This document shows, one piece after another, positions 1 through 62,909 of a stretch of DNA of 62,909 bases (positions are counted from its first letter, which is position 1; the number at the start of each line of letters is the position of its first letter). The stretch covers positions 1 through 62,909 of the forward strand of contig SCQV01000205.1 in NCBI GenBank assembly GCA_004299085.1, read 5' to 3'. The stretch is from Chitinophagaceae bacterium. Its GTDB lineage: Bacteria; Bacteroidota; Bacteroidia; Chitinophagales; Chitinophagaceae. The notes below the pieces were generated by a model. It saw only the letters and a program-made list of their open reading frames with translations. It was not told the DNA's origin and did not search any database. Position numbers and translations under genes: made by a program.

Positions 1-174
1 CTTACTGCACAGATCAGCATGCCGGAAGATGACCTGGTGCGGGAGACCGCCAAGTTATTCCAATACGGCCGGGTGGGCGGTAATGTAGAAACCGCTATGC
101 GCCGTGGAATACGGGAAGCTCTTCACCAAGGAAAGGTGAAGCAGGAAAACGGGAGGATAGTTCTTGGTCCATAG
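1..174 (+). CDS. 3' end of a gene entering from the left edge; the tail resembles the DUF3320 C-terminus of superfamily-I helicase-like (DUF4011/AAA_11/AAA_12) proteins
   Basis: Frame 1 is open from base 1 to TAG at 172-174 (...EDDLVRETAKLFQYGRVGGNVETAMRRGIREALHQGKVKQENGRIVLGP*). The family assignment is from memory of DUF3320 tails only. Confidence 0.35.
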   Translation, partial: LTAQISMPEDDLVRETAKLFQYGRVGGNVETAMRRGIREALHQGKVKQENGRIVLGP

Positions 175-358
175 CTCCTGTATTGCAAACTCATTACGGA
201 CGTTCCCTCCACCATTTACCATGAATTACGACAATTGGAGTGGATCAATCTTAGGAATAGCAATAATGGATGCTATTCGCTTTGAAAATTCGGCGTTGGA
301 AGCAGCCTTTGGATTTTGGTCGAGGCTGATTTGTCGCTGTGAACTTGATTTGCCAAAC

Positions 359-619
359 TCATTCATTTTTGTTTATTTCTTCGGCTCTTACGCCGTCATC
401 ACTGGCTATTAAACGCCACAACTTAACGTCAATATTTTCGTTTTGAAGTTTTCTTTGAAAAAATTTACCCTGAACAGAGTCATGTGTTCCCATTAGAATT
501 TGAAAATCCTGTTCAGTAATATAGTCTCTAAGAAGGTCGAACACACCAGAAGCATGAACGAGATCATGATGCTGAGTTGGGTCGTCCAGCAATAATGATT
601 TCCAAGGTGTCCATTTATA
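359..619 (-). pseudogene. C-terminal fragment of an ABC/AAA_21-type ATPase; the N-terminal majority is missing
   Basis: The frame is open from the IS boundary: YKWTPWKSLLLDDPTQHHDL...ILMGTHDS. This gives a Walker-B-like hhhhDDP plus a TH(D/S) switch. Only about 85 codons remain. In the same frame a TAA lies immediately beyond the IS (about 1840), so no N-terminal part is present there. Confidence 0.5.
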
Positions 620-642
620 GCACTAGTGTAATGAATATTTAA

Positions 643-1302
643 TTATGAAACATGATACTTTGATAATTTCTTATCGGTCTTTTGCCGTGTAAACGTCCAT
701 TCTATTTTACGTTCCTTTTCATTTCTGTCTTTAGACCAAGCTGTTACAGCAGTATTCAACTTCTCCTTACTTTCGATTCTGCCGCCAGTACACTGCCTAT
801 CCATTATATTGATTTCAATTTCAGCCATATTTAACCAACTGCCATGTTTGGGTGTATAAATGAAATTTATCTTTTTTAATAGCCTCTTTGCTTTTCTTAT
901 TCCAAAGGTTTCGATCAGCGATTCTCCAAAATGAGTATTTAAATTATCCACTACCAATTGAATACACTTCGCTTCAGAGAAATGATCTTCAACCAATTCT
1001 TCAATAAAGTTTGAAAAGTCCTCTTTTTTTCTTGTGTCAGTCACTTTTATGATTCTTTTTCCTGCCTTGGGGGCTACGGCCACAAATAGGTTACAGGTCC
1101 CGTTACGTTTATATTCATAATCGTATTTCTCAATCTTACCAGGCTTTGCCTTAATGGCCATCCGGTTATCTTCAAGCAACTGCTTACTTTTCTCATCTAT
1201 GCAAACTAACGGCTCCTCCGGATGATGAGCCAATTTATATAATTTCAAAAGCCGGTACATCTTTTTTCGGTACTCCCGGGTTATCTTCTGAATACACCAC
1301 AT
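643..1302 (-). CDS. IS630-family transposase, DDE catalytic part (orfB)
   Basis: D (CIDEKS), D (VVDNLNTH) and E (SWLNMAEIE) are present with typical IS630 DD(34)E spacing. The open frame extends upstream to give (N)ELKPWLRRMWCI, the canonical junction peptide of single-ORF IS630 transposases. Confidence 0.85.
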   Translation of the reverse strand: MWCIQKITREYRKKMYRLLKLYKLAHHPEEPLVCIDEKSKQLLEDNRMAIKAKPGKIEKYDYEYKRNGTCNLFVAVAPKAGKRIIKVTDTRKKEDFSNFIEELVEDHFSEAKCIQLVVDNLNTHFGESLIETFGIRKAKRLLKKINFIYTPKHGSWLNMAEIEINIMDRQCTGGRIESKEKLNTAVTAWSKDRNEKERKIEWTFTRQKTDKKLSKYHVS

Positions 1303-1318
1303 CCGCCTTAGCCAGGGT

Positions 1319-1741
1319 TTAAGTTCGTTTTTTTAACATCTTACGGACACTACCGTAAGTTATTGTTTCAAATCCCTCAAGCTTATGAAGCTCCTCTACC
1401 AACAATCTAATGGTCCATCTCCTTCTTCCCTCAGGCGTCGGCCCACAGGCCAAGGCTATCAATTCTGCTTCATGATCTGTAGTATATTTTTTGGGTTGAC
1501 CTGTTCTTTCATCATCTACCAATGCCTGCTCTAACCCCTCTTTCAGATATCTTTTCTTGATTCGCCAAATAGTAGTCCTATCTACTTCCAGTAAATTTTC
1601 TATCTCAGAGGTACTCAGGCCCTTATCCAGAAACATAAGTACAGTCGCCCGATTAAATTCTCTCAAGCTATGTCCGCCAGACTTCTTAAATTTCCTGAGA
1701 TAATTTTTATCTCTTTGAGTTAAACTTAATGCATTGCTCAT
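1319..1741 (-). CDS. IS630-family transposase, N-terminal HTH part (orfA)
   Basis: 140 aa with helix-turn-helix-like segments (REFNRATVLMFLDKGLSTSEIENLLEVDRTTIWRIKKRY). It ends ...MLKKRT* inside an A7 run. Confidence 0.85.
   Translation of the reverse strand: MSNALSLTQRDKNYLRKFKKSGGHSLREFNRATVLMFLDKGLSTSEIENLLEVDRTTIWRIKKRYLKEGLEQALVDDERTGQPKKYTTDHEAELIALACGPTPEGRRRWTIRLLVEELHKLEGFETITYGSVRKMLKKRT
1328..1334 (-). promoter_or_regulatory. A7 slippery run joining orfA and orfB (candidate programmed frameshift or transcriptional slippage site)
   Basis: The minus strand reads tta aaa aaa cga act taa. Reading aac gaa ctt aaa ccc tgg from the last A gives KKNELKPW. The shift needed is +1/-2, or loss of one A in the mRNA. 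Confidence 0.5.
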
Positions 1742-1911
1742 AAGTCACTATTTGTCCCACAAACTTAACAAATAATTCTAATGTTGCAAAATTAAATATT
1801 CACTACATTAGTTAAAAGGTAATCACCAATATAATTTATAAAACATTAAGCATATTATAAATGAATGAAAATTTCAGAAATCGCAAAGAATACTCGTGGC
1901 CTGTTCAAAAT

Positions 1912-2421
1912 CTACTGAATCTTGTGGATTGGTAGTGGATATTTCCCCCAGCTTTTAAACATGCTACTCATCATATAACAGGTTACTACCGCAATGAAGG
2001 TAAAAGGAAATACTACTATCACAGGGAAGAATATTCCAGTATGTAACAATAACGGATACATTGAAAGCGCAATGGCAGGTGGATGATAAATACGTAGGGC
2101 AGTTAACACAATTACCATAATAGTGGCAACAAGCGCGGCATACACAGGCCCATGTATCATAAGAGAAACAATGGTTCCAAAAACTGCGGCAAGAGTGGAT
2201 CCGACGATAACAGGAATGGGCTGGGCAATAGAAGATTTCGGCAATAGTATCAAAATAGTTAACGTGGCTGAAAACGGTGGCACCAGCCAAATAAATTTTG
2301 TTGTACCATCGAGGAGTGCAAGCAGCATGATGATGCAAGCAAACCATATTACTTTTGGCCAGAATATCTTCTCATTATATAACCAGTTATTCCATTGATA
2401 TTTCCTAAAGAAATGTTTCAT
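1912..2421 (-). CDS. HPP-family membrane protein
   Basis: 169 aa, polytopic and hydrophobic, with an RIYHPPA motif (the HPP signature). Confidence 0.75.
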   Translation of the reverse strand: MKHFFRKYQWNNWLYNEKIFWPKVIWFACIIMLLALLDGTTKFIWLVPPFSATLTILILLPKSSIAQPIPVIVGSTLAAVFGTIVSLMIHGPVYAALVATIMVIVLTALRIYHPPAIALSMYPLLLHTGIFFPVIVVFPFTFIAVVTCYMMSSMFKSWGKYPLPIHKIQ

Positions 2422-2603
2422 TGAATAAAGTTAAAAAAGATGATGATTATTGATGTCATAAGTCTTACTCATTAATTTTTCTTGGGCAAAGGTATCGCCG
2501 TAGGAGAAAATAGATATTATAAATACAGGACAATAATTTATAAAATCTTGATAAGATCGCCAAAAGGGAAATATCCCGTATCTTTAATTGATCAAATCCA
2601 ATT

Positions 2604-4217
2604 ATGAAAATATTAAAGGCAATTTCGGTAATAAGCGTTCCAGTTATAGTCAGCATGTATGCCTGTAACTCCGGCAATAACGCTTCCGCTAATCACACTA
2701 CAGATAGCAGCACCATTTTTGTTAATCCAAAAGAAATGAAATATATAGGAAGTGTAGATGGACGTTACCAATCGTATAATGTAGAAATGGTGGAAGTAGT
2801 CGGGGGCAAATTCTGGAAGCCTTATAAAATGATGGACAGCCTGCCTTCGGGAAAGGCAACCTCCACTTATGATATTTCTCAAAATAATAACCAGATGTAC
2901 AGGCAGCTTGCACCTGTTAACCTGGCGGATAAAAGGTTGATAACTCTTGCTAAAGGCCTTGCGCCTGCTTATGTCCGTGTGAGCGGTACCTGGGCCAATG
3001 CGATTTATTTTCAGGATAATGATAAACCAAAAATGAAAAAGGCACCTCCTGGATTTGTAAATGTATTGACGAGGAAGGAGTGGAAAGGAGTGATTGATTT
3101 TATAAAGGCTACAGATTCAAAACTGGTTACTTCGTTTACCGTATCCAATGGCGTTCGAAATGCACAAGGAGTATGGACGCCCAAAGAAGCACAAAAAATT
3201 GTGGACTATACTAAAAGTATAGGCGGATCAATTGCAGCAGCGGAACTATTTAATGAGCCAACCATGCCAACAGCCGGGGGGGCAATAAATAAAAATTATA
3301 ATGCAGGCAATTTTGCAAAAGATGAAGCAGCTTTCAAAAGCTGGGCAAGAAAGGAAGTGCCTGATATGTTGCTGCTTGGCCCGGGTTCTGTTGGAGAAGG
3401 TATTCCCAATGTAACCTTTGCGATGGGTGGAATGAAGATACTTTCAACTGATTCCATGATGTCGGCAGAACCCAAACCGGTGTTTGATGTATTCTCATAT
3501 CATTATTATGGAGCAGCTTCCATGCGCATGATGCAAAGCGGCCCCTTTTCAATAAAAGCAGCAAACGCACTGGATTCTAACTGGCTGCGCAAAACAGATA
3601 CCGTTGCTGATTATTATATAGGGCTGAGGGATAAATACAATCCAGGCAAACCAATATGGATTACAGAAACCGCCGAAGCGGCGGCAGGCGGAGACCTATT
3701 TAGCGCTACTTATTTGGATTGTTTCCGCTATTTGTACCAGTTAGGTTCATTGGCACAAAAAGGTGTGCAGGTAATTATGCATAATACGTTGGCAGCCAGT
3801 GAATACAGTCTTATTGACCAGGACACGCATTTACCCAAACCTGACTATTGGGCTGCCTTGTTATGGGCAAGACTCATGGGCACAAAAGTGTATGAAGCAG
3901 GAAGAGGAAAACCTGGAGTATATTTATTTGCACAAAGTATGAAAGGGCATGAAGGCGGCATCACACTTTTAGTTATTAATACTAATAAAACTACTGCCAA
4001 CGTCAACATTCCGGAAGACGCAGAACAATTCGCATTAACCTCCAATGAACTTCAGGGAAAAACAGTCATGTTAAATGGGCAGGAATTACAATTAGACGCC
4101 AATGATGAATTGCCGCAAACAAAAGGTAACGCTATAAAAGCCGGTAACATGGCGCTTCCACCAACAAGCATTAGTTTCATCACCTTTGTAAATGCAGACA
4201 ATACAAATTTAAAATAA
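2604..4217 (+). CDS. Glycoside hydrolase family 79 (heparanase / beta-glucuronidase-like) lipoprotein
   Basis: Lipobox VSMYAC. The acid/base motif ELFNEP and the nucleophile motif WITETAEAAAGG correspond to the NEP and GET..A.GG signatures of GH79. Confidence 0.7.
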   Translation: MKILKAISVISVPVIVSMYACNSGNNASANHTTDSSTIFVNPKEMKYIGSVDGRYQSYNVEMVEVVGGKFWKPYKMMDSLPSGKATSTYDISQNNNQMYRQLAPVNLADKRLITLAKGLAPAYVRVSGTWANAIYFQDNDKPKMKKAPPGFVNVLTRKEWKGVIDFIKATDSKLVTSFTVSNGVRNAQGVWTPKEAQKIVDYTKSIGGSIAAAELFNEPTMPTAGGAINKNYNAGNFAKDEAAFKSWARKEVPDMLLLGPGSVGEGIPNVTFAMGGMKILSTDSMMSAEPKPVFDVFSYHYYGAASMRMMQSGPFSIKAANALDSNWLRKTDTVADYYIGLRDKYNPGKPIWITETAEAAAGGDLFSATYLDCFRYLYQLGSLAQKGVQVIMHNTLAASEYSLIDQDTHLPKPDYWAALLWARLMGTKVYEAGRGKPGVYLFAQSMKGHEGGITLLVINTNKTTANVNIPEDAEQFALTSNELQGKTVMLNGQELQLDANDELPQTKGNAIKAGNMALPPTSISFITFVNADNTNLK

Positions 4218-4236
4218 CCATTAAAAAGTCAAAGTC

Positions 4237-4818
4237 ATGGAAACACAAACTTTAAAAATAGTAAAAAATTCCGTCGGCGGTTGGTACCTGCTATTGATAC
4301 TGGGTATTATTTTTATTATTGTGGGGATATGGGTTTGGGTTACACCGCTTGCTTCTTTCATCGCCTTATCCATGTTGTTTGCTATTGCCTTTCTGGTTAC
4401 GGGTATTCTTGAAATTATTTACGCCGTTAATAACACTAAAAGACAGGAAGGTTGGGGATGGTCGCTGGCAACTGGCATTTTTGATTTATTGATTGGAATA
4501 ATATTGGTATCCCGGCCGGATATTTCTATGGTGGCCCTGCCATTTTATGTAGGATTTGTCTTGTTTTTCAGGTCTATCCTGGCTATTAGCTGGTCCATAG
4601 AATTAAGCAAACTCAGAGCAAACAATTGGGGGTTGCTGCTTATATTAGGCATACTGGGTATCATTTTTTCTTTCATCCTGTTATGGAATCCTTTATTTGC
4701 GGGAATGACCATTGTGCTTTATACAGGTTTAGCATTTGTTATGGTGGGTCTTGCACAGATATTTCTTTCTTTTCGTTTAAAAAAAATAAAAAATACAATA
4801 AACGAAATAGCTGCATAA
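4237..4818 (+). CDS. HdeD/DUF308-family membrane protein
   Basis: 193 aa with repeated paired TM helices and GW-rich loops typical of DUF308 repeats. Confidence 0.7.
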   Translation: METQTLKIVKNSVGGWYLLLILGIIFIIVGIWVWVTPLASFIALSMLFAIAFLVTGILEIIYAVNNTKRQEGWGWSLATGIFDLLIGIILVSRPDISMVALPFYVGFVLFFRSILAISWSIELSKLRANNWGLLLILGILGIIFSFILLWNPLFAGMTIVLYTGLAFVMVGLAQIFLSFRLKKIKNTINEIAA

Positions 4819-4832
4819 AATAAAATATTCTT

Positions 4833-4855
4833 TAAGGATATATTACCCATCCTTA
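4833..4855 (+). terminator. Candidate intrinsic terminator after the HdeD-like gene
   Basis: A 7-bp stem taaggat/atcctta with a 9-nt loop, followed by the T-rich stretch ctgtcttattttt. Confidence 0.35.
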
Positions 4856-4960
4856 CTGTCTTATTTTTATCAGCACTTTATTTCCTTATTTGAACCATTG
4901 AGCCTTAGTTTTGATTACTTTTGAAAATGCTGACAAAAAATAGTAATTCAAGAAGCTGAA

Positions 4961-6415
4961 ATGATAAATTGGTTGCTGCTGGGTGAAATTTTTTATTTTA
5001 TCATTATTATTCTTGTTTGTCTGAAGATAGTATATGATACGGGAAGTTCAACTAAGGCCTCTGCCTACATTCTTTTGGTGTTGCTTGTGCCATTAATCGG
5101 TATTTTTATTTACTTTTCATTTGGCATCAATTACCGAAAAAGGAAAATGTATTCCAAATCACTTTTTTCTAAGGATTTGGAATCCCGTTTAATTGGTGAA
5201 TTAAAAGAATTGCAGGAAGCAATTTTAGTTTCCCATTCCAATACCCTATCGAAATATTCGGGATTAGTGAACTTAGTTTCCAGCCGGGACTTTTTTCCCG
5301 TTACGACTAATAATGAAGTACGGCTCCTCATTAACGGGGAAAATAAATTCCCCGTTGTTTTAGAAAAACTCGAACACGCCCGGCATCACATACATATTGA
5401 GTATTATATTTTTGAACCAGACGAAATAGGTAATCAAATTATTGATCTGTTGATTAAAAAGGCAAAACAGGGTATTAAAGTTCGTTTTATATACGATGAT
5501 TTTGGAAGCCAGCGCCTTCGCAAAAAGCAATTAAGAAAAATGCGCGAGGCGGGTGTTGAGGCTTTTCCTTTTTACAAGATAAAGTTAATTGCTTTAGCCA
5601 ACAGCATAAATTACCGGAATCACAGGAAAATAGTTGTTGTAGACGGGACTACAGGGTTTATTGGCGGTATCAATGTTTCGGACAAATACATAAACAACCC
5701 CGTCCAACCCGGCAAATTATTTTGGCGGGATACCCATTTGATGATTGAAGGACCGGCTTTCAACTCCCTCCAATACATCTTTATGGTGGATTGGAATTAT
5801 TGTTCGAAACAACAATTACAACCCGGGCAATCTTTTTTCCCTCAAACTGGAGGTAAGGTTCCCGGCGGTAAGCTGGTACAAATTGTTGCCAGCGGGCCTG
5901 ATTCGGATACACCATTAATTCAGCAATCCATTTGCAAAGCCATTAGCCTTGCAAAGAAAGAAGTTTTGATTACCAGCCCTTATTTTATTCCGGGTGAAAC
6001 AGTAAAGGATACGATTATAATAGCCGCCCAAAGCGGTATAGAAGTAAAGCTATTAGTACCGGGAATCTCTGATTCAGTCTTTGTAAATATGGCTAATCAT
6101 TCTCATTTCAGCCTCCTCCTGGAGGCGGGAGTGAATATTTATACTTATGAAAAAGGCTTTGTTCACGCCAAGACCATAGTGATTGACGAGGAGATAGCCA
6201 TGGTAGGGACCGCCAATATGGATTTACGGAGCTTTGATTTGAATTTTGAAGTAAATGCCATTGCTTATGATAATAACCTGGCCATGGAATTACGACGGGT
6301 ATTTTTCAATGATTTAAATGATGCCATAGAAATAGATGCAAAAAAATGGAGAAACCGGCCAAAATATCGTCAGTTGTTGGATAAAATAGTTCGCCTGGTA
6401 TCACCCTTGATGTAA
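4961..6415 (+). CDS. cls: Cardiolipin synthase (PLD superfamily)
   Basis: Two N-terminal TM helices and two HKD motifs (NHRKIVVVDG and VHAKTIVIDEEIAMVGTANMD). Confidence 0.9.
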   Translation: MINWLLLGEIFYFIIIILVCLKIVYDTGSSTKASAYILLVLLVPLIGIFIYFSFGINYRKRKMYSKSLFSKDLESRLIGELKELQEAILVSHSNTLSKYSGLVNLVSSRDFFPVTTNNEVRLLINGENKFPVVLEKLEHARHHIHIEYYIFEPDEIGNQIIDLLIKKAKQGIKVRFIYDDFGSQRLRKKQLRKMREAGVEAFPFYKIKLIALANSINYRNHRKIVVVDGTTGFIGGINVSDKYINNPVQPGKLFWRDTHLMIEGPAFNSLQYIFMVDWNYCSKQQLQPGQSFFPQTGGKVPGGKLVQIVASGPDSDTPLIQQSICKAISLAKKEVLITSPYFIPGETVKDTIIIAAQSGIEVKLLVPGISDSVFVNMANHSHFSLLLEAGVNIYTYEKGFVHAKTIVIDEEIAMVGTANMDLRSFDLNFEVNAIAYDNNLAMELRRVFFNDLNDAIEIDAKKWRNRPKYRQLLDKIVRLVSPLM

Positions 6416-6449
6416 CTATATAAAGTATAACGTTTTATTTGGTGGAATT

Positions 6450-6677
6450 TTGTTTTATCAAGAAAAGAAAGGATTAGGGCAAAAGCTATTGGGTTTTGCC
6501 GTAAAAGAATTAAATGCTGACAAGCTTGCCGTAAATGAACGAAACACAAAAGCCCTGAAATTCTATCAGAAGTTTGGTTTTGAAGTTTTTGAACAGGCTG
6601 AGAAGGATGACCAGGAAAGAAATTATCCATTACTGCGAATGAAATTAAAGGAGCTGTTTCAAGCTGACAACAAGTAG
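6450..6677 (+). pseudogene. N-terminally truncated GNAT acetyltransferase (motif A to C-terminus only)
   Basis: Only about 75 codons remain: YQEKKGLGQKLL (Q/R-x-x-G-x-G/A motif A) ... ALKFYQKFGFEV. The missing N-terminal half would overlap the cls 3' end. Confidence 0.5.
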
Positions 6678-6847
6678 GTAGACAAGCATTGCAGCACCAT
6701 AAAGATGATATAAAGATTGTGTTTTAAAACCAACGCATTGTACAGGCACGTTTATCCGGTTTATTTTATTTTCTTCACTTTGTTTAATGAAAAGCGATGA
6801 CCGAATTGTATAAATATGGGAATCAATATATCCCAACAATATATGCC

Positions 6848-7666
6848 TTATCCCAGTCGGTTCCTATATTCCGTTGGGGTAACTCCCAGCAACTTCTTCA
6901 CATACCGGGTAAAAAAAGAACGGCTGCTGAATTCCATTTCATCAGCAATTTCGGATATGTTGAGGCGCTTGTTTTGCAGCAGAATAATGATGCGTTCACG
7001 GGCATGGCGCTGTATCCATTCCGATGCGGTAACGCCTGAATGTATTTTGCAGAGATGGTTTAGATATTTTGATGTGATATGCAGTTGCTCGCTATAAAAT
7101 TGTACTTCCCGCTGCTGCAGGCAATGCTCGGACAAGAGTTGCATATACTGTTCATAAAGCGTTCCCGTTTGTACACTGTGTTTGCGCTTCTCGTAGTCAT
7201 TGGCAAAAAGGTTCCACATTTCCAAAATGAAGAGTTTCATTTGCAGCTTCAGAGCTTCTTCATAAAACCGGTGATTGGTTTCCAGGAAGCGCTCATTCAG
7301 CCATTTAAAATTGGTGAGTATTTTTTTCTTATCCCTTTTTGACTTAATTTCCTTTACAGGATGAATGCGCGAGTAAAGCATAGCACTGATACCCCAGCCT
7401 TGGTCGGGAACATTATCCGTCAAGAAGTCTTTTGCTACTAAAAGAACTGTGGCTTTAAAATTGGTTGAAAACTGTAATCCTGAAAGCCTGCTTTCAGCAA
7501 ACCAAAATAAAAATTGCCCTGCCTTACATTCCATCTTTTGGTCATTAAACAAAAAACGGATGCTTCCCCGATGGCAATACAGATGTGTATGATACTGCCT
7601 GTAGAAATTTTTAGGCAGGTCATTTTCTCTAGTTATTTCTAACATCATAATGGTTTGCTGAGGCAT
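6848..7666 (-). CDS. AraC-family transcriptional regulator
   Basis: Cupin-like N-terminus and a C-terminal double HTH (ISEIADEMEFSSRSFFTRYVKKLLGVTPTEYR). Confidence 0.85.
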   Translation of the reverse strand: MPQQTIMMLEITRENDLPKNFYRQYHTHLYCHRGSIRFLFNDQKMECKAGQFLFWFAESRLSGLQFSTNFKATVLLVAKDFLTDNVPDQGWGISAMLYSRIHPVKEIKSKRDKKKILTNFKWLNERFLETNHRFYEEALKLQMKLFILEMWNLFANDYEKRKHSVQTGTLYEQYMQLLSEHCLQQREVQFYSEQLHITSKYLNHLCKIHSGVTASEWIQRHARERIIILLQNKRLNISEIADEMEFSSRSFFTRYVKKLLGVTPTEYRNRLG

Positions 7667-7747
7667 GGGTTTTACAATTTTTATCTCATTTGCTAAAATA
7701 CGTAATATTTGACATTATTGGCGTACTAAGTGTAACAAACAGGAAGA

Positions 7748-8350
7748 ATGACGATTGTACCTTTGCATTATCAAAACGAAAAAATAATCATGAAAGAGAA
7801 AAGCATATTTGAAAGTTTGAAAGATGGGGAACCTGTTTTGGCAAGTCATCCTCAGGCAGCACAGTTGAGAGCATCCTCGTACAGGACAATCAAATTGCTT
7901 GGGCAGTTAAACAGTTCATCAGATCCGGATGAGATAAGAGATATTCTGGGCAAAATTACCGGCACTTTCATTGATGAAAGTGTGGCTGTATTTCCGCCTC
8001 TCTATATCAATAATGGTCAACATCTCAGTATTGGCAAAAATGTATTCATCAATTTCAATTGCACTTTTTTGGCGTTGGGCGGCATTACTATTGAAGACGA
8101 TGTATTGATTGCGCCTGGCGTGGAATTGCTTTCGGAAGGACATCCGCTACCTCCAGCAGAACGGCACACATTGGTACCGGGAAAAATTCACATTCGAAAA
8201 AACGCATGGATTGGTGCAGGTGCAATTATTCTGCCCGGTGTTACCATAGGGGAAAACGCCATTGTAGCATCAGGGGCCGTTGTTTCAAAAGATGTTCCTG
8301 ATAACACAATTGCAGGCGGAATACCGGCAAAAATTATTAAAACGATTTAG
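7748..8350 (+). CDS. Sugar O-acetyltransferase (maltose/galactoside acetyltransferase-like, left-handed beta-helix)
   Basis: Mac-type N-terminus plus hexapeptide repeats (IGKNVFIN..., IGAGAIILPGVTIGENAIVASGAVV). The likely true start is ATG 7790 (MKEKS). Confidence 0.8.
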   Translation: MTIVPLHYQNEKIIMKEKSIFESLKDGEPVLASHPQAAQLRASSYRTIKLLGQLNSSSDPDEIRDILGKITGTFIDESVAVFPPLYINNGQHLSIGKNVFINFNCTFLALGGITIEDDVLIAPGVELLSEGHPLPPAERHTLVPGKIHIRKNAWIGAGAIILPGVTIGENAIVASGAVVSKDVPDNTIAGGIPAKIIKTI

Positions 8351-8367
8351 ATAAAATTTCAAATAAA

Positions 8368-8757
8368 ATGCAATTACAAAACATACAGTTCTCAAAAGAA
8401 GAATTAAACGAAATAGACAAAGCTGATGACCTGAAGATTTCTCCTTTCCGCACTGATGGCGTTACTTATGGTACTCCAACCTGGATATGGAATGTAATAG
8501 TAGATGGTGATTTATATGTAAGAGCCTACAACGGTATTTATTCCCGTTGGTATCAGTCGGCACGGACACAAAAGGCCGGTCGGATTCATGCGGCGGGAAA
8601 GATAATAGAAGTATCATTTGAGCCTGTGGAAGGAGCGATTAATGACAAAATTGATACCGCCTACAAGAAAAAATACGATGGCAATCCTTACTTGTCGCCG
8701 ATGATTAACAAAAGAGCGAAAGCTGCAACTATAAAAATAATTCCGAAAAATAAATGA
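8368..8757 (+). CDS. DUF2255-family protein
   Basis: The pattern ISPFRTDGVTYGTPTWIWNVIVDGDLYVRAYNG...SRWY was recalled as DUF2255. Confidence 0.55.
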   Translation: MQLQNIQFSKEELNEIDKADDLKISPFRTDGVTYGTPTWIWNVIVDGDLYVRAYNGIYSRWYQSARTQKAGRIHAAGKIIEVSFEPVEGAINDKIDTAYKKKYDGNPYLSPMINKRAKAATIKIIPKNK

Positions 8758-9290
8758 TGTACCTTACAAGGAATAACTTAATCAAGACAATATTTTTCGC
8801 AGGAATCATAGGGATAACACTATTCTTATCAGCCTGCAACGAACCAAAAAATAACAATCAAAATCAAAATAAAATGGAAACAAAAGTCCCTAACATCAGC
8901 GATTTTCCAACAGGAGAGGAAAACTCAGCCTACGCACAATATTTTATTGGCAAGTCGTGGCTGGCTCCGCTTACCACCAACAAAGAACTGAATGTGCCGA
9001 TAAGCAATGTAACCTTTGAGCCGGGAAGCCGCAACAACTGGCACAGCCACACCGGAGGACAAATTCTTATTGCCGTCGGTGGTATAGGTTATTACCAGGA
9101 GCGTGGAAAAGCCGCCAGGCGTTTAGTACCCGGCGACATCGTTGAAATTGCCCCAAATGTGGAACATTGGCACGGAGCCGCACCTGATAGTTGGTTCTCT
9201 CATCTTGCCATTGCCTGCAATCCTCAAATCAACAAAAACACTTGGCTGGAACCTGTGAATAACGAGGAATATAACGAAGCAGTGCAGTAA
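8754..9290 (+). CDS. Cupin-domain lipoprotein
   Basis: Lipobox FLSAC. The cupin motifs are NNWHSHTGGQIL and VEHWHGA. It overlaps the upstream gene by 4 nt (ATGA). Confidence 0.7.
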   Translation: MMYLTRNNLIKTIFFAGIIGITLFLSACNEPKNNNQNQNKMETKVPNISDFPTGEENSAYAQYFIGKSWLAPLTTNKELNVPISNVTFEPGSRNNWHSHTGGQILIAVGGIGYYQERGKAARRLVPGDIVEIAPNVEHWHGAAPDSWFSHLAIACNPQINKNTWLEPVNNEEYNEAVQ

Positions 9291-9309
9291 ACCCACAAAA
9301 ACCAAAAAC

Positions 9310-10374
9310 ATGTTCAAAGTAAAATTTTTGAAATGGATATTGTTTGTTGTTTTAATGCTAAACATAAATACGATGAATGCACAAATAAAAGATAGTTTAG
9401 ATGCAGGTCAGCAAAGTATTGTAACCATTTCAGCTTTAACAGCGATTGGTGATTTGGAACATTTAAAAACAGAATTGAATAACAGTCTTGATGCAGGGCT
9501 TACAATTAATGAAATAAAAGAAGTGTTAGTTCAGTTGTATGCTTATTGCGGTTTTCCGAGAAGTTTGAACAGCATTAGCACCTTCATGCAAGTAGTAGAA
9601 GAAAGAAAAGTAAAAGGTATAAATGATGTAGTGGGTAAAGATGCTTCGCCTATTTCTGATACCGATAAATACGAACAAGGGAGAAAAGTTTTGGAAGTGT
9701 TGACTAAAACACCGCAGGCTAAACCGGCGCCTGGTTTCGGGGAGTTTGCACCACGTATAGATGCTTTTTTAAAAGAACATTTGTTTGCCGATATTTTCGA
9801 TAGTGACGTGCTTACCTACCAGCAACGAGAATTCGCGACCATTTCAGCATTAGCGGCCATGCCGGGATTAGAATCACAATTGCAATCTCATATAAAAATG
9901 GGAATGAATACTGGTATTACGGAAAGCCAGTTAGAGCAAGTTGCGGAACTGATAGAAAAGCATGTCAGTAGAACGCAGGCAAACTCAGTAAGAAAATTGT
10001 TATCAAAACCAATTGTTCCGGTTATAGAACCGGATATGATAGTTCGTATTTCTGAAATTGAAATCGTGCCGGAATATTTGGAAGAATACAAAGCTATTCT
10101 GAAAGAAGAAGCCGCGTCATCAGTTAAAATAGAGCCGGGTGTGATTGCGATTTTCCCAATGTATCAGCAGGAAAATCCAACACAGATTAGGATTATTGAA
10201 ATGTACGCCAATAAAGCGGCCTATCAGTCACATTTGCAAACACAGCATTTTCAACGTTATAAAACCAGTACGTTTAAAATGGTGAAATCATTAAACCTGG
10301 TGGATATGAAAAGTATTGATAAAGAAACCATGTTGGAGATTTTCAGAAAACTGAATTGGCAAAAGCAGCAATGA
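9310..10374 (+). CDS. Secreted fusion of two carboxymuconolactone-decarboxylase (CMD)-family domains and an ABM (antibiotic-biosynthesis monooxygenase-like) domain
   Basis: A signal peptide ends NTMNAQ. Two CMD-like units are present (LVQLYAYCGFPRSLN and a second unit around MGMNTGITESQLEQV). The C-terminal ferredoxin-like ABM pattern is IVRISEIEI...IRIIEMYANKAAYQSHLQTQHF. Confidence 0.65.
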   Translation: MFKVKFLKWILFVVLMLNINTMNAQIKDSLDAGQQSIVTISALTAIGDLEHLKTELNNSLDAGLTINEIKEVLVQLYAYCGFPRSLNSISTFMQVVEERKVKGINDVVGKDASPISDTDKYEQGRKVLEVLTKTPQAKPAPGFGEFAPRIDAFLKEHLFADIFDSDVLTYQQREFATISALAAMPGLESQLQSHIKMGMNTGITESQLEQVAELIEKHVSRTQANSVRKLLSKPIVPVIEPDMIVRISEIEIVPEYLEEYKAILKEEAASSVKIEPGVIAIFPMYQQENPTQIRIIEMYANKAAYQSHLQTQHFQRYKTSTFKMVKSLNLVDMKSIDKETMLEIFRKLNWQKQQ

Positions 10375-10399
10375 AAAGAATCATGCAGAGGGAATATAA

Positions 10400-11275
<876 letters not shown>

Positions 11276-11289
11276 GAAAAAAAAAGATC

Positions 11290-12156
11290 ATGATACTAAA
11301 TGAAAAATATACCTTATCAAATGGTATAAAAATTCCTAAAATAGGACTTGGAACATGGTTTATCCCTGATAAAACTGTTGCACAAGTGGTAAAAGATGCT
11401 GTAGCAATAGGATATCGGCATATTGATACCGCACAGGCTTATGGAAATGAGAGAGGTGTTGGAGAAGGAGTTAAAGATAGTGGTGTGAAAAGAGCAGATT
11501 TGTTTGTTACTACAAAACTTGCCGCAGAGATAAAATCATACGACGAGGCGGTTGCGGCCATTGATAAGTCGTTCAAAAAATTAGGACTTGGTTACATTGA
11601 CATGATGATTATCCACAGTCCAAAACCATGGGCAGAATACCAGAAAGAAGACAATTATCTGGAGGGAAACCGCGAAGCATGGAGGGCATTGGAAGAGGCA
11701 TACAAATCAGGAAAGCTTCATGCCATTGGTGTTTCAAATTTCCAGATAAGGGATATAGAAAATGTTCTTAAAAGTGGTACCATAAAACCCATGGTGAATC
11801 AGGTTCTAGCACACATTAGCAATACACCAAAAGAACTGATAGCCTGGTGTCAGCAAAATGATGTTCTTATAGAGGCCTACTCGCCAATTGCTCACGGTGA
11901 GTTGCTGAAAAATAAGAAAGTAATTAAGGTGGCTAAAAAATACGGTGTTTCTGTACCACAATTGGCGATTCGGTATTGCCTTGAATTGGGTTTACTTCCC
12001 TTACCGAAAACAACAAATCCAAAGAATATGGAGAACAATGCAGATGTAGATTTTTCAATAGCTTCATCGGATATGGACGTGTTGAAAAACATGGAACCAA
12101 TCAAGGACTATGGCGCTTCAAGCAAGTTTCCTGTTTTTGGAGGGAAGGCAAAATGA
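11290..12156 (+). CDS. Aldo/keto reductase
   Basis: GLGTW, HIDTAQAYGNE and YIDMMIIHSP motifs. Confidence 0.9.
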   Translation: MILNEKYTLSNGIKIPKIGLGTWFIPDKTVAQVVKDAVAIGYRHIDTAQAYGNERGVGEGVKDSGVKRADLFVTTKLAAEIKSYDEAVAAIDKSFKKLGLGYIDMMIIHSPKPWAEYQKEDNYLEGNREAWRALEEAYKSGKLHAIGVSNFQIRDIENVLKSGTIKPMVNQVLAHISNTPKELIAWCQQNDVLIEAYSPIAHGELLKNKKVIKVAKKYGVSVPQLAIRYCLELGLLPLPKTTNPKNMENNADVDFSIASSDMDVLKNMEPIKDYGASSKFPVFGGKAK

Positions 12157-12184
12157 TGCTTAAACCGTCTTTGATTATATTGAA

Positions 12185-12298
12185 AAAGAAGACAGTCATA
12201 GAACCATCAATTACCAAATGAAACTATTGGAAAAAGTGGGATTTAGGAAAGTGGAATTATTGCATAAAAACTATGCTTCGCCGCATTTGGTGCAATAA
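12185..12298 (+). pseudogene. Short relic of a GNAT-type acetyltransferase C-terminus, frameshifted
   Basis: ...VIEPSITK* in one frame, then NYQMKLLEKVGFRKVELLHKNY...* in another. The xxLLEKxGF motif is typical of GNAT motif B. Only about 35 codons remain. Confidence 0.25.
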
Positions 12299-12438
12299 AG
12301 TGAATTTACTTTCTGCCATTCAACAATTCAATAAGTCTTCTTCACCTGAATGAGCGACTTTCTGGGTATGGGATGTTAAGCAGGATAATAAATCGGCCAA
12401 AAGATTAGCTTTGTATTTTAAGCGTATAAAAAAAACTG

Positions 12439-13044
12439 ATGGTAGTAATCAATCAAAAAAGCTCTTTTCCTGTCAAAAACGTATTATTCACGTTTGCATT
12501 GGGGTCTGAAGCTGCCGATGTGTTTGCAGTGTATAACCATTTGATATGTGGTATAGGCAAAGTAAATGCAACCTATAATCTACTGAAATCAATACAACAC
12601 AAAAGACCCTCATTGATTGTAAATTTAGGCTCAGCAGGAAGCAATTATTTCCAAAAAGGAGAAGTGGTTTGTTGCACAAAATTTATACAACGTGATATGA
12701 ACGTGATGGCCTTAGGATATGAGCAATACGAAACACCATTGTCGGGATTGCCCCCTATCCTCAAATACGGTTTGGAGATGGATGGAATACCGCAGGCCAT
12801 TTGCGGAACCGGTGATAACTTTGAAATGGCACATGCAGCAACAGGTTACAATGTAGTAGATATGGAAGCCTATGCTTTGACTGTGGTAGCTATGAAAGAA
12901 AACATTCCTTTCCTTTGTCTCAAATATATTTCGGATGGCGCTGACGGTAATGCAGCAGAAGACTGGACCGTGCAGGTACGCAAAGCCGCACTTGCATTTG
13001 AAAAGATTTTAAAGCTGAATAAGAAAAACATTCCGGTATTATAA
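12439..13044 (+). CDS. Nucleoside phosphorylase-family protein (MTA/SAH nucleosidase-like)
   Basis: PNP_UDP_1-type pattern: GIGKVNA, NLGSAGS and VVDMEAYA. Confidence 0.65.
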   Translation: MVVINQKSSFPVKNVLFTFALGSEAADVFAVYNHLICGIGKVNATYNLLKSIQHKRPSLIVNLGSAGSNYFQKGEVVCCTKFIQRDMNVMALGYEQYETPLSGLPPILKYGLEMDGIPQAICGTGDNFEMAHAATGYNVVDMEAYALTVVAMKENIPFLCLKYISDGADGNAAEDWTVQVRKAALAFEKILKLNKKNIPVL

Positions 13045-13131
13045 TTCAAAATTGAGAAAAGTGATGTGGGGGAAAGTTCAACAGATTAAACCAACAGCAG
13101 AATCCTTAAATTTGTATCAGCTTATAAAAAT

Positions 13132-14166
13132 TTGTTTCAGCGCATGAAGAAAATAGGATTTTTATCATTTGGACATTGGGCAAATCATCCATCCTATAGA
13201 GTCAGGACTGCAAGTGATTCGTTGCTCCAGTCTATTGATTTGGCTGTTGCCGCTGAAGAAATCGGTATTGATGGCGCTTATTTTAGAGTGCATCATTTTG
13301 CTGCCCAGTTGGGCTCTCCGTTTCCTTTACTTTCTGCTATTGGCGCTAAAACTAAAAAGATAGAAATCGGAACGGGAGTTATAGATATGCGTTATGAAAA
13401 TCCGTTGTATATGGTAGAAGATGCCGGGGCTGCCGATTTAATTTCAAGAGGGCGACTTCAATTAGGCATTAGCAGAGGCTCACCTGAACAGGTGATTGAT
13501 GGTTGGCGATATTTCGGATACGAACCGGCTGATGGAGAAAATAATGAGTCTATGGGCCGCAGAAAAGGCTTAGAGTTTTTGGATAAATTATCAGGTAAAG
13601 GTTTTGCTCAACCTAGCCCCAATCCGATGTTTCCAAATCCTCCGGGTTTATTGAGGCCGGAACCTTATTCTGAAGGATTGAGGGAACGTATCTGGTGGGG
13701 AGCCGGATCGAATGCCACAGCAATTTGGGCTGCAGAACATGCCATGAACCTTCAAAGTTCTACCTTAAAGGAAGACGAAAGCGGAAAACCTTTTCATGTG
13801 CAGCAGGCAGAGCAAATCAGGTTGTTTAAAGAAGCGTGGAGAAAAGCAGGTCACCAACGTACACCGAGGGTTTCTGTGAGTCGCTCCATTTTTGCTTTAG
13901 TTAATGATATGGACCGTTATTATTTTGGGCACGAAGCAGAGAGAAACGATCAAATTGGTTTTATAGATAAAAATACAAGAGCCATTTTCGGAAGAAGTTA
14001 TGCTGCTGAACCTGATCAGCTTATTAAGGACCTTGCAAAAGATGAAGCCATTCAGGAAGCCGATACACTTCTTTTAACCGTACCCAATACGCTGGGCGTA
14101 GATTATAACGTACATGTGTTGTCGTCTATCCTGGAATATGTGGCGCCTGAATTGGGTTGGCGGTGA
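13132..14166 (+). CDS. LLM-class (luciferase-like) flavin-dependent oxidoreductase
   Basis: Luciferase-like TIM-barrel pattern (GIDGAYFRVHHF..., RLQLGISRGS). The likely start is ATG 13144. Confidence 0.8.
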   Translation: MFQRMKKIGFLSFGHWANHPSYRVRTASDSLLQSIDLAVAAEEIGIDGAYFRVHHFAAQLGSPFPLLSAIGAKTKKIEIGTGVIDMRYENPLYMVEDAGAADLISRGRLQLGISRGSPEQVIDGWRYFGYEPADGENNESMGRRKGLEFLDKLSGKGFAQPSPNPMFPNPPGLLRPEPYSEGLRERIWWGAGSNATAIWAAEHAMNLQSSTLKEDESGKPFHVQQAEQIRLFKEAWRKAGHQRTPRVSVSRSIFALVNDMDRYYFGHEAERNDQIGFIDKNTRAIFGRSYAAEPDQLIKDLAKDEAIQEADTLLLTVPNTLGVDYNVHVLSSILEYVAPELGWR

Positions 14167-14253
14167 GAATCCCTGACTGTGGAACTGGAAAATAGAAAAG
14201 TTAAAATCATCAAAAACAAAAAACAATCATTAATTTTTTTAAAAAATCAAATT

Positions 14254-15005
14254 ATGAAATTATTAGAAAATAAAGTAGCCATCATCACCGGTGCAGGTTC
14301 CGGCATTGGCAAAGCCATCTCCTTGTTATATGCAAAAGAAGGCGCAAAAATCGTGGTATCAGACATTAATGAGAAAGGAGGCAATGAAACGGTTTCAGAA
14401 ATAAAACCGGCAGGCGGCGAAGCGATATTTATAAAGGCCGACACTTCCAAACCTGATGATAGTAAAAGTTTGGTAGAACAAGCATTAAAACAATTTGGCG
14501 GATTGCATATCGCAGTAAACAATGCGGGTATTGGAGGCCCTTTAGGCCCTGTTGGCGAATATCCGATTGATGGCTGGGACAAAGTAATTTCTATCAATTT
14601 ATCCGGGGTGTTCTATAGAATGCGTTATCAGATTCCTGCTATGCTAAAATCAGGTGGTGGAAATATTGTAAACATCGCTTCTATTTTGGTAAAGCAGGAG
14701 CCAAAGGGTCTTCTGCTTACGTAGCTGCAAAGCATGGCGTGATAGGCCTTACCGAATCGGCAGCGCCGGAATACGCTGACCAAAAAATCCGCATTAATTC
14801 CGTAGGGCCGGGTTATATTTTAACGCCATTACTTACCAATTCTTTAGACGAAAAAGCAATGAAAGCATTGGTAGGCCTGCATCCTATGGGAAGGTTGGGC
14901 GCCTCAGAAGAGGTGGCTGAACTGGCATTGTGGCTGAATTCTGATAAAGCATCTTTTGTGACAGGGTCTTACTATAATGTGGACGGCGGATATTTAGCTC
15001 AATAG
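14254..15005 (+). pseudogene. SDR-family oxidoreductase disrupted by a 1-nt deletion (or an assembly error) in a G run
   Basis: ORFs 14179-14724 and 14739-15005 are two halves of one SDR. The TGAGSGIG and NNAG motifs are in the first half. The catalytic Y-x-x-x-K (YVAAK) becomes readable only after a +1 shift at about 14688-14690 (att ttg g-t aaa). The intact paralog at 33216-33974 reads atc ttg ggc aaa at that point. Total length is 752 nt, which is 3n-1. Confidence 0.85.
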
Positions 15006-15033
15006 ATTATGTTTCATTAAAAAAATAAAAATT

Positions 15034-15423
15034 ATGGCAAAAGTTACCGCCAACAATGGCAAAGAAAATTATTTGGTAGAAATACAATCTCCTACCGGAA
15101 ATATTGTAATGGCAGATGAGCCAAAAGAGAAAGGCGGCCTGGACAAAGGCTTCTCACCAAAGGAATTGCTGGCTTCTGCTTTGGCTGCCTGCACCAGTGC
15201 CACCGTACGCATCTTTTGCAATCGCAAAGGATGGGAGGTGAAAAATGTACATATTCAGATTGAATTAGTTGAAGAGGAAGGTAAAACAATTTTGAACAGG
15301 AAACTTCAATTGGAGGGCAACCTGGATGAAGCCCAGCGCCAAATACTTTTGAATGTAGCGAATGCGTGCCCTATTCATAAAATATTGACACATCCTATTG
15401 CTGTTGAAACATCATTGATTTAA
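15034..15423 (+). CDS. OsmC-family peroxiredoxin-like protein
   Basis: The OsmC pattern SPKELLASALAACTS ... ANACPIHKIL contains both conserved Cys. It is a paralog of 30286-30681. Confidence 0.85.
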   Translation: MAKVTANNGKENYLVEIQSPTGNIVMADEPKEKGGLDKGFSPKELLASALAACTSATVRIFCNRKGWEVKNVHIQIELVEEEGKTILNRKLQLEGNLDEAQRQILLNVANACPIHKILTHPIAVETSLI

Positions 15424-15600
15424 GTGCTCCCAAGTTCAGCATTGGAATTGTGCGTGTTTATTTCCAATCTTTTTTGGATTTATACCATTCGATACAGTAT
15501 CACCTGTTATGGTTAATGGTAAAAAAGGTAAATTCAAGACTATTTTGGAAATATATAGTAAACAATATATCGCCAGTGTGGCAGGAATGAGAGCGCCCGA

Positions 15601-15640
15601 ATGGCCCGGTGCGCCAAAGAAAAGCGAAGTGCTTATTTAC
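15601..15640 (+). repeat. Direct repeat copy 1, flanking the AKR gene at 15701-16714
   Basis: atggcccggtgcgccaaagaaaagcgaagtgcttatttac matches 16780-16819 at 36/40 positions. A shared 14-mer aatggtaaaaaagg lies upstream of each copy (15515-15528 and 16725-16738). Confidence 0.7.
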
Positions 15641-15700
15641 GGGTTTTAGTATGAAAGAATTAAAGAAATTGTGGAATCATTGAAAAATAAAAAATAGATT

Positions 15701-16714
15701 ATGATGAATAACATGAAACAGGTAAAATTAGGCAGCCAGGGATTGGTTGTCCCAACGATTGGTTTGGGTTGTATGGGAATGACAACTATTCGTGGGAGAG
15801 ACACCTATGGAAAAGCAAACGAGCAGGAAGCCATTGCCACCATTCATCGTTCATTGGAATTAGGCGGAAATTTTTTGGACACATCAGATTTGTATGGCCC
15901 ATTACTCAACGAAAGATTGATAGCCAAAGCAATCAAGGGCGACAGGGAGAAGTATATCATTGCCTCAAAATTTGGTTTTGAAATCAACGATGATGAGCAA
16001 CTAACAGGCAAAATAAACGGCAGTAAGAGTTACATCAAAAAGGCAATAGAACGTTCGTTAAAAAATCTCGATACCGATTACGTTGATTTGTATTATCTGC
16101 ACCGTTTAGATACGAACACGCCCATTGAAGAAACTGTTGGCGCAATGGCTGAATTGGTAAAAGAGGGGAAAGTAAAATACATCGGGCTTTCAGAAGTGGG
16201 GTCGGAAACCATTCGGAAAGCGCACGCCATACACCCACTCACAGCAGTACAAACCGAATATTCATTGTTTGAAAGACAGGTGGAAGAATTGGGGATTATA
16301 GATACACTGAATGAATTAGGAATTAGCCTGGTAGCCTATTCACCCTTGGGCAGAGGTTTTTTGAGCGGGGAAATACAGAAGCCTGATGACTTTACTGATG
16401 ACGATTTTAGAAAATATTTGCCAAAATACCAGGGAGAACAATTTTCTAAGAATGTGGCATTGGTCAATGAGATAAGAAAAATGGCAGCAGAAAAAAATAT
16501 CACTTCAGTACAGCTTGCCATCGCCTGGGTTATCGCCAAAGGACATGTACCTATTCCGGGAACAAAACGTGTAAAATATGTAGAACAAAACATTGCAGCC
16601 ACAAACGTTGTGCTTACTGCTGACGATTTGAACCGTTTGGAAGTCATTATTCCGTTAGGAACTGAAACAGGCGCAAGATATGATGAAGCAGGAATGAAGA
16701 CCGTTAATTTGTAA
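15701..16714 (+). CDS. Aldo/keto reductase (Tas/YghZ-like, about 330 aa class)
   Basis: GLGCMGM, LDTSDLYG, YVDLYYLHR and IGLSE motifs. Confidence 0.9.
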   Translation: MMNNMKQVKLGSQGLVVPTIGLGCMGMTTIRGRDTYGKANEQEAIATIHRSLELGGNFLDTSDLYGPLLNERLIAKAIKGDREKYIIASKFGFEINDDEQLTGKINGSKSYIKKAIERSLKNLDTDYVDLYYLHRLDTNTPIEETVGAMAELVKEGKVKYIGLSEVGSETIRKAHAIHPLTAVQTEYSLFERQVEELGIIDTLNELGISLVAYSPLGRGFLSGEIQKPDDFTDDDFRKYLPKYQGEQFSKNVALVNEIRKMAAEKNITSVQLAIAWVIAKGHVPIPGTKRVKYVEQNIAATNVVLTADDLNRLEVIIPLGTETGARYDEAGMKTVNL

Positions 16715-16779
16715 TATTCAGTGCAATGGTAAAAAAGGATAGCTGTCAGCCCACTAATGCCAGTACTGCTTATCCCTGT

Positions 16780-16819
16780 ATGGCCGAGTGCGCCAAAGAA
16801 AAGCGGAGTTCTTATTTAC
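16780..16819 (+). repeat. Direct repeat copy 2, flanking the AKR gene
   Basis: See copy 1. In one frame both copies read WP(G/S)APKKS(E/G)VLIY, so they may be relics of a coding 5' region. Confidence 0.7.
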
Positions 16820-16850
16820 AAGCCAATGTCTTTTAGTTAAGGGAAAACCA

Positions 16851-16946
16851 GCCACGAAGACTCTAAGTCACTAAGGAAACACAAAGAGCAGACTTGGTGA
16901 TGTTTCGTGTCCTTGCCTATCGCAGGCAGGTTTGAGACTTTGTGGC
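16851..16946. other. About 96-nt imperfect palindromic / multi-stem element (structured RNA or REP-like intergenic element)
   Basis: The outer arms gccacgaagactc (16851-16863) and gagactttgtggc (16934-16946) pair at 12/13 positions, including one G-U. An inner hairpin cttgcct-atcgc-aggcagg lies at 16912-16930. The element sits 58 nt upstream of the 17004 ORF. Confidence 0.35.
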
Positions 16947-17003
16947 ACAAAATTTATCAATCACATTCCCTAACTAAACGGCATTGATTTACTAGCTTTA
17001 AAT

Positions 17004-17711
17004 ATGAAAAGATTAATAAATGAAAATCATCTCAAAAAACAAAATACCATGAATGAACAGTCCTCAAATAAACATAATGCACCCATGAGCTTTCTTGTTT
17101 TTTCAGCATCGCTAAGACATGATTCGTTTAATACACGATTGGCAAAATTAGCAGCCCGGGTCATTGAAAAAAATGGCGGTACGGTTGACCTTGCAAATAT
17201 GAGTGAGTTTGACTGCCCTTCCTATAATCAGGATTTGGAAATAAATAATTTGCAACCAAAAGGCGCCGTAGAATTTCGCAAACGCATTTTATCAAACGAT
17301 GCCATCATTATTTCATCGCCGGAATATAATGGCTCCATGCCCGGGCTTATTAAGAATGCGATAGATTGGGTTTCACGGTTTCGTCCGCAACCTTTCAATG
17401 AACACCATGCCTTACTCATGTCAGCATCTCCTTCAATGGGTGGGGGCAATAAAGCGCTTTGGTCATTGAGGATGCCATTAGAACATCTTGGAGCCAGAGT
17501 TTTTCCCGATATGTTTTCACTGGCAACGGCACATAAAACTTTTACATCCGAAGGGAATATAACGGATGAAACTTTGTCAAAGCGATTTGAAGCGAATCTG
17601 GTTGCTTTCATGCAACTTGTAGAAGCAGCAAAACATTATCCGTGCATGAAAAAAGCATGGGTTGAATTCCTGGGAGAACAACCCGATTTCGTCACAGAAC
17701 GAGTAGAGTAA
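17004..17711 (+). CDS. NADPH-dependent FMN reductase-family protein
   Basis: Flavodoxin-like pattern LVFSASLRHDSFN...IISSPEYNGSMPGLIKNAIDW. The likely start is ATG 17049. Confidence 0.8.
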   Translation: MKRLINENHLKKQNTMNEQSSNKHNAPMSFLVFSASLRHDSFNTRLAKLAARVIEKNGGTVDLANMSEFDCPSYNQDLEINNLQPKGAVEFRKRILSNDAIIISSPEYNGSMPGLIKNAIDWVSRFRPQPFNEHHALLMSASPSMGGGNKALWSLRMPLEHLGARVFPDMFSLATAHKTFTSEGNITDETLSKRFEANLVAFMQLVEAAKHYPCMKKAWVEFLGEQPDFVTERVE

Positions 17712-17777
17712 TTAAATAATTGAGTCTCGAACGTCAAGCCGCCATATTGCAAATACCCTTTTATCGGTTCGTTGTTT

Positions 17778-18398
17778 TTAGTTTGTTATCATTGCCACTT
17801 GTTTTATATACTTATCTTCTTCAAGTTCAGATACAATAAACTGAGCGACATCCAGGTAGCTGATTTGAAATTTTGATTTGTCTGTCAGGGCATTGATTGT
17901 ATAAGTGCCTAATTCCGGCCCATGAATGATTTCGCTTGGCCTCACAATTGTCCAATCCAAGTTGGATTGTTTAACTAAATCTTCTTGAATTCCGTGGTCT
18001 TTATAAGAGGCATTCATAAGTTCATTATTCAAGACCATATTTTTGAAACCATCTGGCATATTATTCCAACTATCACCCGCACCTTCTGCACTCAAACAAA
18101 TAAGACGCTTTGCGCCTGATTTTTTCATTGCGGAAATAATATTTGCCGTTCCTTTAGACATAGCATCTACACTTGAATTTGCTATTCCAAGTGCAATAAC
18201 AACTTGGTCATTTGCATTAATTAATGGTTCAACTTCTGCTTCATTTGTTACATTGCCTACAAAATAGGTCAATTTTTCGTTTGATGATCTCTGTTGTCTG
18301 GTTAATACAGAAACGGTCTTTCCGTTGCTAATAAGTTTGTCAACGATAATTCGTCCTACAGCACCCGTCCCACCAAATGCAATTGTTTTATTTTCCAT
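17778..18398 (-). CDS. NAD(P)H-binding (atypical SDR / NmrA-like) protein
   Basis: N-terminal Rossmann motif IAFGGTGAVGR. 206 aa. Confidence 0.8.
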   Translation of the reverse strand: MENKTIAFGGTGAVGRIIVDKLISNGKTVSVLTRQQRSSNEKLTYFVGNVTNEAEVEPLINANDQVVIALGIANSSVDAMSKGTANIISAMKKSGAKRLICLSAEGAGDSWNNMPDGFKNMVLNNELMNASYKDHGIQEDLVKQSNLDWTIVRPSEIIHGPELGTYTINALTDKSKFQISYLDVAQFIVSELEEDKYIKQVAMITN

Positions 18399-18603
18399 TT
18401 TTATTTTTTTAGATATTCTTCAATATACAATGACCGCTAACACATATAAGCGTATGTTTCTATCATTCACTATCCAAAGATATAAAAATTTAAATCATAA
18501 TAAACAAATCCGGGTGTATCCCAAATGGTCGTTTTTAAATCCGGATAAGTGTAATATTTTTCTTATATTGCTCCGTCTTTCACTAAAATAAACCTATCTG
18601 ATA

Positions 18604-20346
18604 ATGGCTATAAATGTTGCAGAGCAATTGGTCAATATGTTGGCAGATGCGGGTATTAAAAGGATTTATGCAGTCACCGGTGATAGTCTTAATCCGGTTA
18701 ACGATGCCATCCGGCGTGATAAACGAATTCAATGGATACACGTGCGTCACGAAGAAGCGGGCGCTTATGCAGCAGGCGCTGAAGCCCAGCTTACCGGTAA
18801 CATTACCTGTTGTGCCGGCAGCAGTGGGCCCGGACATGTTCACCTGGTTAATGGACTATATGATGCACACCGGAGTGGTGCGCCGGTGTTGGCTATTGCC
18901 TCTACCTGCATCAACAGCGAATTTGGCATGAATTATTTTCAGGAAACCAACCCCATCAAATTATTTGACGACTGCAGTCTGTACAACCAGGTAGCTAATA
19001 CTCCCGAACAATTACCTCGTATGCTGCAGGCTGCCATGCAACATGCCATACAACTACTCGGAGTATCTGTCGTTGGACTTCCGGGTAATGTAGCTTCAGC
19101 AGCGGCAACTGAAAGCCACTCTTCTCTGAAATCTTATCGTACACAGCCTGTAATCCGCCCTTCGGAAGAAGAAATCAGTGCCTTAGCCGGTCTACTGAAT
19201 AAAGAAGCAAATATTGTTCTGTTTTGCGGCTACGGATGCCGGGGTGCACACGAAGAAATAGTCGCTTTGGCGCAAAAGCTGAAAGCGCCTGTCGCTTATT
19301 CTTTTAGAGGAAAAATGGAAGTGGAATATGATAATCCCTATGCTGTAGGCATGACAGGGCTGCTGGGCATGACCTCTGGATACGAAGCCATGCATGATGC
19401 CGATGTGCTGCTGCTCTTAGGAACTGATTTCCCTTATACTCCGTTTATGCCTTCTGATAATAAAATTATACAAATAGATATAAAAGCAGAACACCTGGGC
19501 AGGAGGGCACATTTAACCATGGGATTGCAGGGAAATATAAAAGACACGTTAAAGGCACTTTCTCCATTAATAAACGAAAAGAAAGAAGAGAAATTTTTAA
19601 AAACACAAAAGGCAATTTATAAAAAGGCTCTTGATCATCTTTATGAAAATGTAAAAAGCCATCGTGGAAATGTGAATGCAATTCATCCGGAATATGTAGC
19701 TTCAGTCATTGATAAATTGGCAGAGGATGATGCTATTTTTTGCTTAGATACAGGGATGTGCTGCGTATGGGGAGCACGGTATATTCAGGCTACCAAAGGT
19801 CGCGATATACTGGGGTCTTTTGTTCACGGCTCAATGGCTAATGCCATGCCACAGGCCATAGGTGCTTCATTCGCCTGCCCTGATCGCCAGGTGGTAGCCT
19901 TGTGTGGTGATGGCGGACTATCTATGTTGCTCGGAGACTTGATGACCATCGCACAATATAAGCTGCCGGTAAAAATAATTATTTTCAACAACCGCTCTCT
20001 CGGTATGGTGAAGTTAGAAATGGAAGTAGCCGGCATCCCAGACTGGCAAACAGATATGATAGATCCAGTATTTGAAAAAATTGCTGAAGCTATGGGTATC
20101 AAAGGAATAAAAATATCCTCTCCGGAAGAAACAGAACCCCTATTGAAAGAAGTATTTGAAACAAGCGGGCCTGTTGTAGCCAATGTTATGACTGATCCAA
20201 ACGCCCTGGCATTGCCCCCGCACATTGAGTGGGAACAAATGAAAGGCTTTACGATGAGCATGACAAAATTAATGCTTGGCGGACGTATGCAGGAAGTAAT
20301 TGATACCGTAAAATCCAATATCAATCATCTGGATGACCTCCTATAA
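18604..20346 (+). CDS. poxB: Thiamine-diphosphate-dependent pyruvate oxidase / pyruvate dehydrogenase (quinone), PoxB-like
   Basis: The N-terminus GIKRIYAVTGDSLNPVNDAI...HVRHEEAGAYAAGAEAQLTG closely parallels E. coli PoxB as recalled. The TPP motif is GDGGLSMLLGDL...NN. Confidence 0.8.
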   Translation: MAINVAEQLVNMLADAGIKRIYAVTGDSLNPVNDAIRRDKRIQWIHVRHEEAGAYAAGAEAQLTGNITCCAGSSGPGHVHLVNGLYDAHRSGAPVLAIASTCINSEFGMNYFQETNPIKLFDDCSLYNQVANTPEQLPRMLQAAMQHAIQLLGVSVVGLPGNVASAAATESHSSLKSYRTQPVIRPSEEEISALAGLLNKEANIVLFCGYGCRGAHEEIVALAQKLKAPVAYSFRGKMEVEYDNPYAVGMTGLLGMTSGYEAMHDADVLLLLGTDFPYTPFMPSDNKIIQIDIKAEHLGRRAHLTMGLQGNIKDTLKALSPLINEKKEEKFLKTQKAIYKKALDHLYENVKSHRGNVNAIHPEYVASVIDKLAEDDAIFCLDTGMCCVWGARYIQATKGRDILGSFVHGSMANAMPQAIGASFACPDRQVVALCGDGGLSMLLGDLMTIAQYKLPVKIIIFNNRSLGMVKLEMEVAGIPDWQTDMIDPVFEKIAEAMGIKGIKISSPEETEPLLKEVFETSGPVVANVMTDPNALALPPHIEWEQMKGFTMSMTKLMLGGRMQEVIDTVKSNINHLDDLL

Positions 20347-20442
20347 TAATAAGAGATATTTATTGTACTAACTATTTCATGGATTTGTTTTGGCATTTCT
20401 CGAATTTAAAATAAAGATTTCGTTTTTTATATTGAACAAATC

Positions 20443-21804
20443 TCAAATTAGAGAATACAGGTCATTAAAGGCCTCAGTCATGGAAGGGTGTGTGTAAATA
20501 GTATCTCTCACCACCTGGTAATCCAACCCGCAGTTAATAGCCACCTGAATAGTATTGATCATTTCATGGGCGCCTAAACAAAACAACGTGCAACCTAAAA
20601 TTTTATTGGTTTTCCGGTCAACAACCGTCTTCAACAAACCGTTCGTATCACCTTCTATTCTTGCCCTGACAACACTTGCTGCCCGAAGCTTCGCTACTTT
20701 AACCTCATAACCTTTTTCTACAGCTTCTCTCTCCCGCAATCCGATGTGTGCTAAGGGTGGCGTAATAAAAACAGAAGAAGCGACTTGCTTTCTTTGCTTC
20801 ACGGAGATATATTTACCACCGGACAACTGGTTACGTATAATCCGGAAATCATCCAATGATATATAGGTAAACTGGAGGCCACCATTGATATCGCCGATGG
20901 CCCATATATTAGGAACATTGGTTTTCAAAAACTCATCTACCTCTATGTACCCTTTTTTGTTGGTACTGATACCGGCGGCTTCGATATTCAGACCGTCCGT
21001 CATTGGCTTTCTTCCGGTAGCAACTAAAAGAGCTGAGGCTTGAACACTGACCATTTCCCCCATCTTATTTTTGTATTGCACCTCTACATTATTCTCTTCC
21101 GTGTTTCCTATTTTTTGAACGGTTGCAGCCATAACGATATTTATTCTTTTTGCTGTCAGCACTTTATATACTTCACCTGCTACATCCTCATCCTCTTTGG
21201 GCAAAAAAGTTTCGTTGTCGTCCAGCACTATTACTTCTGAACCGAATTTTGCATACATATCTGCAAACTCCAATCCAATAAATCCGCCACCAATAATGAC
21301 CAGTTTTTGGGACAGAGCAGATTGCCCGAGCAGGGAAATACTCGTAAATACGTTTTTGGTACGATCTATTCCTTCTATTGGCGGCAAAAATGGTTGTGAG
21401 CCTGTGTTAATAAAAATGCGGTTTGCCTTGATCCGGTATTCTTTTTTATTACCGCTGAGTTTTACCAGCACTTCGTTGGGTGAAATAAAAGAGGCCTCCC
21501 CTGTTATGACGGTTGCTGCCGGTAGTTTTTCAATTTTCTCAAAATTGAGCGTTCTCAGAAAAGAAGTCAATTCATTTTTCAAACTAAATGCTTCTTTATA
21601 AGGTATTTTTTCTTCCGCATTTTTTATTAAAGATTTTGTAGGAATGCAGGCTACATTGATACAGGAGCCGCCGTACATTTTATCGGATATTTCTATAAGA
21701 GCTACCTGCTCGCCTTTTTTTGCCAACCAGGCAGCAAGTGTCTTTCCTCCTTTGCCAAAACCGATAATCAGGTTATCGTAATAAGGCTCTATAGTTTTTT
21801 CCAT
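20443..21804 (-). CDS. Class I pyridine nucleotide-disulfide oxidoreductase, RclA/YkgC-like
   Basis: FAD motif GFGKGG, redox-active GGSCINVACIPTK, and C-terminal LQFTYISLDDFRI / YTHPSMTEAFNDL segments recalled as RclA-like. Confidence 0.75.
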   Translation of the reverse strand: MEKTIEPYYDNLIIGFGKGGKTLAAWLAKKGEQVALIEISDKMYGGSCINVACIPTKSLIKNAEEKIPYKEAFSLKNELTSFLRTLNFEKIEKLPAATVITGEASFISPNEVLVKLSGNKKEYRIKANRIFINTGSQPFLPPIEGIDRTKNVFTSISLLGQSALSQKLVIIGGGFIGLEFADMYAKFGSEVIVLDDNETFLPKEDEDVAGEVYKVLTAKRINIVMAATVQKIGNTEENNVEVQYKNKMGEMVSVQASALLVATGRKPMTDGLNIEAAGISTNKKGYIEVDEFLKTNVPNIWAIGDINGGLQFTYISLDDFRIIRNQLSGGKYISVKQRKQVASSVFITPPLAHIGLREREAVEKGYEVKVAKLRAASVVRARIEGDTNGLLKTVVDRKTNKILGCTLFCLGAHEMINTIQVAINCGLDYQVVRDTIYTHPSMTEAFNDLYSLI

Positions 21805-21961
21805 TTGTTAAGTATTAAAGTATAATGAATAAGCAGACTCAGTAAGCAGGTTGGGTATTGGTTTCTACCGCTTTGCGTCTGAAACCGCGAAGTAAGTAAC
21901 GGCTCATATTAGAAAGAGAAACTTTTTCATTACCACTATACAAACTTATAACTTTTTTTAA

Positions 21962-22084
21962 AAGGATGCCATAATTTTTGTTTTTGTAAAAACAAAAGAA
22001 GAAGCCCCCGTACCTTCACCGGCGCCCACTCCTGACCAGCAATTACTTACTGAAATCAGGGACTTATTGAAAAGCCGTAACTAA
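21962..22084 (+). pseudogene. mscL: 3' relic of a large-conductance mechanosensitive channel gene
   Basis: KDAIIFVFVKTKEEAPVPSPAPTPDQQLLTEIRDLLKSRN* has the end of TM2, a charged cluster, a Pro/Ala linker and the LLTEIRDLLK helix, matching the MscL C-terminus. An in-frame TAA lies directly upstream at 21959-21961. There is no room for the remaining roughly 90 codons before the rclA-like gene. Confidence 0.55.
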
Positions 22085-22162
22085 AGGATTCTGGAGTATT
22101 CTTTTTATTAACATCATGCCCTTTAATTGAAGCACTATGTTATTACATTAAATGACCCATTA

Positions 22163-24685
22163 TCAATATTGCTGCACTCCGGGAATTGTTGGTTGTTCAT
22201 TCTGATTTTGCTGTGAATTCTTATTATGATGTAAAAGCTGGAAATTTTTACTCCCGAATGTATAAGTAAGCTTGAGCCTGATAAAACGAGTTTTTATTTT
22301 TTCTATACTATTCTGTACATATAAATCTGGTATGAAGTAGTTGTATTCTAATTTACTGGTATTGAGTATATCAGAAAAACTCAGGATAGCAGATAGATCC
22401 TTTCTCTTGAAAAATGATTTTTTCAGCGCGATATCTATATAACCAAATACTCTTTCAGTTCCCTGTATAGTTACTGTTGGTGCATTATCATTGCCTGTGC
22501 TGAAGCCTTCGGTGGAGGAGACATCCTTTACAAAGTTGGGAACCGATGCTATATAATTTCCCGATAGCTGAATTTCAAAATTAGCCGGAAGCGTTATGTC
22601 TGAACTTAATTTTCCAAACCAATTGAACTTATGATTGGAAAGGTTTTGTGAATCAATATCAGCCATAATACTGGTATGGAATAAATTCAGGTCAGCTAAA
22701 ATATTCCACCAATTAGTAATTTGCGTTTGGAAAGTAAATTCTGCCCCGTAATTATTGTTTTCTTTTGCATTAAAAACATAGCTGATAACCGTATCTCTTG
22801 AATTGTTATAGGGTGCTGTATAAGTGGTGATCAGGTTATGTGTGTTTCTGAAATAAAAGCTTGCGAGAAAGTTACTTCCTCCAAAGATTTTATTATAGTT
22901 GAGCTCAAAAGAATTGGTATATTCAGGCTGTAGTTCCGGATTGCCTTTTTGCAGGTTTTGCGGATTGGAATAATCAATGTAAGGAATACGCTGTGAAAAG
23001 CTGGGCCTGATTACTCTTCGGCTATAATTTAATTGTATCTGATCTCCCGGCGTCAGCTTATACGATAAAAAAAGGCTTGGATAAAGCTGTGGCCTATTAT
23101 CTGCCTGACTGAATATAGCTCCTTTGGCAGGGGCAGCACCTGAATAACGGTATTCTTCGGCACGCAATCCAAGCTGATAACCGAATTTATTAATCTGATT
23201 TGCATACTGAAGATATCCTGCATAGATGCCTTCGTGAAACGTATAATCGGTTGACAGCAGGTCATTAAAAATATGATTTCCTGAGTCCAAGTCAAAGACA
23301 TTATAACTGCTGGTGAAATTACGGTAAGTAGTCTTCAATCCAGCCTCTAACTTCGATTGCGCAGTGAGCGGATTCACATAATCAATCTGGCTAACAAAAT
23401 AGTTAGTGCTGCCATTGATGGTGTTAGTTTGCACATTGGGTTCGTCCATAGGTTCCCCCGTATTATCATAAAACTGCGTCTGATAATTGCCATTACCGCC
23501 ATTAGTGAATGTCCTTAAGTCGGCATCCGCGTTGAGTGTGTGTCCCTTTTTCCTGAAGTGATGGGTATAATTAATATCTCCGGAATAAAAGAGAAAGGAA
23601 TAGCCATGAAAAGAATTTCGCAGACTGGTGGAATCGGGAAATTTATTACTATCCAGGTAGTTGCTCTGGAGGCTTTCATGGACTTTACGGGACCAACCTC
23701 CAACGGCGCCATCTAATGAAAGGGTATTCCTGTTATCTAAAAAATAATCCAATCCTGCACGACCGATTTGAAAATTTCCGTTATCCACTCCGCGGGAGTT
23801 TTGAGTTAGCCAACTATCGTCAACCAGATTATGTCTGGTAAGTGTTTGTGTGTATGGTCCGTTCCGGTCATGAAAGAAATAGCTAAGCGAAACATTAAAA
23901 GGCTTTTTTGAAAAATTCAGATCAGCGCCTTCATTATATCCGCCGCGCGTATCAGCTCTGGTGAACACTTGCCCGCTAATACCGGGCTTGTGGCTTTTCT
24001 TTAACACAATGTTGATAATACCTGAGGAACCTTCCGCATCGTATTTTGCCGAAGGGTTAGTGATAATTTCAACCTTTGCTATGCTTGATGCAGGGATCTC
24101 ATCCAGTAGAAGCGGACTTCGTTTGCCATCAACGAAAATATTAGGAATACCATTCCTCAGCGTTACTGTTCCACCGATATTTACATTTACTCCCGGTATT
24201 TGCCTAAGCACATCGGTGGCATCACCGCCCGCGCTGATCAAGTCTTTAGTTACATCAAACACTTTTTTATCAATACTCATGCTGTAAGCAGGCTTTTCAG
24301 CAGTAATATTCACAGCTTTTAAAGCGGCAGTAGAAATGGACAGCTTGAAATTACCCAAATCCTGACTGGAATTTTTTGAGGTAATAGAAAACGGGTGATA
24401 AATGGTATTATAACCGATAAAATTAATCCGAAGAATGAATTGACCTATAGGGAGATGATCTATTTCAAAATCTCCATTTTCTTTAGAAAGAACACCGGTA
24501 ATGACAATAGAATCTTTGGCTTTAAGTAGGCTGACAGTGGCAAAACCTATTCCTTTGTGAACTTGAGCATCAATGATTTTCCCATTTATCTGGTTAATCT
24601 GTGTCGTAGTCGTAGCGCTCTGCTGCGCAAAAATTATGGCAGGAAGAATGCATAAAACAACCCATAATCCGATTCGCTTTTTCAT
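22163..24685 (-). CDS. TonB-dependent receptor-like outer-membrane beta-barrel protein (CarboxypepD_reg N-terminal domain)
   Basis: Signal peptide, GKIIDAQ...GFATVSL carboxypeptidase-regulatory-like domain, plug-like region, long beta-barrel, and a C-terminal aromatic residue. Confidence 0.8.
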   Translation of the reverse strand: MKKRIGLWVVLCILPAIIFAQQSATTTTQINQINGKIIDAQVHKGIGFATVSLLKAKDSIVITGVLSKENGDFEIDHLPIGQFILRINFIGYNTIYHPFSITSKNSSQDLGNFKLSISTAALKAVNITAEKPAYSMSIDKKVFDVTKDLISAGGDATDVLRQIPGVNVNIGGTVTLRNGIPNIFVDGKRSPLLLDEIPASSIAKVEIITNPSAKYDAEGSSGIINIVLKKSHKPGISGQVFTRADTRGGYNEGADLNFSKKPFNVSLSYFFHDRNGPYTQTLTRHNLVDDSWLTQNSRGVDNGNFQIGRAGLDYFLDNRNTLSLDGAVGGWSRKVHESLQSNYLDSNKFPDSTSLRNSFHGYSFLFYSGDINYTHHFRKKGHTLNADADLRTFTNGGNGNYQTQFYDNTGEPMDEPNVQTNTINGSTNYFVSQIDYVNPLTAQSKLEAGLKTTYRNFTSSYNVFDLDSGNHIFNDLLSTDYTFHEGIYAGYLQYANQINKFGYQLGLRAEEYRYSGAAPAKGAIFSQADNRPQLYPSLFLSYKLTPGDQIQLNYSRRVIRPSFSQRIPYIDYSNPQNLQKGNPELQPEYTNSFELNYNKIFGGSNFLASFYFRNTHNLITTYTAPYNNSRDTVISYVFNAKENNNYGAEFTFQTQITNWWNILADLNLFHTSIMADIDSQNLSNHKFNWFGKLSSDITLPANFEIQLSGNYIASVPNFVKDVSSTEGFSTGNDNAPTVTIQGTERVFGYIDIALKKSFFKRKDLSAILSFSDILNTSKLEYNYFIPDLYVQNSIEKIKTRFIRLKLTYTFGSKNFQLLHHNKNSQQNQNEQPTIPGVQQY

Positions 24686-24977
24686 ATTTTAGATTTTATC
24701 ATCCACGGGATTATTTGCCGTTTGATATTGATCATCGCTGCAAATTTAATTGTGAAAAGATGAATCTTTAATGTGAAAATGGTTCAACCAGGCGAATTTG
24801 CTCTTGAACCAGACATGTTATCCTTTGAAAGTCTAATGGGTACTTATTCTTAAATACTAAAGCTGAATCTTTCTTGACGAAACCTGAGAATGTCCATTCC
24901 AGGACAGTTATTGTCCGGTTTATGGATTAATCGAGAGGCGTACTTCTTTAATTGCGTAGTTTTGTTATGAATCATGA

Positions 24978-26060
24978 ATGGACTCATTAATTAAATGTCT
25001 AACAATTTTTTCGAGGCAAATGCGATTTATCAATTGGAATATAACTAAAGCGCCATTTAGAATTTCGAATAAAATAATATGGTTAAGCTCCCTCATCATG
25101 AGCTTGCTGATTTCTCTTCCCAAATTTGCAGGAATTCATTCTAATCTATATGAAGCAGTTATCACATCAGTTTTATACTTTTTATTTACCCTTTTAGTCT
25201 GGTATTATAATATTTTCACCATACCGGCCTATTCTCCAGGATCTGTGGACAATAATTTTTCAATTAAGCGTTTGGCAAAAGGCCTGCTTTTTGAATTGAT
25301 CCTGATGTTTGTCTTAATCTGCGCCCAGCAACTTCTACTTCCGCATCTTGATTTTGGCTCTACCCTATTGATGTTCGAGGTCAAAGGAGTATTAATCTAT
25401 CTGACTTTTTATATGTTCATCAGTTTCTTTTATCAAAGCTTCCTTAGTCAGCACGTAGGCATCGAACTGGAACGGGCAAAGACAGAAAACCTGAAGGCAC
25501 AACATGAATTACTCAAGCAACAAGTGAATCCGCACTTTCTGTTTAATAGTTTGAATACCTTAAAATATATGGTAGAAACTAACGATAAGCAGGCAGTAAG
25601 TTTTATCCTAAAGCTTCGTGATATATACAGATATACCCTTGAAAGCCGCAAGATAGATTTAATCAAGCTTTCCGCCGAATTGAAAATCCTTGAGGCTTAT
25701 ATGTACCTGTTAAAAGCGCGCTTTGAAGAGGGAATTAACCTTTTCATTCATATTGATCAAAAGTATTATTCTACTTTTATACCTCCTTTTACCTTACAAT
25801 TACTTATTGAAAACTGCATCAAACATAATATTGTCTCATTGGACCATCCTCTTGATATTAGTGTATATTCTGAAAAAGAGTTTATTATAGTTGAAAACAA
25901 GCTGCAACCTAAAAAAGTAACAGAGTCATCAACAGGATTAGGACTTGAAAATATAAATAATCGTTACATTCAACTGTCAGATAAAAAAATAGAGATCATC
26001 GCCAGCGAAACATTGTTTACTGTAAAGCTCCCTATTATCCATGAATATAATCATCATTGA
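24978..26060 (+). CDS. LytS/YehU-type sensor histidine kinase
   Basis: N-terminal TM helices, an NPHFLFNSLNTL H-box region (His_kinase family) and a C-terminal ATPase domain. The start codon is uncertain. Confidence 0.85.
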   Translation: MDSLIKCLTIFSRQMRFINWNITKAPFRISNKIIWLSSLIMSLLISLPKFAGIHSNLYEAVITSVLYFLFTLLVWYYNIFTIPAYSPGSVDNNFSIKRLAKGLLFELILMFVLICAQQLLLPHLDFGSTLLMFEVKGVLIYLTFYMFISFFYQSFLSQHVGIELERAKTENLKAQHELLKQQVNPHFLFNSLNTLKYMVETNDKQAVSFILKLRDIYRYTLESRKIDLIKLSAELKILEAYMYLLKARFEEGINLFIHIDQKYYSTFIPPFTLQLLIENCIKHNIVSLDHPLDISVYSEKEFIIVENKLQPKKVTESSTGLGLENINNRYIQLSDKKIEIIASETLFTVKLPIIHEYNHH

Positions 26061-26802
26061 AGACGAACTTAAAGCAGCAAAGTCGCTGGCGAGCCTGATA
26101 AACAAAATAAAGCCTGACGCTATAATAACAGCTCAATTACAGGGTATAGAAGATGCTGTTGATCATCTTATTCACAACAAAGAACCTGGTCTCATCTTTA
26201 TGGATATCCAACTTTCGGATGGCTTGTGTTTTGAGATATTTAAAGCGGTAAAAATTCACTGCCCAGTCATATTTTGCACCGCCTATGGTGAGTATGCAAT
26301 GGACGCTATAAAGGCCAATGGTGTTGATTATATAGTAAAGCCTTTCTCGAAAGAAGAACTGCAAGAGGCTTTTGAGAAGGTTGAGAATTTTAAAAATTTC
26401 TTCCAGCAGAATACTCAGCCAAATTTAGATGAACTATTAAGAACGATTGGGTTGGATGGCGGGAAAAAAAGTTTTCTGATTTCACAAAACAATAAATATA
26501 TTACCGTACTAACAGAGCAGATAGCTTTTATTTATATAAAATTTACTTCTCCTTCTATCAGAACTTTCGAAGGGGAAGAATATTACATAAGCCAATCTTT
26601 GGACTATGTGCAAAATCAGCTATCTGATAAACAATTTTTCAGGCTAAACAGACAATACCTTATTAACTTTAGTGCCATTAAAGAAGTTGAACATTACTTT
26701 AACAGGAAGCTATTGGTAAGGCTTGTTGTTCCCTGTCCCGATGAATTATTAGTTGGTAAAGAAAAATCAACCGCGTTTTTACAATGGCTTGAAAATAGGT
26801 AG
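26041..26802 (+). CDS. LytTR-family response regulator
   Basis: Receiver domain (IIIIEDE...FMDIQLSDG...KP) plus a LytTR DNA-binding domain. It overlaps the kinase gene by 20 nt. Confidence 0.9.
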   Translation: MNIIIIEDELKAAKSLASLINKIKPDAIITAQLQGIEDAVDHLIHNKEPGLIFMDIQLSDGLCFEIFKAVKIHCPVIFCTAYGEYAMDAIKANGVDYIVKPFSKEELQEAFEKVENFKNFFQQNTQPNLDELLRTIGLDGGKKSFLISQNNKYITVLTEQIAFIYIKFTSPSIRTFEGEEYYISQSLDYVQNQLSDKQFFRLNRQYLINFSAIKEVEHYFNRKLLVRLVVPCPDELLVGKEKSTAFLQWLENR

Positions 26803-26899
26803 CAGTGAGAAAATATTTAACGTTGAAATTGGTATGATACCATTACTTTTTCATAATATGCTTTCACGCACAGAAGTCATTAGCCTTGAACAGCAATCC

Positions 26900-27544
26900 T
26901 CATTTTTTCCTTTCTGAAAAAGAAGGCAGCTTCCAGTGATATTTCAAAGCCAATAAACGTATGACAAGACAAATGATGAACCCTGCCGGGGATACCCATC
27001 CATTTGGAATACCCCATGAATGACCTGCTACAACTACCACCGCTCCCAGCAGCGCTGCAGAAGCATAAATTTCTTTTTCAAAAATAACCGGGATCCGGTT
27101 CAGGAAAATGTCACGGATGACACCACCGCCCACCGCCGTAATCATCCCCAGTAAAATAGCCACTTCATTATTGTGACCAAAGCTCAGTGCCTTCTCAGCA
27201 CCCGAAACAGCAAAGAGTGACAATCCTAATGCATCAAACAATATTACAGGACGATCCAATAATTTCATGAGTGGGCTCAGCCCCATGGCTATTATAGCTG
27301 CAATCACGGACACTAATAAATAACGCCAGTCCGATAATCCAGCAGGAGGAATAGCCCCGATACAAACATCGCGTATGATACCCCCGCCACAGGCAACCGT
27401 AAAAGAAACCACCAAAACACCAAATACATCCAGGCCTTTGTCTCTGGCTGCAACAGCGCCGCTGATGGCAAAAGCAAAAGTGCCTGCCAGGTCAATAAAT
27501 GTATAGAGGGAATGCAGGTTAATCATTATATTATTAGTTTCCAT
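26900..27544 (-). CDS. TRIC-family cation channel (UPF0126/YadS-like)
   Basis: Two UPF0126 repeats with GGGIIRD and GGGVIRD glycine motifs. Confidence 0.8.
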   Translation of the reverse strand: METNNIMINLHSLYTFIDLAGTFAFAISGAVAARDKGLDVFGVLVVSFTVACGGGIIRDVCIGAIPPAGLSDWRYLLVSVIAAIIAMGLSPLMKLLDRPVILFDALGLSLFAVSGAEKALSFGHNNEVAILLGMITAVGGGVIRDIFLNRIPVIFEKEIYASAALLGAVVVVAGHSWGIPNGWVSPAGFIICLVIRLLALKYHWKLPSFSERKK

Positions 27545-28805
27545 TCAGCCATGCGATAGCAGCAGTCATCATAGCTTGCAAACCCGTTTTAAGTGTTGGA
27601 TTTATCACAGGAGCAAACTTAGGTGAATGGTTACTTGGAATGGAATTGATGTTATGATTCTTTTTAGCTTCCAAATATGTTTGGGGATCTGTGCCACCAA
27701 TAAACCAAAAAACATAAGGCACTTCCCAATTTCTTCCAAAAACACTGAAATCTTCGCTGGCAGAAGCGGGTGCTGTTTCAAATGATTTATCTCCAAATTG
27801 GGCATCGAAAGCCTCGGCAACTTTCGCAGTGGCTGCTGCATCATTGTCTGTAACCGGGTAGCTGTCCAACGTAGTAAACTCCGGGCCTTTTGGCGCATTG
27901 GATGCAGCACATTCCGCACAACAAATACGTTTTACTGCTGAAAGAATATGGTCACGCACGCCATCATCAAAAGTGCGGATATTTAATTTCAACGTGGCAT
28001 CGTCTGGTATAATATTCTCTTTGGTACCCGCCTGCAATGCACCTATGGTCAGAACGGCATTTTCTATGGGCGCTATCTCACGGGAAACAATGGTTTGCAA
28101 CCGCATGGTAGTGGCAGCGGCCATAATCACAGGATCAATAGATGTTTGCGGGAATGAACCATGAGCGCCCCTGCCAAATATTTTTACTTTTAAGCTGTTG
28201 CCGGCAGATAAAATAGCGCCGCTGCGATGCCCAACAGTTCCTGCTTCGCCCACCATTACGTGCTGACCAAGAATAATATCCGGCTTAGGAAAACGAGCCA
28301 TCATACCATCATCAATCATACCTTGAGCGCCGCGTCCTACTTCTTCCCCCGGTTGAAAAACAACCATCAGAGTTCCCTTCCATTGGCCTCTGTGTTCAGA
28401 AAATAATCTGGCTGCTCCCATCATCCAAGTCACATGCATATCGTGTCCACAAACGTGCGATACGCCTACTTCATTCCCATCTTCATCTTTTCCCTTCACC
28501 GTACTCGCATAAGGCAATCCGGTAGCTTCCATTACCGGAAGCGCATCCATATCGGCTCGAAGCATCACCACAGGTCCTTCTCCATTCTTCATAATGCCGA
28601 TTACGCCTGTTGTGCCAATACCCGTTGATACTTCATATTGATATTTGGTTAAATAATCCGCAGCGATTTTAGCCGTGCGGAATTCCTGCATAGACAATTC
28701 GGGGTGAAGATGAATGTCTTTATAAATAGCTTCCAGTTCAGGAAGCAGCTTGTTCAAATCATCTTCAAGCTTGTGGTTGAAGGATTTGATATCTTCTGGT
28801 TGCAT
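27534..28805 (-). CDS. M20-family amidohydrolase (N-acyl-amino-acid / hippurate hydrolase-like)
   Basis: MLRADMDALP, CGHDMH and FQPGEE metal-ligand motifs. Confidence 0.85.
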   Translation of the reverse strand: MQPEDIKSFNHKLEDDLNKLLPELEAIYKDIHLHPELSMQEFRTAKIAADYLTKYQYEVSTGIGTTGVIGIMKNGEGPVVMLRADMDALPVMEATGLPYASTVKGKDEDGNEVGVSHVCGHDMHVTWMMGAARLFSEHRGQWKGTLMVVFQPGEEVGRGAQGMIDDGMMARFPKPDIILGQHVMVGEAGTVGHRSGAILSAGNSLKVKIFGRGAHGSFPQTSIDPVIMAAATTMRLQTIVSREIAPIENAVLTIGALQAGTKENIIPDDATLKLNIRTFDDGVRDHILSAVKRICCAECAASNAPKGPEFTTLDSYPVTDNDAAATAKVAEAFDAQFGDKSFETAPASASEDFSVFGRNWEVPYVFWFIGGTDPQTYLEAKKNHNINSIPSNHSPKFAPVINPTLKTGLQAMMTAAIAWLNGN

Positions 28806-29024
28806 GATAGATAATAATTGTATGCGGTAAGGTACAACGTTTATTTGTTTTTTTCAAAACCCCGTTCTGGCACGTTGCAAGAAGAAAGGAATAGCTTTGC
28901 AATTGCAGCTATATTATTTTATCATGAAGTCTTCTATTTTTGTGAAGATATTAATTAATATTACAGTTTGTAAAGAAACAAGCTTCCGGGCCTGTTTAAA
29001 CGGGAGACAGGGACTAAGGAAATT

Positions 29025-30275
29025 TTGTCGCAATCAAACCTTATGGATTTACTAAACATCATTACTATACTCATCATTATAAGTGCTGTATTCTCTTACC
29101 TGAATGTGCGCTTTATTAAGCTACCAGGAACCATTGGAGTGGTTACTATTGCGGTTGTGGTTTCCATCCTTATTCTGATAGCGGGGAAAACAAGTGTGGG
29201 AATGGCCAACATCTTTAGAAATCTGGCAGAAAATATCAATTTTTCAGATGTATTGCTGAATGTAATGCTGGGATTTCTGCTATTTGCCAGCGCTCTTCAT
29301 TTCGATTATAAAGAATTGAAGAAGCAGCGGCTGCCGGTGCTTCTGTTAAGTACGCTGGGTGTGCTTGTCTCCACAGGTGTATTTGCAGTATTGCTTTATG
29401 GCATTGCCAGGCTTTTACGAATAGACCTTCCTATGATCTATTGCTTTGTATTTGGCGCACTGATTTCTCCCACGGATCCTATTGCCGTTTCAGCCATTCT
29501 CAAAAATTCTAAAATCCCGCCAAAACTAAATACGATTATTTCCGGTGAATCTTTGTTCAATGATGCCGTTGGCTTAATACTGTTTGTTATTTTTCTCAAT
29601 ATTGCAGAGGGCTCCGGTAAAGAATTATCGGCTATGGTTGTTTTCAAAATGTTTATTCAGGAAGTAGCCGGAGGTATAATCATAGGGGCTGTTTTGGGCT
29701 ACCTTGGATACCGGATGATCCGGTCTATCAAAGATTTTCAAAGTATTCTTTTAATATCTATTGCACTCGTTTTAAGTATTTCAGCAGTTGCCCACCAGCT
29801 TCATGCTTCTATCCCTTTGGCAGCAGTAACTGCCGGACTTATCATAGGAACTAAAACACTTGATAAAAGACATATTGCCAATCAATTTCTAAACAGGATA
29901 TGGCAGTTGCTCGACCAGGTGCTGAATACAATTCTCTTTGTCATGATCGGACTGCAATTGGTTGTTATGCCCTTTCTTAATCATTATTGGCTAATAGGCC
30001 TGTTTTCAATCGTTATTGTTTTACTGGCCAGGTTAGCAAGTGTTTCATTACCGGCTATCCCGGTACTTCGGAAAGTAAATTTCTCCAACTTTTTCATCCT
30101 TACCTGGGCAGGCCTGCGTGGCGGCATTTCAATAGCTATGGCATTGACTCTACCGGCATCACCTTATCGCGAAATCATTCTTTCCTGCTGTTATATCGTG
30201 GTTATATTTTCTATTATCGTGCAGGGGCTTACACTGAATAGCATCGTGGAAAGAGCAGCACGTGTAAAGGATTAA
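29025..30275 (+). CDS. Na+/H+ (cation:proton) antiporter, CPA1-like
   Basis: Polytopic protein with the motifs FGALISPTDPIAV and SGESLFNDA. An alternative ATG lies at 29043. Confidence 0.85.
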   Translation: MSQSNLMDLLNIITILIIISAVFSYLNVRFIKLPGTIGVVTIAVVVSILILIAGKTSVGMANIFRNLAENINFSDVLLNVMLGFLLFASALHFDYKELKKQRLPVLLLSTLGVLVSTGVFAVLLYGIARLLRIDLPMIYCFVFGALISPTDPIAVSAILKNSKIPPKLNTIISGESLFNDAVGLILFVIFLNIAEGSGKELSAMVVFKMFIQEVAGGIIIGAVLGYLGYRMIRSIKDFQSILLISIALVLSISAVAHQLHASIPLAAVTAGLIIGTKTLDKRHIANQFLNRIWQLLDQVLNTILFVMIGLQLVVMPFLNHYWLIGLFSIVIVLLARLASVSLPAIPVLRKVNFSNFFILTWAGLRGGISIAMALTLPASPYREIILSCCYIVVIFSIIVQGLTLNSIVERAARVKD

Positions 30276-30285
30276 GTGATAAAAA

Positions 30286-30681
30286 TTAAACCAATTCCGT
30301 TTCTATCTCTATCGGATTGCTCAGGATTTTGTGCACCGGGCATGCATTGGCCACAGCAAGTAATCTTTTTCTTTGTTCCGCGTCCAGTGAACCTATGAAT
30401 TTAATTTTCCGATTGATAATTGTTTTGTTTGCGGTTTCATCTTTTTCCAGGTCAATATCAACCTTCATCTCCTCCAATGGCCACTGCTTTCGATCTGCAA
30501 ACATGCGCACAGTAGCGCTGGTGCAAGCTGCCAACGCTGATGCCAGTAATTCTTTGGGGGAAAACCCAATATCTTTTCCTCCTTTATCTACAGGTTCATC
30601 GGCAATAACAACATTCCCGGTGGGAGATTTGATTTCAACTTGATAATGTGCTGTTCCAATAACTGATAATACTTTAGCCAT
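30286..30681 (-). CDS. OsmC-family protein
   Basis: SPKELLASALAACTS ... ANACPVHKIL. It is a paralog of 15034-15423. Confidence 0.85.
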   Translation of the reverse strand: MAKVLSVIGTAHYQVEIKSPTGNVVIADEPVDKGGKDIGFSPKELLASALAACTSATVRMFADRKQWPLEEMKVDIDLEKDETANKTIINRKIKFIGSLDAEQRKRLLAVANACPVHKILSNPIEIETELV

Positions 30682-30735
30682 GATAGATTTGAATTAATGA
30701 ATTTTAATTTATACGCTATTGCCTGATTGACGAAT

Positions 30736-32751
30736 TTAATCATTTCGAAGCAATTTTGCATTAATTGCAACAACAATGGTACTTAAACTCATCAGTACTG
30801 CCCCAACTGCCGGACTAAGCACCAAACCCCAATTATAAAGCACTCCTGCTGCTAAAGGAATAGCAAGGATATTGTAGCCTGCCGCCCACCAAAGATTTTG
30901 TACCATTTTGTTGTAGGTGGCTTTGCCAAATAAAATCAGGTTGGCAATATCCTTCGGGTCAGAGTTTACCAAAATAATATCTGCCGTTTCTGCTGCCACA
31001 TCTGTTCCCGAACCAACAGCTATTCCTACATCTGCTTGCGCAAGGGCGGGCGCATCATTTACGCCATCGCCTGTCATGGCAACATATTTACCTTTTTGCT
31101 GAAGTTCTTTTACTTTATCTAATTTTTCATGCGGTAATACATTGGCTAAATAGCCGTCCATTTTCAATTCATCGCTTACCTTCTTTGCCACTTTTTCATT
31201 ATCTCCCGTCAGTAATAAGTTTTTAATTCCTGCTTCTTTAAGCGTTTGAATTGCTTCCAAAGAACTTTCCCTTATCTGGTCGGAAAAGGTAAAATACCCG
31301 GCCACTGATTTGTCCACCAATACATACACTACTGTTCCTGTATATTCATCATTTGTTTCAGATATGTTGATATTTTGTTCTTTCACGTAATTAGGCCCGA
31401 CTACTTTAATTTCTTTCCCTTCGACAGTACCTTCCAGACCTTTGCCCGGTAGGTAATTAAAGTTTTCTGATTTAGGAATTGCAATACGCAATTCTTTGAC
31501 CTTTCGCATTAACCCAGTTGCGATGTAGTGTTCTGAATGTTGTTCGATGCCCGATGCCAGCCGGAGCAACTCTTTTTCATCAAAATTTTTGTTCAGCACT
31601 TTCACTTCCTGTAATTCGTGTGAACCTTTTGTAAGTGTTCCGGTTTTGTCAAAAATAATTGTGGTAATCAATCGTGCATTTTCAAACGCTGTTCTGTTGC
31701 GAATGAGCAAACCTTTTTGAGCAGCAATGGAAGTTGATATAGCTACCACCAAAGGTACAGCTAAACCTAAAGCATGAGGGCAGGAAATGACCATGACTGT
31801 AACCATCCTTTCCAAAGCGAATACAAATGGAAAACCAAGCAGCAGCCAAACAACAAGTGTAATTACGCCGCCACCCAAAGCAACAAACGTTAGAATCTTT
31901 GCTGCACGGTCTGCAAAATTTTGTGTGTTCGACTTTACCTTTTGCGCATCTTCTACCAGTTTTACCACTTTATTCAGATAGCTGTCTTTCCCTGTACTTA
32001 GTACTTTTATAGTAAGTGAGCCATTGCTGTTCACTGCTCCGCCAATTACTTTGCTATCCTTTTCTTTTTTTACTGGCTTGCTTTCGCCTGTGAGCATACT
32101 CTCGTCAACATAACTTTCGCCTTCTGTTACCAAACCATCCACCGGAATTTTTTCACCTGGTTTTATCAATACAAAGTCACCAATTTTTAAATGGCTTACA
32201 GGCATATCGTGAATCATGCCATTAACAAGATGATGTGCAGTGGAAGGCATCATTTTTACCAACAATTCAAGCGAACGGGATGCACCCATGACTGACTTCA
32301 TTTCAAAATAATGCCCGATAAGCATAATGTCTATCAAGGTTGCCATTTCCCAATAAAAGTCCATTCCAGGCAGTCCGAAAGTAATGGCAACACTATATGC
32401 CCATGCTACAGTAATAGCTACACCAATAAGTGTCATCATTCCGATGGCTTTGTCTTTTACTTCATCATACAATCCTTTAAGAAAAGGATAGCCACCATAA
32501 ATAAAAATGAAAGTGGAAAGAACGGATAACACATACCTGTCTCCCGGAAAAGCAAATTCAAATCCTATCCATTGCTGAATCATGGGTGACAGAGCAAGCA
32601 CAGGAATGGAAACTATGGTGCTTATAATAAACCGTTTCCAAAAATCAGCCACATGGTGTCCCGCATGTTTATCATGGCCTTCGTGGCCTGTTGGGGGATT
32701 CATGCTGTCTTGGGAATGATTGTGAGATATATGAGAAGTATGATCTTCCAT
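30736..32751 (-). CDS. copB: Heavy-metal P1B-type ATPase of the CPH class with a His-rich N-terminus (CopB-like copper exporter)
   Basis: The TM6 motif is SCPHALGL, the phosphorylation site is DKTGTLT, and GDGVNDAP is present. The N-terminus HISHNHSQD...GHEGHDKHAGHH has no CxxC domain. Confidence 0.85.
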   Translation of the reverse strand: MEDHTSHISHNHSQDSMNPPTGHEGHDKHAGHHVADFWKRFIISTIVSIPVLALSPMIQQWIGFEFAFPGDRYVLSVLSTFIFIYGGYPFLKGLYDEVKDKAIGMMTLIGVAITVAWAYSVAITFGLPGMDFYWEMATLIDIMLIGHYFEMKSVMGASRSLELLVKMMPSTAHHLVNGMIHDMPVSHLKIGDFVLIKPGEKIPVDGLVTEGESYVDESMLTGESKPVKKEKDSKVIGGAVNSNGSLTIKVLSTGKDSYLNKVVKLVEDAQKVKSNTQNFADRAAKILTFVALGGGVITLVVWLLLGFPFVFALERMVTVMVISCPHALGLAVPLVVAISTSIAAQKGLLIRNRTAFENARLITTIIFDKTGTLTKGSHELQEVKVLNKNFDEKELLRLASGIEQHSEHYIATGLMRKVKELRIAIPKSENFNYLPGKGLEGTVEGKEIKVVGPNYVKEQNINISETNDEYTGTVVYVLVDKSVAGYFTFSDQIRESSLEAIQTLKEAGIKNLLLTGDNEKVAKKVSDELKMDGYLANVLPHEKLDKVKELQQKGKYVAMTGDGVNDAPALAQADVGIAVGSGTDVAAETADIILVNSDPKDIANLILFGKATYNKMVQNLWWAAGYNILAIPLAAGVLYNWGLVLSPAVGAVLMSLSTIVVAINAKLLRND

Positions 32752-32757
32752 CTTTTG

Positions 32758-33138
32758 TTAACTTACAACTTCAGACGTCGCAAATTCCTCCATTTTTGTA
32801 ATCAGGTCATTTTCTACGGTATATATCTGAACCCATTTTTGCTTCAGCTCTTTCCCTGAACGTTTCACTTTTTGGTGTTCTTGCCCCAGAACGACCACTT
32901 TGTTCTCCTCAACAATATATTCCAGCGGTTCAAAACTGATTATTTCTGTGTTGCCCAGAATGTTACTTATAAAGGTACGAGCACCTTCCTTTCCTTCATA
33001 AGTACCTTTAGGAATAATTTGTGTGCCGTGGTAAATCCAAACAGTATCGTTGGAAACGGTTGCTACGAATTTCTCTACATCGCCATTGCCAAAGGCGGTG
33101 AACATTTTTTCTACTACTGACCTTGCTGAATTTTTCAT
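32758..33138 (-). CDS. SnoaL-like / NTF2-fold protein
   Basis: 126 aa with the SnoaL-type N-terminal pattern VVEKMFTAFGNGDVEKF...D.VW. Confidence 0.65.
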   Translation of the reverse strand: MKNSARSVVEKMFTAFGNGDVEKFVATVSNDTVWIYHGTQIIPKGTYEGKEGARTFISNILGNTEIISFEPLEYIVEENKVVVLGQEHQKVKRSGKELKQKWVQIYTVENDLITKMEEFATSEVVS

Positions 33139-33215
33139 TTTAATTTCGTTTTATATTGGTTATTGTTTGTTCTGTCTTTATTATGATTAAATCGTTCAAA
33201 AATGATTCTATCATT

Positions 33216-33974
33216 TTACTGAGCCAGGTACCCGCCATCTATATTATAATAGGCTCCTGTAACAAAAGAGGCTTTATCTGAATTTAACCAAAGAGCCAGT
33301 TCTGCCACTTCTTCGCCAGTTCCTAACCTTCCTATAGGATGCAGCCCTACCAGCGCCTTCAGGACATCATCATCTAATGACTCGGTAAGCAGCGGCGTAA
33401 CAATATAGCCAGGGCCAACAGCATTGATCCTGATATGCTGATCCGCGTATTCCAGCGCTGCCGCTTTGGTAAGGCCTACCACTCCGTGCTTTGCAGCTAC
33501 ATACGCTGGAGAACCTTTTGTCCCGGCTTTGCCCAAGATAGAAGCTATATTTATTATACTTCCTCCACCCGACTTCAGCATAGCTGGGATCTGATAACGC
33601 AACCCGTAAAAAACACCTGACAGGTTGATGGCAATAACTTTATCCCAGCCATCAACCGGATATTCTCCGGTTTGCTTCAACGGGCCGCCAATTCCGGCAT
33701 TATTCACGGCAAGGTGTAAGCCTCCAAAGGTTTTAACTGTTTCATCCACTAACCTTTTACCATCTTCCGGATTGGAGGTATCTGCTTTTACAAAGACAGC
33801 TTCTCCGCCATTTTGTTTAATCTCTGAAACGGCATCGTTACCTGCCTTTTCATCAATATCCGAAACTACCACTCTTGCACCTTCTGCAGCGTACAATAAC
33901 GCAATCGCTCTGCCAATACCGGATCCCGATCCGGTAACGATGGCAACTTTGTTTTCTAACATTTTCATGATCAT
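33216..33974 (-). CDS. SDR-family oxidoreductase, the intact paralog of 14254-15005
   Basis: TGSGSGIG, NNAG and S...YVAAK catalytic residues are all present in one frame. Confidence 0.9.
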   Translation of the reverse strand: MIMKMLENKVAIVTGSGSGIGRAIALLYAAEGARVVVSDIDEKAGNDAVSEIKQNGGEAVFVKADTSNPEDGKRLVDETVKTFGGLHLAVNNAGIGGPLKQTGEYPVDGWDKVIAINLSGVFYGLRYQIPAMLKSGGGSIINIASILGKAGTKGSPAYVAAKHGVVGLTKAAALEYADQHIRINAVGPGYIVTPLLTESLDDDVLKALVGLHPIGRLGTGEEVAELALWLNSDKASFVTGAYYNIDGGYLAQ

Positions 33975-34037
33975 TTATTTTAAATGTTATTAATAAGATC
34001 TACTGTCAACTTATCTATCATTGATATATTACAATGC

Positions 34038-34625
34038 CTATCCCTCTTGTCTTATAAATTCTCCATCAGCCTTTATCTTTACTTCATCGCTGACCATAGC
34101 CTTGGGGAATTTGGGACCTATATTAAAATCGGAACGTTTTAAAGTGCCGGTTAGTTGAAAACCCGAAGTTATATCTTTGGATTGCGGATTTTCAATCGTT
34201 CCCCTGTACCATAAGTCCATCACAACTTCTTTGGTAACCCCATGTAAAGCCAGATTTCCAATGATCTTGTATCTATCTGTTCCCACTTTTTGGATTGAAG
34301 TACTTTTATAAGTCATGATGGGAAACTTTTCTACATGGAAGAAGTCTTCGCTGCGCAAATGGTTGTCCCGCACCTCTATTTCAGTATTGATGGACTTTAC
34401 ATCAACAAACAGCTCAAAAACAGCATCGCTAAAATCCTCCTTGTTCGCAATAATTGTCGCATCAAAGGAATTAAACAACCCGGCTACATCGGAAATGCCC
34501 AAATGGACTGTCGAAAAAGTGAGCTTAGAGTGATTCGGATCGGACTTCCAGCTTGTCTGTGCAAAAACAGAAAGCGTCAAAACAAAGCTAACAAGCGTTA
34601 ATGTGATTCTTTTGATCGTGTTCAT
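34038..34625 (-). CDS. YceI-family periplasmic protein
   Basis: Signal peptide and the YceI pattern (W..DP.HSKLTFS..HLGIS.V.G.F). Confidence 0.85.
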   Translation of the reverse strand: MNTIKRITLTLVSFVLTLSVFAQTSWKSDPNHSKLTFSTVHLGISDVAGLFNSFDATIIANKEDFSDAVFELFVDVKSINTEIEVRDNHLRSEDFFHVEKFPIMTYKSTSIQKVGTDRYKIIGNLALHGVTKEVVMDLWYRGTIENPQSKDITSGFQLTGTLKRSDFNIGPKFPKAMVSDEVKIKADGEFIRQEG

Positions 34626-34692
34626 GATAAATGATTTTAAAAGCTTAAGAAATTGATTATTTATTAAAAAACTAAGGATTTATTCTAAGAAA

Positions 34693-35346
34693 TTAGTACC
34701 CTACCGTAAAACGCTGACGGATGTGTTTCGGATTTTCTGCTTCATCCACAATAGCCACAGCCAGGTCTTCCACCGTAATAAAACTCTTCTTGTTTTCATC
34801 AAATACCGGATTGTCTAATGCAGTTCTGTAAGTACCTTTTCTGCCATGAGGGGCTTCTGCATTCATCTCAATGGCGGGACTCAGGTAAGTCCATTCCAGT
34901 GCTTTCTCCCCTCTGAGAACAATCAGATAATCACGTGCTGCCAGCGCTCCCTGCTTCCAGGCATCCGGAAATTCGGGAGTATCCACCAATTGGAGACCCG
35001 GTGCAATAAACAGACTTCCAGCACCACCAATTACTATCAGCCTTTTCACACCGGCTTGCTTTACAGCTTGCTGTATAAACTCTGCTCCTTTCATGAAATC
35101 ATCATATATATTCGGATTGGCCCAGCCAGGGTTATATGCACTTATAACTACATCATGACCATTCAAAAGTTCTGCAAAATGACCAGCGTCAAAAACATCA
35201 CCTTTCACCTTAGCAAGATTATCATTTTCATCCTTCAGTTTCTCGGGATGGCGAATGATGGCCGTCACCTGATGTCCGCGACCCAATGCTTCTTTCAAAA
35301 CGGCTGTACCCACAAAACCGGTGGCGCCTATTAATGCTATTTTCAT
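34693..35346 (-). CDS. NAD(P)H-binding protein (atypical SDR, YwnB-like)
   Basis: MKIALIGATGFVG Rossmann start. 217 aa. Confidence 0.8.
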   Translation of the reverse strand: MKIALIGATGFVGTAVLKEALGRGHQVTAIIRHPEKLKDENDNLAKVKGDVFDAGHFAELLNGHDVVISAYNPGWANPNIYDDFMKGAEFIQQAVKQAGVKRLIVIGGAGSLFIAPGLQLVDTPEFPDAWKQGALAARDYLIVLRGEKALEWTYLSPAIEMNAEAPHGRKGTYRTALDNPVFDENKKSFITVEDLAVAIVDEAENPKHIRQRFTVGY

Positions 35347-35371
35347 GATTTATAAATTTTAATATGATTAC

Positions 35372-36073
35372 TTATTCGCAATTCCCATCAACCGAGCAAG
35401 AGGCTCCGTCATTAAGAACTACAATTTTATTCTCTTTTTCAAACTCATCCCAGCTTTGTCTTAGTGCTCCCAGAAATGTCTCTGTTGGCTGTGCGCCCGA
35501 GACAGCATATTTATCATTGAATACAAAATACGGTACACTACGGATACCTAACGATTGCGCCTCTGCTTCATCCTGCCTTACTTTATATGCGTAGTCATCA
35601 GAAGAAAGTGCTTCTTCAACCACTTTTTCACTCAAACCGATTACAACTCCTGTTTGAAGAAGCACTTCTTTATCATCTATGCTTTTACCTTCTGTAAAAT
35701 GTGCTTTGAATAATTGTTCTTCGGCTTCATTTCCTAAGCCTTTCGCTTTGGCCAACTGTATCAGCCGGTGCGCATTAAACGAATTGGCTACTACTGCTTT
35801 ATTGAAATTGAGTTCCAACCCCACTTCTTTAGCTGCTCGAACCGCATATTGCGTCATTTGTTCTGCCTGGGCTCTGCTAATCCCTTTATTTTGGGCAAGA
35901 TGATCCAAAGTATTTACATCAGGATTAGTTTTCAAATTCGGATCCAGTTCAAAGCTGTGTCAGACCACTTCTACCTGTATTTTATTCGGAAATTGTTCCA
36001 GTGCATTTTCAAATTTGTGTTTGCCAATGTAGCAAAATAGGCATCTTACATCCGACCAGATATCTACTTTCAT
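35372..36073 (-). pseudogene. DsbA/FrnE-like thiol oxidoreductase with a premature TGA and an altered CxxC
   Basis: From ATG 36073 the frame reads MKVDIWSDVRCLFCYIGKHKFENALEQFPNKIQVEVV-TGA(35960-35962)-HSFELDPNLKTNPD.... The stop falls where this family has a conserved Trp (V.W..FeLdP). The active site is CLFC, not the usual CP[FWY]C (CTA vs CCA). Confidence 0.75.
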
Positions 36074-36145
36074 CATTTTCATTATTTATGATTTTATGGT
36101 TATATTGTTAAATGGTTATAGGGTTCTAAATAAAAGCAGATTACA

Positions 36146-36610
36146 TCAGGCAAGGTTGACCTGAATTTTTTTATTAGATAGCGCAGCATCCACACTTAAT
36201 CTTCCACCACCGGCTATCAGGGATATGATAATCAAACCAAATAACAGGATAAAGTATTCTATGCCTTCTCCCTTGCCGCCCTGCATGCCCCAGTTCATAA
36301 AGAACCCATTAGTCAGGATAGCGGAAAATAGAACACCAACAAAGTTTACTCCGATGGCGAAGGCAGCTACCCGTGTTAATAATCCTACAACTAATAACAG
36401 AGACCCAAAGAATTCAATAATGATGACTAAAAAACCAATGATCCATGGTAGTCAGGCTCCCTGCGTCATAAAACTCATGGTTCCTTCAAATCCGCCGCCA
36501 CCAAACCAGCCTGCTAATTTCTGTGCGCCGTGTGGAAAGATGGTAATAGCAATGGCTAAGCGGGCAAATAATGCAGCCCAGTTGTTCGGATTTGTTTTGA
36601 TAATATTCAT
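36146..36610 (-). pseudogene. DoxX-family membrane protein with an in-frame TGA
   Basis: The minus-strand frame from ATG 36610 reads MNIIKTNPNNWAALFARLAIAITIFPHGAQKLAGWFGGGGFEGTMSFMTQGA-TGA(36452-36454)-LPWIIGFLVIIIEFFGSLLLVVGLLTR...GGGRLSVD, a typical DoxX over 154 codons. The ORF track shows only an antisense ORF here. Confidence 0.7.
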
Positions 36611-36657
36611 AGTTTTTACTTGGTTGTTTAAAATTTAGAATAATAATAAAGATTTAT

Positions 36658-37164
36658 TTATGCTATTGCCTTTAACAAGCTGGTTGTATAGCCTGCCTGG
36701 TTAAAAATATTTTCAATGATAACGGTAGCTTCATCTGCACCTGTGATATGCATTTCCTCAGAAACGGGATCAAAAATAACCTCTACCCATTCCGTATTCG
36801 GTAGTAATTGCCGGAAGCTTTTTATCTCTTCCATTAAAATTGATGATTGATTTTCTTTATTCAAAAAATAAACTAGTATCTTTTGATTAGCCACTTCTTT
36901 GATCTTTTCTGAAAATCCGGGATCAAAATTCAAATTATCAAATACAATGATATCTGCTTCCCAGCAACCTTCATGTGCACAGCTAATGGTTTCTATATCG
37001 GCATCCGGTATATGATTTAAGATTTGCCGGGACAAGTCCTCAAAATGATTGCCTTCTTTGGTAACCAGCACTAACGGGTAACTTTCAGCAGCCAGCTTTT
37101 GGATCAGATTGCTGCATGTTTTATCTGCTTCACCTATAAATGCTATCGTTTCTTTTACTTTCAT
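36658..37164 (-). CDS. Hypothetical protein with a Rossmann-like (F420/NADP-oxidoreductase-like) topology but a degenerate glycine motif
   Basis: IAFIGEADKTCSNL stands where GxGxxG is expected. ADIIVF resembles the beta-4 edge. The similarity is weak and from memory only. Confidence 0.35.
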   Translation of the reverse strand: MKVKETIAFIGEADKTCSNLIQKLAAESYPLVLVTKEGNHFEDLSRQILNHIPDADIETISCAHEGCWEADIIVFDNLNFDPGFSEKIKEVANQKILVYFLNKENQSSILMEEIKSFRQLLPNTEWVEVIFDPVSEEMHITGADEATVIIENIFNQAGYTTSLLKAIA

Positions 37165-37253
37165 CCCTTTGTAATTTTGTAATGCAAAGATACAACGGGG
37201 TGAAAGCGCTTACCAATGACTTAAGCTAATAAATAGCATTGATCTATGTCACA

Positions 37254-37835
37254 TTATTTGCGGGCCGCTATTTGTCCGCGAACGCGGCTCAATGTTTCAC
37301 GCGTTACACCGAGATAAGAAGCGATCATGTGTTGGGGAACCCGTTGAAGAATATGGGGAAAGTTTTGAATCAATTTATAGTATTTTTCCTCTGCCGTATC
37401 ACTAAATGAGGCAATCAGCCTTCTTTGAGTAACAATCAGGTTTTTCTCAATAAGGATGCGAAAATAGCGTTCGAAAACAGGGATTTTTTCTAACAACAAA
37501 TCCCACGCAGGTTTGGTCATGAGCAGCAATTCACAATCTTCCAAAGCCTCTATGTTATATTTGGACGGCTCGCCCGTCAGGAAACTGGATAAGTCGGCTG
37601 CCCACCAGCCTTCTAATGAAAATTGCAGAATATGTTCAGTGCCTTTCTCATCAATGATGAAAGAGCGCAAGAGTCCTTTTTCTACAAAGGCGGTGTATTT
37701 ACAAACATCATCTTCCCCAAGCAGGAATCTTTTCTTTCGCAATTTTTTTGGCTGAAAAAGTGTTTTACAAAAATTGAATTCTTCTTCGCTTATGGAAATG
37801 TTTTCTCTGATTTTTTCATATAATAATTCATACAT
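37254..37835 (-). CDS. Crp/Fnr-family transcriptional regulator
   Basis: cNMP-binding-like beta-roll plus a C-terminal HTH (HMIASYLGVTRETLSRVR). Confidence 0.85.
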   Translation of the reverse strand: MYELLYEKIRENISISEEEFNFCKTLFQPKKLRKKRFLLGEDDVCKYTAFVEKGLLRSFIIDEKGTEHILQFSLEGWWAADLSSFLTGEPSKYNIEALEDCELLLMTKPAWDLLLEKIPVFERYFRILIEKNLIVTQRRLIASFSDTAEEKYYKLIQNFPHILQRVPQHMIASYLGVTRETLSRVRGQIAARK

Positions 37836-38024
37836 GCTTAAAATAGTTTTGTGACGCTGCGATTATTACAAAAATAGCAAATCTTATGGCATGATAGATA
37901 TATCCATATACAACCATACTGCTGCTAAAATGAGCCGTCCCATCAAATTGATATCAAAAAACTTGTAAGCACGATTATCATAGCATAACTTAGCATGTAA
38001 TCATTAATTTTAAAATCAACATTT

Positions 38025-39329
38025 ATGGCAAATATCAAAAGTTTTTCAGAGCTGCAACAAGCTATTAATAATGGCGACAAAGAGTTAATTATTCAGTGTA
38101 GCATATTATGTTTTCACTCCATTATTTTACCCGAGAATGTGATACTTAAAGGAGGGAGCCAGCCAATGCCGATGCTCTCCTTTAACAATGGAGATGGAAT
38201 CGGGCTTTCGGCAGGAAATACTATATCAAATCTGAGTATTCAAACAGCAACAAATCAAAAAGCCATTTATACAACGATCGCAAAAGAAGATTTAGGAAAC
38301 TTCATTTTTGAAAATCTGACAATTACGGGACAGTTTTCTTTCATTGCAAGAACAGGGGTAATGAAGGCTTCTATCAAGATGAATCAAATTGACATTGTTG
38401 CCGCAGATGCCAAAAATAGCATAGAGCAGCCACAGAAATATGGAGTGAATGCGTTACAGGGCGCTTTAACCATTTACAACTTTAATAATAACCCTCAAAG
38501 CAATATTAATTTGTCTGCCGAAAATATTTCTATTGGCAGAAAGAATGCTCCTGTAACGGGTTCAGGTATTTTCATAGCAGGCGCAAGTGATCATGGAGGG
38601 TGGATAACCATTTCTAAGCTGCATACAAAGGCTGTTTATTCCAATGGTAAAATTCCTTTCGGAGTTGCAGATATTATTACGGCAGGTGTTTTTATTGTGA
38701 ATGGAGTGAGAGCAAAAGAAATTATTCACGATGGGGAAATTGTTACTTATGGTGTAAATGATATGGTTTTAGATACCTGGGGGGAAGTTGAAGGTTGGAC
38801 GTGCAACGCTCCGGTAACATCTTACGGACCAAGCGGTGTTGGGTTTGTCAACTTTGGCGTTGTAAAAAAATTTGTTGCCAATGCGCCAATTGAAACTTAT
38901 GGTCTAGGGGCCAGAGGATATAACCAGTATGACGGAACAGTTGAGGACATTACTTTCAAATCAATCAGTACTTTCGGCGATGGCTCTGTTGCAATACAAA
39001 TAAGTAAAGCTATCGGTAAGCTCACCGTTTACGGTGACGTGATTACTCATGGCAGTGTGGGTAACTCATTAGTAAAAGGTGTTAACGTTGAATTACCGGC
39101 TGTGGCATTGAGCATAAAACCTGGGGGTGAAGTGCAGGAAATAGACATTAAAGGAAGCATTGTAACATACGGTGAAGATGTAATAACTTATGAGGTAAAT
39201 ACGGGAACAGTGAAAAAAATAAATATAGGGGGGCAGATTATAGCCAATGGCAAGAATTCAAAACCTCTGTTAATTGAAAATAACGGGCAGACCCCGACTG
39301 ATGACTTGAAAATAAAAACTACCCGCTAA
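38025..39329 (+). CDS. Uncharacterised cytoplasmic repeat protein, probably beta-helical
   Basis: 434 aa with no signal peptide. Units ending [IV]-x-[TS]-[YFH]-G recur: IVTYGVND, VTSYGPSG, IETYGLGA, ISTFGDGS, VITHGSVG, IVTYGEDV. No family was recognised. Confidence 0.6.
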   Translation: MANIKSFSELQQAINNGDKELIIQCSILCFHSIILPENVILKGGSQPMPMLSFNNGDGIGLSAGNTISNLSIQTATNQKAIYTTIAKEDLGNFIFENLTITGQFSFIARTGVMKASIKMNQIDIVAADAKNSIEQPQKYGVNALQGALTIYNFNNNPQSNINLSAENISIGRKNAPVTGSGIFIAGASDHGGWITISKLHTKAVYSNGKIPFGVADIITAGVFIVNGVRAKEIIHDGEIVTYGVNDMVLDTWGEVEGWTCNAPVTSYGPSGVGFVNFGVVKKFVANAPIETYGLGARGYNQYDGTVEDITFKSISTFGDGSVAIQISKAIGKLTVYGDVITHGSVGNSLVKGVNVELPAVALSIKPGGEVQEIDIKGSIVTYGEDVITYEVNTGTVKKINIGGQIIANGKNSKPLLIENNGQTPTDDLKIKTTR

Positions 39330-39338
39330 ATCAAAAAA

Positions 39339-40142
39339 ATGGGTAACCGTATTATTGTAAAAGCATTCAAATCTTCCACCGTTATCAATGATGGAGATAT
39401 GCGCCTTCTAAGGTCTTTACCTGCTTTCAATATAGAATCTTTAGGGCCTTTTGTCTTTTTAGACCATTATCAGCACCAAAGTAAAAGAGGTATCGGAGAT
39501 ACTTCGCATCCGCATGCCGGCATCGAGGTAATCAGTTATTTACTGGATGGAAGCGTAGTGCATAAAGACAGTTTGGGAAACGTTGACACATTAAATGCAG
39601 GCGATTCTCAATTTATAAAAGCCGGTAGTGGTATGCTTCACAAGGAAACTCCCCAAAGCGGAAGACACGGATTGAAATTATGGACGAGCTTGCCGGCAAA
39701 AAATAAATTTGATAAGCCTGAATATTTTTCCTTCAAAGCAGACAAAATACCTGTTATTGAATTGGAGGGCAATACGATAAAAGTGATAGCAGGCAATGTT
39801 AATGGAAAAGAGGGTATTTTGCCTGTTACAAGCCCGGCAGTGCTGGCATATATTCATTTTAAAACAGGCCATGAGGTAACTTTGAAAATAGATGAAACGT
39901 TTCAGTTAGGCGTTTATGTGTTGCAGGGTGGCATCATGGTGGGTGTACAAGGTCCGCTCGTAAAAGGCGACATAGGCCTGCTTTCTAATGGGGCGCAAAT
40001 AAATTTAAATCCCACAAGAGATTTACCGGCGGATTGTATTGTTTTGGGGGGCCAGAAAATAGCTGAGCCACTAATATTTGAAGGCCCGTTTGTAATGGCC
40101 ACTATCGAAAATTTAAACCTTACTAAACGAAATTACGCATAG
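39339..40142 (+). CDS. Pirin-family protein
   Basis: Bicupin with the metal-ligand motif HPHAGIEVISYLLDG...H. Confidence 0.9.
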   Translation: MGNRIIVKAFKSSTVINDGDMRLLRSLPAFNIESLGPFVFLDHYQHQSKRGIGDTSHPHAGIEVISYLLDGSVVHKDSLGNVDTLNAGDSQFIKAGSGMLHKETPQSGRHGLKLWTSLPAKNKFDKPEYFSFKADKIPVIELEGNTIKVIAGNVNGKEGILPVTSPAVLAYIHFKTGHEVTLKIDETFQLGVYVLQGGIMVGVQGPLVKGDIGLLSNGAQINLNPTRDLPADCIVLGGQKIAEPLIFEGPFVMATIENLNLTKRNYA

Positions 40143-40145
40143 GGA

Positions 40146-40176
40146 AAAATGGGCACATTGGATGGTGTGCCATTTT
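40146..40176 (+). terminator. Candidate intrinsic (bidirectional-looking) terminator after pirin
   Basis: aaaatgg(g)cac / gtgccatttt forms a 10-bp stem with one bulged G and a 10-nt loop. It has an A-tract 5' and a T-tract 3', and begins 4 nt after the stop codon. Confidence 0.45.
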
Positions 40177-40513
40177 AATAGAATATGGATTTGTAGTGAA
40201 ATGTACATATTAGCCAGTATAAAAAAACCATAGCAATTAAAGTAAGTAGGGCTTGCTCAACAACTCAATGAATATTTTAGAACGGGATTTTTACCCGAAT
40301 AGCTGGATATTTTGTATCCTTTGAAGTAAAGAATTTAATATTTGGACATATTCTAACTCCTTTTAAAACAAAGGTAACAGGGAGTGAAAAATTTGATGCA
40401 TGGGGTTCGAGCATTTTCTTATAAAGACCTTGCATCAAGGTTAGTATAAATAGACTGAAACTCTTAGTGGGATTCATTTTATTATTATTGAGCAAACCCT
40501 ATTTAAACTTTTA

Positions 40514-40797
40514 TTGAGCGTCGTGGCCATCTCAATTGTAGGGATTACCAATATTGTTTTCAACAAAATAGTAGGCTCCCTCAAAAATATAACGAGTAGC
40601 CCCGGTATGGAAACGGGATTAAAGAAATGGCGCAGTGGTATTGAAGCTGTTATATCCAATTTCAAAAGAAGATTTGGAATGTTTCGCCGTGATTGGAAAG
40701 AATTGAACCATTTTAAAGCAAAAGTATTCTGAAAGCCATAGCTTACAACATCAGAGTAATGACGGCCTTGGTATTGGAACGGCTCGAATTAGAATAA
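40514..40797 (+). mobile_element. C-terminal relic of an IS4/IS5-superfamily DDE transposase gene, frameshifted
   Basis: ...KKWRSGIEAVISNFKRRFGMFRRDWKELNHFKAKVF then a shift to KAIAYNIRVMTALVLERLELE*. The R-x-x-IE-x-x-I-x-x-x-K-R-x-x-G...W-K-G...N motif is the typical transposase tail. Weaker remnants (RDFYPNS...) may extend back to about 40270. Confidence 0.5.
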
Positions 40798-41134
40798 AGC
40801 GACCGGTACCTAAATTGGGTAGATGTGAATGTGCCCATGAACTAAAAGGATAGTGCATTTCTATGAATAATGCCAAATAAAAAGAGAAAGACGCATCAAA
40901 AAATGTTCGTGACATTATCTTTTTATTTAAAATATTGATTTAGAAATAATTTTTATTGTTAAAGCGACGAAAACTAAAATTTTTTAACCGACTTTATAGA
41001 CAGACACTAAGTAGCGGCTTATTCCCAAAAAGATTAAACACCTTCATCTCTTCAATTCGTCTCTTTTATAAAAAGTTGTCTTTTCAAAACATAATCAAAA
41101 ACATGAATCAACGATTTTAAGGGCAGACACATGT

Positions 41135-41809
41135 TTAAAACTTTCCATATCTTTTATAGGCTTCAACCGGGTCAACACCTTTTAAAATAGCCGTTCTTAC
41201 CCTATTTTCTGTTTGTAATACTTTTTCTGTTTGGTTAATTACTTCTTCCACTATCGCCAATGGTATAATGACAATCCCATCTCTGTCTGCTATTACATAA
41301 TCCCCCGTATGGATTTTAACTTTGCCAATGACAATAGTGCCAGCAAAGGAGGTGGCTTCCCATTTTGTTACTACATCCACGGGAGTAAGATATTTACAAA
41401 AGACCGGAAAATTAATCTTCTCAATAAATGCAGTATCGCGGCACCCGCCATCTACTATATATCCCCTAACCTCTTTATGAAGTAGCGTTTCAGCAGACAA
41501 TTCACCCATGTGAGCGACGGTGGTATCATGTGGTTGGCAAATAATTACATGACCACTTGGGGCCCTTGACAAAAGTTCACACCACTTTAATAAGCTATCA
41601 TATTCACTGATGGTATTGTTCCTTTTACCTTCAATTGTAAAGACTGTCCCTGTAATTTTATGATGAATATTTAATGGATTAATATTATACGGCAGCACCT
41701 GATCAGGATAACCCATAGCACGAAGCACATCATATACAGCTCCGGTGTAACATTGCTGCAATCTATCAGAGAAGGATAGTTTTGTATTTGGTTTATTATC
41801 TGCGTCCAT
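41135..41809 (-). CDS. RraA-family protein (class II HMG/CHA-aldolase-like)
   Basis: RraA-like pattern: GHVIICQ...MGELSAETLLHKEVRGYIVDGGCRDT...FPVFCK...GDYVIADRDGIVIIP. Confidence 0.8.
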   Translation of the reverse strand: MDADNKPNTKLSFSDRLQQCYTGAVYDVLRAMGYPDQVLPYNINPLNIHHKITGTVFTIEGKRNNTISEYDSLLKWCELLSRAPSGHVIICQPHDTTVAHMGELSAETLLHKEVRGYIVDGGCRDTAFIEKINFPVFCKYLTPVDVVTKWEATSFAGTIVIGKVKIHTGDYVIADRDGIVIIPLAIVEEVINQTEKVLQTENRVRTAILKGVDPVEAYKRYGKF

Positions 41810-41815
41810 TTTTAG

Positions 41816-44800
41816 TCATTTCAAAATATTATTCTTGAAAAAATGGTCAAGGGCATCCGCGTCAAGGTACTCGTCATCAAGGGTGTCGTAAATTGCATCT
41901 AAGGCAACGGGAACTTCAGTATCAGTCGCGATTAATTCAAGTACCTTTTCCCTTTCTTTAGAAGAAGAAACAGGTACGCTAAAATTCCAATACTTACCAT
42001 CAATATCCTTTTCTGACCCGCTGATCAACCAAAGACCAATTTTATCTTTGATCTGATTCCATTGACTTTTCAGATCACTTCCTTCCGTTAATAAAACTGA
42101 AGTATTTAGAGCGAGCTTAAGATTAGAAGCCCCCACATTTCTTATAAATTCCATAGCATCTGCTAAATTATAAGGAGGAATGCCAAACCTTACCCGTAGA
42201 TTTAAATGGATATCATATTTTTCTGAAATTTTACAAAGGGAAATAAAAGTCTCTTTAAAAGAATTCCAAGTCTGCTCTTGTGTAAAATTATTTTCAGGGA
42301 AACGGTGTAGTGGTAATATTATTTCTTTTGCCTGAAAAAGGGACATTTTGCTTAATACATCTTCAATCTTAGCCATACTATTTGCATAAGCATCATGGAG
42401 ATTATTAATCAATCGCAACTTTGGGAAAAAATCAACTCCCGAAGTTAAATCAACTATGATTTTTAATTTCTGCCTTTTAATCCATCCGGATTCTTGTTTC
42501 AAGACGGATTCTTCTTTTTGAGCCAGATACTTCCAATCTAAAACTACCCCATCAAAATGCTCAAAGAAAGTTGGTCTGCGCAATATCTCATTTTTTACCA
42601 TTCGGATACTTCTTAGCGGTAAGTAACGATCTCTGGGCCGTTGGGGAGGGATTGCGGACCCGATTTGTACTATATTCTGCTCTTGAACGTAGACTTCGAA
42701 GATACGAATATCACCCCCGGCCATGGTATTTGGACCGCTAATGCCTATTTCTTTTTTATCTATTCCTTCGGGCAAATATCCAATAGCTGTTTTTTCGGAT
42801 TGATCCAACGTTACTTCTTTTATTGATCCAATTTCTCCACAATGAGAAGATATATTAAATGGATACTCATTCCATGAATTATTGGCGATTCCTAGTAGAT
42901 ACTTCCCATCTCCTTTGCAACAGGTAATCAGGCTTAGTGAATCTCCCACATCAAATAATTTTTGATTACTAAATTCTTCATCTAATATGGCATGTACGTG
43001 GTTTAAAATTGGGAAAGGATTGGGCAACGGGTTATCAATTTCACTTTTCATATTTTGGCCGGATGTAATGATATTCATGTTGCTGATACCAAAAGCGCTG
43101 GCTAAAACAGTTACCCTGCCATTACCATATCCTGTTCGTACTGCGAGGGGAGTATTACCAGTTGTCGCCAGAATATCTGCATTTTCGGGGAAAGACAAGG
43201 AATAATAATTAAATGATACTTTTTCCGTGAATTTTTTGTTCCCTACAAAAACGGGGTGGTCTGTTTTTATATTCTTGTTTGCAGAATTGGTTTTTATATT
43301 GCCAAGGCCTTCAGGAAATTTACTTAAATTACCAGATGTAATAATTAGATGACCTCCATTTTTAATATAATTTTGCAGCTTATTATAAATCTCTTTGCCT
43401 CCGGAAAGTTCTCCTGCAATAACTAAGATTGGATACTGAGCCAAAATCCAATCTTCTGCATCACTGAGGACACAATCTGCAATATCGCCATATGGTGTAC
43501 GACAAATAAATCCCGACTCATCATGATAATAAGAAGAATTCTGATAGCCGGGATAAATCATGTTTAATACTGCATCCGTCAGGTAATCACCGGGATCATA
43601 AGGCAAATTTCCCCAGACCCTATATACATCTGAAGAGTATAGATGCCTTGGAAATGTCCAGCCTGCAAAGAAATCCAACATAAGTGCAACCGGAGTGTAC
43701 ATAACTCCTGGCTGGCCATTCTTTTTGACCCATTTTACAGCATTTTGCTGTATATGACCAATTGGGGTGAGTGCATCATTATTGGCCTTTGCCCTGGAAA
43801 AATCTTTGATCTTTTTTTCGTAAAACCACCCTTGGTCAAAACCAACCATCATGGAATTATACAAAATATGGCTATACATTAGTCTTTTCATCAGGCTCAA
43901 ACTTGTTCCCTTGCCAGGCCCATGATCTTCCCCGCTTGAGTTATAAGATTTATATCCCCAGCGATTCCACCCCGATGAATTACCAAACCAAGGAACACCA
44001 TACTGCTTCCCTGCTCCGCGAATAAAGGAGTAATACACTTGTCCATTAGGAAGCGCTTCCCCCGTTTCAGCCCCGATCAAGTTATAAACCCCTTCTTTTA
44101 GAAAATAATGTCCGAAGTTAAGTGAAACAAGAGTCGTTATTTTATTTCTCAGATCATCAGTTAGTTGTTCAAAGTGCTGTTGAAAATTAAAGTATTGATG
44201 AACCCTATTAGCCGATCTGGGATACATTTCAATTGCATAACCACCAATATATCGTCCATCCTGTTCTCCATTATCCATCCCCAGCCAATGATCTCCCAAC
44301 TTTGAACTAAATAACTCAGATAGCTTTGGAGAAAGTTTAAATTGTTCCCATGATCCAAGTCCACTGGTGCCAGGAATATATTTTAATTTTGTTAGTCCGG
44401 ATCCTGGAACATATCCCCATATATCGAATAAAAAAAGTCCTCTGCGTTGGAATTCGTCAATTAAAGCTGGAACATTATCAGCAGATAGGAACCCATGATT
44501 GGGCCAAATCACATTTCCCAGATGAAAAACTTTTGTATAAATATCCAAGTCCTTTGAATAATTTACGATTTTATTACCTTCAATTTGAAAACTTCTTAAT
44601 GTCATGAAATTTGTTTCATTGCTAAATGTATTCCAGTCTGGCGGCTTAACAAATCGGCGTTTATCGTCTGGATACTCACGTGGGTTTAGAAGATGAATGT
44701 TTATGTAATGCTTAGTAGAATTGGCGCTTTCTTGTTTGTTAATTGTAAGTAATTTATCTCCCACAGTGATATTGGGCAATTTGTTTACATATCCAATAGG

Positions 44801-44848
44801 GGCAAGAATGAGCAAATTCTTGATAGCAGTTCTTCTATTTATAGCCAT
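41816..44848 (-). CDS. 1010-aa multidomain protein with a Tat-like signal, an unassigned GH-like N-terminal region, a GATase1/beta-galactosidase-trimerisation-like middle and a C-terminal xylose-isomerase-like TIM barrel
   Basis: The N-terminus MAINRRTAIKNLLILAP is twin-arginine-like. GDHWLGMDNGEQDGRY and IGAETGEALP segments are present. YPILVIAGELSGG...GGHLIITSG is class-I amidotransferase-like. The last roughly 270 aa (KLKIIVDLTSG...HLNLRV...LKLALNTS) resemble the AP_endonuc_2 / sugar-phosphate isomerase TIM fold. Confidence 0.5.
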   Translation of the reverse strand: MAINRRTAIKNLLILAPIGYVNKLPNITVGDKLLTINKQESANSTKHYINIHLLNPREYPDDKRRFVKPPDWNTFSNETNFMTLRSFQIEGNKIVNYSKDLDIYTKVFHLGNVIWPNHGFLSADNVPALIDEFQRRGLFLFDIWGYVPGSGLTKLKYIPGTSGLGSWEQFKLSPKLSELFSSKLGDHWLGMDNGEQDGRYIGGYAIEMYPRSANRVHQYFNFQQHFEQLTDDLRNKITTLVSLNFGHYFLKEGVYNLIGAETGEALPNGQVYYSFIRGAGKQYGVPWFGNSSGWNRWGYKSYNSSGEDHGPGKGTSLSLMKRLMYSHILYNSMMVGFDQGWFYEKKIKDFSRAKANNDALTPIGHIQQNAVKWVKKNGQPGVMYTPVALMLDFFAGWTFPRHLYSSDVYRVWGNLPYDPGDYLTDAVLNMIYPGYQNSSYYHDESGFICRTPYGDIADCVLSDAEDWILAQYPILVIAGELSGGKEIYNKLQNYIKNGGHLIITSGNLSKFPEGLGNIKTNSANKNIKTDHPVFVGNKKFTEKVSFNYYSLSFPENADILATTGNTPLAVRTGYGNGRVTVLASAFGISNMNIITSGQNMKSEIDNPLPNPFPILNHVHAILDEEFSNQKLFDVGDSLSLITCCKGDGKYLLGIANNSWNEYPFNISSHCGEIGSIKEVTLDQSEKTAIGYLPEGIDKKEIGISGPNTMAGGDIRIFEVYVQEQNIVQIGSAIPPQRPRDRYLPLRSIRMVKNEILRRPTFFEHFDGVVLDWKYLAQKEESVLKQESGWIKRQKLKIIVDLTSGVDFFPKLRLINNLHDAYANSMAKIEDVLSKMSLFQAKEIILPLHRFPENNFTQEQTWNSFKETFISLCKISEKYDIHLNLRVRFGIPPYNLADAMEFIRNVGASNLKLALNTSVLLTEGSDLKSQWNQIKDKIGLWLISGSEKDIDGKYWNFSVPVSSSKEREKVLELIATDTEVPVALDAIYDTLDDEYLDADALDHFFKNNILK

Positions 44849-44893
44849 AATAAAAATTTTTGAAAATGAATTAGCGAGAGAACTTAATGTATT

Positions 44894-45397
44894 TTATAGG
44901 TCAATATTTTCAGGAGAACGATATTTTACTGTTTGCAAATGCTCGCAATATAAAACCAACTCTCCATCATTTTTAAACACTTCATAAGCTGCGCAATATA
45001 GCCCCATGTCTTTATATTTTGGTTGCTTGCTCAAGTCAGTTTTAATAGTATAAATAGTATCACCTATAAAAACAGGCTTGATGAATCGTAGTTTATCATA
45101 GCCATAGCTAAATGCATTCACACAGTTAGTCGCCACCAAACCTAACCCAACACTGAAAACAAATGCCCCGGCCACTAATCTTTTCCCAAATACCCCTTCA
45201 TTCTTTGCAAAAATCTCGTCAGCTACATAAGGGTGCATATCTAAAACGAGAGCATTGAATTGCATACTCTCTCCTTCACTGATAGTACGCCGTATAGAGC
45301 GTATTTTCTTTCCTATTACAATGTCCTCGTAAAACCAGTTTTCGGCATTCCATATAGGAATATCTTTGTGCTTCGTTGGATCAGGGTTCGGATTCAT
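44894..45397 (-). CDS. MaoC-family (hot-dog fold) dehydratase/hydratase
   Basis: 167 aa with the MaoC pattern D...HPYV.DE.FAK...FGKRLV.G. Confidence 0.8.
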
Positions 45398-45406
45398 ATA
45401 AAATAT

Positions 45407-46489
45407 CTATTTGTTACATTGAATGATTAAGTTACTTATTTTTACTGCACCATCATTACTTGATTTATAGGCAGCTTCCACACACGCCATAGTATAAATA
45501 CAGTCCTCTACAGAATTATCGGGTGTATTTACAGGGTCCTCCGCAGCCTTCATCATCTCTCCCATAGAGCCTATAAAGGCATGCGGGAACCAACTTCCTT
45601 CAATTTCCTTTGTTTTCCATTCTGCTTCTTTTCCCTCTTTTATAATGGTATATTCAAATAAGTCTGGAACACCCGTAGGATAATTCATCAATACACCCAT
45701 CTTTATTCTAATCGCCCCTTTTGTTCCTTCAAATTTGATATATGATTGTTGATGATGTAAACCAAATTGATGACAATGATTTGTCAAAATATCAGCTCTC
45801 ACGAGTTCGCCATAATCCATGATAATATTACTTCGTACAGATGCTAAATCCTGCATCATCGGATGCTTTGTTGTTTTAGCGTATATACCGATAGGATTAC
45901 CTAAGAAAGAGCGTATCAAGTCAATATAATGAATGCTATGATAAGGTATTTCTACACGTGGCGCCTCGAAAAGGAAACTCCATAAATTCCATGGCGTAAA
46001 GACATTAACATTCACTTCTATATCGCAAAGCTCTCCAATGTTTCCCTTTTCTATCATTTCTCTTGCCATTGTAATAAAAGGTGCATATCTCAGTTGGAAA
46101 TTAACCCCTGCAATCATCTTCTTATCTCGTGTTATTTGAAGGATTTGTTTTGCCTGCTCATAATTTTCTCCCATCGGTTTTTGCATCAACACTATGGCAT
46201 GACCAGGCAACTTCTGTAATAAACATGTAAGCACATTTCCGGGTACTGCTAAATCAAACACTACCTTGGATGGAGCATCCTCCAGCAACTGATTTATGCT
46301 TTCATATACCTTGGGCACAGCATATTTTTCTGCGGTAGCCTTTGCCTTTTCAATATTGATATCGTAAATACCAATTACATTAAAATTAGCCAGCCTGTAA
46401 GCCGGTAGGTGAGCATCATTAACTATTCCCCCCGCGCCTATAATTATTATAGGTGCTGTATTTTTAGGTATTGAAGAATGAGGTTTCAT
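45407..46489 (-). CDS. Gfo/Idh/MocA-family oxidoreductase
   Basis: N-terminal Rossmann IIIIGAGGIVNDAHLPAY and the EKP-like MQKPM motif. Confidence 0.85.
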   Translation of the reverse strand: MKPHSSIPKNTAPIIIIGAGGIVNDAHLPAYRLANFNVIGIYDINIEKAKATAEKYAVPKVYESINQLLEDAPSKVVFDLAVPGNVLTCLLQKLPGHAIVLMQKPMGENYEQAKQILQITRDKKMIAGVNFQLRYAPFITMAREMIEKGNIGELCDIEVNVNVFTPWNLWSFLFEAPRVEIPYHSIHYIDLIRSFLGNPIGIYAKTTKHPMMQDLASVRSNIIMDYGELVRADILTNHCHQFGLHHQQSYIKFEGTKGAIRIKMGVLMNYPTGVPDLFEYTIIKEGKEAEWKTKEIEGSWFPHAFIGSMGEMMKAAEDPVNTPDNSVEDCIYTMACVEAAYKSSNDGAVKISNLIIQCNK

Positions 46490-46529
46490 ATCTGATTATT
46501 TTATATCAACATTTCTAATCATTGCGCTT

Positions 46530-47585
46530 TTATGCCCCAGTCAGTGCACCAACATAATTGCCGTATGTTAAAAAGAGTACTGACAATATTAATACCGTTA
46601 TCGCAAGAGCTAGCGACCATTTTGTCCGTATTTTTACACCTTTCCATTCTTTTAATATTAATCCTATTACACTACTAAAAAGTACCAACATAATCATATG
46701 AATCGCCCAACTGCTAAATTCGTATGGGCCCATTCTTGTATTACCCATTCCATAGAAAAAGAATTGTGAATACCATAACAGACCGGTTATAAATGCCAAT
46801 ACATAATTGAATGGTAATATGGTTCTATTCTTGACTTTTTTCAATGTTTTATATTCTCCAAAAGTCTTTTGTTTGAGATGTAAATAGATACAGTAAATAG
46901 CCGTTGTGAGGAAAGCGCCAGTATTAGTAAAAATATAGATAACATTCCCTTGAAACTGGCCGGCGCCATATTTTGCAGCTACGTCTGCAATAGGCTGTCC
47001 CTGAGCCAAAGCAATTCCGTATACCGCAGAGAGTATTCCTGCTAATAAGCATAGAGGCAATCCTTTCCTAAGTGAAAACAAAGAAGACGAATTTTCTTTT
47101 ATTTGCAGATCTTTCTCCTTAAATCGACCTGCGAAGCCACAGATAGCAATACCCAATGCCCCGATAGCGATGCCCATCATCAGCCAACCTGATCCCGCTT
47201 TAGTCAATATCTTTTCTAATTGTCCGTTCACTAATGGTGGAATTATAGTGCCTAATACACAGGATAGCCCTACAGATATAGCGTATGTTAAGGAGAATCC
47301 TACATATTTGATAGCCAGCCCGAAGGCTGTACCTCCGATGCCATAAGCTGCACCGAGTATAAAAGCCTCATACATGGCATCCACGGGTGCTTCTTTCAAT
47401 ACTTCTCCTAAATGAGGTATGGTAATCCATGCCCCGATAATCGGTAATAGGAACCAGCAGAACACAGCCTGAGCCAGCCAGTACGTCTGCCAGGACCACG
47501 CCTGGGTTTTTTCCTGCGGAGTGTAACACACTGAAGCACTTCCGGCACCAACAGCATGAAATGAGACACCAGTTATAACACTCAT
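46530..47585 (-). CDS. rhaT: RhaT-family sugar:H+ symporter (L-rhamnose/proton symporter-like)
   Basis: 10-TM DMT-type protein. The N-terminus G..FH..GA.S...Y.P..K...WSW.T.W and the C-terminus W...M...VL...IGL.LKEW align with E. coli RhaT as recalled. Confidence 0.8.
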   Translation of the reverse strand: MSVITGVSFHAVGAGSASVCYTPQEKTQAWSWQTYWLAQAVFCWFLLPIIGAWITIPHLGEVLKEAPVDAMYEAFILGAAYGIGGTAFGLAIKYVGFSLTYAISVGLSCVLGTIIPPLVNGQLEKILTKAGSGWLMMGIAIGALGIAICGFAGRFKEKDLQIKENSSSLFSLRKGLPLCLLAGILSAVYGIALAQGQPIADVAAKYGAGQFQGNVIYIFTNTGAFLTTAIYCIYLHLKQKTFGEYKTLKKVKNRTILPFNYVLAFITGLLWYSQFFFYGMGNTRMGPYEFSSWAIHMIMLVLFSSVIGLILKEWKGVKIRTKWSLALAITVLILSVLFLTYGNYVGALTGA

Positions 47586-48448
47586 GATAAATTTGACAGG
47601 TTATAAAATGAATCTGCATTTTTATAAAGAACCTTTTCCTGTTCTTCCATAGCCAATTCTTCTGCTACAATTTCTTGGTAAGCCAACCAGGCTTTTTCAT
47701 AAGGTCCAGCCAACAATGCTATCGGCCAATCACCTCCACAAAAACAGCGGCTTGTTCCAAATACCTCAATCGCGTACATTAGGTAGGGTTTCAGATCGTC
47801 TTTTGCCCATCTGTCTCCGTCGGATGCACTTGATCCCAAGCCTGATATCTTAGCATACACATTATCGTGTAATGAAATCTCTTTCATCAATTCTCCCCAT
47901 CGGCCAAATCTCTCTTTAGAGGCTATAGGTGGCTGATTTAAATGATCCAGAACAATTCTCAATGCAGGCAATCTTTCTGCCACCTGTATAGCTGTCTCTA
48001 AGTGTGCGGTATTAATTCCTACCACATCATAAGGGATCTTATAAGAAGCTAAAATATTCAAGCTTGCCATAACGCTGTCTTGTAAAAGCCATTGAGGGCT
48101 TGCTTCATTATGAATAAGATGACGACAACCTTTAAAATAGAGATTATCCAGATACTTCTCATTGAGTGCTTTTACGGTCGCTTCTGGATCTATTAAAGGC
48201 AGCCAACCTACCACTCCTTTTATCCAATCAGTTTTAGATGCAGTTGTCAGCATAATATCCGTATCATCAAAGTTATTAGCAGCTTGTACCAATATACCCT
48301 GTGTAACATTAGCTTTAGAGATAAGAGGGCTTAACTGTTCGATGGAATAGGTTTTATTTAGAATACTGGTATCATTTTTCAACCAGGAGTATTCTGCCTT
48401 TTCCAAATTCCAGACATGAATATGAGTATCAATAATACCTTTTATCAT
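47582..48448 (-). CDS. Amidohydrolase_2-family protein (sugar-lactonase / LigI-like class)
   Basis: IIDTHIHVW metal/active-site start and DHL...P. Size is about 288 aa. It overlaps rhaT by 4 nt. Confidence 0.75.
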   Translation of the reverse strand: MIKGIIDTHIHVWNLEKAEYSWLKNDTSILNKTYSIEQLSPLISKANVTQGILVQAANNFDDTDIMLTTASKTDWIKGVVGWLPLIDPEATVKALNEKYLDNLYFKGCRHLIHNEASPQWLLQDSVMASLNILASYKIPYDVVGINTAHLETAIQVAERLPALRIVLDHLNQPPIASKERFGRWGELMKEISLHDNVYAKISGLGSSASDGDRWAKDDLKPYLMYAIEVFGTSRCFCGGDWPIALLAGPYEKAWLAYQEIVAEELAMEEQEKVLYKNADSFYNLSNLS

Positions 48449-48472
48449 AAGTTAAATATTACACTATGATTA

Positions 48473-49612
48473 TTATAAATCAAATTCTCTCTTTATTGAT
48501 TCCGTATGCTCGCCTAATCTGGGTGCTCCCATGGGGGATTTCAATATTTGTCCGTCCACCCTTATGGGACATCGAGTTGTTTTCAAAAATTGATTCCCTA
48601 TAGAAACTTCCTGCTCCATTTCCAGTACTTTATATCCATCTTCTTGTACCAGCGCATCATAGTTTAATACCTCTGCACACCAAATATCAGCCGGCCCTAA
48701 TATGTCAAGCCATTCCGTAACTGATTTATTATTCAAATAATCCTGTAAGATCGTTTTGATTTTATCTCTCTTATTGAACCAGTCTGTTGAATCAGTAAAG
48801 GAGAGCAATGCATCACAGCCTAATAATTTTCCAAGCTGAGGGATATTTCCCATGGATAATGCCAGGTAACCGCTATTGGTTTTATAAATACCATAAGGTG
48901 CTGCAATATAAGCATGCCCGTTATTTATGCAGCTTCGACGGGGCAACATATTACCGTCGTTATAAAAGCATGTTAAGACCTCAAACTGAAAATCCAGCAG
49001 GCTTTCTAACATGCTTACTTCTATCAGGGCGCCCTTTCCCGAAGTAAGACGTTCATAAATAGCAGTCAATATACCTTGGACGAGATGTGTTCCAGCTAAT
49101 ATATCTGCGACTGCAACACCCATTGGGGTTGGATTATCCTGATCATTACCACTCAACCACGTAATGCCAGAAACGGCCTGAAGTAATAAATCCTGCCCAG
49201 GCTTGTCTTTCCATTCTCCTTCATCCCCATAGCCATTGACATACGCATAAATTAATCGGGGATTAAGTTCTTTTACTGATTCATAAGAAAGTCCAATCCG
49301 CTCCATAACCCCTGGGCGAAAATTGTGTATCAGGATATCTGCGTGTTTTATCAGCTTTCTAACCGCATTCAAATCATTGGCATTTTTCAGGTCTGCCTGA
49401 AAGCTTTCTTTATTTCTATTGATAGCATGAAAAATAGTGGACTCTCCTTTCACCATTGTATCACTTACGTATAATTCCCGGCAAATATCGCCGGTGACCG
49501 GACGTTCAATCTTAATAACCCTCGCGCCCATGTCTGCAAGTCTCAAACTTGCAGAAGGGGCCGATAAAAACTGGCTAAAATCTAGCACTAATATATCTTC
49601 CAAAAGTTTCAT
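48473..49612 (-). CDS. Family III (CaiB/BaiF) CoA-transferase
   Basis: ILVLDFSQFLSAPSASLRLADMGARVIKIERP...GD is the hallmark N-terminus. An Asp-containing GQDLL segment is present. Confidence 0.85.
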   Translation of the reverse strand: MKLLEDILVLDFSQFLSAPSASLRLADMGARVIKIERPVTGDICRELYVSDTMVKGESTIFHAINRNKESFQADLKNANDLNAVRKLIKHADILIHNFRPGVMERIGLSYESVKELNPRLIYAYVNGYGDEGEWKDKPGQDLLLQAVSGITWLSGNDQDNPTPMGVAVADILAGTHLVQGILTAIYERLTSGKGALIEVSMLESLLDFQFEVLTCFYNDGNMLPRRSCINNGHAYIAAPYGIYKTNSGYLALSMGNIPQLGKLLGCDALLSFTDSTDWFNKRDKIKTILQDYLNNKSVTEWLDILGPADIWCAEVLNYDALVQEDGYKVLEMEQEVSIGNQFLKTTRCPIRVDGQILKSPMGAPRLGEHTESIKREFDL

Positions 49613-49617
49613 TTTCT

Positions 49618-50754
49618 CTATTTTACTATCTCTCTTTTAAATTCGTCTATATGTTCTCCTAATTTGGGCGCAGGTTTGTCAGATAAAAAATACTGCTTAT
49701 TGTAACGGATGGGACAACGGGTTGTCTTTATCTTTTTATTGCCTGCTAAAAATTCCTGCTCAATATTCAATGCTCGATATGTTGAGGATTGTATTAATTG
49801 ATTCCAGTCCGAAACAGGCATAATCCACAAATCGTGTTTTTGAACCTTTTTCAGCCATCCTGCCGTGGTATCGGTTAGAAGAAAATTAGATAGAATCGCC
49901 TTGATTTCATCCCTTTTTTTAAAAGATTCTTCCTCGGTAAATTTATTCAATTCTATACATTCAATTGCTGCATTCAGTTTCTTCAGTGGCATCATTGCTA
50001 TGGCGATATAACCGTCTGACGTTTTATAAATGCCATAAGGGGCACCTAGTAAAGGGTGTCCATTGCTAATCTCTGACCTTTTAGGTTGCTTCTTGCTTTG
50101 GAAATAAGTCGTGAAATATTCAAACTGAAAATCTATTAAAGATTCCAATAGGCTTAATTCCAGCAATGCGCCTTTCCCAGTTTTATGACGCCTAATGAGT
50201 GCAGCGAGGATCGCCTGTACAGTTTGGTTGCCACATAAATAATCACTCATCGCAAGTCCGAATGGTATTGGGTGATCCTTTGCATTTCCTGTAGTATAGG
50301 TTAGACCCGATATGGATTGTATTAATAAATCCTGCCCAGGCTTGTGGCTCCATGGCCCCTTTTTTCCGTAACCGGATATTTCTGCATAAATAATGCGCGG
50401 GTTTATTTTTTGTACGGAGGCATAATCCAATCCAAAAGACGCCATTATCCCAGGACGGAAATTATGGGTTATTACATCAGCGTGGACAATCAATTGTCTT
50501 ACAAACCTCAAATCATCGGGATCTTTCAAATTGGCCGTAATGCTTTTCTTATTCCTATTGATCGTATGAAATAAAAGCGAGCTATCATCTACCCATAAAT
50601 TTTCTATAGATAGTCTGCGTCCTGCATCTCCTCCTTTGGGACGCTCCACCTTGATAACTTCAGCTCCAAAATCTGCAAGGCGTAATCCAGCACAAGGACC
50701 AGATAAATATTGGCTAAATTCTAAAATTACTATTCCTTTTAATGGCAATTCCAT
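49618..50754 (-). CDS. Family III (CaiB/BaiF) CoA-transferase, a paralog of the previous gene
   Basis: IVILEFSQYLSGPCAGLRLADFGAEVIKVERP...GD. It is separated from its paralog by 5 nt. Confidence 0.85.
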   Translation of the reverse strand: MELPLKGIVILEFSQYLSGPCAGLRLADFGAEVIKVERPKGGDAGRRLSIENLWVDDSSLLFHTINRNKKSITANLKDPDDLRFVRQLIVHADVITHNFRPGIMASFGLDYASVQKINPRIIYAEISGYGKKGPWSHKPGQDLLIQSISGLTYTTGNAKDHPIPFGLAMSDYLCGNQTVQAILAALIRRHKTGKGALLELSLLESLIDFQFEYFTTYFQSKKQPKRSEISNGHPLLGAPYGIYKTSDGYIAIAMMPLKKLNAAIECIELNKFTEEESFKKRDEIKAILSNFLLTDTTAGWLKKVQKHDLWIMPVSDWNQLIQSSTYRALNIEQEFLAGNKKIKTTRCPIRYNKQYFLSDKPAPKLGEHIDEFKREIVK

Positions 50755-50771
50755 ACAGTTATTTTTATCTC

Positions 50772-51920
50772 CTATTTTCTTCTGCTACTCCTATATAATT
50801 CATTCATATTCCTTAATAGTTGTTCAGCATTTCCTGTCTCAAGCAAATGTTCCTGTAATAAAGTACCGGCTCGATCTTGGAAGGAAAGATAACCGTTATA
50901 CCGTGGTCTCATAAATGCTCTGTCTATAGTGGGTAAGGTGTTCATGAAAAAATTATTGCAATAGTAATTTGCTGTTTCACTTTCCCATGCAGCACGATGC
51001 CCCGGTTGTCCCCCGTTTTCTACGTACAAAGTAGATTGGATATCTGGAGAAGCGACCCATGATGCAAATCGGATAGACCAGGTTTTGTTCTGTGTAAACG
51101 AGGATAAAGATAGTCCTGTTCCCCCTAATGTGCTGCACAGCCGCTTGCCTTCCTTAAATTGTACGACATCAGTGTAAGTCAGTAAATGGGGCGCATATCC
51201 TTTTCGTGAATAGTTTGAATATCCATAAGAAAAAGGACAATACCAATAGTCATCTGTAGATGACATTAACTCTGCTATTGTAATAGGATTATAGGTAAAC
51301 ATCCTTTTATTGACTATGCTCCAAAGTTCCTTCATGGTATCAATAGCCTTAATGCCTGTTTCATCATCTATCATCTTTTCCTCGTCTGCGAAAGGCATAT
51401 TTCCATGAGCTGTGCAGAACATATAAAAATTCATCAGCAGGTCAATGGGTATAGAGGGTACGGCTAGCTTACCTCTTTTAGCTAAATTTATTACTTCCTG
51501 CCATGTATCTGGAACAGGGGCATTATTCTTCTCAAGTAAATCTGAACGATAACTGGCCACAGGAGTAGCTGCATCAATTGCCAATGCCCATTGGTGCCCT
51601 TCATAATAATAACTCTGGTGCGAAGGTCCAACAGAGCTTTTCATTTGATCTGATAAATATTCTTCAGATAATAAATTATCTAAAGGCACTATGCACCCTG
51701 TAGCTGCTGCGCAGCCTACCCAAGGGTGATCAATGATTAGCAAGTCATATAGTTGAGTTAGTTTTTCAATAGGATAATCCGCAAACTCCTGGAGTGTACG
51801 TTTTGTCCATATTATTTCCACTTCGGGGTGCAATTCAGAAAACCTTTGTGAAGTAGCCAACAATGGTGTAATACCCCGGCTATGCCCCCAGGTTATTCCT
51901 TTCAAAATAACCTTACTCAT
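50772..51920 (-). CDS. Periplasmic-binding-protein (solute-binding, family 1-like) fold protein without a signal peptide
   Basis: 382 aa starting [16 protein letters not shown], with no hydrophobic leader or lipobox. The ...[10 protein letters not shown]...[11 protein letters not shown]... pattern resembles SBP_bac_1-type proteins. No ABC permease or ATPase gene occurs anywhere in the window. Confidence 0.55.
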
Positions 51921-52356
51921 GTTTTGACTTTTTCTCTACTAACAATAGATGTTCACATACCATTACCAGTTTATCATGCTGATTAAATGTTTCTATCAAC
52001 TCTCTAACTATGCCATAGCCAGGCTTTTTATGATCTTTTTTATCTTTGATGGTAATAGTTACCTTGATAGTATCCCCAATAAATACCGGCTGCAAGAACC
52101 GCAGCCTTTCATATCCATAGGTCATACTCACTTCGTTAATACTATTCGCCGTCATTCCTACGGCTATACTAAAAATTAGCGTACCATGAGCTATCCTCTG
52201 TTTGAACGGCTGTTTTTTACACCATTCCGCATCCACATGATGTGGGAAAAAGTCACCGGTTTGGCCAGCATGGATTATAATATCAGTTTCGGTAATGGTA
52301 CGACCATGAGATTTACGAACGTTCCCAATAATATATTGTTCAAAATATGTTTCCAT
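51913..52356 (-). CDS. MaoC-family (hot-dog fold) dehydratase/hydratase
   Basis: 147 aa with [12 protein letters not shown]...RIAHG. It overlaps the next gene by 8 nt. Confidence 0.8.
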
Positions 52357-52395
52357 TAAAGATTCTTATTATTGTGTGGTACAAAAGACTATGTC

Positions 52396-54921
52396 CTATG
52401 GCCTTAAATATATTATTTCACCAGGATAGGTTTTAATACTTATGATTTTTTCAGTCATTTTTCTCTTTTCATTATTAGTAATTAAATAGCCTTCATTACC
52501 CCATGGCATAATAAGCCTTAGTATGTTCCCTTTTTCACTTTTAATCTTTATTTCCTTCACGTTTCCATCTTTTAAACTGGCACTTACCAAAAAAGCACCG
52601 GCTGTTCTTAAGTCATAAAAGGAAGCGTTTTTATTTTTAGGCCAATTGGGAAATAAACGAATAATCCCGTCATAGCTCTGGATTAGACATTCATTGATCA
52701 CAACCGGGAGCGCAAAATTTTCGAACCATATACCCATGTGGGCCATAAAATCAAAGGTAGTAAGATCACTATATCTGCCTCCTGATTGCATTACCATGTC
52801 AGTTGCCGTGCCATCTGGCAATAAACAATATTTTATTTGCCGTTTGAACTTATATAGATTTAACATTCCAATTCGCGCCGCTTGCAGATTTCTAAATACA
52901 AGATCATTTCCGCCTTCGTTTTGAGAATTTTTATACGTATTCTTTAACATCTGAAGAGTAGTCAGATCCGAACCCAGACCATAATCATCTCCTGGGAAGA
53001 CCGGAGTTAAAGGTAGTGGTACATTATAAATGACGTTTGCATTTGCTCCTGGTGCTCCCACCAGAACTTTTCCGTATTTCTCTGATTGAGCAGTAGGATA
53101 TTTAGGATAGTGGTCCAGTATATCCCGAATATTATTTAATAAATATTTCTCCTTCTCTTGAGTGCCTAATACTCTTGTAGCCTCCTGAAAGGCTTTGAAA
53201 ATAAATTTAGTAAGAGCCAAATCAATAATACAATCATAGTCGTACTTAAAACCGGGCTGTAATCCATAAAGCTCAGGAGGAATAGTAGGGAATATATGAA
53301 AATCATTATCACCCCATCTTGGCAACCCGCTTGCAACATGCCGCTTCATATAAGCCACTAAGAAAGTAACCGCTTCCTTTATCGGAACATAAGCACGATT
53401 CTTAAGAAAATTAGTATCTCCTGAATATAAATAGTGCAACCACAACTCTTGTACGGCCCAAGGTGTTTCACAAATCTCCCAACCCCAGGTAGGAACAGGA
53501 TAAGGGTTCATAGTCATCTTAACAGGATAGGAAGAGTGAGGAAAATAAGCACCGGGAAGATTATAATATTCTCTTGCCCATTCCTTACTTGAACCCAATA
53601 GGAAATTTATTAAATTTACATACGGTAAGTCTTTTTCCAAGTGATTACTTGAAAACGTCATCCAAAAGGGTTGTTCAATATTGTAATTCATATGATAATC
53701 TCCGTGCCAGGCAGTGCCAATTTTGTCATAGCTCCAATTTGCAAAGAGCCCCGGGCATGTTGCTTCTGCTTTTGCTGCGCAATTAAAAAAATAAAGGTTG
53801 TGGTACCAAACACCCTCAAGAAATGAATCACTAAGGACAACTCCTGATTTGTTCCAATAATCTTTCCAGGTATTTATATTACTATCCAATTTCAAGGTTA
53901 AGTCTTGCATCTTAGGCGTAATTATTGATATTGCCTTAGTGGGTACGGTAGAATCTGCCCCATATTCGAGAGACACCGTACCAATGAATTTGTCTACTTG
54001 TGATAGAGCCGATTCCAGAGGGCTCATTTTTATTTTATCCCCGTACAAGTCCATCCGCATTTTGGATGTTTGTATCTTATCGTTTATTGGCAGGTTAACA
54101 GTGACGCTCAAACGAAAGGCACGATCTTTGGGATCTCCCTTCCCCATATTATACTCTTTCGGTTCCTCGGCTGGCAGGGTTTGTCTAAAAGAAAGTGTTC
54201 CTCTTTTTAAATTTTCATTGACGCTATATCTGGGAAATTCTTTTGGGGTAGATGGATCTGGAATGATTTTTATTCTATTGAAGATATTAGTATGCAGGCT
54301 TCCGTCAGGATTAACCAGCCACATCCATAGCTTATCTTTTTTTAAATCAACAAATATTTTTAAGAAAACTTTATTTTTTTGAGCTGTTCTCATTTCAATT
54401 GTACAAACCCCGGTAGCAATGTCCAGTTTATATCCTACCATATCAACGCTTCGTCTATCAAAACCCAATAATACGGAGCCGCATGGGAATGGCCTCGGAT
54501 AAGGCTTATTATAGTTTTCTCCTGCCATTTTAACATAATTAGAAAACCAGGTGTCTTCCGATAAAGAAGAAAATGTATCAGGAATTGCCTTGACCTTATT
54601 GAACACATAGTTAAAAGTGCCTATTTCTTTACGATGGTTTTCTGCAATTCGAATATCCCAAACGTTATTATCTCCAAAGCGAAGCACTATAGCATCTGGA
54701 CGCGTGGTAACTACAACTCCCATAGCACCATTACCAAGTAAAGCCCCCTCAAAAAAGTTGGGTGCTGGACCATTAAAAGTTATTGGGAAAAGTTTTGCCT
54801 GATTAAAGGAGGAAAAGTTTTGGTCAATTTGTGCACTTACACAAGTTACCAAAAAGACTGTAAAAGTCAATATCCCCCAAATTGTCTTTTTTATCATTTT
54901 AATAAATAACATGACGAACAC
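52396..54921 (-). CDS. Secreted GH95-like (alpha-L-fucosidase/galactosidase-type six-hairpin) glycoside hydrolase, divergent
   Basis: Signal peptide (likely start ATG 54897). N-terminal ALLGNGAMGVVV resembles the GNG..G motif of the GH95 N-domain. WHGDYHMNYNIEQPFW resembles the W..dyt.N.N.qm.YW segment. The assignment is tentative. Confidence 0.45.
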   Translation of the reverse strand: MFVMLFIKMIKKTIWGILTFTVFLVTCVSAQIDQNFSSFNQAKLFPITFNGPAPNFFEGALLGNGAMGVVVTTRPDAIVLRFGDNNVWDIRIAENHRKEIGTFNYVFNKVKAIPDTFSSLSEDTWFSNYVKMAGENYNKPYPRPFPCGSVLLGFDRRSVDMVGYKLDIATGVCTIEMRTAQKNKVFLKIFVDLKKDKLWMWLVNPDGSLHTNIFNRIKIIPDPSTPKEFPRYSVNENLKRGTLSFRQTLPAEEPKEYNMGKGDPKDRAFRLSVTVNLPINDKIQTSKMRMDLYGDKIKMSPLESALSQVDKFIGTVSLEYGADSTVPTKAISIITPKMQDLTLKLDSNINTWKDYWNKSGVVLSDSFLEGVWYHNLYFFNCAAKAEATCPGLFANWSYDKIGTAWHGDYHMNYNIEQPFWMTFSSNHLEKDLPYVNLINFLLGSSKEWAREYYNLPGAYFPHSSYPVKMTMNPYPVPTWGWEICETPWAVQELWLHYLYSGDTNFLKNRAYVPIKEAVTFLVAYMKRHVASGLPRWGDNDFHIFPTIPPELYGLQPGFKYDYDCIIDLALTKFIFKAFQEATRVLGTQEKEKYLLNNIRDILDHYPKYPTAQSEKYGKVLVGAPGANANVIYNVPLPLTPVFPGDDYGLGSDLTTLQMLKNTYKNSQNEGGNDLVFRNLQAARIGMLNLYKFKRQIKYCLLPDGTATDMVMQSGGRYSDLTTFDFMAHMGIWFENFALPVVINECLIQSYDGIIRLFPNWPKNKNASFYDLRTAGAFLVSASLKDGNVKEIKIKSEKGNILRLIMPWGNEGYLITNNEKRKMTEKIISIKTYPGEIIYLRP

Positions 54922-55122
54922 ACATATATCTATTTGGTGAGTAAAAAATATGTTTTAAATTTATATTTGTAAAAAGAAGTAAGAAAAAGGTTTAAGACGG
55001 TGATATTTATAATAATTGATTAAAAAACCGTATAATATAGAATCCAAAATGATTATCCCGATTACTGTTTTGTCATTAGTCCCAACTAACTCAGAGGCCG
55101 GAATGCCCCCCGAGTTACCTAC

Positions 55123-56640
55123 TTAATAGCCATGGTTCTGTACCAACTTAGGATTAGCGTCTATTTCGCTCTGTGAGAAAGGAAACAAATAATTTTTATT
55201 AGGATCAAATTGGCGATGAGTTCCACCTGGGTCCACTAATGTAGGTATATAAGTTTGGGCTATTTTCCAACGTTTAATATCTAAATATCTATCCCCTTCA
55301 AGGCCTAATTCAACCCTCCTTTCCTCCCTAATTGCCTCTCTCATTTGTCCTTGGTTTAATCCTTGTGGCAGTGGTGGCATATTAACACTTGGTCTAGCAC
55401 GTACCATATTGATAGCTGCATAAACTGAGGCATCTGGGCCGACTGCTTCGTTTTCGGCTTCCGCATACATTAACAAGACTCCAGCATATCTTAGTAAGAC
55501 CCAATCCTGGTCACTTTTAGTTGAATAATCATACGGGTAGGCATCTAAATTTACTCCTTTTAACGCTTCATAACCTGTCACAGAAGAGCTACCGCCGCTG
55601 CCATTGAGGTAAACCGAGTCTCCTGCAGAATTAACAAGAGCTTGACTAACTCTAGCCACTGTATATGCAAGCCTTGGATCCCGATTCTTGAAAGGATGAT
55701 TAGGATCATAAAGTGGTGAGGTGGAGATCGGTTGACCGTCTGTACATTCAAAGGCGTTGACAAACTCTTGTCTCGGATTAATCAGTCCCCACCATCCGAT
55801 CTCTATATCTTGATCCGAATAGTAATTGGGATTAAGAAATTTACTTGAGAAAATAATTTCAGGATTATTTATTTGTTCTGATTTTAAAAATAGGCTTTGA
55901 TAATTGTCACAAAGATGAAAGACTCCACTCTGAATGATTTCATTTGCCACTTCAGCAGCTTTTGAGTATTGTTCATTATATAATAAGACTTTAGCCTTAA
56001 GAGCCAAGGCGGAACCTTTCACTGCATAACCGGAATATTGGGTATTAGGAAGATTGGCAATTGCAAAGTCAAGATCTTTATATATTTGTGTGTCAACCTC
56101 AGCCACTGTACTTTGCTTTATCCTAGCCTCTTCAACCGTGACCGGTGCCGTATATAATGGTACTCCTCCGTAGAAATTAGTAAGAGTGAAATAAGATAGC
56201 GCTCTTAAAAATCGAACTTGTGCTTCATACTGGGTTTTTGTTTCGTCACTAATGGGTGTCCTTCCGATATTTGCTAGGAAAAAGTTACACGAACTAATCC
56301 CATTATAGCAATCATCATAAATACTTGAAACAAGGCCTCCTGAGGTTGGTGTAATAACTCCTGCAGCAAGCGTTTGCAAAGAACTTGACCCTTGACTCTG
56401 CTGAGAATAGTCTGCATCACCCCCCAAGATGGACCACATCATTTGTTGGTAATCAAATGTAGAACTGGTAAGTCGATTATATACGCCGGCAAGGGCCATA
56501 TCCGCGTCTTGTTGAGTCTGCCAGAATGTTTGACTAGATAATTGATCTAGTGGTTCTTTATTTAAGAATTTACTACATGAAGTCAGAATTAACACCATGA
56601 CTCCAACCGAAAAAATCTTAATACCTATATCCTTTATCAT
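55123..56640 (-). CDS. RagB/SusD-family outer-membrane lipoprotein
   Basis: Lipobox LTSC and TPR-like SusD patterns (FLRALSYFTLTNFYGGVPL; C-terminal ...NPKLVQNHGY). Confidence 0.9.
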   Translation of the reverse strand: MIKDIGIKIFSVGVMVLILTSCSKFLNKEPLDQLSSQTFWQTQQDADMALAGVYNRLTSSTFDYQQMMWSILGGDADYSQQSQGSSSLQTLAAGVITPTSGGLVSSIYDDCYNGISSCNFFLANIGRTPISDETKTQYEAQVRFLRALSYFTLTNFYGGVPLYTAPVTVEEARIKQSTVAEVDTQIYKDLDFAIANLPNTQYSGYAVKGSALALKAKVLLYNEQYSKAAEVANEIIQSGVFHLCDNYQSLFLKSEQINNPEIIFSSKFLNPNYYSDQDIEIGWWGLINPRQEFVNAFECTDGQPISTSPLYDPNHPFKNRDPRLAYTVARVSQALVNSAGDSVYLNGSGGSSSVTGYEALKGVNLDAYPYDYSTKSDQDWVLLRYAGVLLMYAEAENEAVGPDASVYAAINMVRARPSVNMPPLPQGLNQGQMREAIREERRVELGLEGDRYLDIKRWKIAQTYIPTLVDPGGTHRQFDPNKNYLFPFSQSEIDANPKLVQNHGY

Positions 56641-56668
56641 TTTAAAGAATTTTAATAGTTAATATTGA

Positions 56669-59600
56669 TTAAAGAGTAAGCCTAACTCCGAAAGTATATG
56701 TTTTAATTTGAGGGTAGGCGCTATATCTTCCACCCTGCGTACTCCTTTCAGGATCGGATCCAGGATATTTTGTAACAGTCAAAATATTGTTCCCGGAAAT
56801 ATATATACTTGTAGGTCCAAACCCAATCTTTTTAATTATGTTTCCAGGTAAATTATAGCTAATGATAAGATTCTTTAATCTGAGATAAGACGCATTTTTA
56901 AGCCAATATGTCGATTGAACACCCGACACCGGAGGATAGCCAGTTATGTACATAGCTGGATATTCATTGGTATGATGAGTTGGTGTCCACATATTTTTAA
57001 CGAAATTAATCGTTGGAGGGGAACCTTGTACATAAGGTGAAAATCCCCACCCTCCTCCATTAAAATAGAAATATTGCCCTTGAACACCTTGGAAAAAGGC
57101 ACTTATATCAAGCCCCTTCCACCCAAGACTAAGGGTGCCACCATAATAGAATTTAGGATAAGCTCCTGGGACTACCACTCTATCTTTAGAATCGACAACC
57201 CCGTCTCCGTTAATATCAGCAAATTTTAAGTCGCCGGGTTGCGGCGTATATTGCTGGGTGGGCGATTTATTAATTTCTTCTTGACTTTGAAAAATGCCAA
57301 TCCACTTAATTAAATAGAAAGAATTGAAGGGAATTCCTGCTTTAGTGATAGTAGAACTACCAATCGAAGGCGCAACAACCTGGAGAACTTTATTTTTATT
57401 CGTAGAAAAGTTTACACTCACTCCGTAATGAAACTGACCGATCGTGTTCTGGTGAGAAACTTCAAACTCCCACCCTCTATTTCTCATTTTACCGTAGTTT
57501 ATTGTGGGAGCACTTAAACCGACACTAGCCGGAATAGGAGCCTGGTATAGAATCCCACTTGTCAATTTATTATACCAATCAAATGTAGCCGTTAAAAGCC
57601 CATCAAGAATATCTACATCTACACCAAAATCTGTCATAGTTGTTGTTTCCCATTTTAATGATTTATCCACTAACCGAGTTAATTGAACCCCTGGATCCAA
57701 ATTATTAAAAGGGTATGAAGTGATAGATAGTATATCCTGATATGGATATAAACCAACATTTTGATTTCCTAGCTGTCCCCAAGATCCCCTAATTTTTAAA
57801 TTGCTTAACCAATTTAGATTCTTCATAAAAGACTCTTCTGATATTCGCCAGCCGGCTGAAACAGAAGGGAATAGACCCCATCTGCCTTGGGGTGCAATCC
57901 TAGAAGTCCCGTCATACCTCATGTTGGCCTCAAAGAGGTATTTCCCTTTAAAATCATAATTTACGCGACCAAAATATGACAAGAGTGACCAAGCGTTAGC
58001 TGTTCCACTTGTAGTTTGTCCATCTGTTGAACCCGCATTTATCTCATTTAAGTTATCCGAAGGGAAAGATGTTCTGTGTGCCCCCAATTGCCGAAAGAAA
58101 TTAGACTCAAGATCATATCCTAATAAAACACTGAGATGATGTTCGCTTTTAAAAGTATTATCATAGTGAAGGGTTGAAAAAAGAGACGTAAGAGTGTTCT
58201 CCGTAGAATTATCAGTAACTCCCTCATGTACTGGAAAATTATTATCAGCATAACTGCTGTCTTTAAAGTAATATGTATCTTCAGGGTGCTCACGTAATTT
58301 ATTAAAGGTATTCCCATAAGTAAATGCTCCTTTTGTGTACCAATTGAGATGCTTATTAAATCTTATATCCACGTAAACTTGAGGGACAAAAGTGTAATCC
58401 TGTGTTTTATTAAAGCCAACAGCGTCGGCTTCGAAGGGGTTTCTAGCAGTATATTCTCCGATTTCGCTGCTGTACCTTGCCACATATACTGTTTGACCAT
58501 CTGCCAGCTTCATTGTTGGAGTATAGTTCGGTGCTTGGGCAAAAACACCTAGTAAATAATCGCCATTACTAGAATTGATATAGCTCTCTGTAATATCCTG
58601 TCTATTCATATTTACCTCACCTCCAATAGTAATCCACTTTTTAACCTGTGAATTTATGGAGAAATGTAAATTATATTTTTGAAATGAATAGATACTGATT
58701 ATACCACCTTGATTCAAATAACCTAAATCTAGTCTGAAATTTGTCTTCTTATCTCCCCCACTTACACCTAAGTGATGATTTTGTGCAAAACCAGTATGAA
58801 ACATAAATTTCTCCCAATTAAAATTGGGATAGTGAACAGGGTCATTGGGATGATCTTTAAATGCATCAATATCTTCCTGAGAAAAATAAGGCTGTAATCC
58901 CTCTCTAATCCTTCCTTCGTTCCAGTATTCCATATATTCTGCCGAATTATATAATAATTTCGGCAATCTGGTCGCACGTTGGAATTGTATATTCCCATCA
59001 TACTCAATGGTAAGAGGCCCTGGCTTTCCTGTCTTTGTCGTAACTAAAATAACCCCGTTTGCGCCTCTTGAACCATAAATAGCACTGGCGGCTGCATCTT
59101 TTAAAATAGAAATAGATTCAATGCTATTAGGGTCTAATGTTGACATATCCCCTGGAACTCCATCAATGAGCACTAAAGGGGTGCTACCTGCAGAACTGAA
59201 CGTTCCCAACCCACGAATCTGTATATTATTACCGGGGTCTCCGGGCTTACCATAAGATTGGGCAATCTTTAGTCCCGCAACTTGCCCTTCCAATAAATCG
59301 ACCGGATCACTGACTGGGCTCTTAATTAATTCCCGGCCACTTACGCTAGTTACCGACCCAGTCAAATCAACCTTTTTCTTAGTTCCATATCCAATAACTA
59401 TAAGGCTATTCAAATCATTTGCACTTTCCTGTAGTGTTACATTAATTAGCCTCTGTCCATTCACTGGGACAGCCACTGTTTTATAAGAAAGGAAGCTAAA
59501 AATCAGTGTAGCATTTTTAGACGCTTTTATAGAAAAGTGCCCACTATTATCGCTAATAGTTCCATTTGAAGTCCCCTTAACCATCACGGTTACCCCGGGT

Positions 59601-59716
59601 AAAGGAGATTGGTTTCCTGCTGAAATGATCTTTCCGGAAATGATGTTTTGAGCATTAACAGTTCCATAAAGGAATAAGGTAATTAGCCCCATAAACAACT
59701 TTCTAAGCAATGACAT
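56669..59716 (-). CDS. SusC/RagA-family TonB-linked outer-membrane transporter
   Basis: Signal peptide, CarboxypepD_reg domain (ISGKIIS...PLPGVTVMVKGT), TonB-box/plug region (VIGYGTKKKVDLTGSV) and terminal F/L. There is no STN domain. The ORF extends to 59758, but ATG 59716 (MSLLRKLF) gives a normal signal peptide. Confidence 0.9.
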   Translation of the reverse strand: MSLLRKLFMGLITLFLYGTVNAQNIISGKIISAGNQSPLPGVTVMVKGTSNGTISDNSGHFSIKASKNATLIFSFLSYKTVAVPVNGQRLINVTLQESANDLNSLIVIGYGTKKKVDLTGSVTSVSGRELIKSPVSDPVDLLEGQVAGLKIAQSYGKPGDPGNNIQIRGLGTFSSAGSTPLVLIDGVPGDMSTLDPNSIESISILKDAAASAIYGSRGANGVILVTTKTGKPGPLTIEYDGNIQFQRATRLPKLLYNSAEYMEYWNEGRIREGLQPYFSQEDIDAFKDHPNDPVHYPNFNWEKFMFHTGFAQNHHLGVSGGDKKTNFRLDLGYLNQGGIISIYSFQKYNLHFSINSQVKKWITIGGEVNMNRQDITESYINSSNGDYLLGVFAQAPNYTPTMKLADGQTVYVARYSSEIGEYTARNPFEADAVGFNKTQDYTFVPQVYVDIRFNKHLNWYTKGAFTYGNTFNKLREHPEDTYYFKDSSYADNNFPVHEGVTDNSTENTLTSLFSTLHYDNTFKSEHHLSVLLGYDLESNFFRQLGAHRTSFPSDNLNEINAGSTDGQTTSGTANAWSLLSYFGRVNYDFKGKYLFEANMRYDGTSRIAPQGRWGLFPSVSAGWRISEESFMKNLNWLSNLKIRGSWGQLGNQNVGLYPYQDILSITSYPFNNLDPGVQLTRLVDKSLKWETTTMTDFGVDVDILDGLLTATFDWYNKLTSGILYQAPIPASVGLSAPTINYGKMRNRGWEFEVSHQNTIGQFHYGVSVNFSTNKNKVLQVVAPSIGSSTITKAGIPFNSFYLIKWIGIFQSQEEINKSPTQQYTPQPGDLKFADINGDGVVDSKDRVVVPGAYPKFYYGGTLSLGWKGLDISAFFQGVQGQYFYFNGGGWGFSPYVQGSPPTINFVKNMWTPTHHTNEYPAMYITGYPPVSGVQSTYWLKNASYLRLKNLIISYNLPGNIIKKIGFGPTSIYISGNNILTVTKYPGSDPERSTQGGRYSAYPQIKTYTFGVRLTL

Positions 59717-59755
59717 AGTTGTAAAGTTTAAAATGCATAATAAAGAATCTAACGT

Positions 59756-59763
59756 CAAAATTA
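59756..59763 (-). promoter_or_regulatory. Candidate Bacteroidota -7 promoter box (TAnnTTTG) for the susC-like operon
   Basis: The minus strand reads TAATTTTG about 40 nt upstream of ATG 59716. No clear -33 TTTG was seen at ideal spacing. Confidence 0.3.
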
Positions 59764-59914
59764 TGATAGAGGAAAACTATTCTCATTGTCTCAATTACCT
59801 ATTTTATACACTATTTTATCCCACTTATTCAATCCTTTATATATTAATGATTGCATGGTAAACCTGAAGAACAAGCGAGATATCATACCACTATATTGAT
59901 AATCAATAGTTTTG

Positions 59915-59952
59915 TTAGAATATCTTGCCATGTTTTTAGAATGCTTGTCATA
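59915..59952. promoter_or_regulatory. Tandem direct repeat in the susC/araC divergent region (candidate AraC operator)
   Basis: ttagaatatcttgccat (59915-59931) and ttagaatg-cttgtcat (59936-59951) lie about 200-235 nt upstream of susC. Confidence 0.25.
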
Positions 59953-60238
59953 CCTTCTTATTAAGTACTGGATGGCATTTGTTGCTAATTATATATTATT
60001 ATGACCACGACTCTGAAAATACAGTATATTGTTGGCCGTTTGAAACCCTTATTAGCACTTGATCGTGTCTATTTTGCCATATCATTAATTTTGATAGGAA
60101 AACAGTTTAAAATAATTGCTATTGTCTTTATCTAAATTGAGTTTAAGGAATTATTTAAAAAAATAGTTTCCCAAATTTGGATATCATTTTAACATTTTCA
60201 ATGTATATTTGAATTAAGTTCCATATTTAATATTAGAA

Positions 60239-61114
60239 ATGAAAGCCGAATTAATAGTTGATGCCCCTATTATTGATCAGAAAAAAATATGGGTTAAAAA
60301 AGTGAATAGGCCACATTTTGACCATCCTTTCCATTTCCATCCCTTATGCGAACTTACATGGGTAGAAAAAGGCCATGGTAAACTAATTATAGGAGATTAT
60401 ATAGGGAACTTTTCCGAAGGTGAATTAATAATGGAAAGTGCGGGGTTGCCACATTTGTGGAAGTGTGATTCTGATTTTTATACTGAGAAAAGTGCTTTAT
60501 TAACAAACGCATTTGCCATTTATTTTCCATCATCACTAATTCCCAAGCTGACCGATGAAATGGATTGCATCTCTCGTTACGAGGAAATCTTAAATAAAGC
60601 AGAAAGGGGTATTCGGTTCTACGGTCAAACTAAAAAAGATGTAATTAATAAAATTGAAAAAGTTATTATTACAGATGGATTAGAAAGACTTGGTCATTTT
60701 CTTCAGATCATTCATGTCATTACCATGTCAAATGAATTCAACTGCCTGGCAAGTATCGGTTATAAAAATAATTATAATGAACTTGACATAGAGCGCTTTA
60801 ATAAGGTATATCAATTTTTACTAAATAATTTTAGCAGGGAGATTACGCTTAGCGAAGTATCCGCTATCTGTAGCATGACCCCCAACTCTTTTTGCCGTTT
60901 TTTTAAAATAAAGACTCAAAAAACCTTTACAAGGTTTCTGAATGAATTACGAATAGGACATGCCTGTAAATTGTTACAAGATGAAAATAATTCTGTTATG
61001 AATGTCTGTTATGAATCAGGCTACAATAGCCCTGTTAACTTTTTTAAATTTTTTAAAATAATCACTCATAGCACGCCAGTTGAATATCGCAATCGTATCA
61101 AGGACATTTCTTGA
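60239..61114 (+). CDS. AraC-family transcriptional regulator (cupin-type sensor plus double HTH)
   Basis: N-terminal cupin HFHPLCELTWV and C-terminal LSEVSAICSMTPNSFCRFFK...GYNSPVNFFKFFK. It is divergent from the SusC operon. Confidence 0.85.
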   Translation: MKAELIVDAPIIDQKKIWVKKVNRPHFDHPFHFHPLCELTWVEKGHGKLIIGDYIGNFSEGELIMESAGLPHLWKCDSDFYTEKSALLTNAFAIYFPSSLIPKLTDEMDCISRYEEILNKAERGIRFYGQTKKDVINKIEKVIITDGLERLGHFLQIIHVITMSNEFNCLASIGYKNNYNELDIERFNKVYQFLLNNFSREITLSEVSAICSMTPNSFCRFFKIKTQKTFTRFLNELRIGHACKLLQDENNSVMNVCYESGYNSPVNFFKFFKIITHSTPVEYRNRIKDIS

Positions 61115-61139
61115 TTTCTTTCACAATTGAGAAGGAGAA

Positions 61140-61376
61140 TATATTATACCATGAGGTAAGATAAGTTGCTTGAAACTTAATACATCAATTCCTATAGCAG
61201 GAAAAATAACGCCGCCATTAGCCGCCATCTTAATCAATTGCTTATACTTTTTCAGTAAAGTCATATTTAAACTATTGAGCAAGTCCGGCCGGTAAGAAGC
61301 TATGGGTAAGGCTGCATCAAAGGGAATCGTCCACTGGCAATTATTGTAATAATAACTATCATAGGAACCATGATGA
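61140..61376 (-). pseudogene. Internal fragment of a paralog of the signal-less solute-binding-fold gene (50772-51920)
   Basis: The minus-strand frame reads FHHGSYDSYYYNNCQWTIPFDAALPIASYRPDLLNSLN...LIKMAANGGVIFPAIGIDVLSF. The intact gene reads [38 protein letters not shown]...[23 protein letters not shown]. Weaker shifted-frame similarity continues to about 61520. Confidence 0.55.
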
Positions 61377-61519
61377 AATAACTTCCTCGTTTTTTAATAC
61401 TCTTGGACAATCAAAGAGATTAAAAATGAAAGTGGAATATTCAGAGAAGACAAAGATGTTAATGCAAATACATTATATGTATAATCCGGAGCATGTTGCC
61501 CCCCTTTAAAGGAAGGTGT

Positions 61520-62760
61520 TTTAAAGGTGAACCAGATCAAAATAGGAGGATTAAATCTCTCAGCGAACAGAAAATTTCCCGGATTTTGAGTACTGACATT
61601 CCTGCATGTTGACCCACCTGATGAAAGGGAGAAGACAACTGTGAAGAGTTTTTGTAAAGACCTTGCTTCTTCATTAAAAAAAGAGGGGGTGTTACAAAAG
61701 CCATTTGCCAGGGGAAGAAAGACCTGCTCAATTCAAAGGGGGAGCAAGTTGTAGAGCAGGGGCGCCAACGCAAAGCGGGCGGCGGACGTAAAAAAAAACT
61801 TCGATTGAATCTGAAATCAGAAAAAGGTTGATGGCATTGATAGAAAGCTACAAGGCTGACAGTCCAACGGGAGAAGGCGTTTATTGGATAAGTTTGCGGC
61901 CATGGCAAATAACAAAACTGTTTTACGAGCGACATCGGATTTCGGTGAGTCTTGGGCTTGCTCTAAGAGTTGGGCTATGGTTTTCGCAAGCAGTCTAAAC
62001 GGTTGGCAACCAGCGGCTGTGCAAAGCGCGATGAGCAGTTCCGGATTATATGTTCTTTGGTATTAATCATGAGTTTGGAAAGTCCGGTGTTGAGCATAGA
62101 TTGCAAGAAGAAAGAACAGTTGGGCAATCTTTACAGAGAAGGGAAATGCAATTGCACCAAGGTCATCAAAGTATATGACCATGATTATGAACATTTGAGC
62201 GAAGGCAAAGTAATACCGCATGGTATTTACAACCTGCAAGCCAATAAAGGTTATCTAACCATTGGCAGCAGTAGTGAAACGGCTGGATTTGTGATAGACA
62301 ATTTATTTTGGTGGTGTAAATATGGTATTAATCAGTATCCTGATGCAAAGAACATCCTGCTTTTGTGCGATGTGGGCGGAGTCACCAGCTTCCCTCATCA
62401 TGTATTCAAAAAAGAGTTGATGCACTTTGCGGCAGAAGCAGGATTGTCAGTGATCGTATACCATTATCCGCCTTACTGCTCCAGGCGGAACCCTATAGAG
62501 CACCGATTGTTCTGTCATGTACACAAAGCTATGAGCGGTGTTATTTTCGATGATTATCAAACAATTCAAAAAGCAATTGGCTAAACGGAAGCAAGCTCGG
62601 GACTGACGGCGGTGGTCAGACTGAATTTGAAAAAATATGAGACAGGCATCAAAGTGGATAAGGCTGGCATTGGCCCGAAAAGAATTTTCCATCACCCGTA
62701 ATTGCCGGAATTGAACTATAGAATCTTTCCCTGATACGAACAACTTATTTTGACAAGATT
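61520..62760 (+). mobile_element. Degenerate ISAzo13-family (Rhodopirellula-type DDE) transposase gene / IS relic
   Basis: GGGRKKK (about 61780), VLSIDCKKKEQLGN, VIPHGIYNL, TAGFV, YPDAKNILLLCDVGG, YHYPPYCSRRNPIEHRLF and a tail ...FHHP*LPELNYRI follow the order of ISAzo13 transposase motifs. They are broken by several frameshifts and stops (for example TAA at 62582-62584). Confidence 0.6.
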
Positions 62761-62909
62761 GCTTAGGTTCCTATGGAACCTGTTGTGTGAAACACTACTG
62801 ATAAATTTTCCAACGAAAGATTTATATTTTTAACTGCCTCTTAAAATGAAACGCTCGCCGCCCCCTCTTTAGGCGGGGCAACGAGGTCAGTAGAAAATTT
62901 ACATCCCAC

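Follow-up and report, generated by a model that had tools for sequence, protein, structure and literature searches.

What is a pair of CoA-transferases doing in a locus built for glycan uptake? To our knowledge, chemistry through CoA intermediates is not known for sugar breakdown, and here genes for such enzymes lie in the same run as susC and susD on a 62,909-nt stretch of DNA from a Chitinophagaceae bacterium (contig SCQV01000205.1; the window). An ORF scan recovered the same 13 co-directional minus-strand ORFs (41135..59758) and divergent AraC ORF that a first-pass annotation had described from the sequence (Table 1), and Pfam reproduced every domain call. The junctions computed from the scan, from susC to the RraA-like gene, are 28, 201, 39, -8, 17, 5, 24, -4, 40, 9, 45 and 6 nt, which agrees with the spacing claimed earlier: from the 8-nt overlap of MaoC1 with the SBP-fold gene to about 45 nt, apart from a gap of about 200 nt past susD. 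The analysis also bore out the reported absence of a sugar kinase, a RhaA/FucI isomerase and an enolase- or IlvD-type dehydratase among the 13 genes, which likewise include no UxaA-type dehydratase.

Table 1. Features of the gene run and its divergent regulator, in order from the regulator to the last gene.
Feature	Coordinates	Strand	Evidence
AraC-family regulator, divergent, cupin + HTH_18	60239..61114	+	Pfam HTH_18 62 bits, Cupin_2
-7 promoter-like motif, Bacteroidota type (TAATTTTG)	59756..59763	-	TAnnTTTG motif match only, ~40 nt 5' of susC ATG 59716
SusC-type TonB-dependent transporter	56669..59758	-	TIGR04056 925 bits vs cut-off 368; Plug + CarboxypepD_reg
SusD-family surface glycan-binding lipoprotein	55123..56640	-	SusD_RagB 149 bits, SusD-like_3 83 bits
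Divergent GH95-like exo-glycosidase, secreted (cluster c9)	52396..54921	-	Glyco_hydro_95_cat 99.7 bits
MaoC1, predicted catalytic hot-dog (R)-hydratase/dehydratase	51913..52356	-	MaoC_dehydratas 90 bits
Leaderless MalE-type SBP-fold protein	50772..51920	-	SBP_bac_1 28 bits
CaiB1, family III CoA-transferase	49618..50754	-	CoA_transf_3 331 bits
CaiB2, family III CoA-transferase paralogous to CaiB1	48473..49612	-	CoA_transf_3 312 bits
Amidohydro_2 (cog3618-type) sugar lactonase	47582..48448	-	Amidohydro_2 135 bits
RhaT-family 6-deoxyhexose/H+ symporter	46530..47585	-	RhaT Pfam 176 bits
Cytoplasmic Gfo/Idh/MocA NAD(P)-dependent sugar dehydrogenase	45407..46489	-	GFO_IDH_MocA N- + C-terminal domains
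MaoC2, hot-dog protein without catalytic His	44894..45397	-	MaoC_dehydratas 50 bits
Accessory periplasmic protein, 1010 aa, N-terminal RR motif (Tat)	41816..44848	-	AF2 pLDDT 73, Foldseek matches
RraA-like protein	41135..41809	-	RraA-like 100 bits

The susC start given earlier, 59716, is the first ATG within a TTG-started ORF and is probably the true start. When we scanned the DNA upstream of susC and four internal gaps, the promoter-like motif listed in Table 1 was the sole minus-strand TAnnTTTG match; the 201-nt susD-GH95 gap contains none. The motif is also present at 60204-60211, 28 nt 5' of the ATG of the AraC-family gene. The protein encoded by that gene is a candidate regulator of the operon, and its orthologues (58-90% identity) adjoin the module described below in six loci (L007, L010, L022, L045, L085 and L087).

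The arrangement is not a product of chance, because the order of its core genes is kept in almost every one of 80 related loci, carried by Chitinophagaceae, Cyclobacteriaceae, Saprospiraceae, Spirosomataceae, Marinoscillum, Reichenbachiella and Adhaeribacter. Cultured carriers of the module include Chitinophaga alhagiae T22 and Terrimonas rubra KCTC 23299. The conserved unit is not the 13-gene set initially proposed; it comprises 7-8 genes, namely MaoC1, the SBP-fold gene, CaiB1, CaiB2, Amidohydro_2, RhaT, Gfo/Idh/MocA and often MaoC2, and the genes for the Tat protein and the RraA-like protein occur in none of the 80 loci. The run consists of a front end typical of a polysaccharide utilization locus (PUL), a conserved cytoplasmic module and an RraA-like aldolase. 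The earlier view that the SusCD/glycosidase part and the CoA part form one system held for a subset of loci and not beyond it: SusD and GH95-like orthologues stand ahead of the CoA module in about 13 of the 80 loci, as they do in two close relatives, L085 and L086. The SusD orthologues upstream of the module (L001-3, L009, L011, L029, L030, L043, L053, L063) are 54-61% identical, and the GH95-like orthologues, found in 13 of 80 loci, 58-65%. SusC is also upstream in L001-L003, where the flank is long enough, and the SusD/GH95-like linkage holds across two different internal gene orders.

The front end is made up of SusC, SusD, the GH95-like protein and, in this lineage only, the Tat-exported GH42-like/epimerase-like protein. 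The GH95-like protein has an N-terminal sequence that, judged by eye, resembles a signal; its Pfam match spans profile positions 61-283 of 408, its top PDB sequence match scores a mere 60 bits, and it has no NCBIfam match. For the 1010-aa Tat protein, nothing exceeded the Pfam or NCBIfam cut-offs (AP_endonuc_2 was sub-threshold only) and a PDB sequence search returned no match; its predicted structure resembles a fusion of a GH42/GH164-like glycosidase body and a ketose-epimerase-like TIM barrel. Its homologues number 1382, with identities of about 50%, and the few with a named host include MAGs labelled Omnitrophica, Acidobacteriota, Bryobacteraceae, Phycisphaerae and Hydrogenedentes. Some homologues also lie in SusCD loci, accompanied in L081 by GH29 and GH95 and in L089 by GH123 and GLAA-B, and in a relative with 94% identity GH95 and a GH140 apiosidase come after the Tat-protein gene. 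We conclude that this protein is a lineage-specific periplasmic PUL enzyme, an add-on to the module.

At the centre of the module are the two CoA-transferases. CaiB1 and CaiB2 share 49% identity, their order is kept in 68 of 70 loci, and none of the 140 CaiB copies lacks the catalytic Asp. CaiB2 is the probable partner of CaiB1. At the CaiB position, locus L068 carries an 813-aa ORF, and one of two neighbour proteins matches CoA_transf_3 (E 5e-185), which likely reflects a putative CaiB1-CaiB2 fusion. The top PDB match of CaiB1 is a succinate--hydroxymethylglutarate CoA-transferase (198 bits, catalytic Asp aligned), and CaiB1 falls below every NCBIfam equivalog cut-off. MaoC1 is found in 69 of 80 loci. 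Of its 68 orthologues, 67 retain the motif GDFFPHH or a near match to it (GDYFPHH, GDFYPHH), the Asp and His at a spacing of five residues. MaoC2 has LDMHPYV in place of GDxxPxH in 15 of 17 orthologues, and its identity is 85-91% among Bacteroidota and 76% in a lineage of 56% GC; from these sequences, it is probably a non-catalytic partner of MaoC1.

The SBP-fold protein resembles MalE3 and SmoF (Foldseek TM 0.83; AF2 pLDDT 83). The family has no signal peptide, as the N-terminal extension is at most 10 residues in 132 of 140 representatives, and neither the recurrent gene clusters nor the annotated neighbours of the 80 loci include an ABC permease or ATPase. Mean column identity is 74%; of 126 residues that do not vary in the Bacteroidota set, 83 are also found in a 37%-identical homologue, and 366 stretches of the genome collection encode an SBP-like relative. 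We conclude that the protein is cytoplasmic, with specificity subunit or enzyme as candidate roles.

The remaining genes point toward a deoxy sugar. The lactonase has L-fucono-1,5-lactonase as its top NCBIfam match (147 bits, under the cut-off of 400) and matches PDB 4DLF (E 4e-23). RhaT scores 308 bits against NF010024, under the cut-off of 468, and in six loci its place is taken by an MFS cluster (c14) whose representative scores as FucP (TIGR00885, 373 bits vs cut-off 280). The dehydrogenase, present in 64 of 80 loci, has no NCBIfam equivalog and no Tat or Sec signal visible by eye. The RraA-like protein, below the LigK/HMG-aldolase equivalog cut-offs, is a candidate 2-keto-3-deoxy-(6-deoxy)aldonate aldolase yielding pyruvate and lactaldehyde. 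Its orthologues (64-69% identity) lie 3' of the module in L090, immediately after MaoC1-SBP-MaoC2 in L092-94, and in a Pedobacter operon of the order GH29-GH29-RraA-SAF/GD_AH dehydratase-FucP-GH29, in which the dehydratase is of the UxaA type. No cytoplasmic enzyme of the run reached an NCBIfam equivalog cut-off, and full-text literature searches found no description of a matching pathway; the first-pass annotation had likewise matched the gene set to no known pathway.

Which sugar might this be? The initial guess, a 6-deoxyhexose or a side-chain sugar of pectin/rhamnogalacturonan-II (RG-II), gained strong support from the neighbours of orthologous modules. Among the 58 loci of at least 17 kb, 47 carry at least one RG-II-linked family (GH138, GH139, GH137-like, aceric-acid hydrolase or apiose genes) within 10 kb of the module, and 55 carry a pectin, fucose or rhamnose CAZyme. 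These neighbours include GH138 (NF049878, 1450 bits vs 1300; PDB 6HZF), GH139 (PDB 9HYQ/9HMB, E 5e-96), an aceric-acid hydrolase equivalog (992 bits vs 950; five loci, opposite strand), a GH137-like protein, a PelZ-like lyase, GH28, GH106, GH29, GH78 and OiaX/OiaK-like apiose genes, as well as a RhaM mutarotase in 7 loci. GH139 lies within the module itself at three positions: after SBP (L004), in the CaiB2/MaoC2 interval (about 15 loci) and in the CaiB2/Amh2 interval (L021); in L090 it is immediately 5' of CaiB1. The QN motif is present in 18 of 18 GH139 genes and the catalytic-acid motif SLET in 14 of 18. GH139, the 2-O-methyl-L-fucosidase family, acts on 2-O-methyl-fucose, not fucose (PMC12282258). 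The window itself contains none of the RG-II-specific families, and the RG-II inference rests on the orthologous modules elsewhere and on the 94%-identical relative with its GH95 and GH140 genes. It is likely that the module is catabolic and serves a pectin/RG-II-derived deoxy sugar; 2-O-methyl-L-fucose is our tentative, and still rather doubtful, choice of substrate.

We infer this substrate and every chemical step of the following route. RhaT, or FucP in some genomes, would import the sugar, the Gfo-type dehydrogenase would oxidize C1 to give a lactone, and the lactonase would open it to the aldonate. A CaiB1/CaiB2 heteromer would then place CoA on the carboxylate, and MaoC1 would take off the 3-hydroxyl in an alpha,beta-elimination, assisted by the His-less MaoC2 and perhaps also by the SBP-fold protein, which would bind the sugar-like acyl chain. 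With a 2-O-methyl substrate, chemical reasoning predicts an enol ether, whose hydrolysis would yield methanol and a 2-keto-3-deoxy acyl-CoA. The CoA would be handed to the next aldonate, much as in the carnitine CaiB/CaiD cycle, and the RraA-like aldolase would cleave the 2-keto-3-deoxy acid to pyruvate and L-lactaldehyde. The module encodes neither a CoA ligase nor any other evident priming enzyme, and no recognisable demethylase. For non-methylated substrates, the proposal leaves unexplained the use of 4-5 proteins in place of one dehydratase. Dehydration of an aldonate as its CoA thioester, the key step, is plausible, if somewhat short of an even bet.

The same genes could instead form an alternative oxidative route for L-fucose and/or L-rhamnose, with no methyl ether involved, in which the CoA-transferase/hot-dog system substitutes for L-fuconate/L-rhamnonate dehydratase. 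RhaT, FucP and RhaM accompany the module, GH29, GH95, GH106 and GH78 genes are nearby, the lactonase is closest to L-fucono-1,5-lactonase, the window lacks an aldonate dehydratase, and orthologues of RraA are found in an ordinary fucose operon. However, FucI adjoins the module in five loci, as do enolase-type (L009, L090, L092) and UxaA-type (L092) dehydratases, which would make the module redundant; their presence suggests that it serves a substrate those enzymes cannot handle. Moreover, the CAZyme found repeatedly inside the module, GH139, is specific for the methylated sugar, and four or five proteins for one dehydratase is unparsimonious. Plain fucose is probably not the substrate, and we regard this route as unlikely.

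A second candidate is aceric acid (3-C-carboxy-5-deoxy-L-xylose), which is the branched, acidic sugar in chain B of RG-II. C1 oxidation and lactone opening would produce a substituted tartrate. This would be turned into a beta-keto acid by CoA transfer and hot-dog dehydration, and then decarboxylated to 4-hydroxy-2-oxopentanoyl-CoA, which after CoA removal would be cleaved by the aldolase to pyruvate and acetaldehyde. Every one of the nearest characterised CoA-transferases uses a dicarboxylate (succinate-glutarate, SUGCT, oxalate, mesaconate), which suits aceric acid more than a mono-acid aldonate. Succinate-type CoA-transferases such as SmtAB and BbsEF have paired subunits, and MaoC hydratases and RraA-like HMG/CHA aldolases are known from branched hydroxy-dicarboxylate chemistry. 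Literature searches found no aceric-acid pathway, and the hydrolase equivalog does lie beside the module, but on the other strand and in just 5 of the 80 loci. In addition, transporters of the RhaT/FucP types are known for neutral 6-deoxyhexoses, the genes that lie within or next to the module are RhaM and GH139, and it is a fucose operon that houses RraA orthologues. Aceric acid is a quite unlikely substrate. In a further alternative, which we consider improbable, the CoA-transferases, MaoC proteins and SBP-like protein would have a non-sugar organic acid as substrate (a C4-C6 hydroxy-dicarboxylate, for example, or a downstream product), and their genes would only be co-located with a separate dehydrogenase/lactonase/RhaT sugar unit and a PUL. 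The CoA-transferase and hydratase similarities are all to organic-acid enzymes, and in a 56%-GC cluster the dehydrogenase (32% identity to the window) and lactonase (28%) are not close orthologues, in contrast to MaoC1, MaoC2 and CaiB (55-76%), yet seven genes keep a single order with overlapping or tight junctions across Bacteroidota families, the transporter and lactonase lie between the CoA genes and the dehydrogenase, GH139 and GH29 glycosidases are interposed among the CoA-module genes, and the SBP-fold protein belongs to the carbohydrate (MalE) type.

Returning to the methylated deoxy sugar, our data identify an enzyme set that is widely conserved yet undescribed. We consider the case evenly poised that this locus joins glycan uptake to a conserved module that would break down a 6-deoxy sugar of RG-II side chain B via CoA intermediates.

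The thirteen genes of the operon were recovered by an ORF scan as consecutive reading frames on the minus strand, with one divergent frame beyond susC. The computed spacings from susC to the RraA gene (28, 201, 39, -8, 17, 5, 24, -4, 40, 9, 45 and 6 nt) bear out the pattern described in the first-pass annotation, in which the junctions ran from an 8-nt overlap to about 45 nt with one gap of about 200 nt after susD. Its domain calls stood as well: each was reproduced by Pfam, in operon order (SusC, SusD, GH95-like enzyme, MaoC1, substrate-binding-protein (SBP)-like protein, CaiB1, CaiB2, Amidohydro_2 lactonase, RhaT, Gfo/Idh/MocA dehydrogenase, MaoC2, 1010-aa protein, RraA-like protein). The adjacent susC and susD genes, 28 nt apart, encode proteins that scored 925 bits to TIGR04056 (cut-off 368) and 149 bits to SusD_RagB, respectively. 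Co-oriented with this pair, 201 nt downstream of susD, is the carbohydrate-active enzyme (CAZyme) gene for the GH95-like protein, whose N-terminus appears signal-like by eye. Its catalytic domain scored 99.7 bits, with coverage limited to profile positions 61-283 of 408; scores were 28 bits against 27.7 for the N-domain and 23.4 against 27.6 for the C-domain, and the top GH95 match in the PDB scored just 60 bits. The divergent AraC gene is conserved alongside the module.

A scan for TAnnTTTG found one promoter-like motif, which lies upstream of susC; the internal gaps that were scanned had no match, a result that is only suggestive. When sigma-70 promoters and intrinsic terminators were sought, their counts stayed close to those in shuffled sequence, and promoters of the sigma-70 type do not apply to Bacteroidota. 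The window contained no Rfam match and no tRNA gene, and a repeat search of 38-62.9 kb returned just short two-copy matches of the chance type. The hairpin that follows susD could modulate read-through or mRNA stability between the outer-membrane genes and the remaining operon.

Coordinates of features in the window and in related loci (L039, L068 and L092)
Sequence	Position	Strand	Feature
Window	41135-59758	-	operon of thirteen genes
Window	60239-61114	+	divergent AraC regulator gene
Window	41135-41809	-	RraA-like gene
Window	41816-44848	-	gene for the 1010-aa protein
Window	55080-55122	-	imperfect GC-rich hairpin, AACTCGGGGGG...CCTCTGAGTT (by eye), immediately behind the susD stop, where the 201-nt gap to the GH95-like gene begins
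Window	40143-41134		about 1 kb, non-coding, downstream of RraA; holds the 72-aa ORF
Window	40514-40732	+	72-aa ORF; C-terminus like the end of an IS-family transposase (by eye)
Window	39339-40142	+	pirin-family gene
Window	38025-39329	+	434-aa ORF, no Pfam match
Window	61537-61935		132-aa ORF, no Pfam match
Window	61970-62584	+	truncated transposase (DDE_Tnp_ISAZ013, 195 bits, profile positions 51-257 of 308)
Window	643-1741	-	transposase gene or fragment (DDE_3, HTH_23)
Window	about 14254-15005	+	two adjoining SDR fragments, 156 and 88 aa (adh_short, adh_short_C2); possibly a frameshifted SDR gene
L039	633-3190		genes for an OiaX-like RuBisCO-like protein and an OiaK-like kinase, immediately upstream of the module (504 and 406 bits; both cut-offs are 700)
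L068	11059-13500		813-aa ORF spanning both CaiB positions
L092	898-11172		example of the gene set of L092-L094

Homologues of the SBP-like protein numbered 4236 at E ≤1e-5, the best 120 of them at least 63% identical. Scanning one genome per species gave 366 stretches that encode a relative of this protein, from which 80 loci were kept with 10-kb flanks and analysed by tblastn with the window's proteins, followed by clustering of all ORFs. Across these loci we found a core consisting of MaoC1, the SBP-like protein, CaiB1, CaiB2, Amidohydro_2, RhaT and Gfo, arranged in four layouts. Cultured carriers include Chitinophaga alhagiae T22, Terrimonas rubra KCTC 23299, Filimonas zeae, Agriterribacter humi YJ03, Marinoscillum sp. 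MHG1-6 and Adhaeribacter aerolatus. The first-pass annotation had proposed that the SusC/SusD locus and the CoA-transferase genes form one system. This synteny held for a subset of loci: orthologous susD and GH95-like genes lie upstream of the module in layouts A and B. Because these orthologues precede the module in both A and B, the link between the polysaccharide utilisation locus (PUL) and the module survives internal rearrangement, and close relatives retain the order AraC-SusC-SusD-GH95-like-core(-MaoC2). The final two genes of the operon, which that annotation had counted in, were found by tblastn in none of the 80 loci. In L088, a further locus from a 94%-identical relative, MaoC2 is likewise followed by the 1010-aa gene, but GH95 and a GH140 apiosidase stand where the window has RraA. 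No permease or ATPase gene of an ABC transporter was found in the window, and none turned up in the 80 loci among their recurrent clusters and annotated neighbours. Same-strand genes upstream of the module in one locus, L068, were considered as extra pathway steps and rejected, as they belong to dTDP-sugar/UDP-sugar biosynthesis and are unrelated neighbours.

Gene orders of the module (layouts A-D) and of loci with RraA orthologues; Amh2, Amidohydro_2 lactonase
Arrangement	Loci	Gene order
Layout A	window, L001-L004, L007, L085-L087	(SusC SusD GH95-like) core MaoC2
Layout B	about 15 loci	SusD GH95-like CaiB1 CaiB2 GH139 MaoC2 (GH29) MaoC1 SBP Amh2 RhaT Gfo
Layout C	about 25 loci	core (PelZ-like lyase) GH138 (GH28)
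Layout D	seven loci	GH2 SBP CaiB1 CaiB2 Amh2 AraC Gfo MaoC1, then FucP in the six whose flank extends that far
Pedobacter nutrimenti operon	L091	GH29 GH29 RraA SAF-like GD_AH-dehydratase FucP GH29
CoA genes with RraA	L090	GH139 CaiB CaiB Amh2 RhaT Gfo MaoC2 GH95 RraA enolase-type-dehydratase MFS
56%-GC contigs	L092-L094	IclR, MaoC1 SBP-like MaoC2 RraA SAF GD_AH

None of the window's cytoplasmic proteins reached an NCBIfam equivalog cut-off. For the Gfo protein, the top NCBIfam matches scored 32-53 bits against cut-offs of 350-650 and the PDB matches were generic, while the sole NCBIfam match of the lactonase was L-fucono-1,5-lactonase (147 bits against 400; PDB 4DLF, E 4e-23). A role for the Gfo protein in a 3-keto-glycoside pathway was rejected, since the protein has no Tat signal and its gene sits with that of the lactonase. 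The oxidative (non-phosphorylative) L-fucose and L-rhamnose pathways of bacteria consist of a sugar 1-dehydrogenase, a cog3618 lactonase (e.g. BmulJ_04915) and an aldonate dehydratase, and end with a KDF/KDR aldolase or with a 4-dehydrogenase and a hydrolase. With them the module would share its first two steps and, likely, its final one: it has a putative cytoplasmic dehydrogenase, a putative Amidohydro_2 lactonase nearest L-fucono-1,5-lactonase, a 6-deoxyhexose transporter, a mutarotase in some loci and a candidate pyruvate-forming aldolase at its end. It differs in that its dehydrogenase is of the Gfo/Idh/MocA type, below every equivalog cut-off, and in that the place of the defining enolase/UxaA/IlvD dehydratase is taken by two family III CoA-transferases together with one or two hot-dog proteins and an SBP-fold protein that has no leader. 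Indeed, an aldonate dehydratase (enolase superfamily, UxaA/GD_AH or IlvD) was absent both from the 13 proteins (Pfam) and from the conserved core of the 80 loci, and no kinase or isomerase was found among the window's 13 genes. On homology and gene context, we classify the module as a putative oxidative pathway for a deoxy sugar, linked to a PUL, whose middle section would run through CoA thioesters.

Both CaiB proteins of the window match CoA_transf_3 (331 and 312 bits, Pfam), and the catalytic Asp, aligned to that of SUGCT, is present in 140 of 140 copies. CaiB1 and CaiB2 are 49% identical to each other, and CaiB1 precedes CaiB2 in 68 of 70 loci. In L068, a single long ORF spans both CaiB positions and is likely a natural CaiB1-CaiB2 fusion; one of two neighbouring proteins there matched CoA_transf_3 (E 5e-185), and we took the match to be this ORF. 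These observations point to a heteromer of CaiB1 and CaiB2, and two-subunit family III CoA-transferases have precedents in SmtAB and BbsEF. Among the hot-dog proteins, 67 of 68 MaoC1 orthologues retain the hydratase motif with its Asp and His, whereas MaoC2 carries LDMHPYV, without the His, yet is 85-91% identical across families. By analogy with HadAB-type hot-dog heterodimers, in which a non-catalytic partner has precedent, MaoC2 is probably such a partner.

Because the module has no thiolase or lyase, the simplest reading of these enzymes is a CoA-shuttle dehydration; a search for an HpcH/CitE-type acyl-CoA lyase found none in the 13 genes (Pfam) or in the recurrent clusters of the 80 loci. 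In carnitine metabolism by CaiB and CaiD of E. coli, a 3-hydroxy acid is dehydrated as its CoA ester, and the family III CoA-transferase recycles CoA from product to substrate. In the module, too, a (de)hydratase that would act on a hydroxy acid is accompanied by a family III CoA-transferase. However, its hydratase is a hot-dog (MaoC) protein and that of the Cai system has a crotonase fold, and the module lacks a CaiC-type ligase, has two paralogous transferases and occurs in the context of sugar catabolism. The window's CaiB proteins scored 106 and 88 bits to the CaiB equivalog, against 413, and Pfam found no crotonase or AMP-ligase domain in the locus. The itaconate (Ict-Ich-Ccl) system and the 3-hydroxypropionate bi-cycle (SmtAB, Mct, Mch, Mcl) also pair family III CoA-transferases with a MaoC hydratase, but the module is without their HpcH/CitE-type lyase and sits with a sugar transporter, a lactonase, a dehydrogenase and glycosidases. 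Scores again fell far short of the cut-offs: the CaiB proteins reached 179 and 165 bits against 700 with the succinyl-CoA:mesaconate transferase model, and the hydratase models gave 61 and 32 against 340 (RipB/Ich) and 23 against 560 (methylfumaryl-CoA hydratase), with MaoC1 matching RipB/Ich and mesaconyl-CoA hydratase weakly. The likeness to the Cai, itaconate and mesaconate systems is one of enzyme families only, and every equivalog test failed.

The SBP-like protein scored 28.1 bits to SBP_bac_1 (against 26), and its predicted structure (pLDDT 83) has the full MalE-type, type-II periplasmic-binding-protein fold, with a Foldseek TM of 0.83 to MalE3 and SmoF and an E of 1e-20 to MalE3; a PDB sequence search matched ordinary sugar SBPs only. 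No export signal or lipobox was found in this protein, which begins at the first beta-strand, and in 132 of 140 family representatives the N-terminal extension is 10 residues or fewer. The family is compact, with 527 clusters (50% identity) at E ≤1e-30 among 1.8 billion representatives, and a 37%-identical homologue retains 83 of the 126 invariant residues. When mapped by eye, the invariant His, Arg, Asp and Cys fall at positions that we take to line the ligand cleft of MalE.

The window's own locus is without glycosidases specific for rhamnogalacturonan-II (RG-II), having just the divergent GH95-like enzyme. Among the 58 loci of at least 17 kb, one or more RG-II-linked families occur within 10 kb in 47, and a CAZyme for pectin, fucose or rhamnose is present in 55. 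The neighbouring clusters include a GH138 alpha-galacturonidase (NF049878, 1450 bits against 1300; PDB 6HZF, 1024 bits), an aceric-acid hydrolase (992 bits against 950), the GH137 part of a BT0996-like enzyme, a PelZ-like lyase, GH28, GH29, GH106, RhaM, FucI and FucP (373 bits, cut-off 280). A further cluster, whose position had suggested a CaiB-CaiB fusion, was instead identified as GH139 by Pfam and the PDB (9HYQ/9HMB, E 5e-96). These two entries are structures of 2-O-methyl-fucosidases (PMC12282258). The GH139 gene occupies three insertion points within the module, namely after the SBP gene (L004), between CaiB2 and MaoC2 (layout B) and between CaiB2 and Amidohydro_2 (L021), and in L090 it immediately precedes CaiB1; its presence at several points suggests that linkage has been selected for repeatedly. 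The QN pair, which includes the proposed catalytic base, is retained by all 18 GH139 genes and the catalytic-acid motif by 14 of them.

As relayed in PMC12282258, the work on the RG-II degradome and PULs of B. thetaiotaomicron (Ndeh et al. 2017) describes the glycosidases but does not cover what becomes of the rare monosaccharides in the cytoplasm. Families of that degradome, as relayed there (GH138, GH139, GH137, the GH127 aceric-acid hydrolase, GH106, GH95, GH28, PL1 and GH2), also surround the module in other genomes. Genes resembling those of apiose catabolism lie beside the module in L039, and the OiaX-like cluster also occurs near it in L052 and L069, which suggests islands that collect RG-II rare-sugar catabolism. 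The D-apiose pathways, with the RuBisCO-like OiaX, the kinase OiaK and phosphorylated intermediates, are a precedent for a dedicated cytoplasmic route of an RG-II-specific sugar, although their enzymes and chemistry are unrelated to those of the module. The OiaX/OiaK-like genes at its side imply that the module handles another sugar.

The 1010-aa protein has an RR motif of the Tat type at its N-terminus and only a sub-threshold, xylose-isomerase-like TIM-barrel match in Pfam, and a PDB sequence search found no match. Its predicted structure resembles a GH42/GH164/GH35-like glycosidase body joined to a ketose-3-epimerase/YcjR-like TIM barrel. We found 1382 homologues at about 50% identity, the few named ones coming from several phyla and including metagenome-assembled genomes labelled Omnitrophica, Acidobacteriota, Bryobacteraceae, Phycisphaerae and Hydrogenedentes. 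Related loci are L081, L082, L088 and L089; in SusCD loci the homologues are accompanied by GH29 and GH95 (L081) or by GH123 and GLAA-B (L089). We treat the protein as an accessory periplasmic enzyme, and the unannotated family is possibly a new periplasmic CAZyme family.

The RraA-like protein scored 100 bits to the Pfam RraA-like domain and remained below equivalog level (75 against 179 and 72 against 304 bits for LigK models, 36 against 196 for HMG aldolase). A LigC-LigI/J-LigK reading of Gfo, Amidohydro_2 and RraA (protocatechuate 4,5-cleavage) was rejected on equivalog scores far under the cut-offs, the RhaT/FucP transporter and the glycosidase context. Orthologues of the RraA-like protein, at 64-69% identity, occur in three informative places: L091, L090 and L092-L094. 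By its gene content, L091 is an oxidative operon of the fucose type, and the obvious aldolase candidate in it is RraA. The gene set of L092-L094 is accompanied by a single CaiB, a lactonase, RhaM, an enolase-type dehydratase, a Gfo protein and an FAH hydrolase, and MaoC2 is 76% identical to that of the window; these loci are a non-Bacteroidota-looking module merged with a full oxidative deoxy-sugar cluster. The MaoC-SBP-MaoC-CaiB unit is also found outside the low-GC Bacteroidota loci, and RraA is a recurrent but non-universal companion of the module. The presence of conventional dehydratases beside the CoA unit in L092-L094 suggests that the unit serves a substrate beyond their reach. In the window, the 72-aa ORF downstream of RraA may mark a rearrangement that placed RraA at the operon end.

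We infer that the simplest scheme to use every conserved gene is the following. The sugar would be imported via RhaT or FucP and oxidised at C1 by the Gfo protein, and the lactone would be opened by the Amidohydro_2 protein. CaiB1/CaiB2 would then put CoA on the aldonate, and MaoC1, with MaoC2 and the SBP-like protein, would eliminate the 3-hydroxyl of the 3-hydroxyacyl-CoA; the CoA would be handed on to a further molecule of substrate, much as CaiB and CaiD do in carnitine metabolism, and RraA would perform an aldol cleavage.

As the substrate we tentatively favour 2-O-methyl-L-fucose, a choice that falls short of probable and is based on the GH139 linkage, the exchange of RhaT and FucP, and the coexistence of the module with FucI or ordinary dehydratases. 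Plain L-fucose or L-rhamnose would suit the transporters and the lactonase, but we consider either unlikely given that same coexistence. Aceric acid, for which the dicarboxylate-type similarity of the transferases speaks and whose hydrolase is encoded near some modules, is a quite unlikely substrate beside the GH139 linkage. That the CoA genes serve an unrelated organic acid, as their enzyme families might allow, is improbable for genes that sit with a sugar transporter and glycosidases. With 2-O-methyl-L-fucose, by our own chemical reasoning, elimination would yield an enol ether whose hydrolysis would free methanol, and this step would provide a rationale for the unusual chemistry. The joint reading is an oxygenase-free disposal of 2-O-methyl-L-fucose via a CoA-borne aldonate, a heteromeric hot-dog dehydratase, a methanol-losing enol ether and a cytoplasmic SBP fold as specificity subunit or ether-cleaving catalyst; taken whole, we hold it to be possible, though doubtful.

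In the literature searched, the sole PUL precedent for a methyl sugar was P450 demethylation, which is mechanistically unrelated: in porphyran PULs of marine Bacteroidota, 6-O-methyl-D-galactose is oxidatively demethylated and formaldehyde is released from the free sugar (PMC6292453). Both systems would be PUL-linked answers to a methyl-ether block, but the module has no oxygenase, and the methyl group of a methylated substrate would leave as methanol after an elimination on the CoA thioester (PMC6292453 for the P450 system). The full-text literature searched contained no description of this gene set, an absence that is not proof of its being unpublished, and no catabolic route for 2-O-methyl-fucose or aceric acid.

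The remainder of the window consists of unrelated redox, transport and insertion-sequence genes, with transposases near both window ends. The 434-aa ORF and the pirin gene, on the strand opposite to the operon, appear unrelated to it.

RG-II is among the most complex plant polysaccharides, and its glycosidases are largely mapped. To our knowledge, a route for the cytoplasmic fate of its rare sugars has been described for apiose only, and the module is a widely distributed candidate for one of the missing pathways. It also allows several thousand proteins that are labelled 'ABC transporter substrate-binding protein', 'CaiB/BaiF family' or 'MaoC family dehydratase' to be given testable annotations. 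If the CoA mechanism is true, sugar catabolism would gain a new chemical logic, in which an aldonate is activated as a thioester and no metal-dependent dehydratase is used, with a possible oxygen-independent removal of a sugar methyl ether and a further case of a binding-protein fold in cytoplasmic use. On the joint reading given above, the module would represent the first CoA-thioester-dependent catabolism of an aldonic acid, and its SBP-like protein a new enzymatic role for the MalE fold.

Follow-up and report, generated by a model that had tools for sequence, protein, structure and literature searches.

Gene content of the locus

The window, by which we mean the whole 62,909-nucleotide stretch analysed, is an entire contig (C126) of a Chitinophagaceae bacterium. 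Its minus strand carries an operon with genes in the order SusC, SusD, GH95-like glycosidase, MaoC-A, SBP-like protein, two CoA-transferases, lactonase, RhaT, Gfo/Idh/MocA oxidoreductase, MaoC-B, a 1010-aa protein and RraA (Table 1). The adjacent SusC and SusD genes, the glycosidase and the regulator are hallmarks of a Bacteroidota polysaccharide utilisation locus (PUL). The original prediction was built on three of these genes; all three lie on the minus strand at the coordinates it gave, and Pfam confirms their families as RraA-like, Gfo/Idh/MocA and Amidohydro_2. Intergenic gaps from SusC (59758) to RraA (41135) range from -8 to 45 bp, with a single exception of 201 bp, and because these gaps are short the run is probably one transcript. 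Scanning 40300-60290, we counted promoter-like sites at the shuffled expectation, using a promoter model unsuited to Bacteroidota, and 20 terminator-like sites against 13.1 expected (sd 3.9), a slight excess.

Table 1. Features of the operon and its flanks.
Feature	Position	Strand	Evidence
AraC-family regulator, divergent from operon	60239..61114	+	HTH_18 62 bits, Cupin_2
SusC-type TonB-dependent transporter	56669..59758	-	Plug 70 bits, CarbopepD_reg_2 69 bits
SusD-family glycan-binding lipoprotein	55123..56640	-	SusD_RagB 149 bits
Divergent GH95-like glycosidase	52396..54921	-	Glyco_hydro_95_cat 100 bits
MaoC-A, hot-dog (R)-hydratase/dehydratase, canonical Asp...His motif	51913..52356	-	MaoC_dehydratas 90 bits
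Cytoplasmic SBP-fold protein, no signal peptide	50772..51920	-	SBP_bac_1 28 bits; N-terminus inspected
Family III CoA-transferase 1, Bacteroidota-specific paralogue	49618..50754	-	CoA_transf_3 331 bits
Family III CoA-transferase 2	48473..49612	-	CoA_transf_3 312 bits
cog3618 sugar lactonase, fuconolactonase-like	47582..48448	-	Amidohydro_2 135 bits
RhaT-family sugar:H+ symporter	46530..47585	-	PF06379 176 bits
Gfo/Idh/MocA oxidoreductase, putative sugar 1-dehydrogenase	45407..46489	-	GFO_IDH_MocA N-/C-terminal domains 45 and 36 bits
MaoC-B, variant hot-dog protein	44894..45397	-	MaoC_dehydratas 50 bits
1010-aa protein, twin-arginine-like N-terminus, no confident family	41816..44848	-	no Pfam/NCBIfam match
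RraA-family class II aldolase, putative L-KDF/L-KDR (2-keto-3-deoxy-6-deoxyhexonate) aldolase	41135..41809	-	PF03737 100 bits
Gene-free stretch, ~1 kb	40143..41134	.	slot of split UxaA-type dehydratase in relatives

The GH95-like gene (1091 bits on its own family HMM, as in loci L060, L062, L067 and L073) belongs to an orthologue group that is also held by fucosidase-rich loci elsewhere. The gene for the 1010-aa protein, pieces of which weakly match GATase1_like and AP_endonuc_2, sits between MaoC-B and RraA as an insertion specific to the lineage and is missing from L060, L068 and L101-L106. In the gene-free stretch after RraA we found no ORF of at least 105 aa and no relic of a SAF/GD_AH dehydratase; we rejected such a relic, as the stretch holds only a sub-threshold transposase-like fragment (40454-40732; DDE_Tnp_1, E 0.016).

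Dehydrogenase, lactonase and importer

The only NCBIfam match of the lactonase is L-fucono-1,5-lactonase (NF052480), at 146.7 bits and under the equivalog cut-off of 400. Its best PDB match was the L-fucono-1,5-lactonase BmulJ_04915 (4DLF; E 4e-23), with the HxH, His and Asp motifs visible in the alignment; among solved structures at E<=1e-4 only 4DLF and 6UVZ match, and no LigI chain does. The importer scores 308 bits on NCBIfam RhaT, under the cut-off of 468, and RhaT is confined to loci of the CoA type (8/31 versus 0/50). The putative 1-dehydrogenase of the locus is a Gfo/Idh/MocA protein and not an SDR; an SDR-type (4GKB-like) L-fucose dehydrogenase is found in relative L102. Orthologues of the Gfo protein (479-592 bits on its own HMM) lead Gfo-RraA-SAF-GDAH-lactonase operons in Verrucomicrobia.

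Gfo, lactonase and RraA orthologues share loci in Acidobacteriota, Verrucomicrobiota, Deinococcota, Planctomycetota and Bacteroidota, and this co-occurrence across five phyla argues that their grouping is not due to chance. The surroundings of the RraA orthologues, across 81 loci, include GH29 and GH95 fucosidases, sulfatases and RhaM mutarotase. The trio is not an obligatory unit, since six complete genomes of the same family conserve a core of MaoC-A, SBP, two CoA-transferases, lactonase, RhaT and Gfo with no RraA orthologue. Known non-phosphorylating L-fucose and L-rhamnose chemistry proceeds by a sugar 1-dehydrogenase, a cog3618 lactonase, aldonate dehydration, and either aldol cleavage or oxidation and hydrolysis (PMC11199699). 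The original prediction of an oxidative sugar route served by a RhaT-type importer is supported by the set of 1-dehydrogenase, lactonase and candidate 2-keto-3-deoxy-acid aldolase, and the operon likely encodes an oxidative deoxy-sugar route. An L-rhamnose test by way of the RhaA isomerase found PF06134 in 1 of 121 family genomes, with or without the CoA-transferase and MaoC genes.

Dehydratases in this genome and in orthologous loci

Genome-wide family searches placed no MR_MLE, UxaA/GarD, IlvD/Edd or DHDPS gene on this contig; the 8 MR_MLE, 1 GD_AH, 1 ILVD_EDD and 10 DHDPS genes of the genome all lie on other contigs. The contig likewise has no terminal L-KDF aldolase of the DHDPS/NAL family (FucH), and the pair of KDF dehydrogenase and FAH hydrolase is not in the locus. 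Elsewhere in the genome, contig C80 encodes a FucD orthologue (548 bits to X. campestris FucD), C312 a fused 558-aa UxaA that is the genome's only UxaA-type gene, and C399 the SDR and FAH genes of route 3.

The original prediction that no recognisable dehydratase is present therefore holds for the whole window and fails as a property of the pathway, as most orthologous loci have a split UxaA or a FucD beside RraA. A split SAF+GD_AH (UxaA-type) dehydratase occurs in 49/81 RraA loci and a FucD-type MR_MLE in 37/81, and where GD_AH is present the SAF subunit usually follows the RraA gene immediately. L-fuconate dehydratases of the split UxaA type have been described before, and sulfolactate sulfo-lyase is reported to lack four Cys that the dehydratases of the family conserve (PMC6336799). 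The large subunits in relatives conserve seven Cys; we accordingly read them as dehydratases and set aside a SuyAB (sulfolactate sulfo-lyase) assignment.

The missing dehydratase is a lineage trait and not universal. In eight Bacteroidota and two Verrucomicrobia loci the dehydratase slot is filled by the CoA-transferase, MaoC and SBP-fold genes (hereafter the CoA module) only, and in all eight Bacteroidota CoA-type loci the flanking 10 kb on each side is free of dehydratase genes. All three systems (FucD-type, split UxaA-type and CoA module) are present in Acidobacteria. The Bacteroidota version, with no dehydratase in cis, occurs in the cultured isolates Flavivirga amylovorans and Wocania arenilitoris and in closed genomes.

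The CoA module

Both CoA-transferases span profile positions 1-366 and have Asp171, which is kept in at least 90% of 31 aligned sequences and which we equate by position with the catalytic Asp169 of Frc and CaiB. CoA-transferase 2 is the orthologue of the single CoA-transferase in Acidobacteria, Verrucomicrobia and Deinococcota loci (54-57% identity); CoA-transferase 1 is 43-47% identical to that single enzyme of other phyla. MaoC-A reads TGDFFPHH, within a motif TGD[FY][FY]PHH kept in 14 orthologues, and retains the hydratase-2 Asp and +5 His (G-D-x-N-P-x-H motif). In MaoC-B the canonical catalytic His (+5) is Val in 17/17 orthologues, with a His at +2 and an invariant VLDMHPYV. MaoC-B occurs only alongside RraA and is missing from L101-L106, and as MaoC-A is found without it in family relatives, a heterodimer is not obligatory. 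The SBP-fold protein is always accompanied by a CoA-transferase and MaoC-A; its role and that of MaoC-B are putative. The original prediction named the MaoC proteins as the only candidates for the dehydration step; together with the CoA-transferases they are indeed the sole genes of the locus capable of it.

We tentatively propose that sugar acids are dehydrated as CoA thioesters by the CoA-transferase, MaoC and SBP-fold proteins, which would feed the RraA-family aldolase. Support for the CoA module in a dehydratase role comes from a gene displacement in Verrucomicrobia: loci L066 and L080 read Gfo-RraA-SAF-GDAH-lactonase, whereas L082 reads Gfo-SBP-MaoCA-RraA-CoAT-MaoCB-lactonase, and neither a GD_AH gene nor a FucD orthologue exists in the L082 genome (positive control 5/5). 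Our derivation from the Fischer projection gives the 3-hydroxyl of both L-fuconate and L-rhamnonate as R, in keeping with MaoC stereospecificity. The closed genome G078 has the CoA module immediately after a route-3 set complete but for the dehydratase, comprising a KDF-dehydrogenase-like SDR, DKDR hydrolase (8GSR, 270 bits), GH29, RhaM, lactonase and L-fucose dehydrogenase (4GKB, 282 bits); the sole GD_AH gene of G078 lies within a UxaB-UxaA-UxaC-KdgK cluster. Our literature search found neither a CoA-transferase or MaoC protein with fuconate nor an aldonyl-CoA.

The route could instead be an ordinary oxidative fucose pathway in which the C80 FucD, the C312 fused UxaA or another MR_MLE paralogue dehydrates the aldonate in trans, leaving the CoA module another job, for example on a second intermediate or a product. 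We regard this as unlikely, if by no means negligible. The C80, C312 and C399 genes all favour it, every genome checked has further MR_MLE paralogues, and promiscuity towards L-fuconate and D-altronate is known among UxaA-family enzymes (PMC6336799). Three genomes of the same family that are without the CoA module (G281, G148 and G368) have no dedicated fuconate dehydratase and relatives of this kind likewise have none in the cluster, so that the gap is not specific to CoA-module genomes; G402, G115 and G336 have a fused UxaA-type gene inside the fucose cluster despite the module. We have down-weighted the genome-level gap-filling argument for the CoA module on both counts. On the other side, FucD and split UxaA are absent from the L082, G078, G274 and G300 genomes (and from those of L060 and L072), and the CoA module always travels with its own dehydrogenase, lactonase and importer, the pattern to be expected of a module whose substrate is the aldonate of that sugar. 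Nor could we derive a chemically sensible role for a CoA-transferase and (R)-hydratase on lactaldehyde, lactate, pyruvate or KDF; for lactaldehyde and lactate no feasible (R)-hydratase reaction could be written, because elimination of an alpha-hydroxyl requires radical chemistry.

Operons in Acidobacteria (~15 loci) and Deinococcota hold FucD and/or SAF+GD_AH together with the CoA module. This arrangement favours in-trans dehydration here, and it also makes plain redundancy unlikely; the module may have a different substrate or serve a different step. That it occurs together with FucD and UxaA in Acidobacteria suggests a bolder sub-case, an aldonate refractory to the classical enzymes: the module may handle L-rhamnonate (erythro C2/C3) or O-methylated or O-sulfated fuconate, whose 3-substituent would leave by beta-elimination. 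The original prediction had offered CoA-activated sugar acids or a novel dehydratase; the Verrucomicrobia displacement and the locus architecture speak for the former, and the C80 FucD and C312 UxaA, which could supply the step in trans, speak against it. CoA-dependent aldonate dehydration remains our leading reading, at somewhat less than even odds, and the module may, with similar reservation, constitute a further aldonate-dehydratase class beside the enolase-superfamily, UxaA/GarD and IlvD/Edd enzymes.

The RraA-family protein

The RraA-like protein, well above the PF03737 gathering cut-off of 24.5, has orthologues of 57-70% identity across five phyla. Its residues Arg124, Asp125 and Glu201 do not vary among 12 orthologues and correspond in the alignment to R123, D124 and E199 of 3NOJ, so that, as the original prediction required of it, the protein retains the Arg, Asp and Glu needed for class II aldolase chemistry. 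In the RraA tree CoA-type and dehydratase-type loci interleave and branch by taxonomy, which argues for one function in both locus types. We consider the protein probably the pathway aldolase, with L-KDF/L-KDR as its predicted substrate. Literature searches found no RraA protein with fucose, none as a 2-keto-3-deoxy sugar-acid aldolase, and no description of a non-phosphorylative route of the fucose/rhamnose type that employs an aldolase of the RraA family.

It is very improbable that the protein is instead an oxaloacetate-decarboxylase-type enzyme or a hitch-hiking regulator, with the route ending via KDF dehydrogenase and FAH hydrolase. The RraA-free core in the six complete genomes and the route-3 genes of this genome favour such an ending, and decarboxylase side activities are known in RraA-family proteins (PMC5065237). 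Against it stand the invariant catalytic residues, the direct adjacency of RraA orthologues to fuconate dehydratase in most of the 81 loci across five phyla, and the many RraA-dehydratase loci, such as those of Pedobacter, with no SDR or FAH nearby.

The likeness to the LigC, LigI and LigK steps drawn in the original prediction is real in that the same three Pfam families recur, but it is a Pfam-level coincidence, and we reject a Lig-type route for a ring-cleavage product or pyrone, acting on an aromatic-derived acid, as extremely unlikely on equivalog scores (71.9 bits for RraA on TIGR02798 ligK_PcmE against a cut-off of 304.5, and 75 on NF006731 against 179), on the nearest lactonase structures, on an operon Pfam scan with no ring-cleavage dioxygenase and no LigJ-type hydratase, and on a context of SusC/D, GH95 and RhaT, with GH29 fucosidases in relatives.

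Proposed pathway

Gene content, family assignments, catalytic-residue conservation and cross-phylum synteny are observed directly; from them we infer a scheme, with putative substrates throughout, of an oxidative deoxy-sugar route with CoA-dependent dehydration and an RraA-family aldolase, to which as a whole we assign a probability of roughly 0.45. The locus would be the cytoplasmic catabolic half of a Bacteroidota PUL that targets a glycan with abundant L-fucose-type 6-deoxy sugars. The sugar would be freed outside the cytoplasm by a GH95-like enzyme, and perhaps the 1010-aa protein, and imported by the RhaT-family symporter. The Gfo/Idh/MocA enzyme would oxidise C1 to give the lactone, and the fuconolactonase-like amidohydrolase would open this to the aldonate. 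Dehydration to the 2-keto-3-deoxy acid would in this lineage most likely proceed via a CoA thioester: the family III CoA-transferase would load CoA onto the aldonate, MaoC-A would strip the 3-hydroxyl from the (3R)-hydroxyacyl-CoA to yield the enol of 2-keto-3-deoxyacyl-CoA, with the polyol chain probably held by the SBP-fold protein, and the CoA would then be returned to a new substrate molecule, on the pattern of the CaiB/CaiD cycle for carnitine. The metal-dependent RraA-family aldolase would finally cleave the 2-keto-3-deoxy acid to pyruvate and lactaldehyde (route 1); alternatively, the C399 SDR and FAH products could yield pyruvate and lactate (route 3).

To our knowledge, oxidative (non-phosphorylative) sugar pathways are thought to require no coenzyme A. 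If the scheme is true, the module for CoA-dependent dehydration and the RraA-family aldolase at the end of the pathway would add two enzyme families to the oxidative-sugar scheme. Genome annotation of fucose, rhamnose and fucoidan use treats the four known sugar-acid dehydratase families as complete, for example in KEGG-based calls (PMC13668718), and the scheme would alter the way in which Bacteroidota, Acidobacteria and Verrucomicrobia that consume fucose and rhamnose are identified in metagenomes from soil and ocean. For testing, the Bacteroidota form would be useful: it has no dehydratase in cis, isolates are at hand, and its PUL gives a clue to the source glycan.

Comparison with known systems

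The reaction order matches that of the non-phosphorylating route 1 of Veillonella ratti and Campylobacter jejuni and route 3 of Xanthomonas campestris and Burkholderia multivorans. The lactonase is a relative of BmulJ_04915, and relatives' loci carry FucD, L-fucose dehydrogenase and DKDR hydrolase as in known L-fucose pathways. The known L-fucose/L-rhamnose routes use an SDR dehydrogenase and a DHDPS/NAL (FucH) or HpcH (LRA4) aldolase, whereas this locus has Gfo/Idh/MocA and RraA-family proteins, has no known-family dehydratase or mutarotase, and adds the CoA-transferases, MaoC proteins and SBP-fold protein. The heteromeric UxaA/GarD-type L-fuconate dehydratase of Paraburkholderia mimosarum (A19U_RS0100650/655) has counterparts in relatives' loci and is absent from this window and genome; C. 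jejuni Cj0482/Cj0483 is another enzyme of this type.

HMG/CHA aldolase (LigK/ProA; P. putida F1, PDB 3NOJ) shares the RraA fold family and the catalytic Arg-Asp pair and Glu metal ligand (PMC5065237). The RraA protein here differs in its distance (phmmer E only 7e-10, and far under the LigK equivalog cut-off), in a Thr aligned with Asn71, the proposed binder of the CHA distal carboxylate, and in a context of sugar rather than aromatic catabolism.

In the carnitine CaiB/CaiD, FldA/FldBC and HadA systems, as here, a family III CoA-transferase gene adjoins that of a hydratase or dehydratase; the hydroxy acid becomes a thioester, is dehydrated, and CoA is recycled from product to substrate. Their hydratase is a crotonase or radical enzyme and ours a hot-dog (MaoC) protein, and the locus described here differs further in its presumed polyhydroxy sugar-acid substrate, its added SBP-fold protein and its two CoA-transferase paralogues.

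A conserved operon probably for oxidative deoxy-sugar use

The source genome (G000) is a Bacteroidota assembly of 4.98 Mb and 95% completeness, and the window is its 62.9-kb contig C126. Its minus strand carries one tightly packed row of genes, with a divergent AraC regulator, that encodes in order SusC, SusD, a divergent GH95-like glycosidase, MaoC-A, a signal-less SBP-fold protein, two family III CoA-transferases, an amidohydrolase_2 (lactonase), a RhaT-family symporter, a Gfo/Idh/MocA oxidoreductase, MaoC-B, a 1010-residue protein and an RraA-like protein (see table). The oxidoreductase, lactonase and RraA-like genes lie at exactly the coordinates given in the original prediction. Overall, this is a real, conserved and PUL-linked operon for oxidative deoxy-sugar use. 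Piecewise searches with the 1010-residue protein gave only weak matches, to GLMA_2nd, GATase1_like and a xylose-isomerase-like TIM barrel, and it stands between MaoC-B and RraA in this genome alone; the related loci L060, L068 and L101-L106 lack it. The locus may have been cut back at both ends by mobile elements: a transposase gene at the contig end adjoins the relic of a second SBP-fold gene, and a transposase fragment lies at the other end.

Coordinates of the operon genes and associated features
Feature	Contig or locus	Position	Strand	Remark
Packed gene row, SusC to RraA-like	C126	59758-41135	-	
Amidohydrolase_2 (lactonase)	C126	47582-48448	-	
Gfo/Idh/MocA oxidoreductase	C126	45407-46489	-	
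MaoC-B	C126	44894-45397	-	
1010-residue protein	C126	41816-44848	-	twin-arginine-like N-terminus; no confident family
RraA-like protein	C126	41135-41809	-	
DDE_Tnp_1 fragment	C126	40454-40732	+	sub-threshold; immediately downstream of RraA
SBP-fold gene relic	C126	61124-61393	-	59 bits, own HMM
DDE_Tnp_ISAZ013 transposase	C126	61970-62584	+	
Diverged RraA-SDR-MR_MLE triad	C561 (L098)	6448-9112		
Paralogous SBP-fold protein	C615 (L100)	3510-4700		4.9-kb contig; 39% identical to the operon's
B12-binding and MTTB (methyltransferase) genes	L011	13132-15245		directly downstream of Acidobacteria fucose/CoA island

The original prediction likened the three enzymes to LigC, LigI and LigK of protocatechuate 4,5-cleavage. 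The shared chemistry of hemiacetal oxidation, lactone hydrolysis and retro-aldol cleavage stands, but kinship does not extend beyond Pfam families. The RraA-like protein scores 72 bits against the LigK model (cut-off 304.5), and a search of solved structures with the lactonase did not return LigI, so we regard the Lig analogy as a Pfam-level coincidence and reject the Lig reading. The lactonase's sole NCBIfam match is L-fucono-1,5-lactonase (147 bits, under the equivalog cut-off), and its nearest solved structure is BmulJ_04915 (4DLF, E 4e-23). The original prediction named loss of metal-binding and arginine residues as evidence against an aldolase; the RraA-like protein instead retains Arg124, Asp125 and Glu201, whose counterparts in P. 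putida HMG/CHA aldolase are Arg-123, an essential residue, and Asp-124 and Glu-199, which bind the metal (PMC5065237).

RraA genes commonly lie beside fuconate dehydratase genes

Conservation of RraA orthologues is unusually high, with 57-70% identity among Bacteroidota, Acidobacteriota, Verrucomicrobiota, Planctomycetota and Deinococcota. Eighty of these loci were retrieved, and their annotation relied on family HMMs that came from the loci's own gene clusters and were named via Pfam; counts below are over 81 loci, window included. GD_AH dehydratases occur in 49, usually as a split SAF and GD_AH pair directly after the RraA gene, and FucD-like MR_MLE proteins in 37, with the Acidobacteria copy scoring 349 bits to X. 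campestris L-fuconate dehydratase. L-fuconate dehydratases of the split UxaA/GarD type are an established kind, and sulfolactate sulfo-lyase is reported to lack the four cysteines common to the family's dehydratases (PMC6336799); the large subunits in our loci conserve seven. Since both dehydratase types are this frequent, the RraA protein is a regular neighbour of fuconate dehydratases. Also nearby are fucosidases (GH29 and GH95), sulfatases, RhaM mutarotases, and SDR and FAH genes. Most simply, the RraA protein would act as the route-1 aldolase (PMC11199699) on 2-keto-3-deoxy-fuconate (or -rhamnonate), cleaving its substrate to pyruvate and lactaldehyde in place of FucH; we found no report of RraA in this role in the literature searched.

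RraA proteins of another, deeply diverged subfamily (206-248 bits, own HMM) form an RraA-SDR-MR_MLE triad on G000 contig C561 and in L049, L067 and L090 (Wocania, Snuella). This suggests that aldolases of the RraA family act in more than one route for sugar acids.

The distribution of a CoA module fits displacement of the dehydratase

A CoA module, comprising the SBP-fold protein, one or more family III CoA-transferases, MaoC-A and often MaoC-B, is present in 31 of the 81 loci. Acidobacteria hold everything together: FAH, Gfo, FucD, RhaM and lactonase, followed by CoA-transferase, IclR, MaoC-A, SBP, MaoC-B, RraA, SAF and GD_AH. In Deinococcota, FucD is interleaved with the module. No FucD-like or GD_AH gene lies within 10 kb in eight Bacteroidota (window included) and two Verrucomicrobia CoA-module loci. 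The clearest contrast falls within Verrucomicrobia, where L066 and L080 read Gfo-RraA-SAF-GDAH-lactonase whereas L082 reads Gfo-SBP-MaoCA-RraA-CoAT-MaoCB-lactonase; a search of the L082 genome found neither a GD_AH gene nor a FucD orthologue, with the FucD query succeeding in 5/5 control genomes. This pattern is consistent with the CoA module having replaced the dehydratase by non-orthologous displacement, which would correspond to the CoA-activated sugar acids raised in the original prediction. Moreover, the RraA tree follows taxonomy and does not separate CoA-type from dehydratase-type loci (at least 9 label changes needed), suggesting that the aldolase meets the same kind of substrate in both. 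CoA-type and other loci also differ in RhaT (8/31 versus 0/50), SSF importers (0/31 versus 16/50) and GH29 (1/31 versus 26/50), counts that are confounded by taxonomy.

A CoA-type variant with a second SBP_bac_1 protein occurs in Flavobacteriaceae (L070, L072, L044). L070 and L072 add ADH_zinc and SDR genes and have no lactonase or MaoC-B, in the order IclR, RhaT, SBP, two CoA-transferases, SBP2, Gfo, ADH, SDR, MaoC-A, RraA.

The module in related genomes

The SBP-fold protein, used as query against 301 genomes of the order, matched six complete genomes, all from the window's family. Each of their loci contains MaoC-A, SBP, two CoA-transferases, lactonase, RhaT and Gfo; MaoC-B is absent from these loci, and whole-genome searches found no RraA orthologue. 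The dehydrogenase and lactonase therefore belong with the CoA module, and RraA and MaoC-B are an add-on in the window, L060 and L068. SBP-fold hits at 37-40%, comparable to the paralogue on G000 contig C615, also exist in G355 and G394.

Immediately ahead of the core in the closed genome G078, and on its strand, lie a KDF-dehydrogenase-like SDR, a 2,4-diketo-3-deoxyrhamnonate hydrolase (8GSR, 270 bits), GH29, RhaM, a second lactonase and an L-fucose dehydrogenase (4GKB, the entry for BmulJ_04919; 282 bits). This set is route 3, in which SDR and FAH hydrolase yield pyruvate and lactate, complete but for the dehydratase: a search of G078 found no FucD orthologue, and its sole GD_AH gene sits in a UxaB-UxaA-UxaC-KdgK hexuronate cluster. 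G274 and G300 resemble G078. That G078 has the dehydrogenase and the lactonase in duplicate suggests that a second sugar enters by the Gfo/RhaT branch and that its product feeds into the fucose route. In other family relatives, LutABC lactate-utilisation genes are embedded in SDR/FAH fucose clusters (L112 of G404, L118 of G311), a placement consistent with L-lactate as the route-3 product.

Among 121 sampled family genomes, 70 have the FAH hydrolase, 10 FucD and 17 the SBP-fold protein. The dehydratase gap is not specific to module carriers, since G281, G148 and G368 have the hydrolase with neither module nor FucD, and each has a single, distant fused UxaA.

Proposed CoA-dependent dehydration and its rival

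CoA-dependent dehydration is the best single explanation, with a probability of roughly 0.4-0.45. Both CoA-transferases conserve Asp171; the single enzyme in other phyla is orthologous to CoA-transferase 2, and CoA-transferase 1 is a Bacteroidota paralogue. The Asp and His of hydratase-2 are present in MaoC-A. MaoC-B is non-canonical: it and its orthologues in 16 loci share the motif VLDMHPYV[AS]D without variation, in which Val replaces the canonical catalytic His and a His stands two residues past the Asp. It was seen in no locus without RraA, and it usually adjoins that gene. An aldonate would be converted to aldonyl-CoA, from which MaoC-A would eliminate the 3R hydroxyl to give the enol of a 2-keto-3-deoxyacyl-CoA. 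CoA would then pass back to new substrate, and the free keto-deoxy acid would go to RraA or to SDR and FAH. The literature searched holds no mention of aldonyl-CoA.

That dehydration is supplied in trans, with the CoA module in some other role, seems to us somewhat less likely. The original prediction of no recognisable dehydratase is borne out in cis, with no MR_MLE, GD_AH, ILVD_EDD or DHDPS gene on C126, but does not hold genome-wide; every copy of these families lies on another contig. The genome has a FucD orthologue on C80, scoring 548 bits against that of X. campestris, and C312 carries a fused UxaA. Together with the route-3 genes on C399 (an SDR-FAH-RhaM-lactonase cluster) and the C561 triad, these call for caution, as do the gap in genomes that have no module, the fused UxaA inside the fucose clusters of module carriers G115, G402 and G336, and the further MR_MLE paralogues in every genome checked. 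In Acidobacteria, FucD, split UxaA and the module share an operon, which speaks against simple redundancy and for a separate substrate (a different deoxy-sugar acid, or one with substituents) or a separate step. G000 also has 23 GH29-like and 10 GH95-like ORFs (own family HMMs, E<=1e-5; some weak); with the FucD orthologue and the C399 cluster, this looks like the profile of a specialist on glycans rich in fucose.

The pathway itself is of a known kind, and neither its RraA-type aldolase nor its CoA module has been described before. The putative aldolase shares its catalytic Arg/Asp/Glu with P. putida HMG/CHA aldolase and differs in family from FucH, the DHDPS-type aldolase that it would replace. 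For the module, the proposed likeness is to CaiB/CaiD, in which CoA is returned to fresh substrate.

Follow-up and report, generated by a model that had tools for sequence, protein, structure and literature searches.

What would an exported protein do with a glycosidase-like barrel at its N-terminus and a barrel of the xylose-isomerase fold at its C-terminus? This question is raised by one gene in the window, the 62,909-nt stretch of DNA that was analysed. A reading made from the sequence alone had described the product as a fusion of a hydrolase-like region, a GATase1-like domain and an isomerase-like barrel, had regarded this fusion as unusual, and had suggested that it might represent a new glycan-processing activity.

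An intact gene for a predicted exported protein

The whole gene lies at 41816..44848 on the minus strand (1010 codons plus the stop codon at 41816-41818), and the coordinates given below for its parts are also on the minus strand. Translation of this interval yields a single 1010-aa ORF with an ATG start and zero internal stops. The DNA has 39% G+C, and an open frame of 1010 codons is far above chance expectation. The strings quoted in the sequence-only reading were all recovered from this translation, with MAINRRTAIKNLL at residues 1-13, GDHWLGMDNGEQDGRY at residues 185-200 and AETGEALP at residues 260-267. Two genes joined by an assembly error were considered and ruled out by the uninterrupted ORF and by full-length homologues, which cover 95-100% of it.

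The first ~30 residues (44759..44848) form a putative export leader. An N-R-R-T-A-I-K motif, in which Arg5 and Arg6 are encoded at 44831-44836, is followed by the short hydrophobic stretch NLLILAPIGYV. This arrangement fits an S/T-R-R-x-F-L-K-like Tat motif and hydrophobic region, as the earlier mention of a twin-arginine-like N-terminus had proposed. Of 55 aligned homologues, 30 have such a motif as well and the remainder carry Sec-type signals; export is therefore a family trait. A T9SS sorting domain was found on one homologue. The best reading of these sequence features is that the 1010-aa protein is predicted to be periplasmic and exported by the Tat route.

A widespread four-domain architecture

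The same architecture, at ~50% identity, was found in >1300 proteins from Bacteroidota, Acidobacteriota, Planctomycetota, Verrucomicrobiota, Hydrogenedentota and Omnitrophota. Identity among full-length homologues is 94% for P0002, 60-66% within one Bacteroidota group and ~50% in other phyla, and the mean column identity of the family alignment is ~62% across phyla. The fusion is thus not the oddity it had been taken for; it is the fixed architecture of a large family. The family of the N-terminal barrel comprises at least 683 clusters at 50% identity, and ~300 species-level genomes of glycan degraders from soil, peat and freshwater contain relatives. In more distant relatives the core of the first two domains is fused to LamG, CBM9 or CBM4_9. 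Many relatives of the N-terminal barrel do without the C-terminal barrel, and the fusion of the two is obligatory in a large subfamily. Literature searches on the four-domain architecture returned no description of it, and the family has no Pfam model, solved structure or assayed member.

A model of the whole protein had a pTM of 0.86, with pLDDT <50 at residues 1-43. Pfam, the model and fold searches bore out the proposed three-part composition and added a fourth part, a beta-sandwich that lies between the GATase1-like domain and the C-terminal barrel. The parts are referred to as domains A to D in order from the N-terminus.

Domain A is a strongly diverged glycosidase-like barrel

Domain A (residues 45-455; 43484..44716) was delimited from the model, VIA and conservation, and is modelled as a (beta/alpha)8 barrel with a pLDDT of 93.2 and a pTM of 0.93. 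Its best VIA neighbours are all glycoside hydrolases: GH164 (Z 16.5, rmsd 4.6 A, 308 aa), GH5_18 (15.7), GH98 (15.2) and GH42 (14.2), then GH35, GH2 and GH140. The leading fold matches are at 6-12% identity, and the VIA list is flat, with Z of 12-16.5 and rmsd of ~4 A, as a generic TIM barrel also yields. The model and VIA agree with the hydrolase-like character ascribed to the N-terminal region, as a glycosidase-type TIM barrel fold.

The first ~450 residues had also been placed outside the described families, and this held: Pfam, NCBIfam and PDB sequence searches with domain A gave no match. PF02449 and PF08306 (Glyco_hydro_98M) were not matched in a Pfam scan at E<=1, nor was PF08532 matched in the Pfam scan. 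PDB sequence searches with the single sequence and with the profile did not match the GH164 enzyme Bs164, and Foldseek with domain A alone returned nothing under E 1e-3. When the family profile was compared by hhalign with a bona fide GH42 protein, the barrel was left unaligned and only domain B aligned, with 15% probability. The named neighbours by ESM features were GH98, GH42 and GH112; every score was <=0.85, and these neighbours are therefore leads only.

Conserved residues from all eight strands line the catalytic face of domain A, with carboxylates and aromatics at the C-terminal strand ends. The conserved carboxylates include Glu195 at the end of strand 4 (44264-44266), Glu261 (44066-44068) and Asp338 (43835-43837); Asp197, His247, Asp392, Trp397 and Glu444 are also conserved. 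Across 98 diverse relatives, other architectures included, Glu195 and Asp197 are invariant, and at least 90% of these relatives keep Glu261 and an acid at position 338. Judged solely by secondary-structure order and conservation, the general acid is likely to be Glu195, with either Glu261 or Glu/Asp338 as its likely partner.

The position of the clan GH-A nucleophile, assigned by strand count, falls on strand 7 (residues 287-291), which ends in Asn290/Ser292 and has no Glu. By the same count, the next acid is Glu/Asp338 at the end of strand 8. An Asn-Gly pair precedes Glu195, and Asn is found there in only 33 of 55 sequences. Interpolation on GH42 and GH164 alignments allows more than one register. 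With Asn/Ser on strand 7 and a poorly kept Asn before Glu195, the machinery may therefore differ from that of canonical clan GH-A. The variation at position 338, with Asp in the 1010-aa protein but Glu in most relatives, would be unexpected for a nucleophile that must be strictly placed.

Domains B and C share a body plan with GH42, GH164 and a GH35 transferase

Domain B (residues 456-600; 43049..43483) is an alpha/beta domain of the GATase1-like, GH42 'trimerisation' type, as had been proposed for the middle of the protein. It was identified by sub-threshold Pfam matches to GLMA_2nd, GATase1_like, DUF4350 and DUF4159, by an HMM match to GH42 5xb7, by an hhalign match to the B domain of a GH42 protein, and by whole-architecture Foldseek matches. 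Domain C (residues 601-737; 42638..43048) was recognised from secondary structure and Foldseek as an all-beta sandwich, and is covered by multi-domain Foldseek matches to GH42, GH164 and the GH35 enzyme IaSGT. The whole-protein model matches these three groups with Foldseek E~1e-11 over 500-800 columns.

The order of TIM barrel, GATase1-like domain and beta-sandwich is shared with the beta-galactosidases and alpha-L-arabinopyranosidases of GH42 (for example Thermus A4 1KWK, B. circulans 3TTS and BlArap42B 5XB7). Likeness to GH42 is seen in the whole-model Foldseek match (E ~1e-11), in the barrel (Z 14.0-14.2) and in domain B, which aligns by HMM and hhalign. However, PF02449 and PF08532 are not matched, the barrel is unalignable by sequence, a fourth domain is present, and neither a conserved Asn-Glu pair nor, by strand count, a clear strand-7 Glu is evident. 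In addition, GH42 enzymes are mostly cytoplasmic, whereas the 1010-aa protein is predicted to be exported. Across 41 genomes of the phylum, only one locus was found when the GH42 family was searched for.

The GH164 beta-mannosidase Bs164 (6T5O) is the best single neighbour of domain A (Z 16.5 over 308 residues) and shares the three-domain body of the 1010-aa protein, but the two have 6% identity, an rmsd of 4.6 A and no sequence relationship, Bs164 has no fourth barrel, and the GH164 score barely exceeds the GH5 and GH98 rows. GH35 IaSGT (7VL3), a beta-1,2-glucosyltransferase, is the top whole-protein Foldseek match (E 4e-12) and has the same A-B-C arrangement; its barrel reaches a Z of only 13.2 at 8-13% identity, and it lacks domain D. 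The barrels of the GH98 endo-beta-galactosidases and endoxylanase (2WMH, 2WMI and 9H6H) give Z of 14.2-15.2 and, at 12%, the highest identity in the list. GH98 also supplies the top three named ESM clusters (0.83-0.85). None of these GH98 scores reaches the confidence line of its tool. Fucosylated (blood-group) antigens are the substrates of GH98 enzymes, a likeness to the fucosidase neighbours of the 1010-aa protein family described below. However, PF08306 is not matched and GH98 has no GATase1-like domain. No GH98 (PF08306) turned up when 401 genomes of the phylum, plus the control genomes, were searched.

Domain D has the isomerase fold without its metal site

The last ~270 residues had been read as isomerase-like, and for the fold this stands. 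Domain D (residues 738-1010; 41819..42637), defined by VIA, PF01261 and ligand mapping, superposes over the whole barrel on ketose 3-epimerases, YcjR and xylose isomerase (AP_endonuc_2, PF01261). For ketose 3-epimerases, VIA gave Z of 23-24 and an rmsd of 2.6 A over 251 of ~270 residues. PF01261 matches domain D at 18.7 bits, under its gathering cut-off of 31.1, and many homologues have a precomputed PF01261 match.

The canonical metal site, however, is lost. Ligands were mapped by three independent alignments, with AsbF, with KeDt3e and with seven canonical paralogues encoded in the same genome. In place of the Glu-Asp-His-Glu divalent-metal site of the epimerases and isomerases, domain D has Arg885 for the first Glu (42194-42196), Asn915 for Asp (42104-42106; Ser/Asn family-wide), Leu941 for His (42026-42028; Leu/Met family-wide) and Asp984 for the second Glu (41897-41899). 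Three of the four ligands are gone family-wide, and Arg885 is present in 55 of 55 family sequences. The catalytic face keeps a family-invariant polar pocket of Asp771, Asp800, Arg812, Asn816, Arg849, Glu852, Asn853, Arg885, Asn909, Trp940, Asp948 and Asp984.

A stand-alone family of such barrels was considered and rejected, as the 35 short matches are nearly all fragments that begin mid-domain. Unlike the ketose 3-epimerases, YcjR and xylose isomerase, this type of barrel is essentially never alone and occurs solely at the C-terminus of members of the 1010-aa protein family. Domain D is most likely a substrate-binding or lid/structural module and not an isomerase. It illustrates clearly how an isomerase/epimerase barrel can lose its metal site and yet be retained as a constant accessory to a different enzyme.

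Genomic context

The gene had been assigned to a PUL, and it does lie in a SusC/SusD operon, in which SusC (56669-59758), SusD (55123-56640) and a GH95-like gene (52396-54921) are co-directional, with an AraC regulator divergent from them. The immediate flanks of the gene are genes for MaoC and an RraA-like aldolase, at gaps of 45 nt and 6 nt, and local sugar-acid pathway genes nearby encode a lactonase, a Gfo-type dehydrogenase, the RraA-like aldolase, CoA-transferases and MaoC. None of these pathway genes was present at 78 homologue loci examined for synteny, and the CoA-transferase/MaoC/RraA pathway therefore says little about the 1010-aa protein. No promoter or terminator beyond chance expectation was found between the gene and its neighbours, and an Rfam scan of the whole window gave zero matches.

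All-against-all clustering of neighbours at the 78 loci showed heterogeneous neighbourhoods with no partner above 11/78, the commonest cluster being Gfo/Idh/MocA oxidoreductases at 11 loci. In other Bacteroidota PULs the gene adjoins GH29, GH95, GH2 and GH106. GH29 genes occur at 1 per 69 kb in homologue flanks, compared to 1 per 405 kb across the genomes of five hosts; the recurrence of fucosidases (GH29, GH95) near homologues is modest. Pectic substrates had been suggested, but nothing tested points to them.

Proposed function and alternatives

On balance we lean towards the 1010-aa protein being a glycosidase that acts in the periplasm and belongs to a family not yet described, with domain D as a non-isomerase accessory barrel. 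Domain A, a (beta/alpha)8 barrel of glycoside-hydrolase type that has diverged strongly, would be the catalytic module, in which Glu195 at the end of strand 4 would probably serve as general acid, partnered by Glu261 or Glu/Asp338. Domains B and C would supply the body plan of GH42, GH164 and GH35 IaSGT and probably mediate oligomerisation, and domain D, with its own Arg/Asp/Asn/Trp pocket in place of a metal site, would most likely bind substrate or act as a lid or structural element. Oligosaccharides imported by SusC/SusD could then be trimmed by this enzyme beside the GH95-like enzyme, and the target glycan would probably contain fucose or a related 6-deoxy or L-sugar. We infer the hydrolytic activity, the residue roles, the role of domain D and the substrate from fold, conservation and context; that the activity is new is our hypothesis. 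A more specific version can be put forward with considerable doubt: a new GH family with non-GH-A carboxylates (strand-4 Glu195 together with one or both of Glu261 and Glu/Asp338, from strands 6 and 8), in which the metal-free barrel D provides a second active or substrate-shaping site with an Arg-rich pocket for an acidic or unusual sugar, and which would cleave a linkage of fucose-decorated glycans that has no known enzyme.

The pocket of domain D could also be read as a second active site. The protein would then be bifunctional, with domain A cleaving a glycosidic bond and domain D running a metal-independent second step on the released or bound sugar, such as anomerisation, epimerisation, elimination on a keto- or uronate sugar, or de-esterification. 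The family-invariant pocket on the catalytic face, a fold nearest to sugar epimerases that include the 3-keto-glucoside epimerase YcjR, the obligatory fusion in a large subfamily and the Gfo/Idh/MocA neighbours at 11/78 loci are all consistent with this. However, Gfo/Idh/MocA genes are very abundant in the phyla of the homologues, so that adjacency at 11 loci may be chance. To our knowledge, characterised members of the xylose-isomerase fold all use divalent metals held by Glu-Asp-His-Glu; three of these four ligands are lost here, one to Arg, and a hydrolase-plus-isomerase enzyme is therefore not the favoured reading. Many domain A relatives also do without domain D, and we consider bifunctionality unlikely. 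The step in question might alternatively belong to the surrounding cytoplasmic pathway, with domain D as its 'missing' dehydratase or isomerase. The gene does sit between MaoC and the RraA-like aldolase at gaps of 45 nt and 6 nt, and AsbF- and IolE-type dehydratases have the same fold, although the AsbF match is weak. Given the export signal, the absence of the metal site that those dehydratases require, and pathway genes that accompany none of the 78 homologues elsewhere, this role is scarcely credible.

Two further alternatives concern domain A. On the same scaffold it could act other than by hydrolysis, as a transglycosylase like GH35 IaSGT or as a lyase or phosphorylase like GH112. IaSGT is the top whole-architecture Foldseek match, GH112 phosphorylase clusters are among the ESM neighbours, and the carboxylate layout appears non-canonical. 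On the other hand, the IaSGT scores are no better than those of hydrolases, predicted export disfavours a phosphorylase, and the PUL setting beside exo-glycosidases fits hydrolysis; non-hydrolytic chemistry is decidedly unlikely. That the protein is a non-catalytic glycan-binding or scaffold protein derived from enzyme folds is very unlikely. The ancestral catalytic site of domain D is demonstrably gone and domain A has no catalytic motif of any known family, but invariant carboxylates and aromatics at the C-terminal ends of all eight strands form the pattern of an active TIM barrel, and a mean column identity of ~62% between phyla points to strong constraint.

The proteins that share this architecture are good candidates for a glycosidase family of their own. 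If they form one, CAZy would gain a family, and a linkage specificity so far missing from PULs with GH29, GH95, GH2 and GH106 would probably be supplied. The labels in use for such proteins, 'TIM barrel protein' and 'sugar phosphate isomerase', are misleading for annotation.

Gene integrity and domain architecture

The studied gene is a 1010-codon ORF on the minus strand (41816-44848), uninterrupted from its ATG start to the stop at 41816-41818, and the same frame is present as a single copy in the genome (4.98 Mb, 625 contigs). The translated frame begins with MAINRRTAIKNLL and carries GDHWLGMDNGEQDGRY at residues 185-200 and AETGEALP at residues 260-267; the ORF and every string quoted from it in the sequence-only reading were thus recovered. 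Homologues of 950-1010 aa span 95-100% of the protein, with identities of 94% for one, 60-66% for a Bacteroidota group and about 50% for hundreds. Two genes joined by a hidden assembly error were therefore ruled out, and the ORF is a single gene of fixed architecture.

At the 50% identity level, searches with the first domain alone (domain A, residues 45-455) returned 683 clusters within E<=1e-3, of which 206 also pass E<=1e-30. About 83 of the best 149 clusters carry all four domains, namely A, the GATase1-like domain B (456-600), the beta-sandwich C (601-737) and the xylose-isomerase-fold barrel D (738-1010), so that the fusion, which had been considered unusual, is not a peculiarity of the window. 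Others among these 149 lack domain D and have the A-B(-C) layout in 640-740 aa; others again are long forms with LamG, CBM9 or CBM4_9 modules ahead of A-B. A-B is therefore the conserved core, and D an accessory that is fixed in a single large subfamily. Carbohydrate-binding modules in relatives support a carbohydrate substrate. Architectural variants include P0054, P0070, P0210, P0215, P0222, P0226 and P0256; those among distant relatives have LamG, CBM9 or CBM4_9 before the A-B core and no last barrel, one variant is fused to an alpha/beta-hydrolase (PF00326), and another has a T9SS C-terminal sorting domain.

Relatives are encoded at 303 loci in species-representative genomes. The best 80 are all from MAGs, mostly of soil, peat, fen and groundwater, and their hosts are Chitinophagaceae (64%, nearest), Acidobacteriota, Planctomycetota, Verrucomicrobiota, Hydrogenedentota, Omnitrophota, Bacteroidales and Prolixibacteraceae. 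The gene also occurs on contigs assigned to MAGs of Bathyarchaeia, Bifidobacteriaceae and Nitrospirales (loci L043, L051, L066 and L024/L028/L037); since such hosts are odd for an exported glycan enzyme, binning error or gene transfer is likely.

Export leader

The leader has the sequence N-R-R-T-A-I-K, after which comes a short stretch of hydrophobic residues. An RR motif lies within the first 25 residues of 30 of the 55 aligned homologues, typically as MNRR[EQ]FV[KR]; most of the others have classical Sec signal peptides, and one homologue has a T9SS sorting domain. This distribution indicates that export is a family trait for which the Tat route is not obligatory. RR leaders (SNRRDFLK, TSRRNFLR and TSRRTFLK, for example) also occur on four of seven canonical PF01261 (xylose-isomerase-fold) proteins of the same genome, at loci L084, L085, L087 and L088 on contigs C621, C459, C113 and C158; Tat-exported barrels of this fold would thus be common in this organism.

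Domain A resembles a glycosidase barrel

No Pfam match was found across the first 450 residues, and the sub-threshold matches fell elsewhere: GLMA_2nd, GATase1_like, DUF4350 and DUF4159 at residues 465-593, and AP_endonuc_2 at 784-947 (18.7 bits vs a cut-off of 31.1). Two NCBIfam epimerase models were touched, only at E~0.01. No PDB chain was matched at a meaningful E-value by the protein or by a family profile of 55 sequences, literature searches found no published description of the family, and source databases give the homologues no name beyond 'hypothetical protein' or 'TIM barrel protein'.

An AlphaFold2 model of the whole protein (pLDDT 81.5, pTM 0.86) aligned with the GH35 enzyme IaSGT, GH42 enzymes and GH164 Bs164 over 500-800 columns (E~1e-11), and its C-terminal part separately matched YcjR and ketose 3-epimerases. 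Domain A was also folded alone from 98 sequences gathered by exhaustive search, a deeper alignment than before, giving a confident model with clean beta/alpha alternation (pLDDT 93.2, pTM 0.93). Foldseek with this model gave no match below E 1e-3. An all-against-representatives VIA search gave a flat list made up exclusively of glycoside hydrolases: GH164 (Z 16.5), GH5_18 (15.7), GH98 (15.2 and 14.9), a GH5 mannosidase (14.8) and GH42 (14.2 and 14.0), with GH35, GH2, GH140, GH157 and GH99 lower, throughout at about 4 A rmsd and 6-12% identity. The ESM-feature search pointed to the same kind of protein, naming as neighbours GH98 (0.83-0.85), GH42, GH112 and a 'GH_cat' family, each with a score under the tool's reliability level. 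Domain A is therefore a glycosidase-type TIM barrel claimed by no described family.

The eight modelled strands lie at 80-83, 113-117, 139-144, 188-194, 237-241, 255-262, 287-291 and 334-337, with a helix after each one. Small GH5 barrels of a single domain fall wholly inside model residues 10-336 when aligned, which supports these strands as the barrel; residues 387-391 and helix 419-431 would then form a linker to domain B. Every strand terminates in a conserved polar residue: in order, Arg85, Trp115/Asn117, Asp142/Trp144, Glu195-Gln-Asp197, His247, Glu261, Asn290/Ser292 and Glu/Asp338. Among 98 diverse relatives, Glu195 and Asp197 are invariant, and Glu261 and the acid at 338 are each kept in at least 90%; Asp338 with a correlated Gln339 occurs in 8 of 55 sequences, the window protein and 7 others. 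Such strand-end residues would be typical of a functional active site in a TIM barrel. The position of Glu195 appears to match the general acid site of clan GH-A, GH98 and others. As to the second carboxylate, by strand count domain A has no acid at the GH-A nucleophile position (strand 7), and linear interpolation on the GH42 alignment places the GH42 nucleophile near residue 338. Inverting GH98 enzymes have a Glu/Asp/Glu set, which the Glu195/Glu261/Glu338 triple recalls.

Domain D and the overall reading

On re-alignment with VIA, about 250 residues of the 738-1010 segment superpose at Z 21.8-24.2 (rmsd 2.4-3.0 A, 9-13% identity) on xylose isomerases, ketose 3-epimerases, YcjR and UlaE. The whole-protein, domain A and domain D fold matches bear out the three-part anatomy first read from the sequence. 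Three independent alignments, to AsbF, to tagatose 3-epimerase KeDt3e (Glu150, Asp183, His209) and to a profile built from this genome's seven canonical paralogues, map the canonical metal ligands Glu, Asp, His and Glu to Arg885, residue 915, Leu941 and Asp984; individually they are weak (E 0.005-0.16) yet concordant in strand register. Across 55 family members these positions hold Arg (55/55), Ser (40; Glu 5, Asn 3), Leu/Met/Phe (55/55) and Asp (54/55). Because the ligand positions are replaced family-wide and the alignments concur, the canonical metal site has been lost. The barrel nevertheless retains an invariant pocket of its own (Asp771, Asp800, Arg812, Asn816, Arg849, Glu852, Asn853, Arg885, Asn909, Trp940, Asp948, Trp954, Asp984), a probable ligand-binding site whose several arginines could accommodate an anionic group.

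The protein most likely acts as a glycosidase in the periplasm and belongs to a family not yet described. Its body plan is likened to that of GH42 and GH164 enzymes, from which it differs by the extra, degenerate isomerase-fold accessory barrel. Loss of the isomerase metal site makes a bifunctional hydrolase-isomerase the less probable reading. With its predicted glycosidase activity, the family is a candidate new CAZy family worth bench work.

A stand-alone D-type family was considered and rejected: nearly all of 35 short matches begin mid domain B or C on tiny contigs and are therefore fragments. The sole apparent exception is P0301, a 369-aa homologue on a 258-kb contig with its own RR leader.

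Genomic setting

The gene is penultimate in a co-directional run of SusC, SusD, GH95-like, MaoC, SBP-fold protein, two family-III CoA-transferases, Amidohydro_2 lactonase-like, RhaT-type symporter, Gfo/Idh/MocA, MaoC, the studied gene and an RraA-like aldolase, with a divergent AraC regulator upstream. Gaps of 45 nt and 6 nt separate it from its flanking genes, with no convincing terminator in between. Across 78 homologue loci, none of the window partners recurred except SusC, SusD and GH95 (3/78 each). Neighbour clustering yielded no strong partner; the commonest clusters were Gfo/Idh/MocA (11 loci), LuxR response regulator (10 loci) and GH29 (8 loci; 15-16 genes). Immediate neighbours include GH29, GH2, GH106, GH95, GH127, GH32 and GH109, as well as GDSL esterases, a sulfatase and SusD.

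The clearest Bacteroidales PULs with a family member come from fen and peat (L023:1326-19693, L047:4374-22810 and L059:1315-15589) and contain GH29, GH95, GH2, GH106, a GH110-like beta-helix, a beta-lactamase-fold protein and DUF5107+TPR. L023 and L047 share the order SusC-SusD-family gene-(GH29)-GH2-beta-lactamase-like-beta-helix-GH29-DUF5107/TPR; L059 reads DUF5107/TPR-GH43/32-like-GH110-like-GH95-family gene-GH106. The large DUF5107/TPR proteins occur in four family loci and are themselves uncharacterised. GH29 density is about 1 per 69 kb in homologue flanks vs 1 per 405 kb in five host genomes; the enrichment is modest, and tandem copies inflate it. This higher density suggests a setting of fucose-decorated complex glycans, nothing more specific.

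The cytoplasmic module around the gene (41135-52356, minus strand) comprises two MaoC proteins, the SBP-fold protein without a signal, two CaiB-type CoA-transferases, Amidohydro_2 (fuconolactonase-like, E 1e-42), the RhaT-type symporter, Gfo/Idh/MocA and the RraA/HMG-aldolase-like protein. The module resembles a route for 6-deoxy sugars or sugar acids that has a CoA branch, and it is not kept next to homologues of the studied gene. The roughly 960 nt that lie downstream of the RraA-like gene (40172-41134) are poor in ORFs, with just 54-72-aa ones, and Rfam found no family there; after the convergent pirin gene comes a bidirectional hairpin (40152-40171). A fragment of a DDE transposase (DDE_Tnp_ISAZ013, E 3e-57; 61970-62584, plus strand) sits at the PUL edge, just past the AraC regulator.
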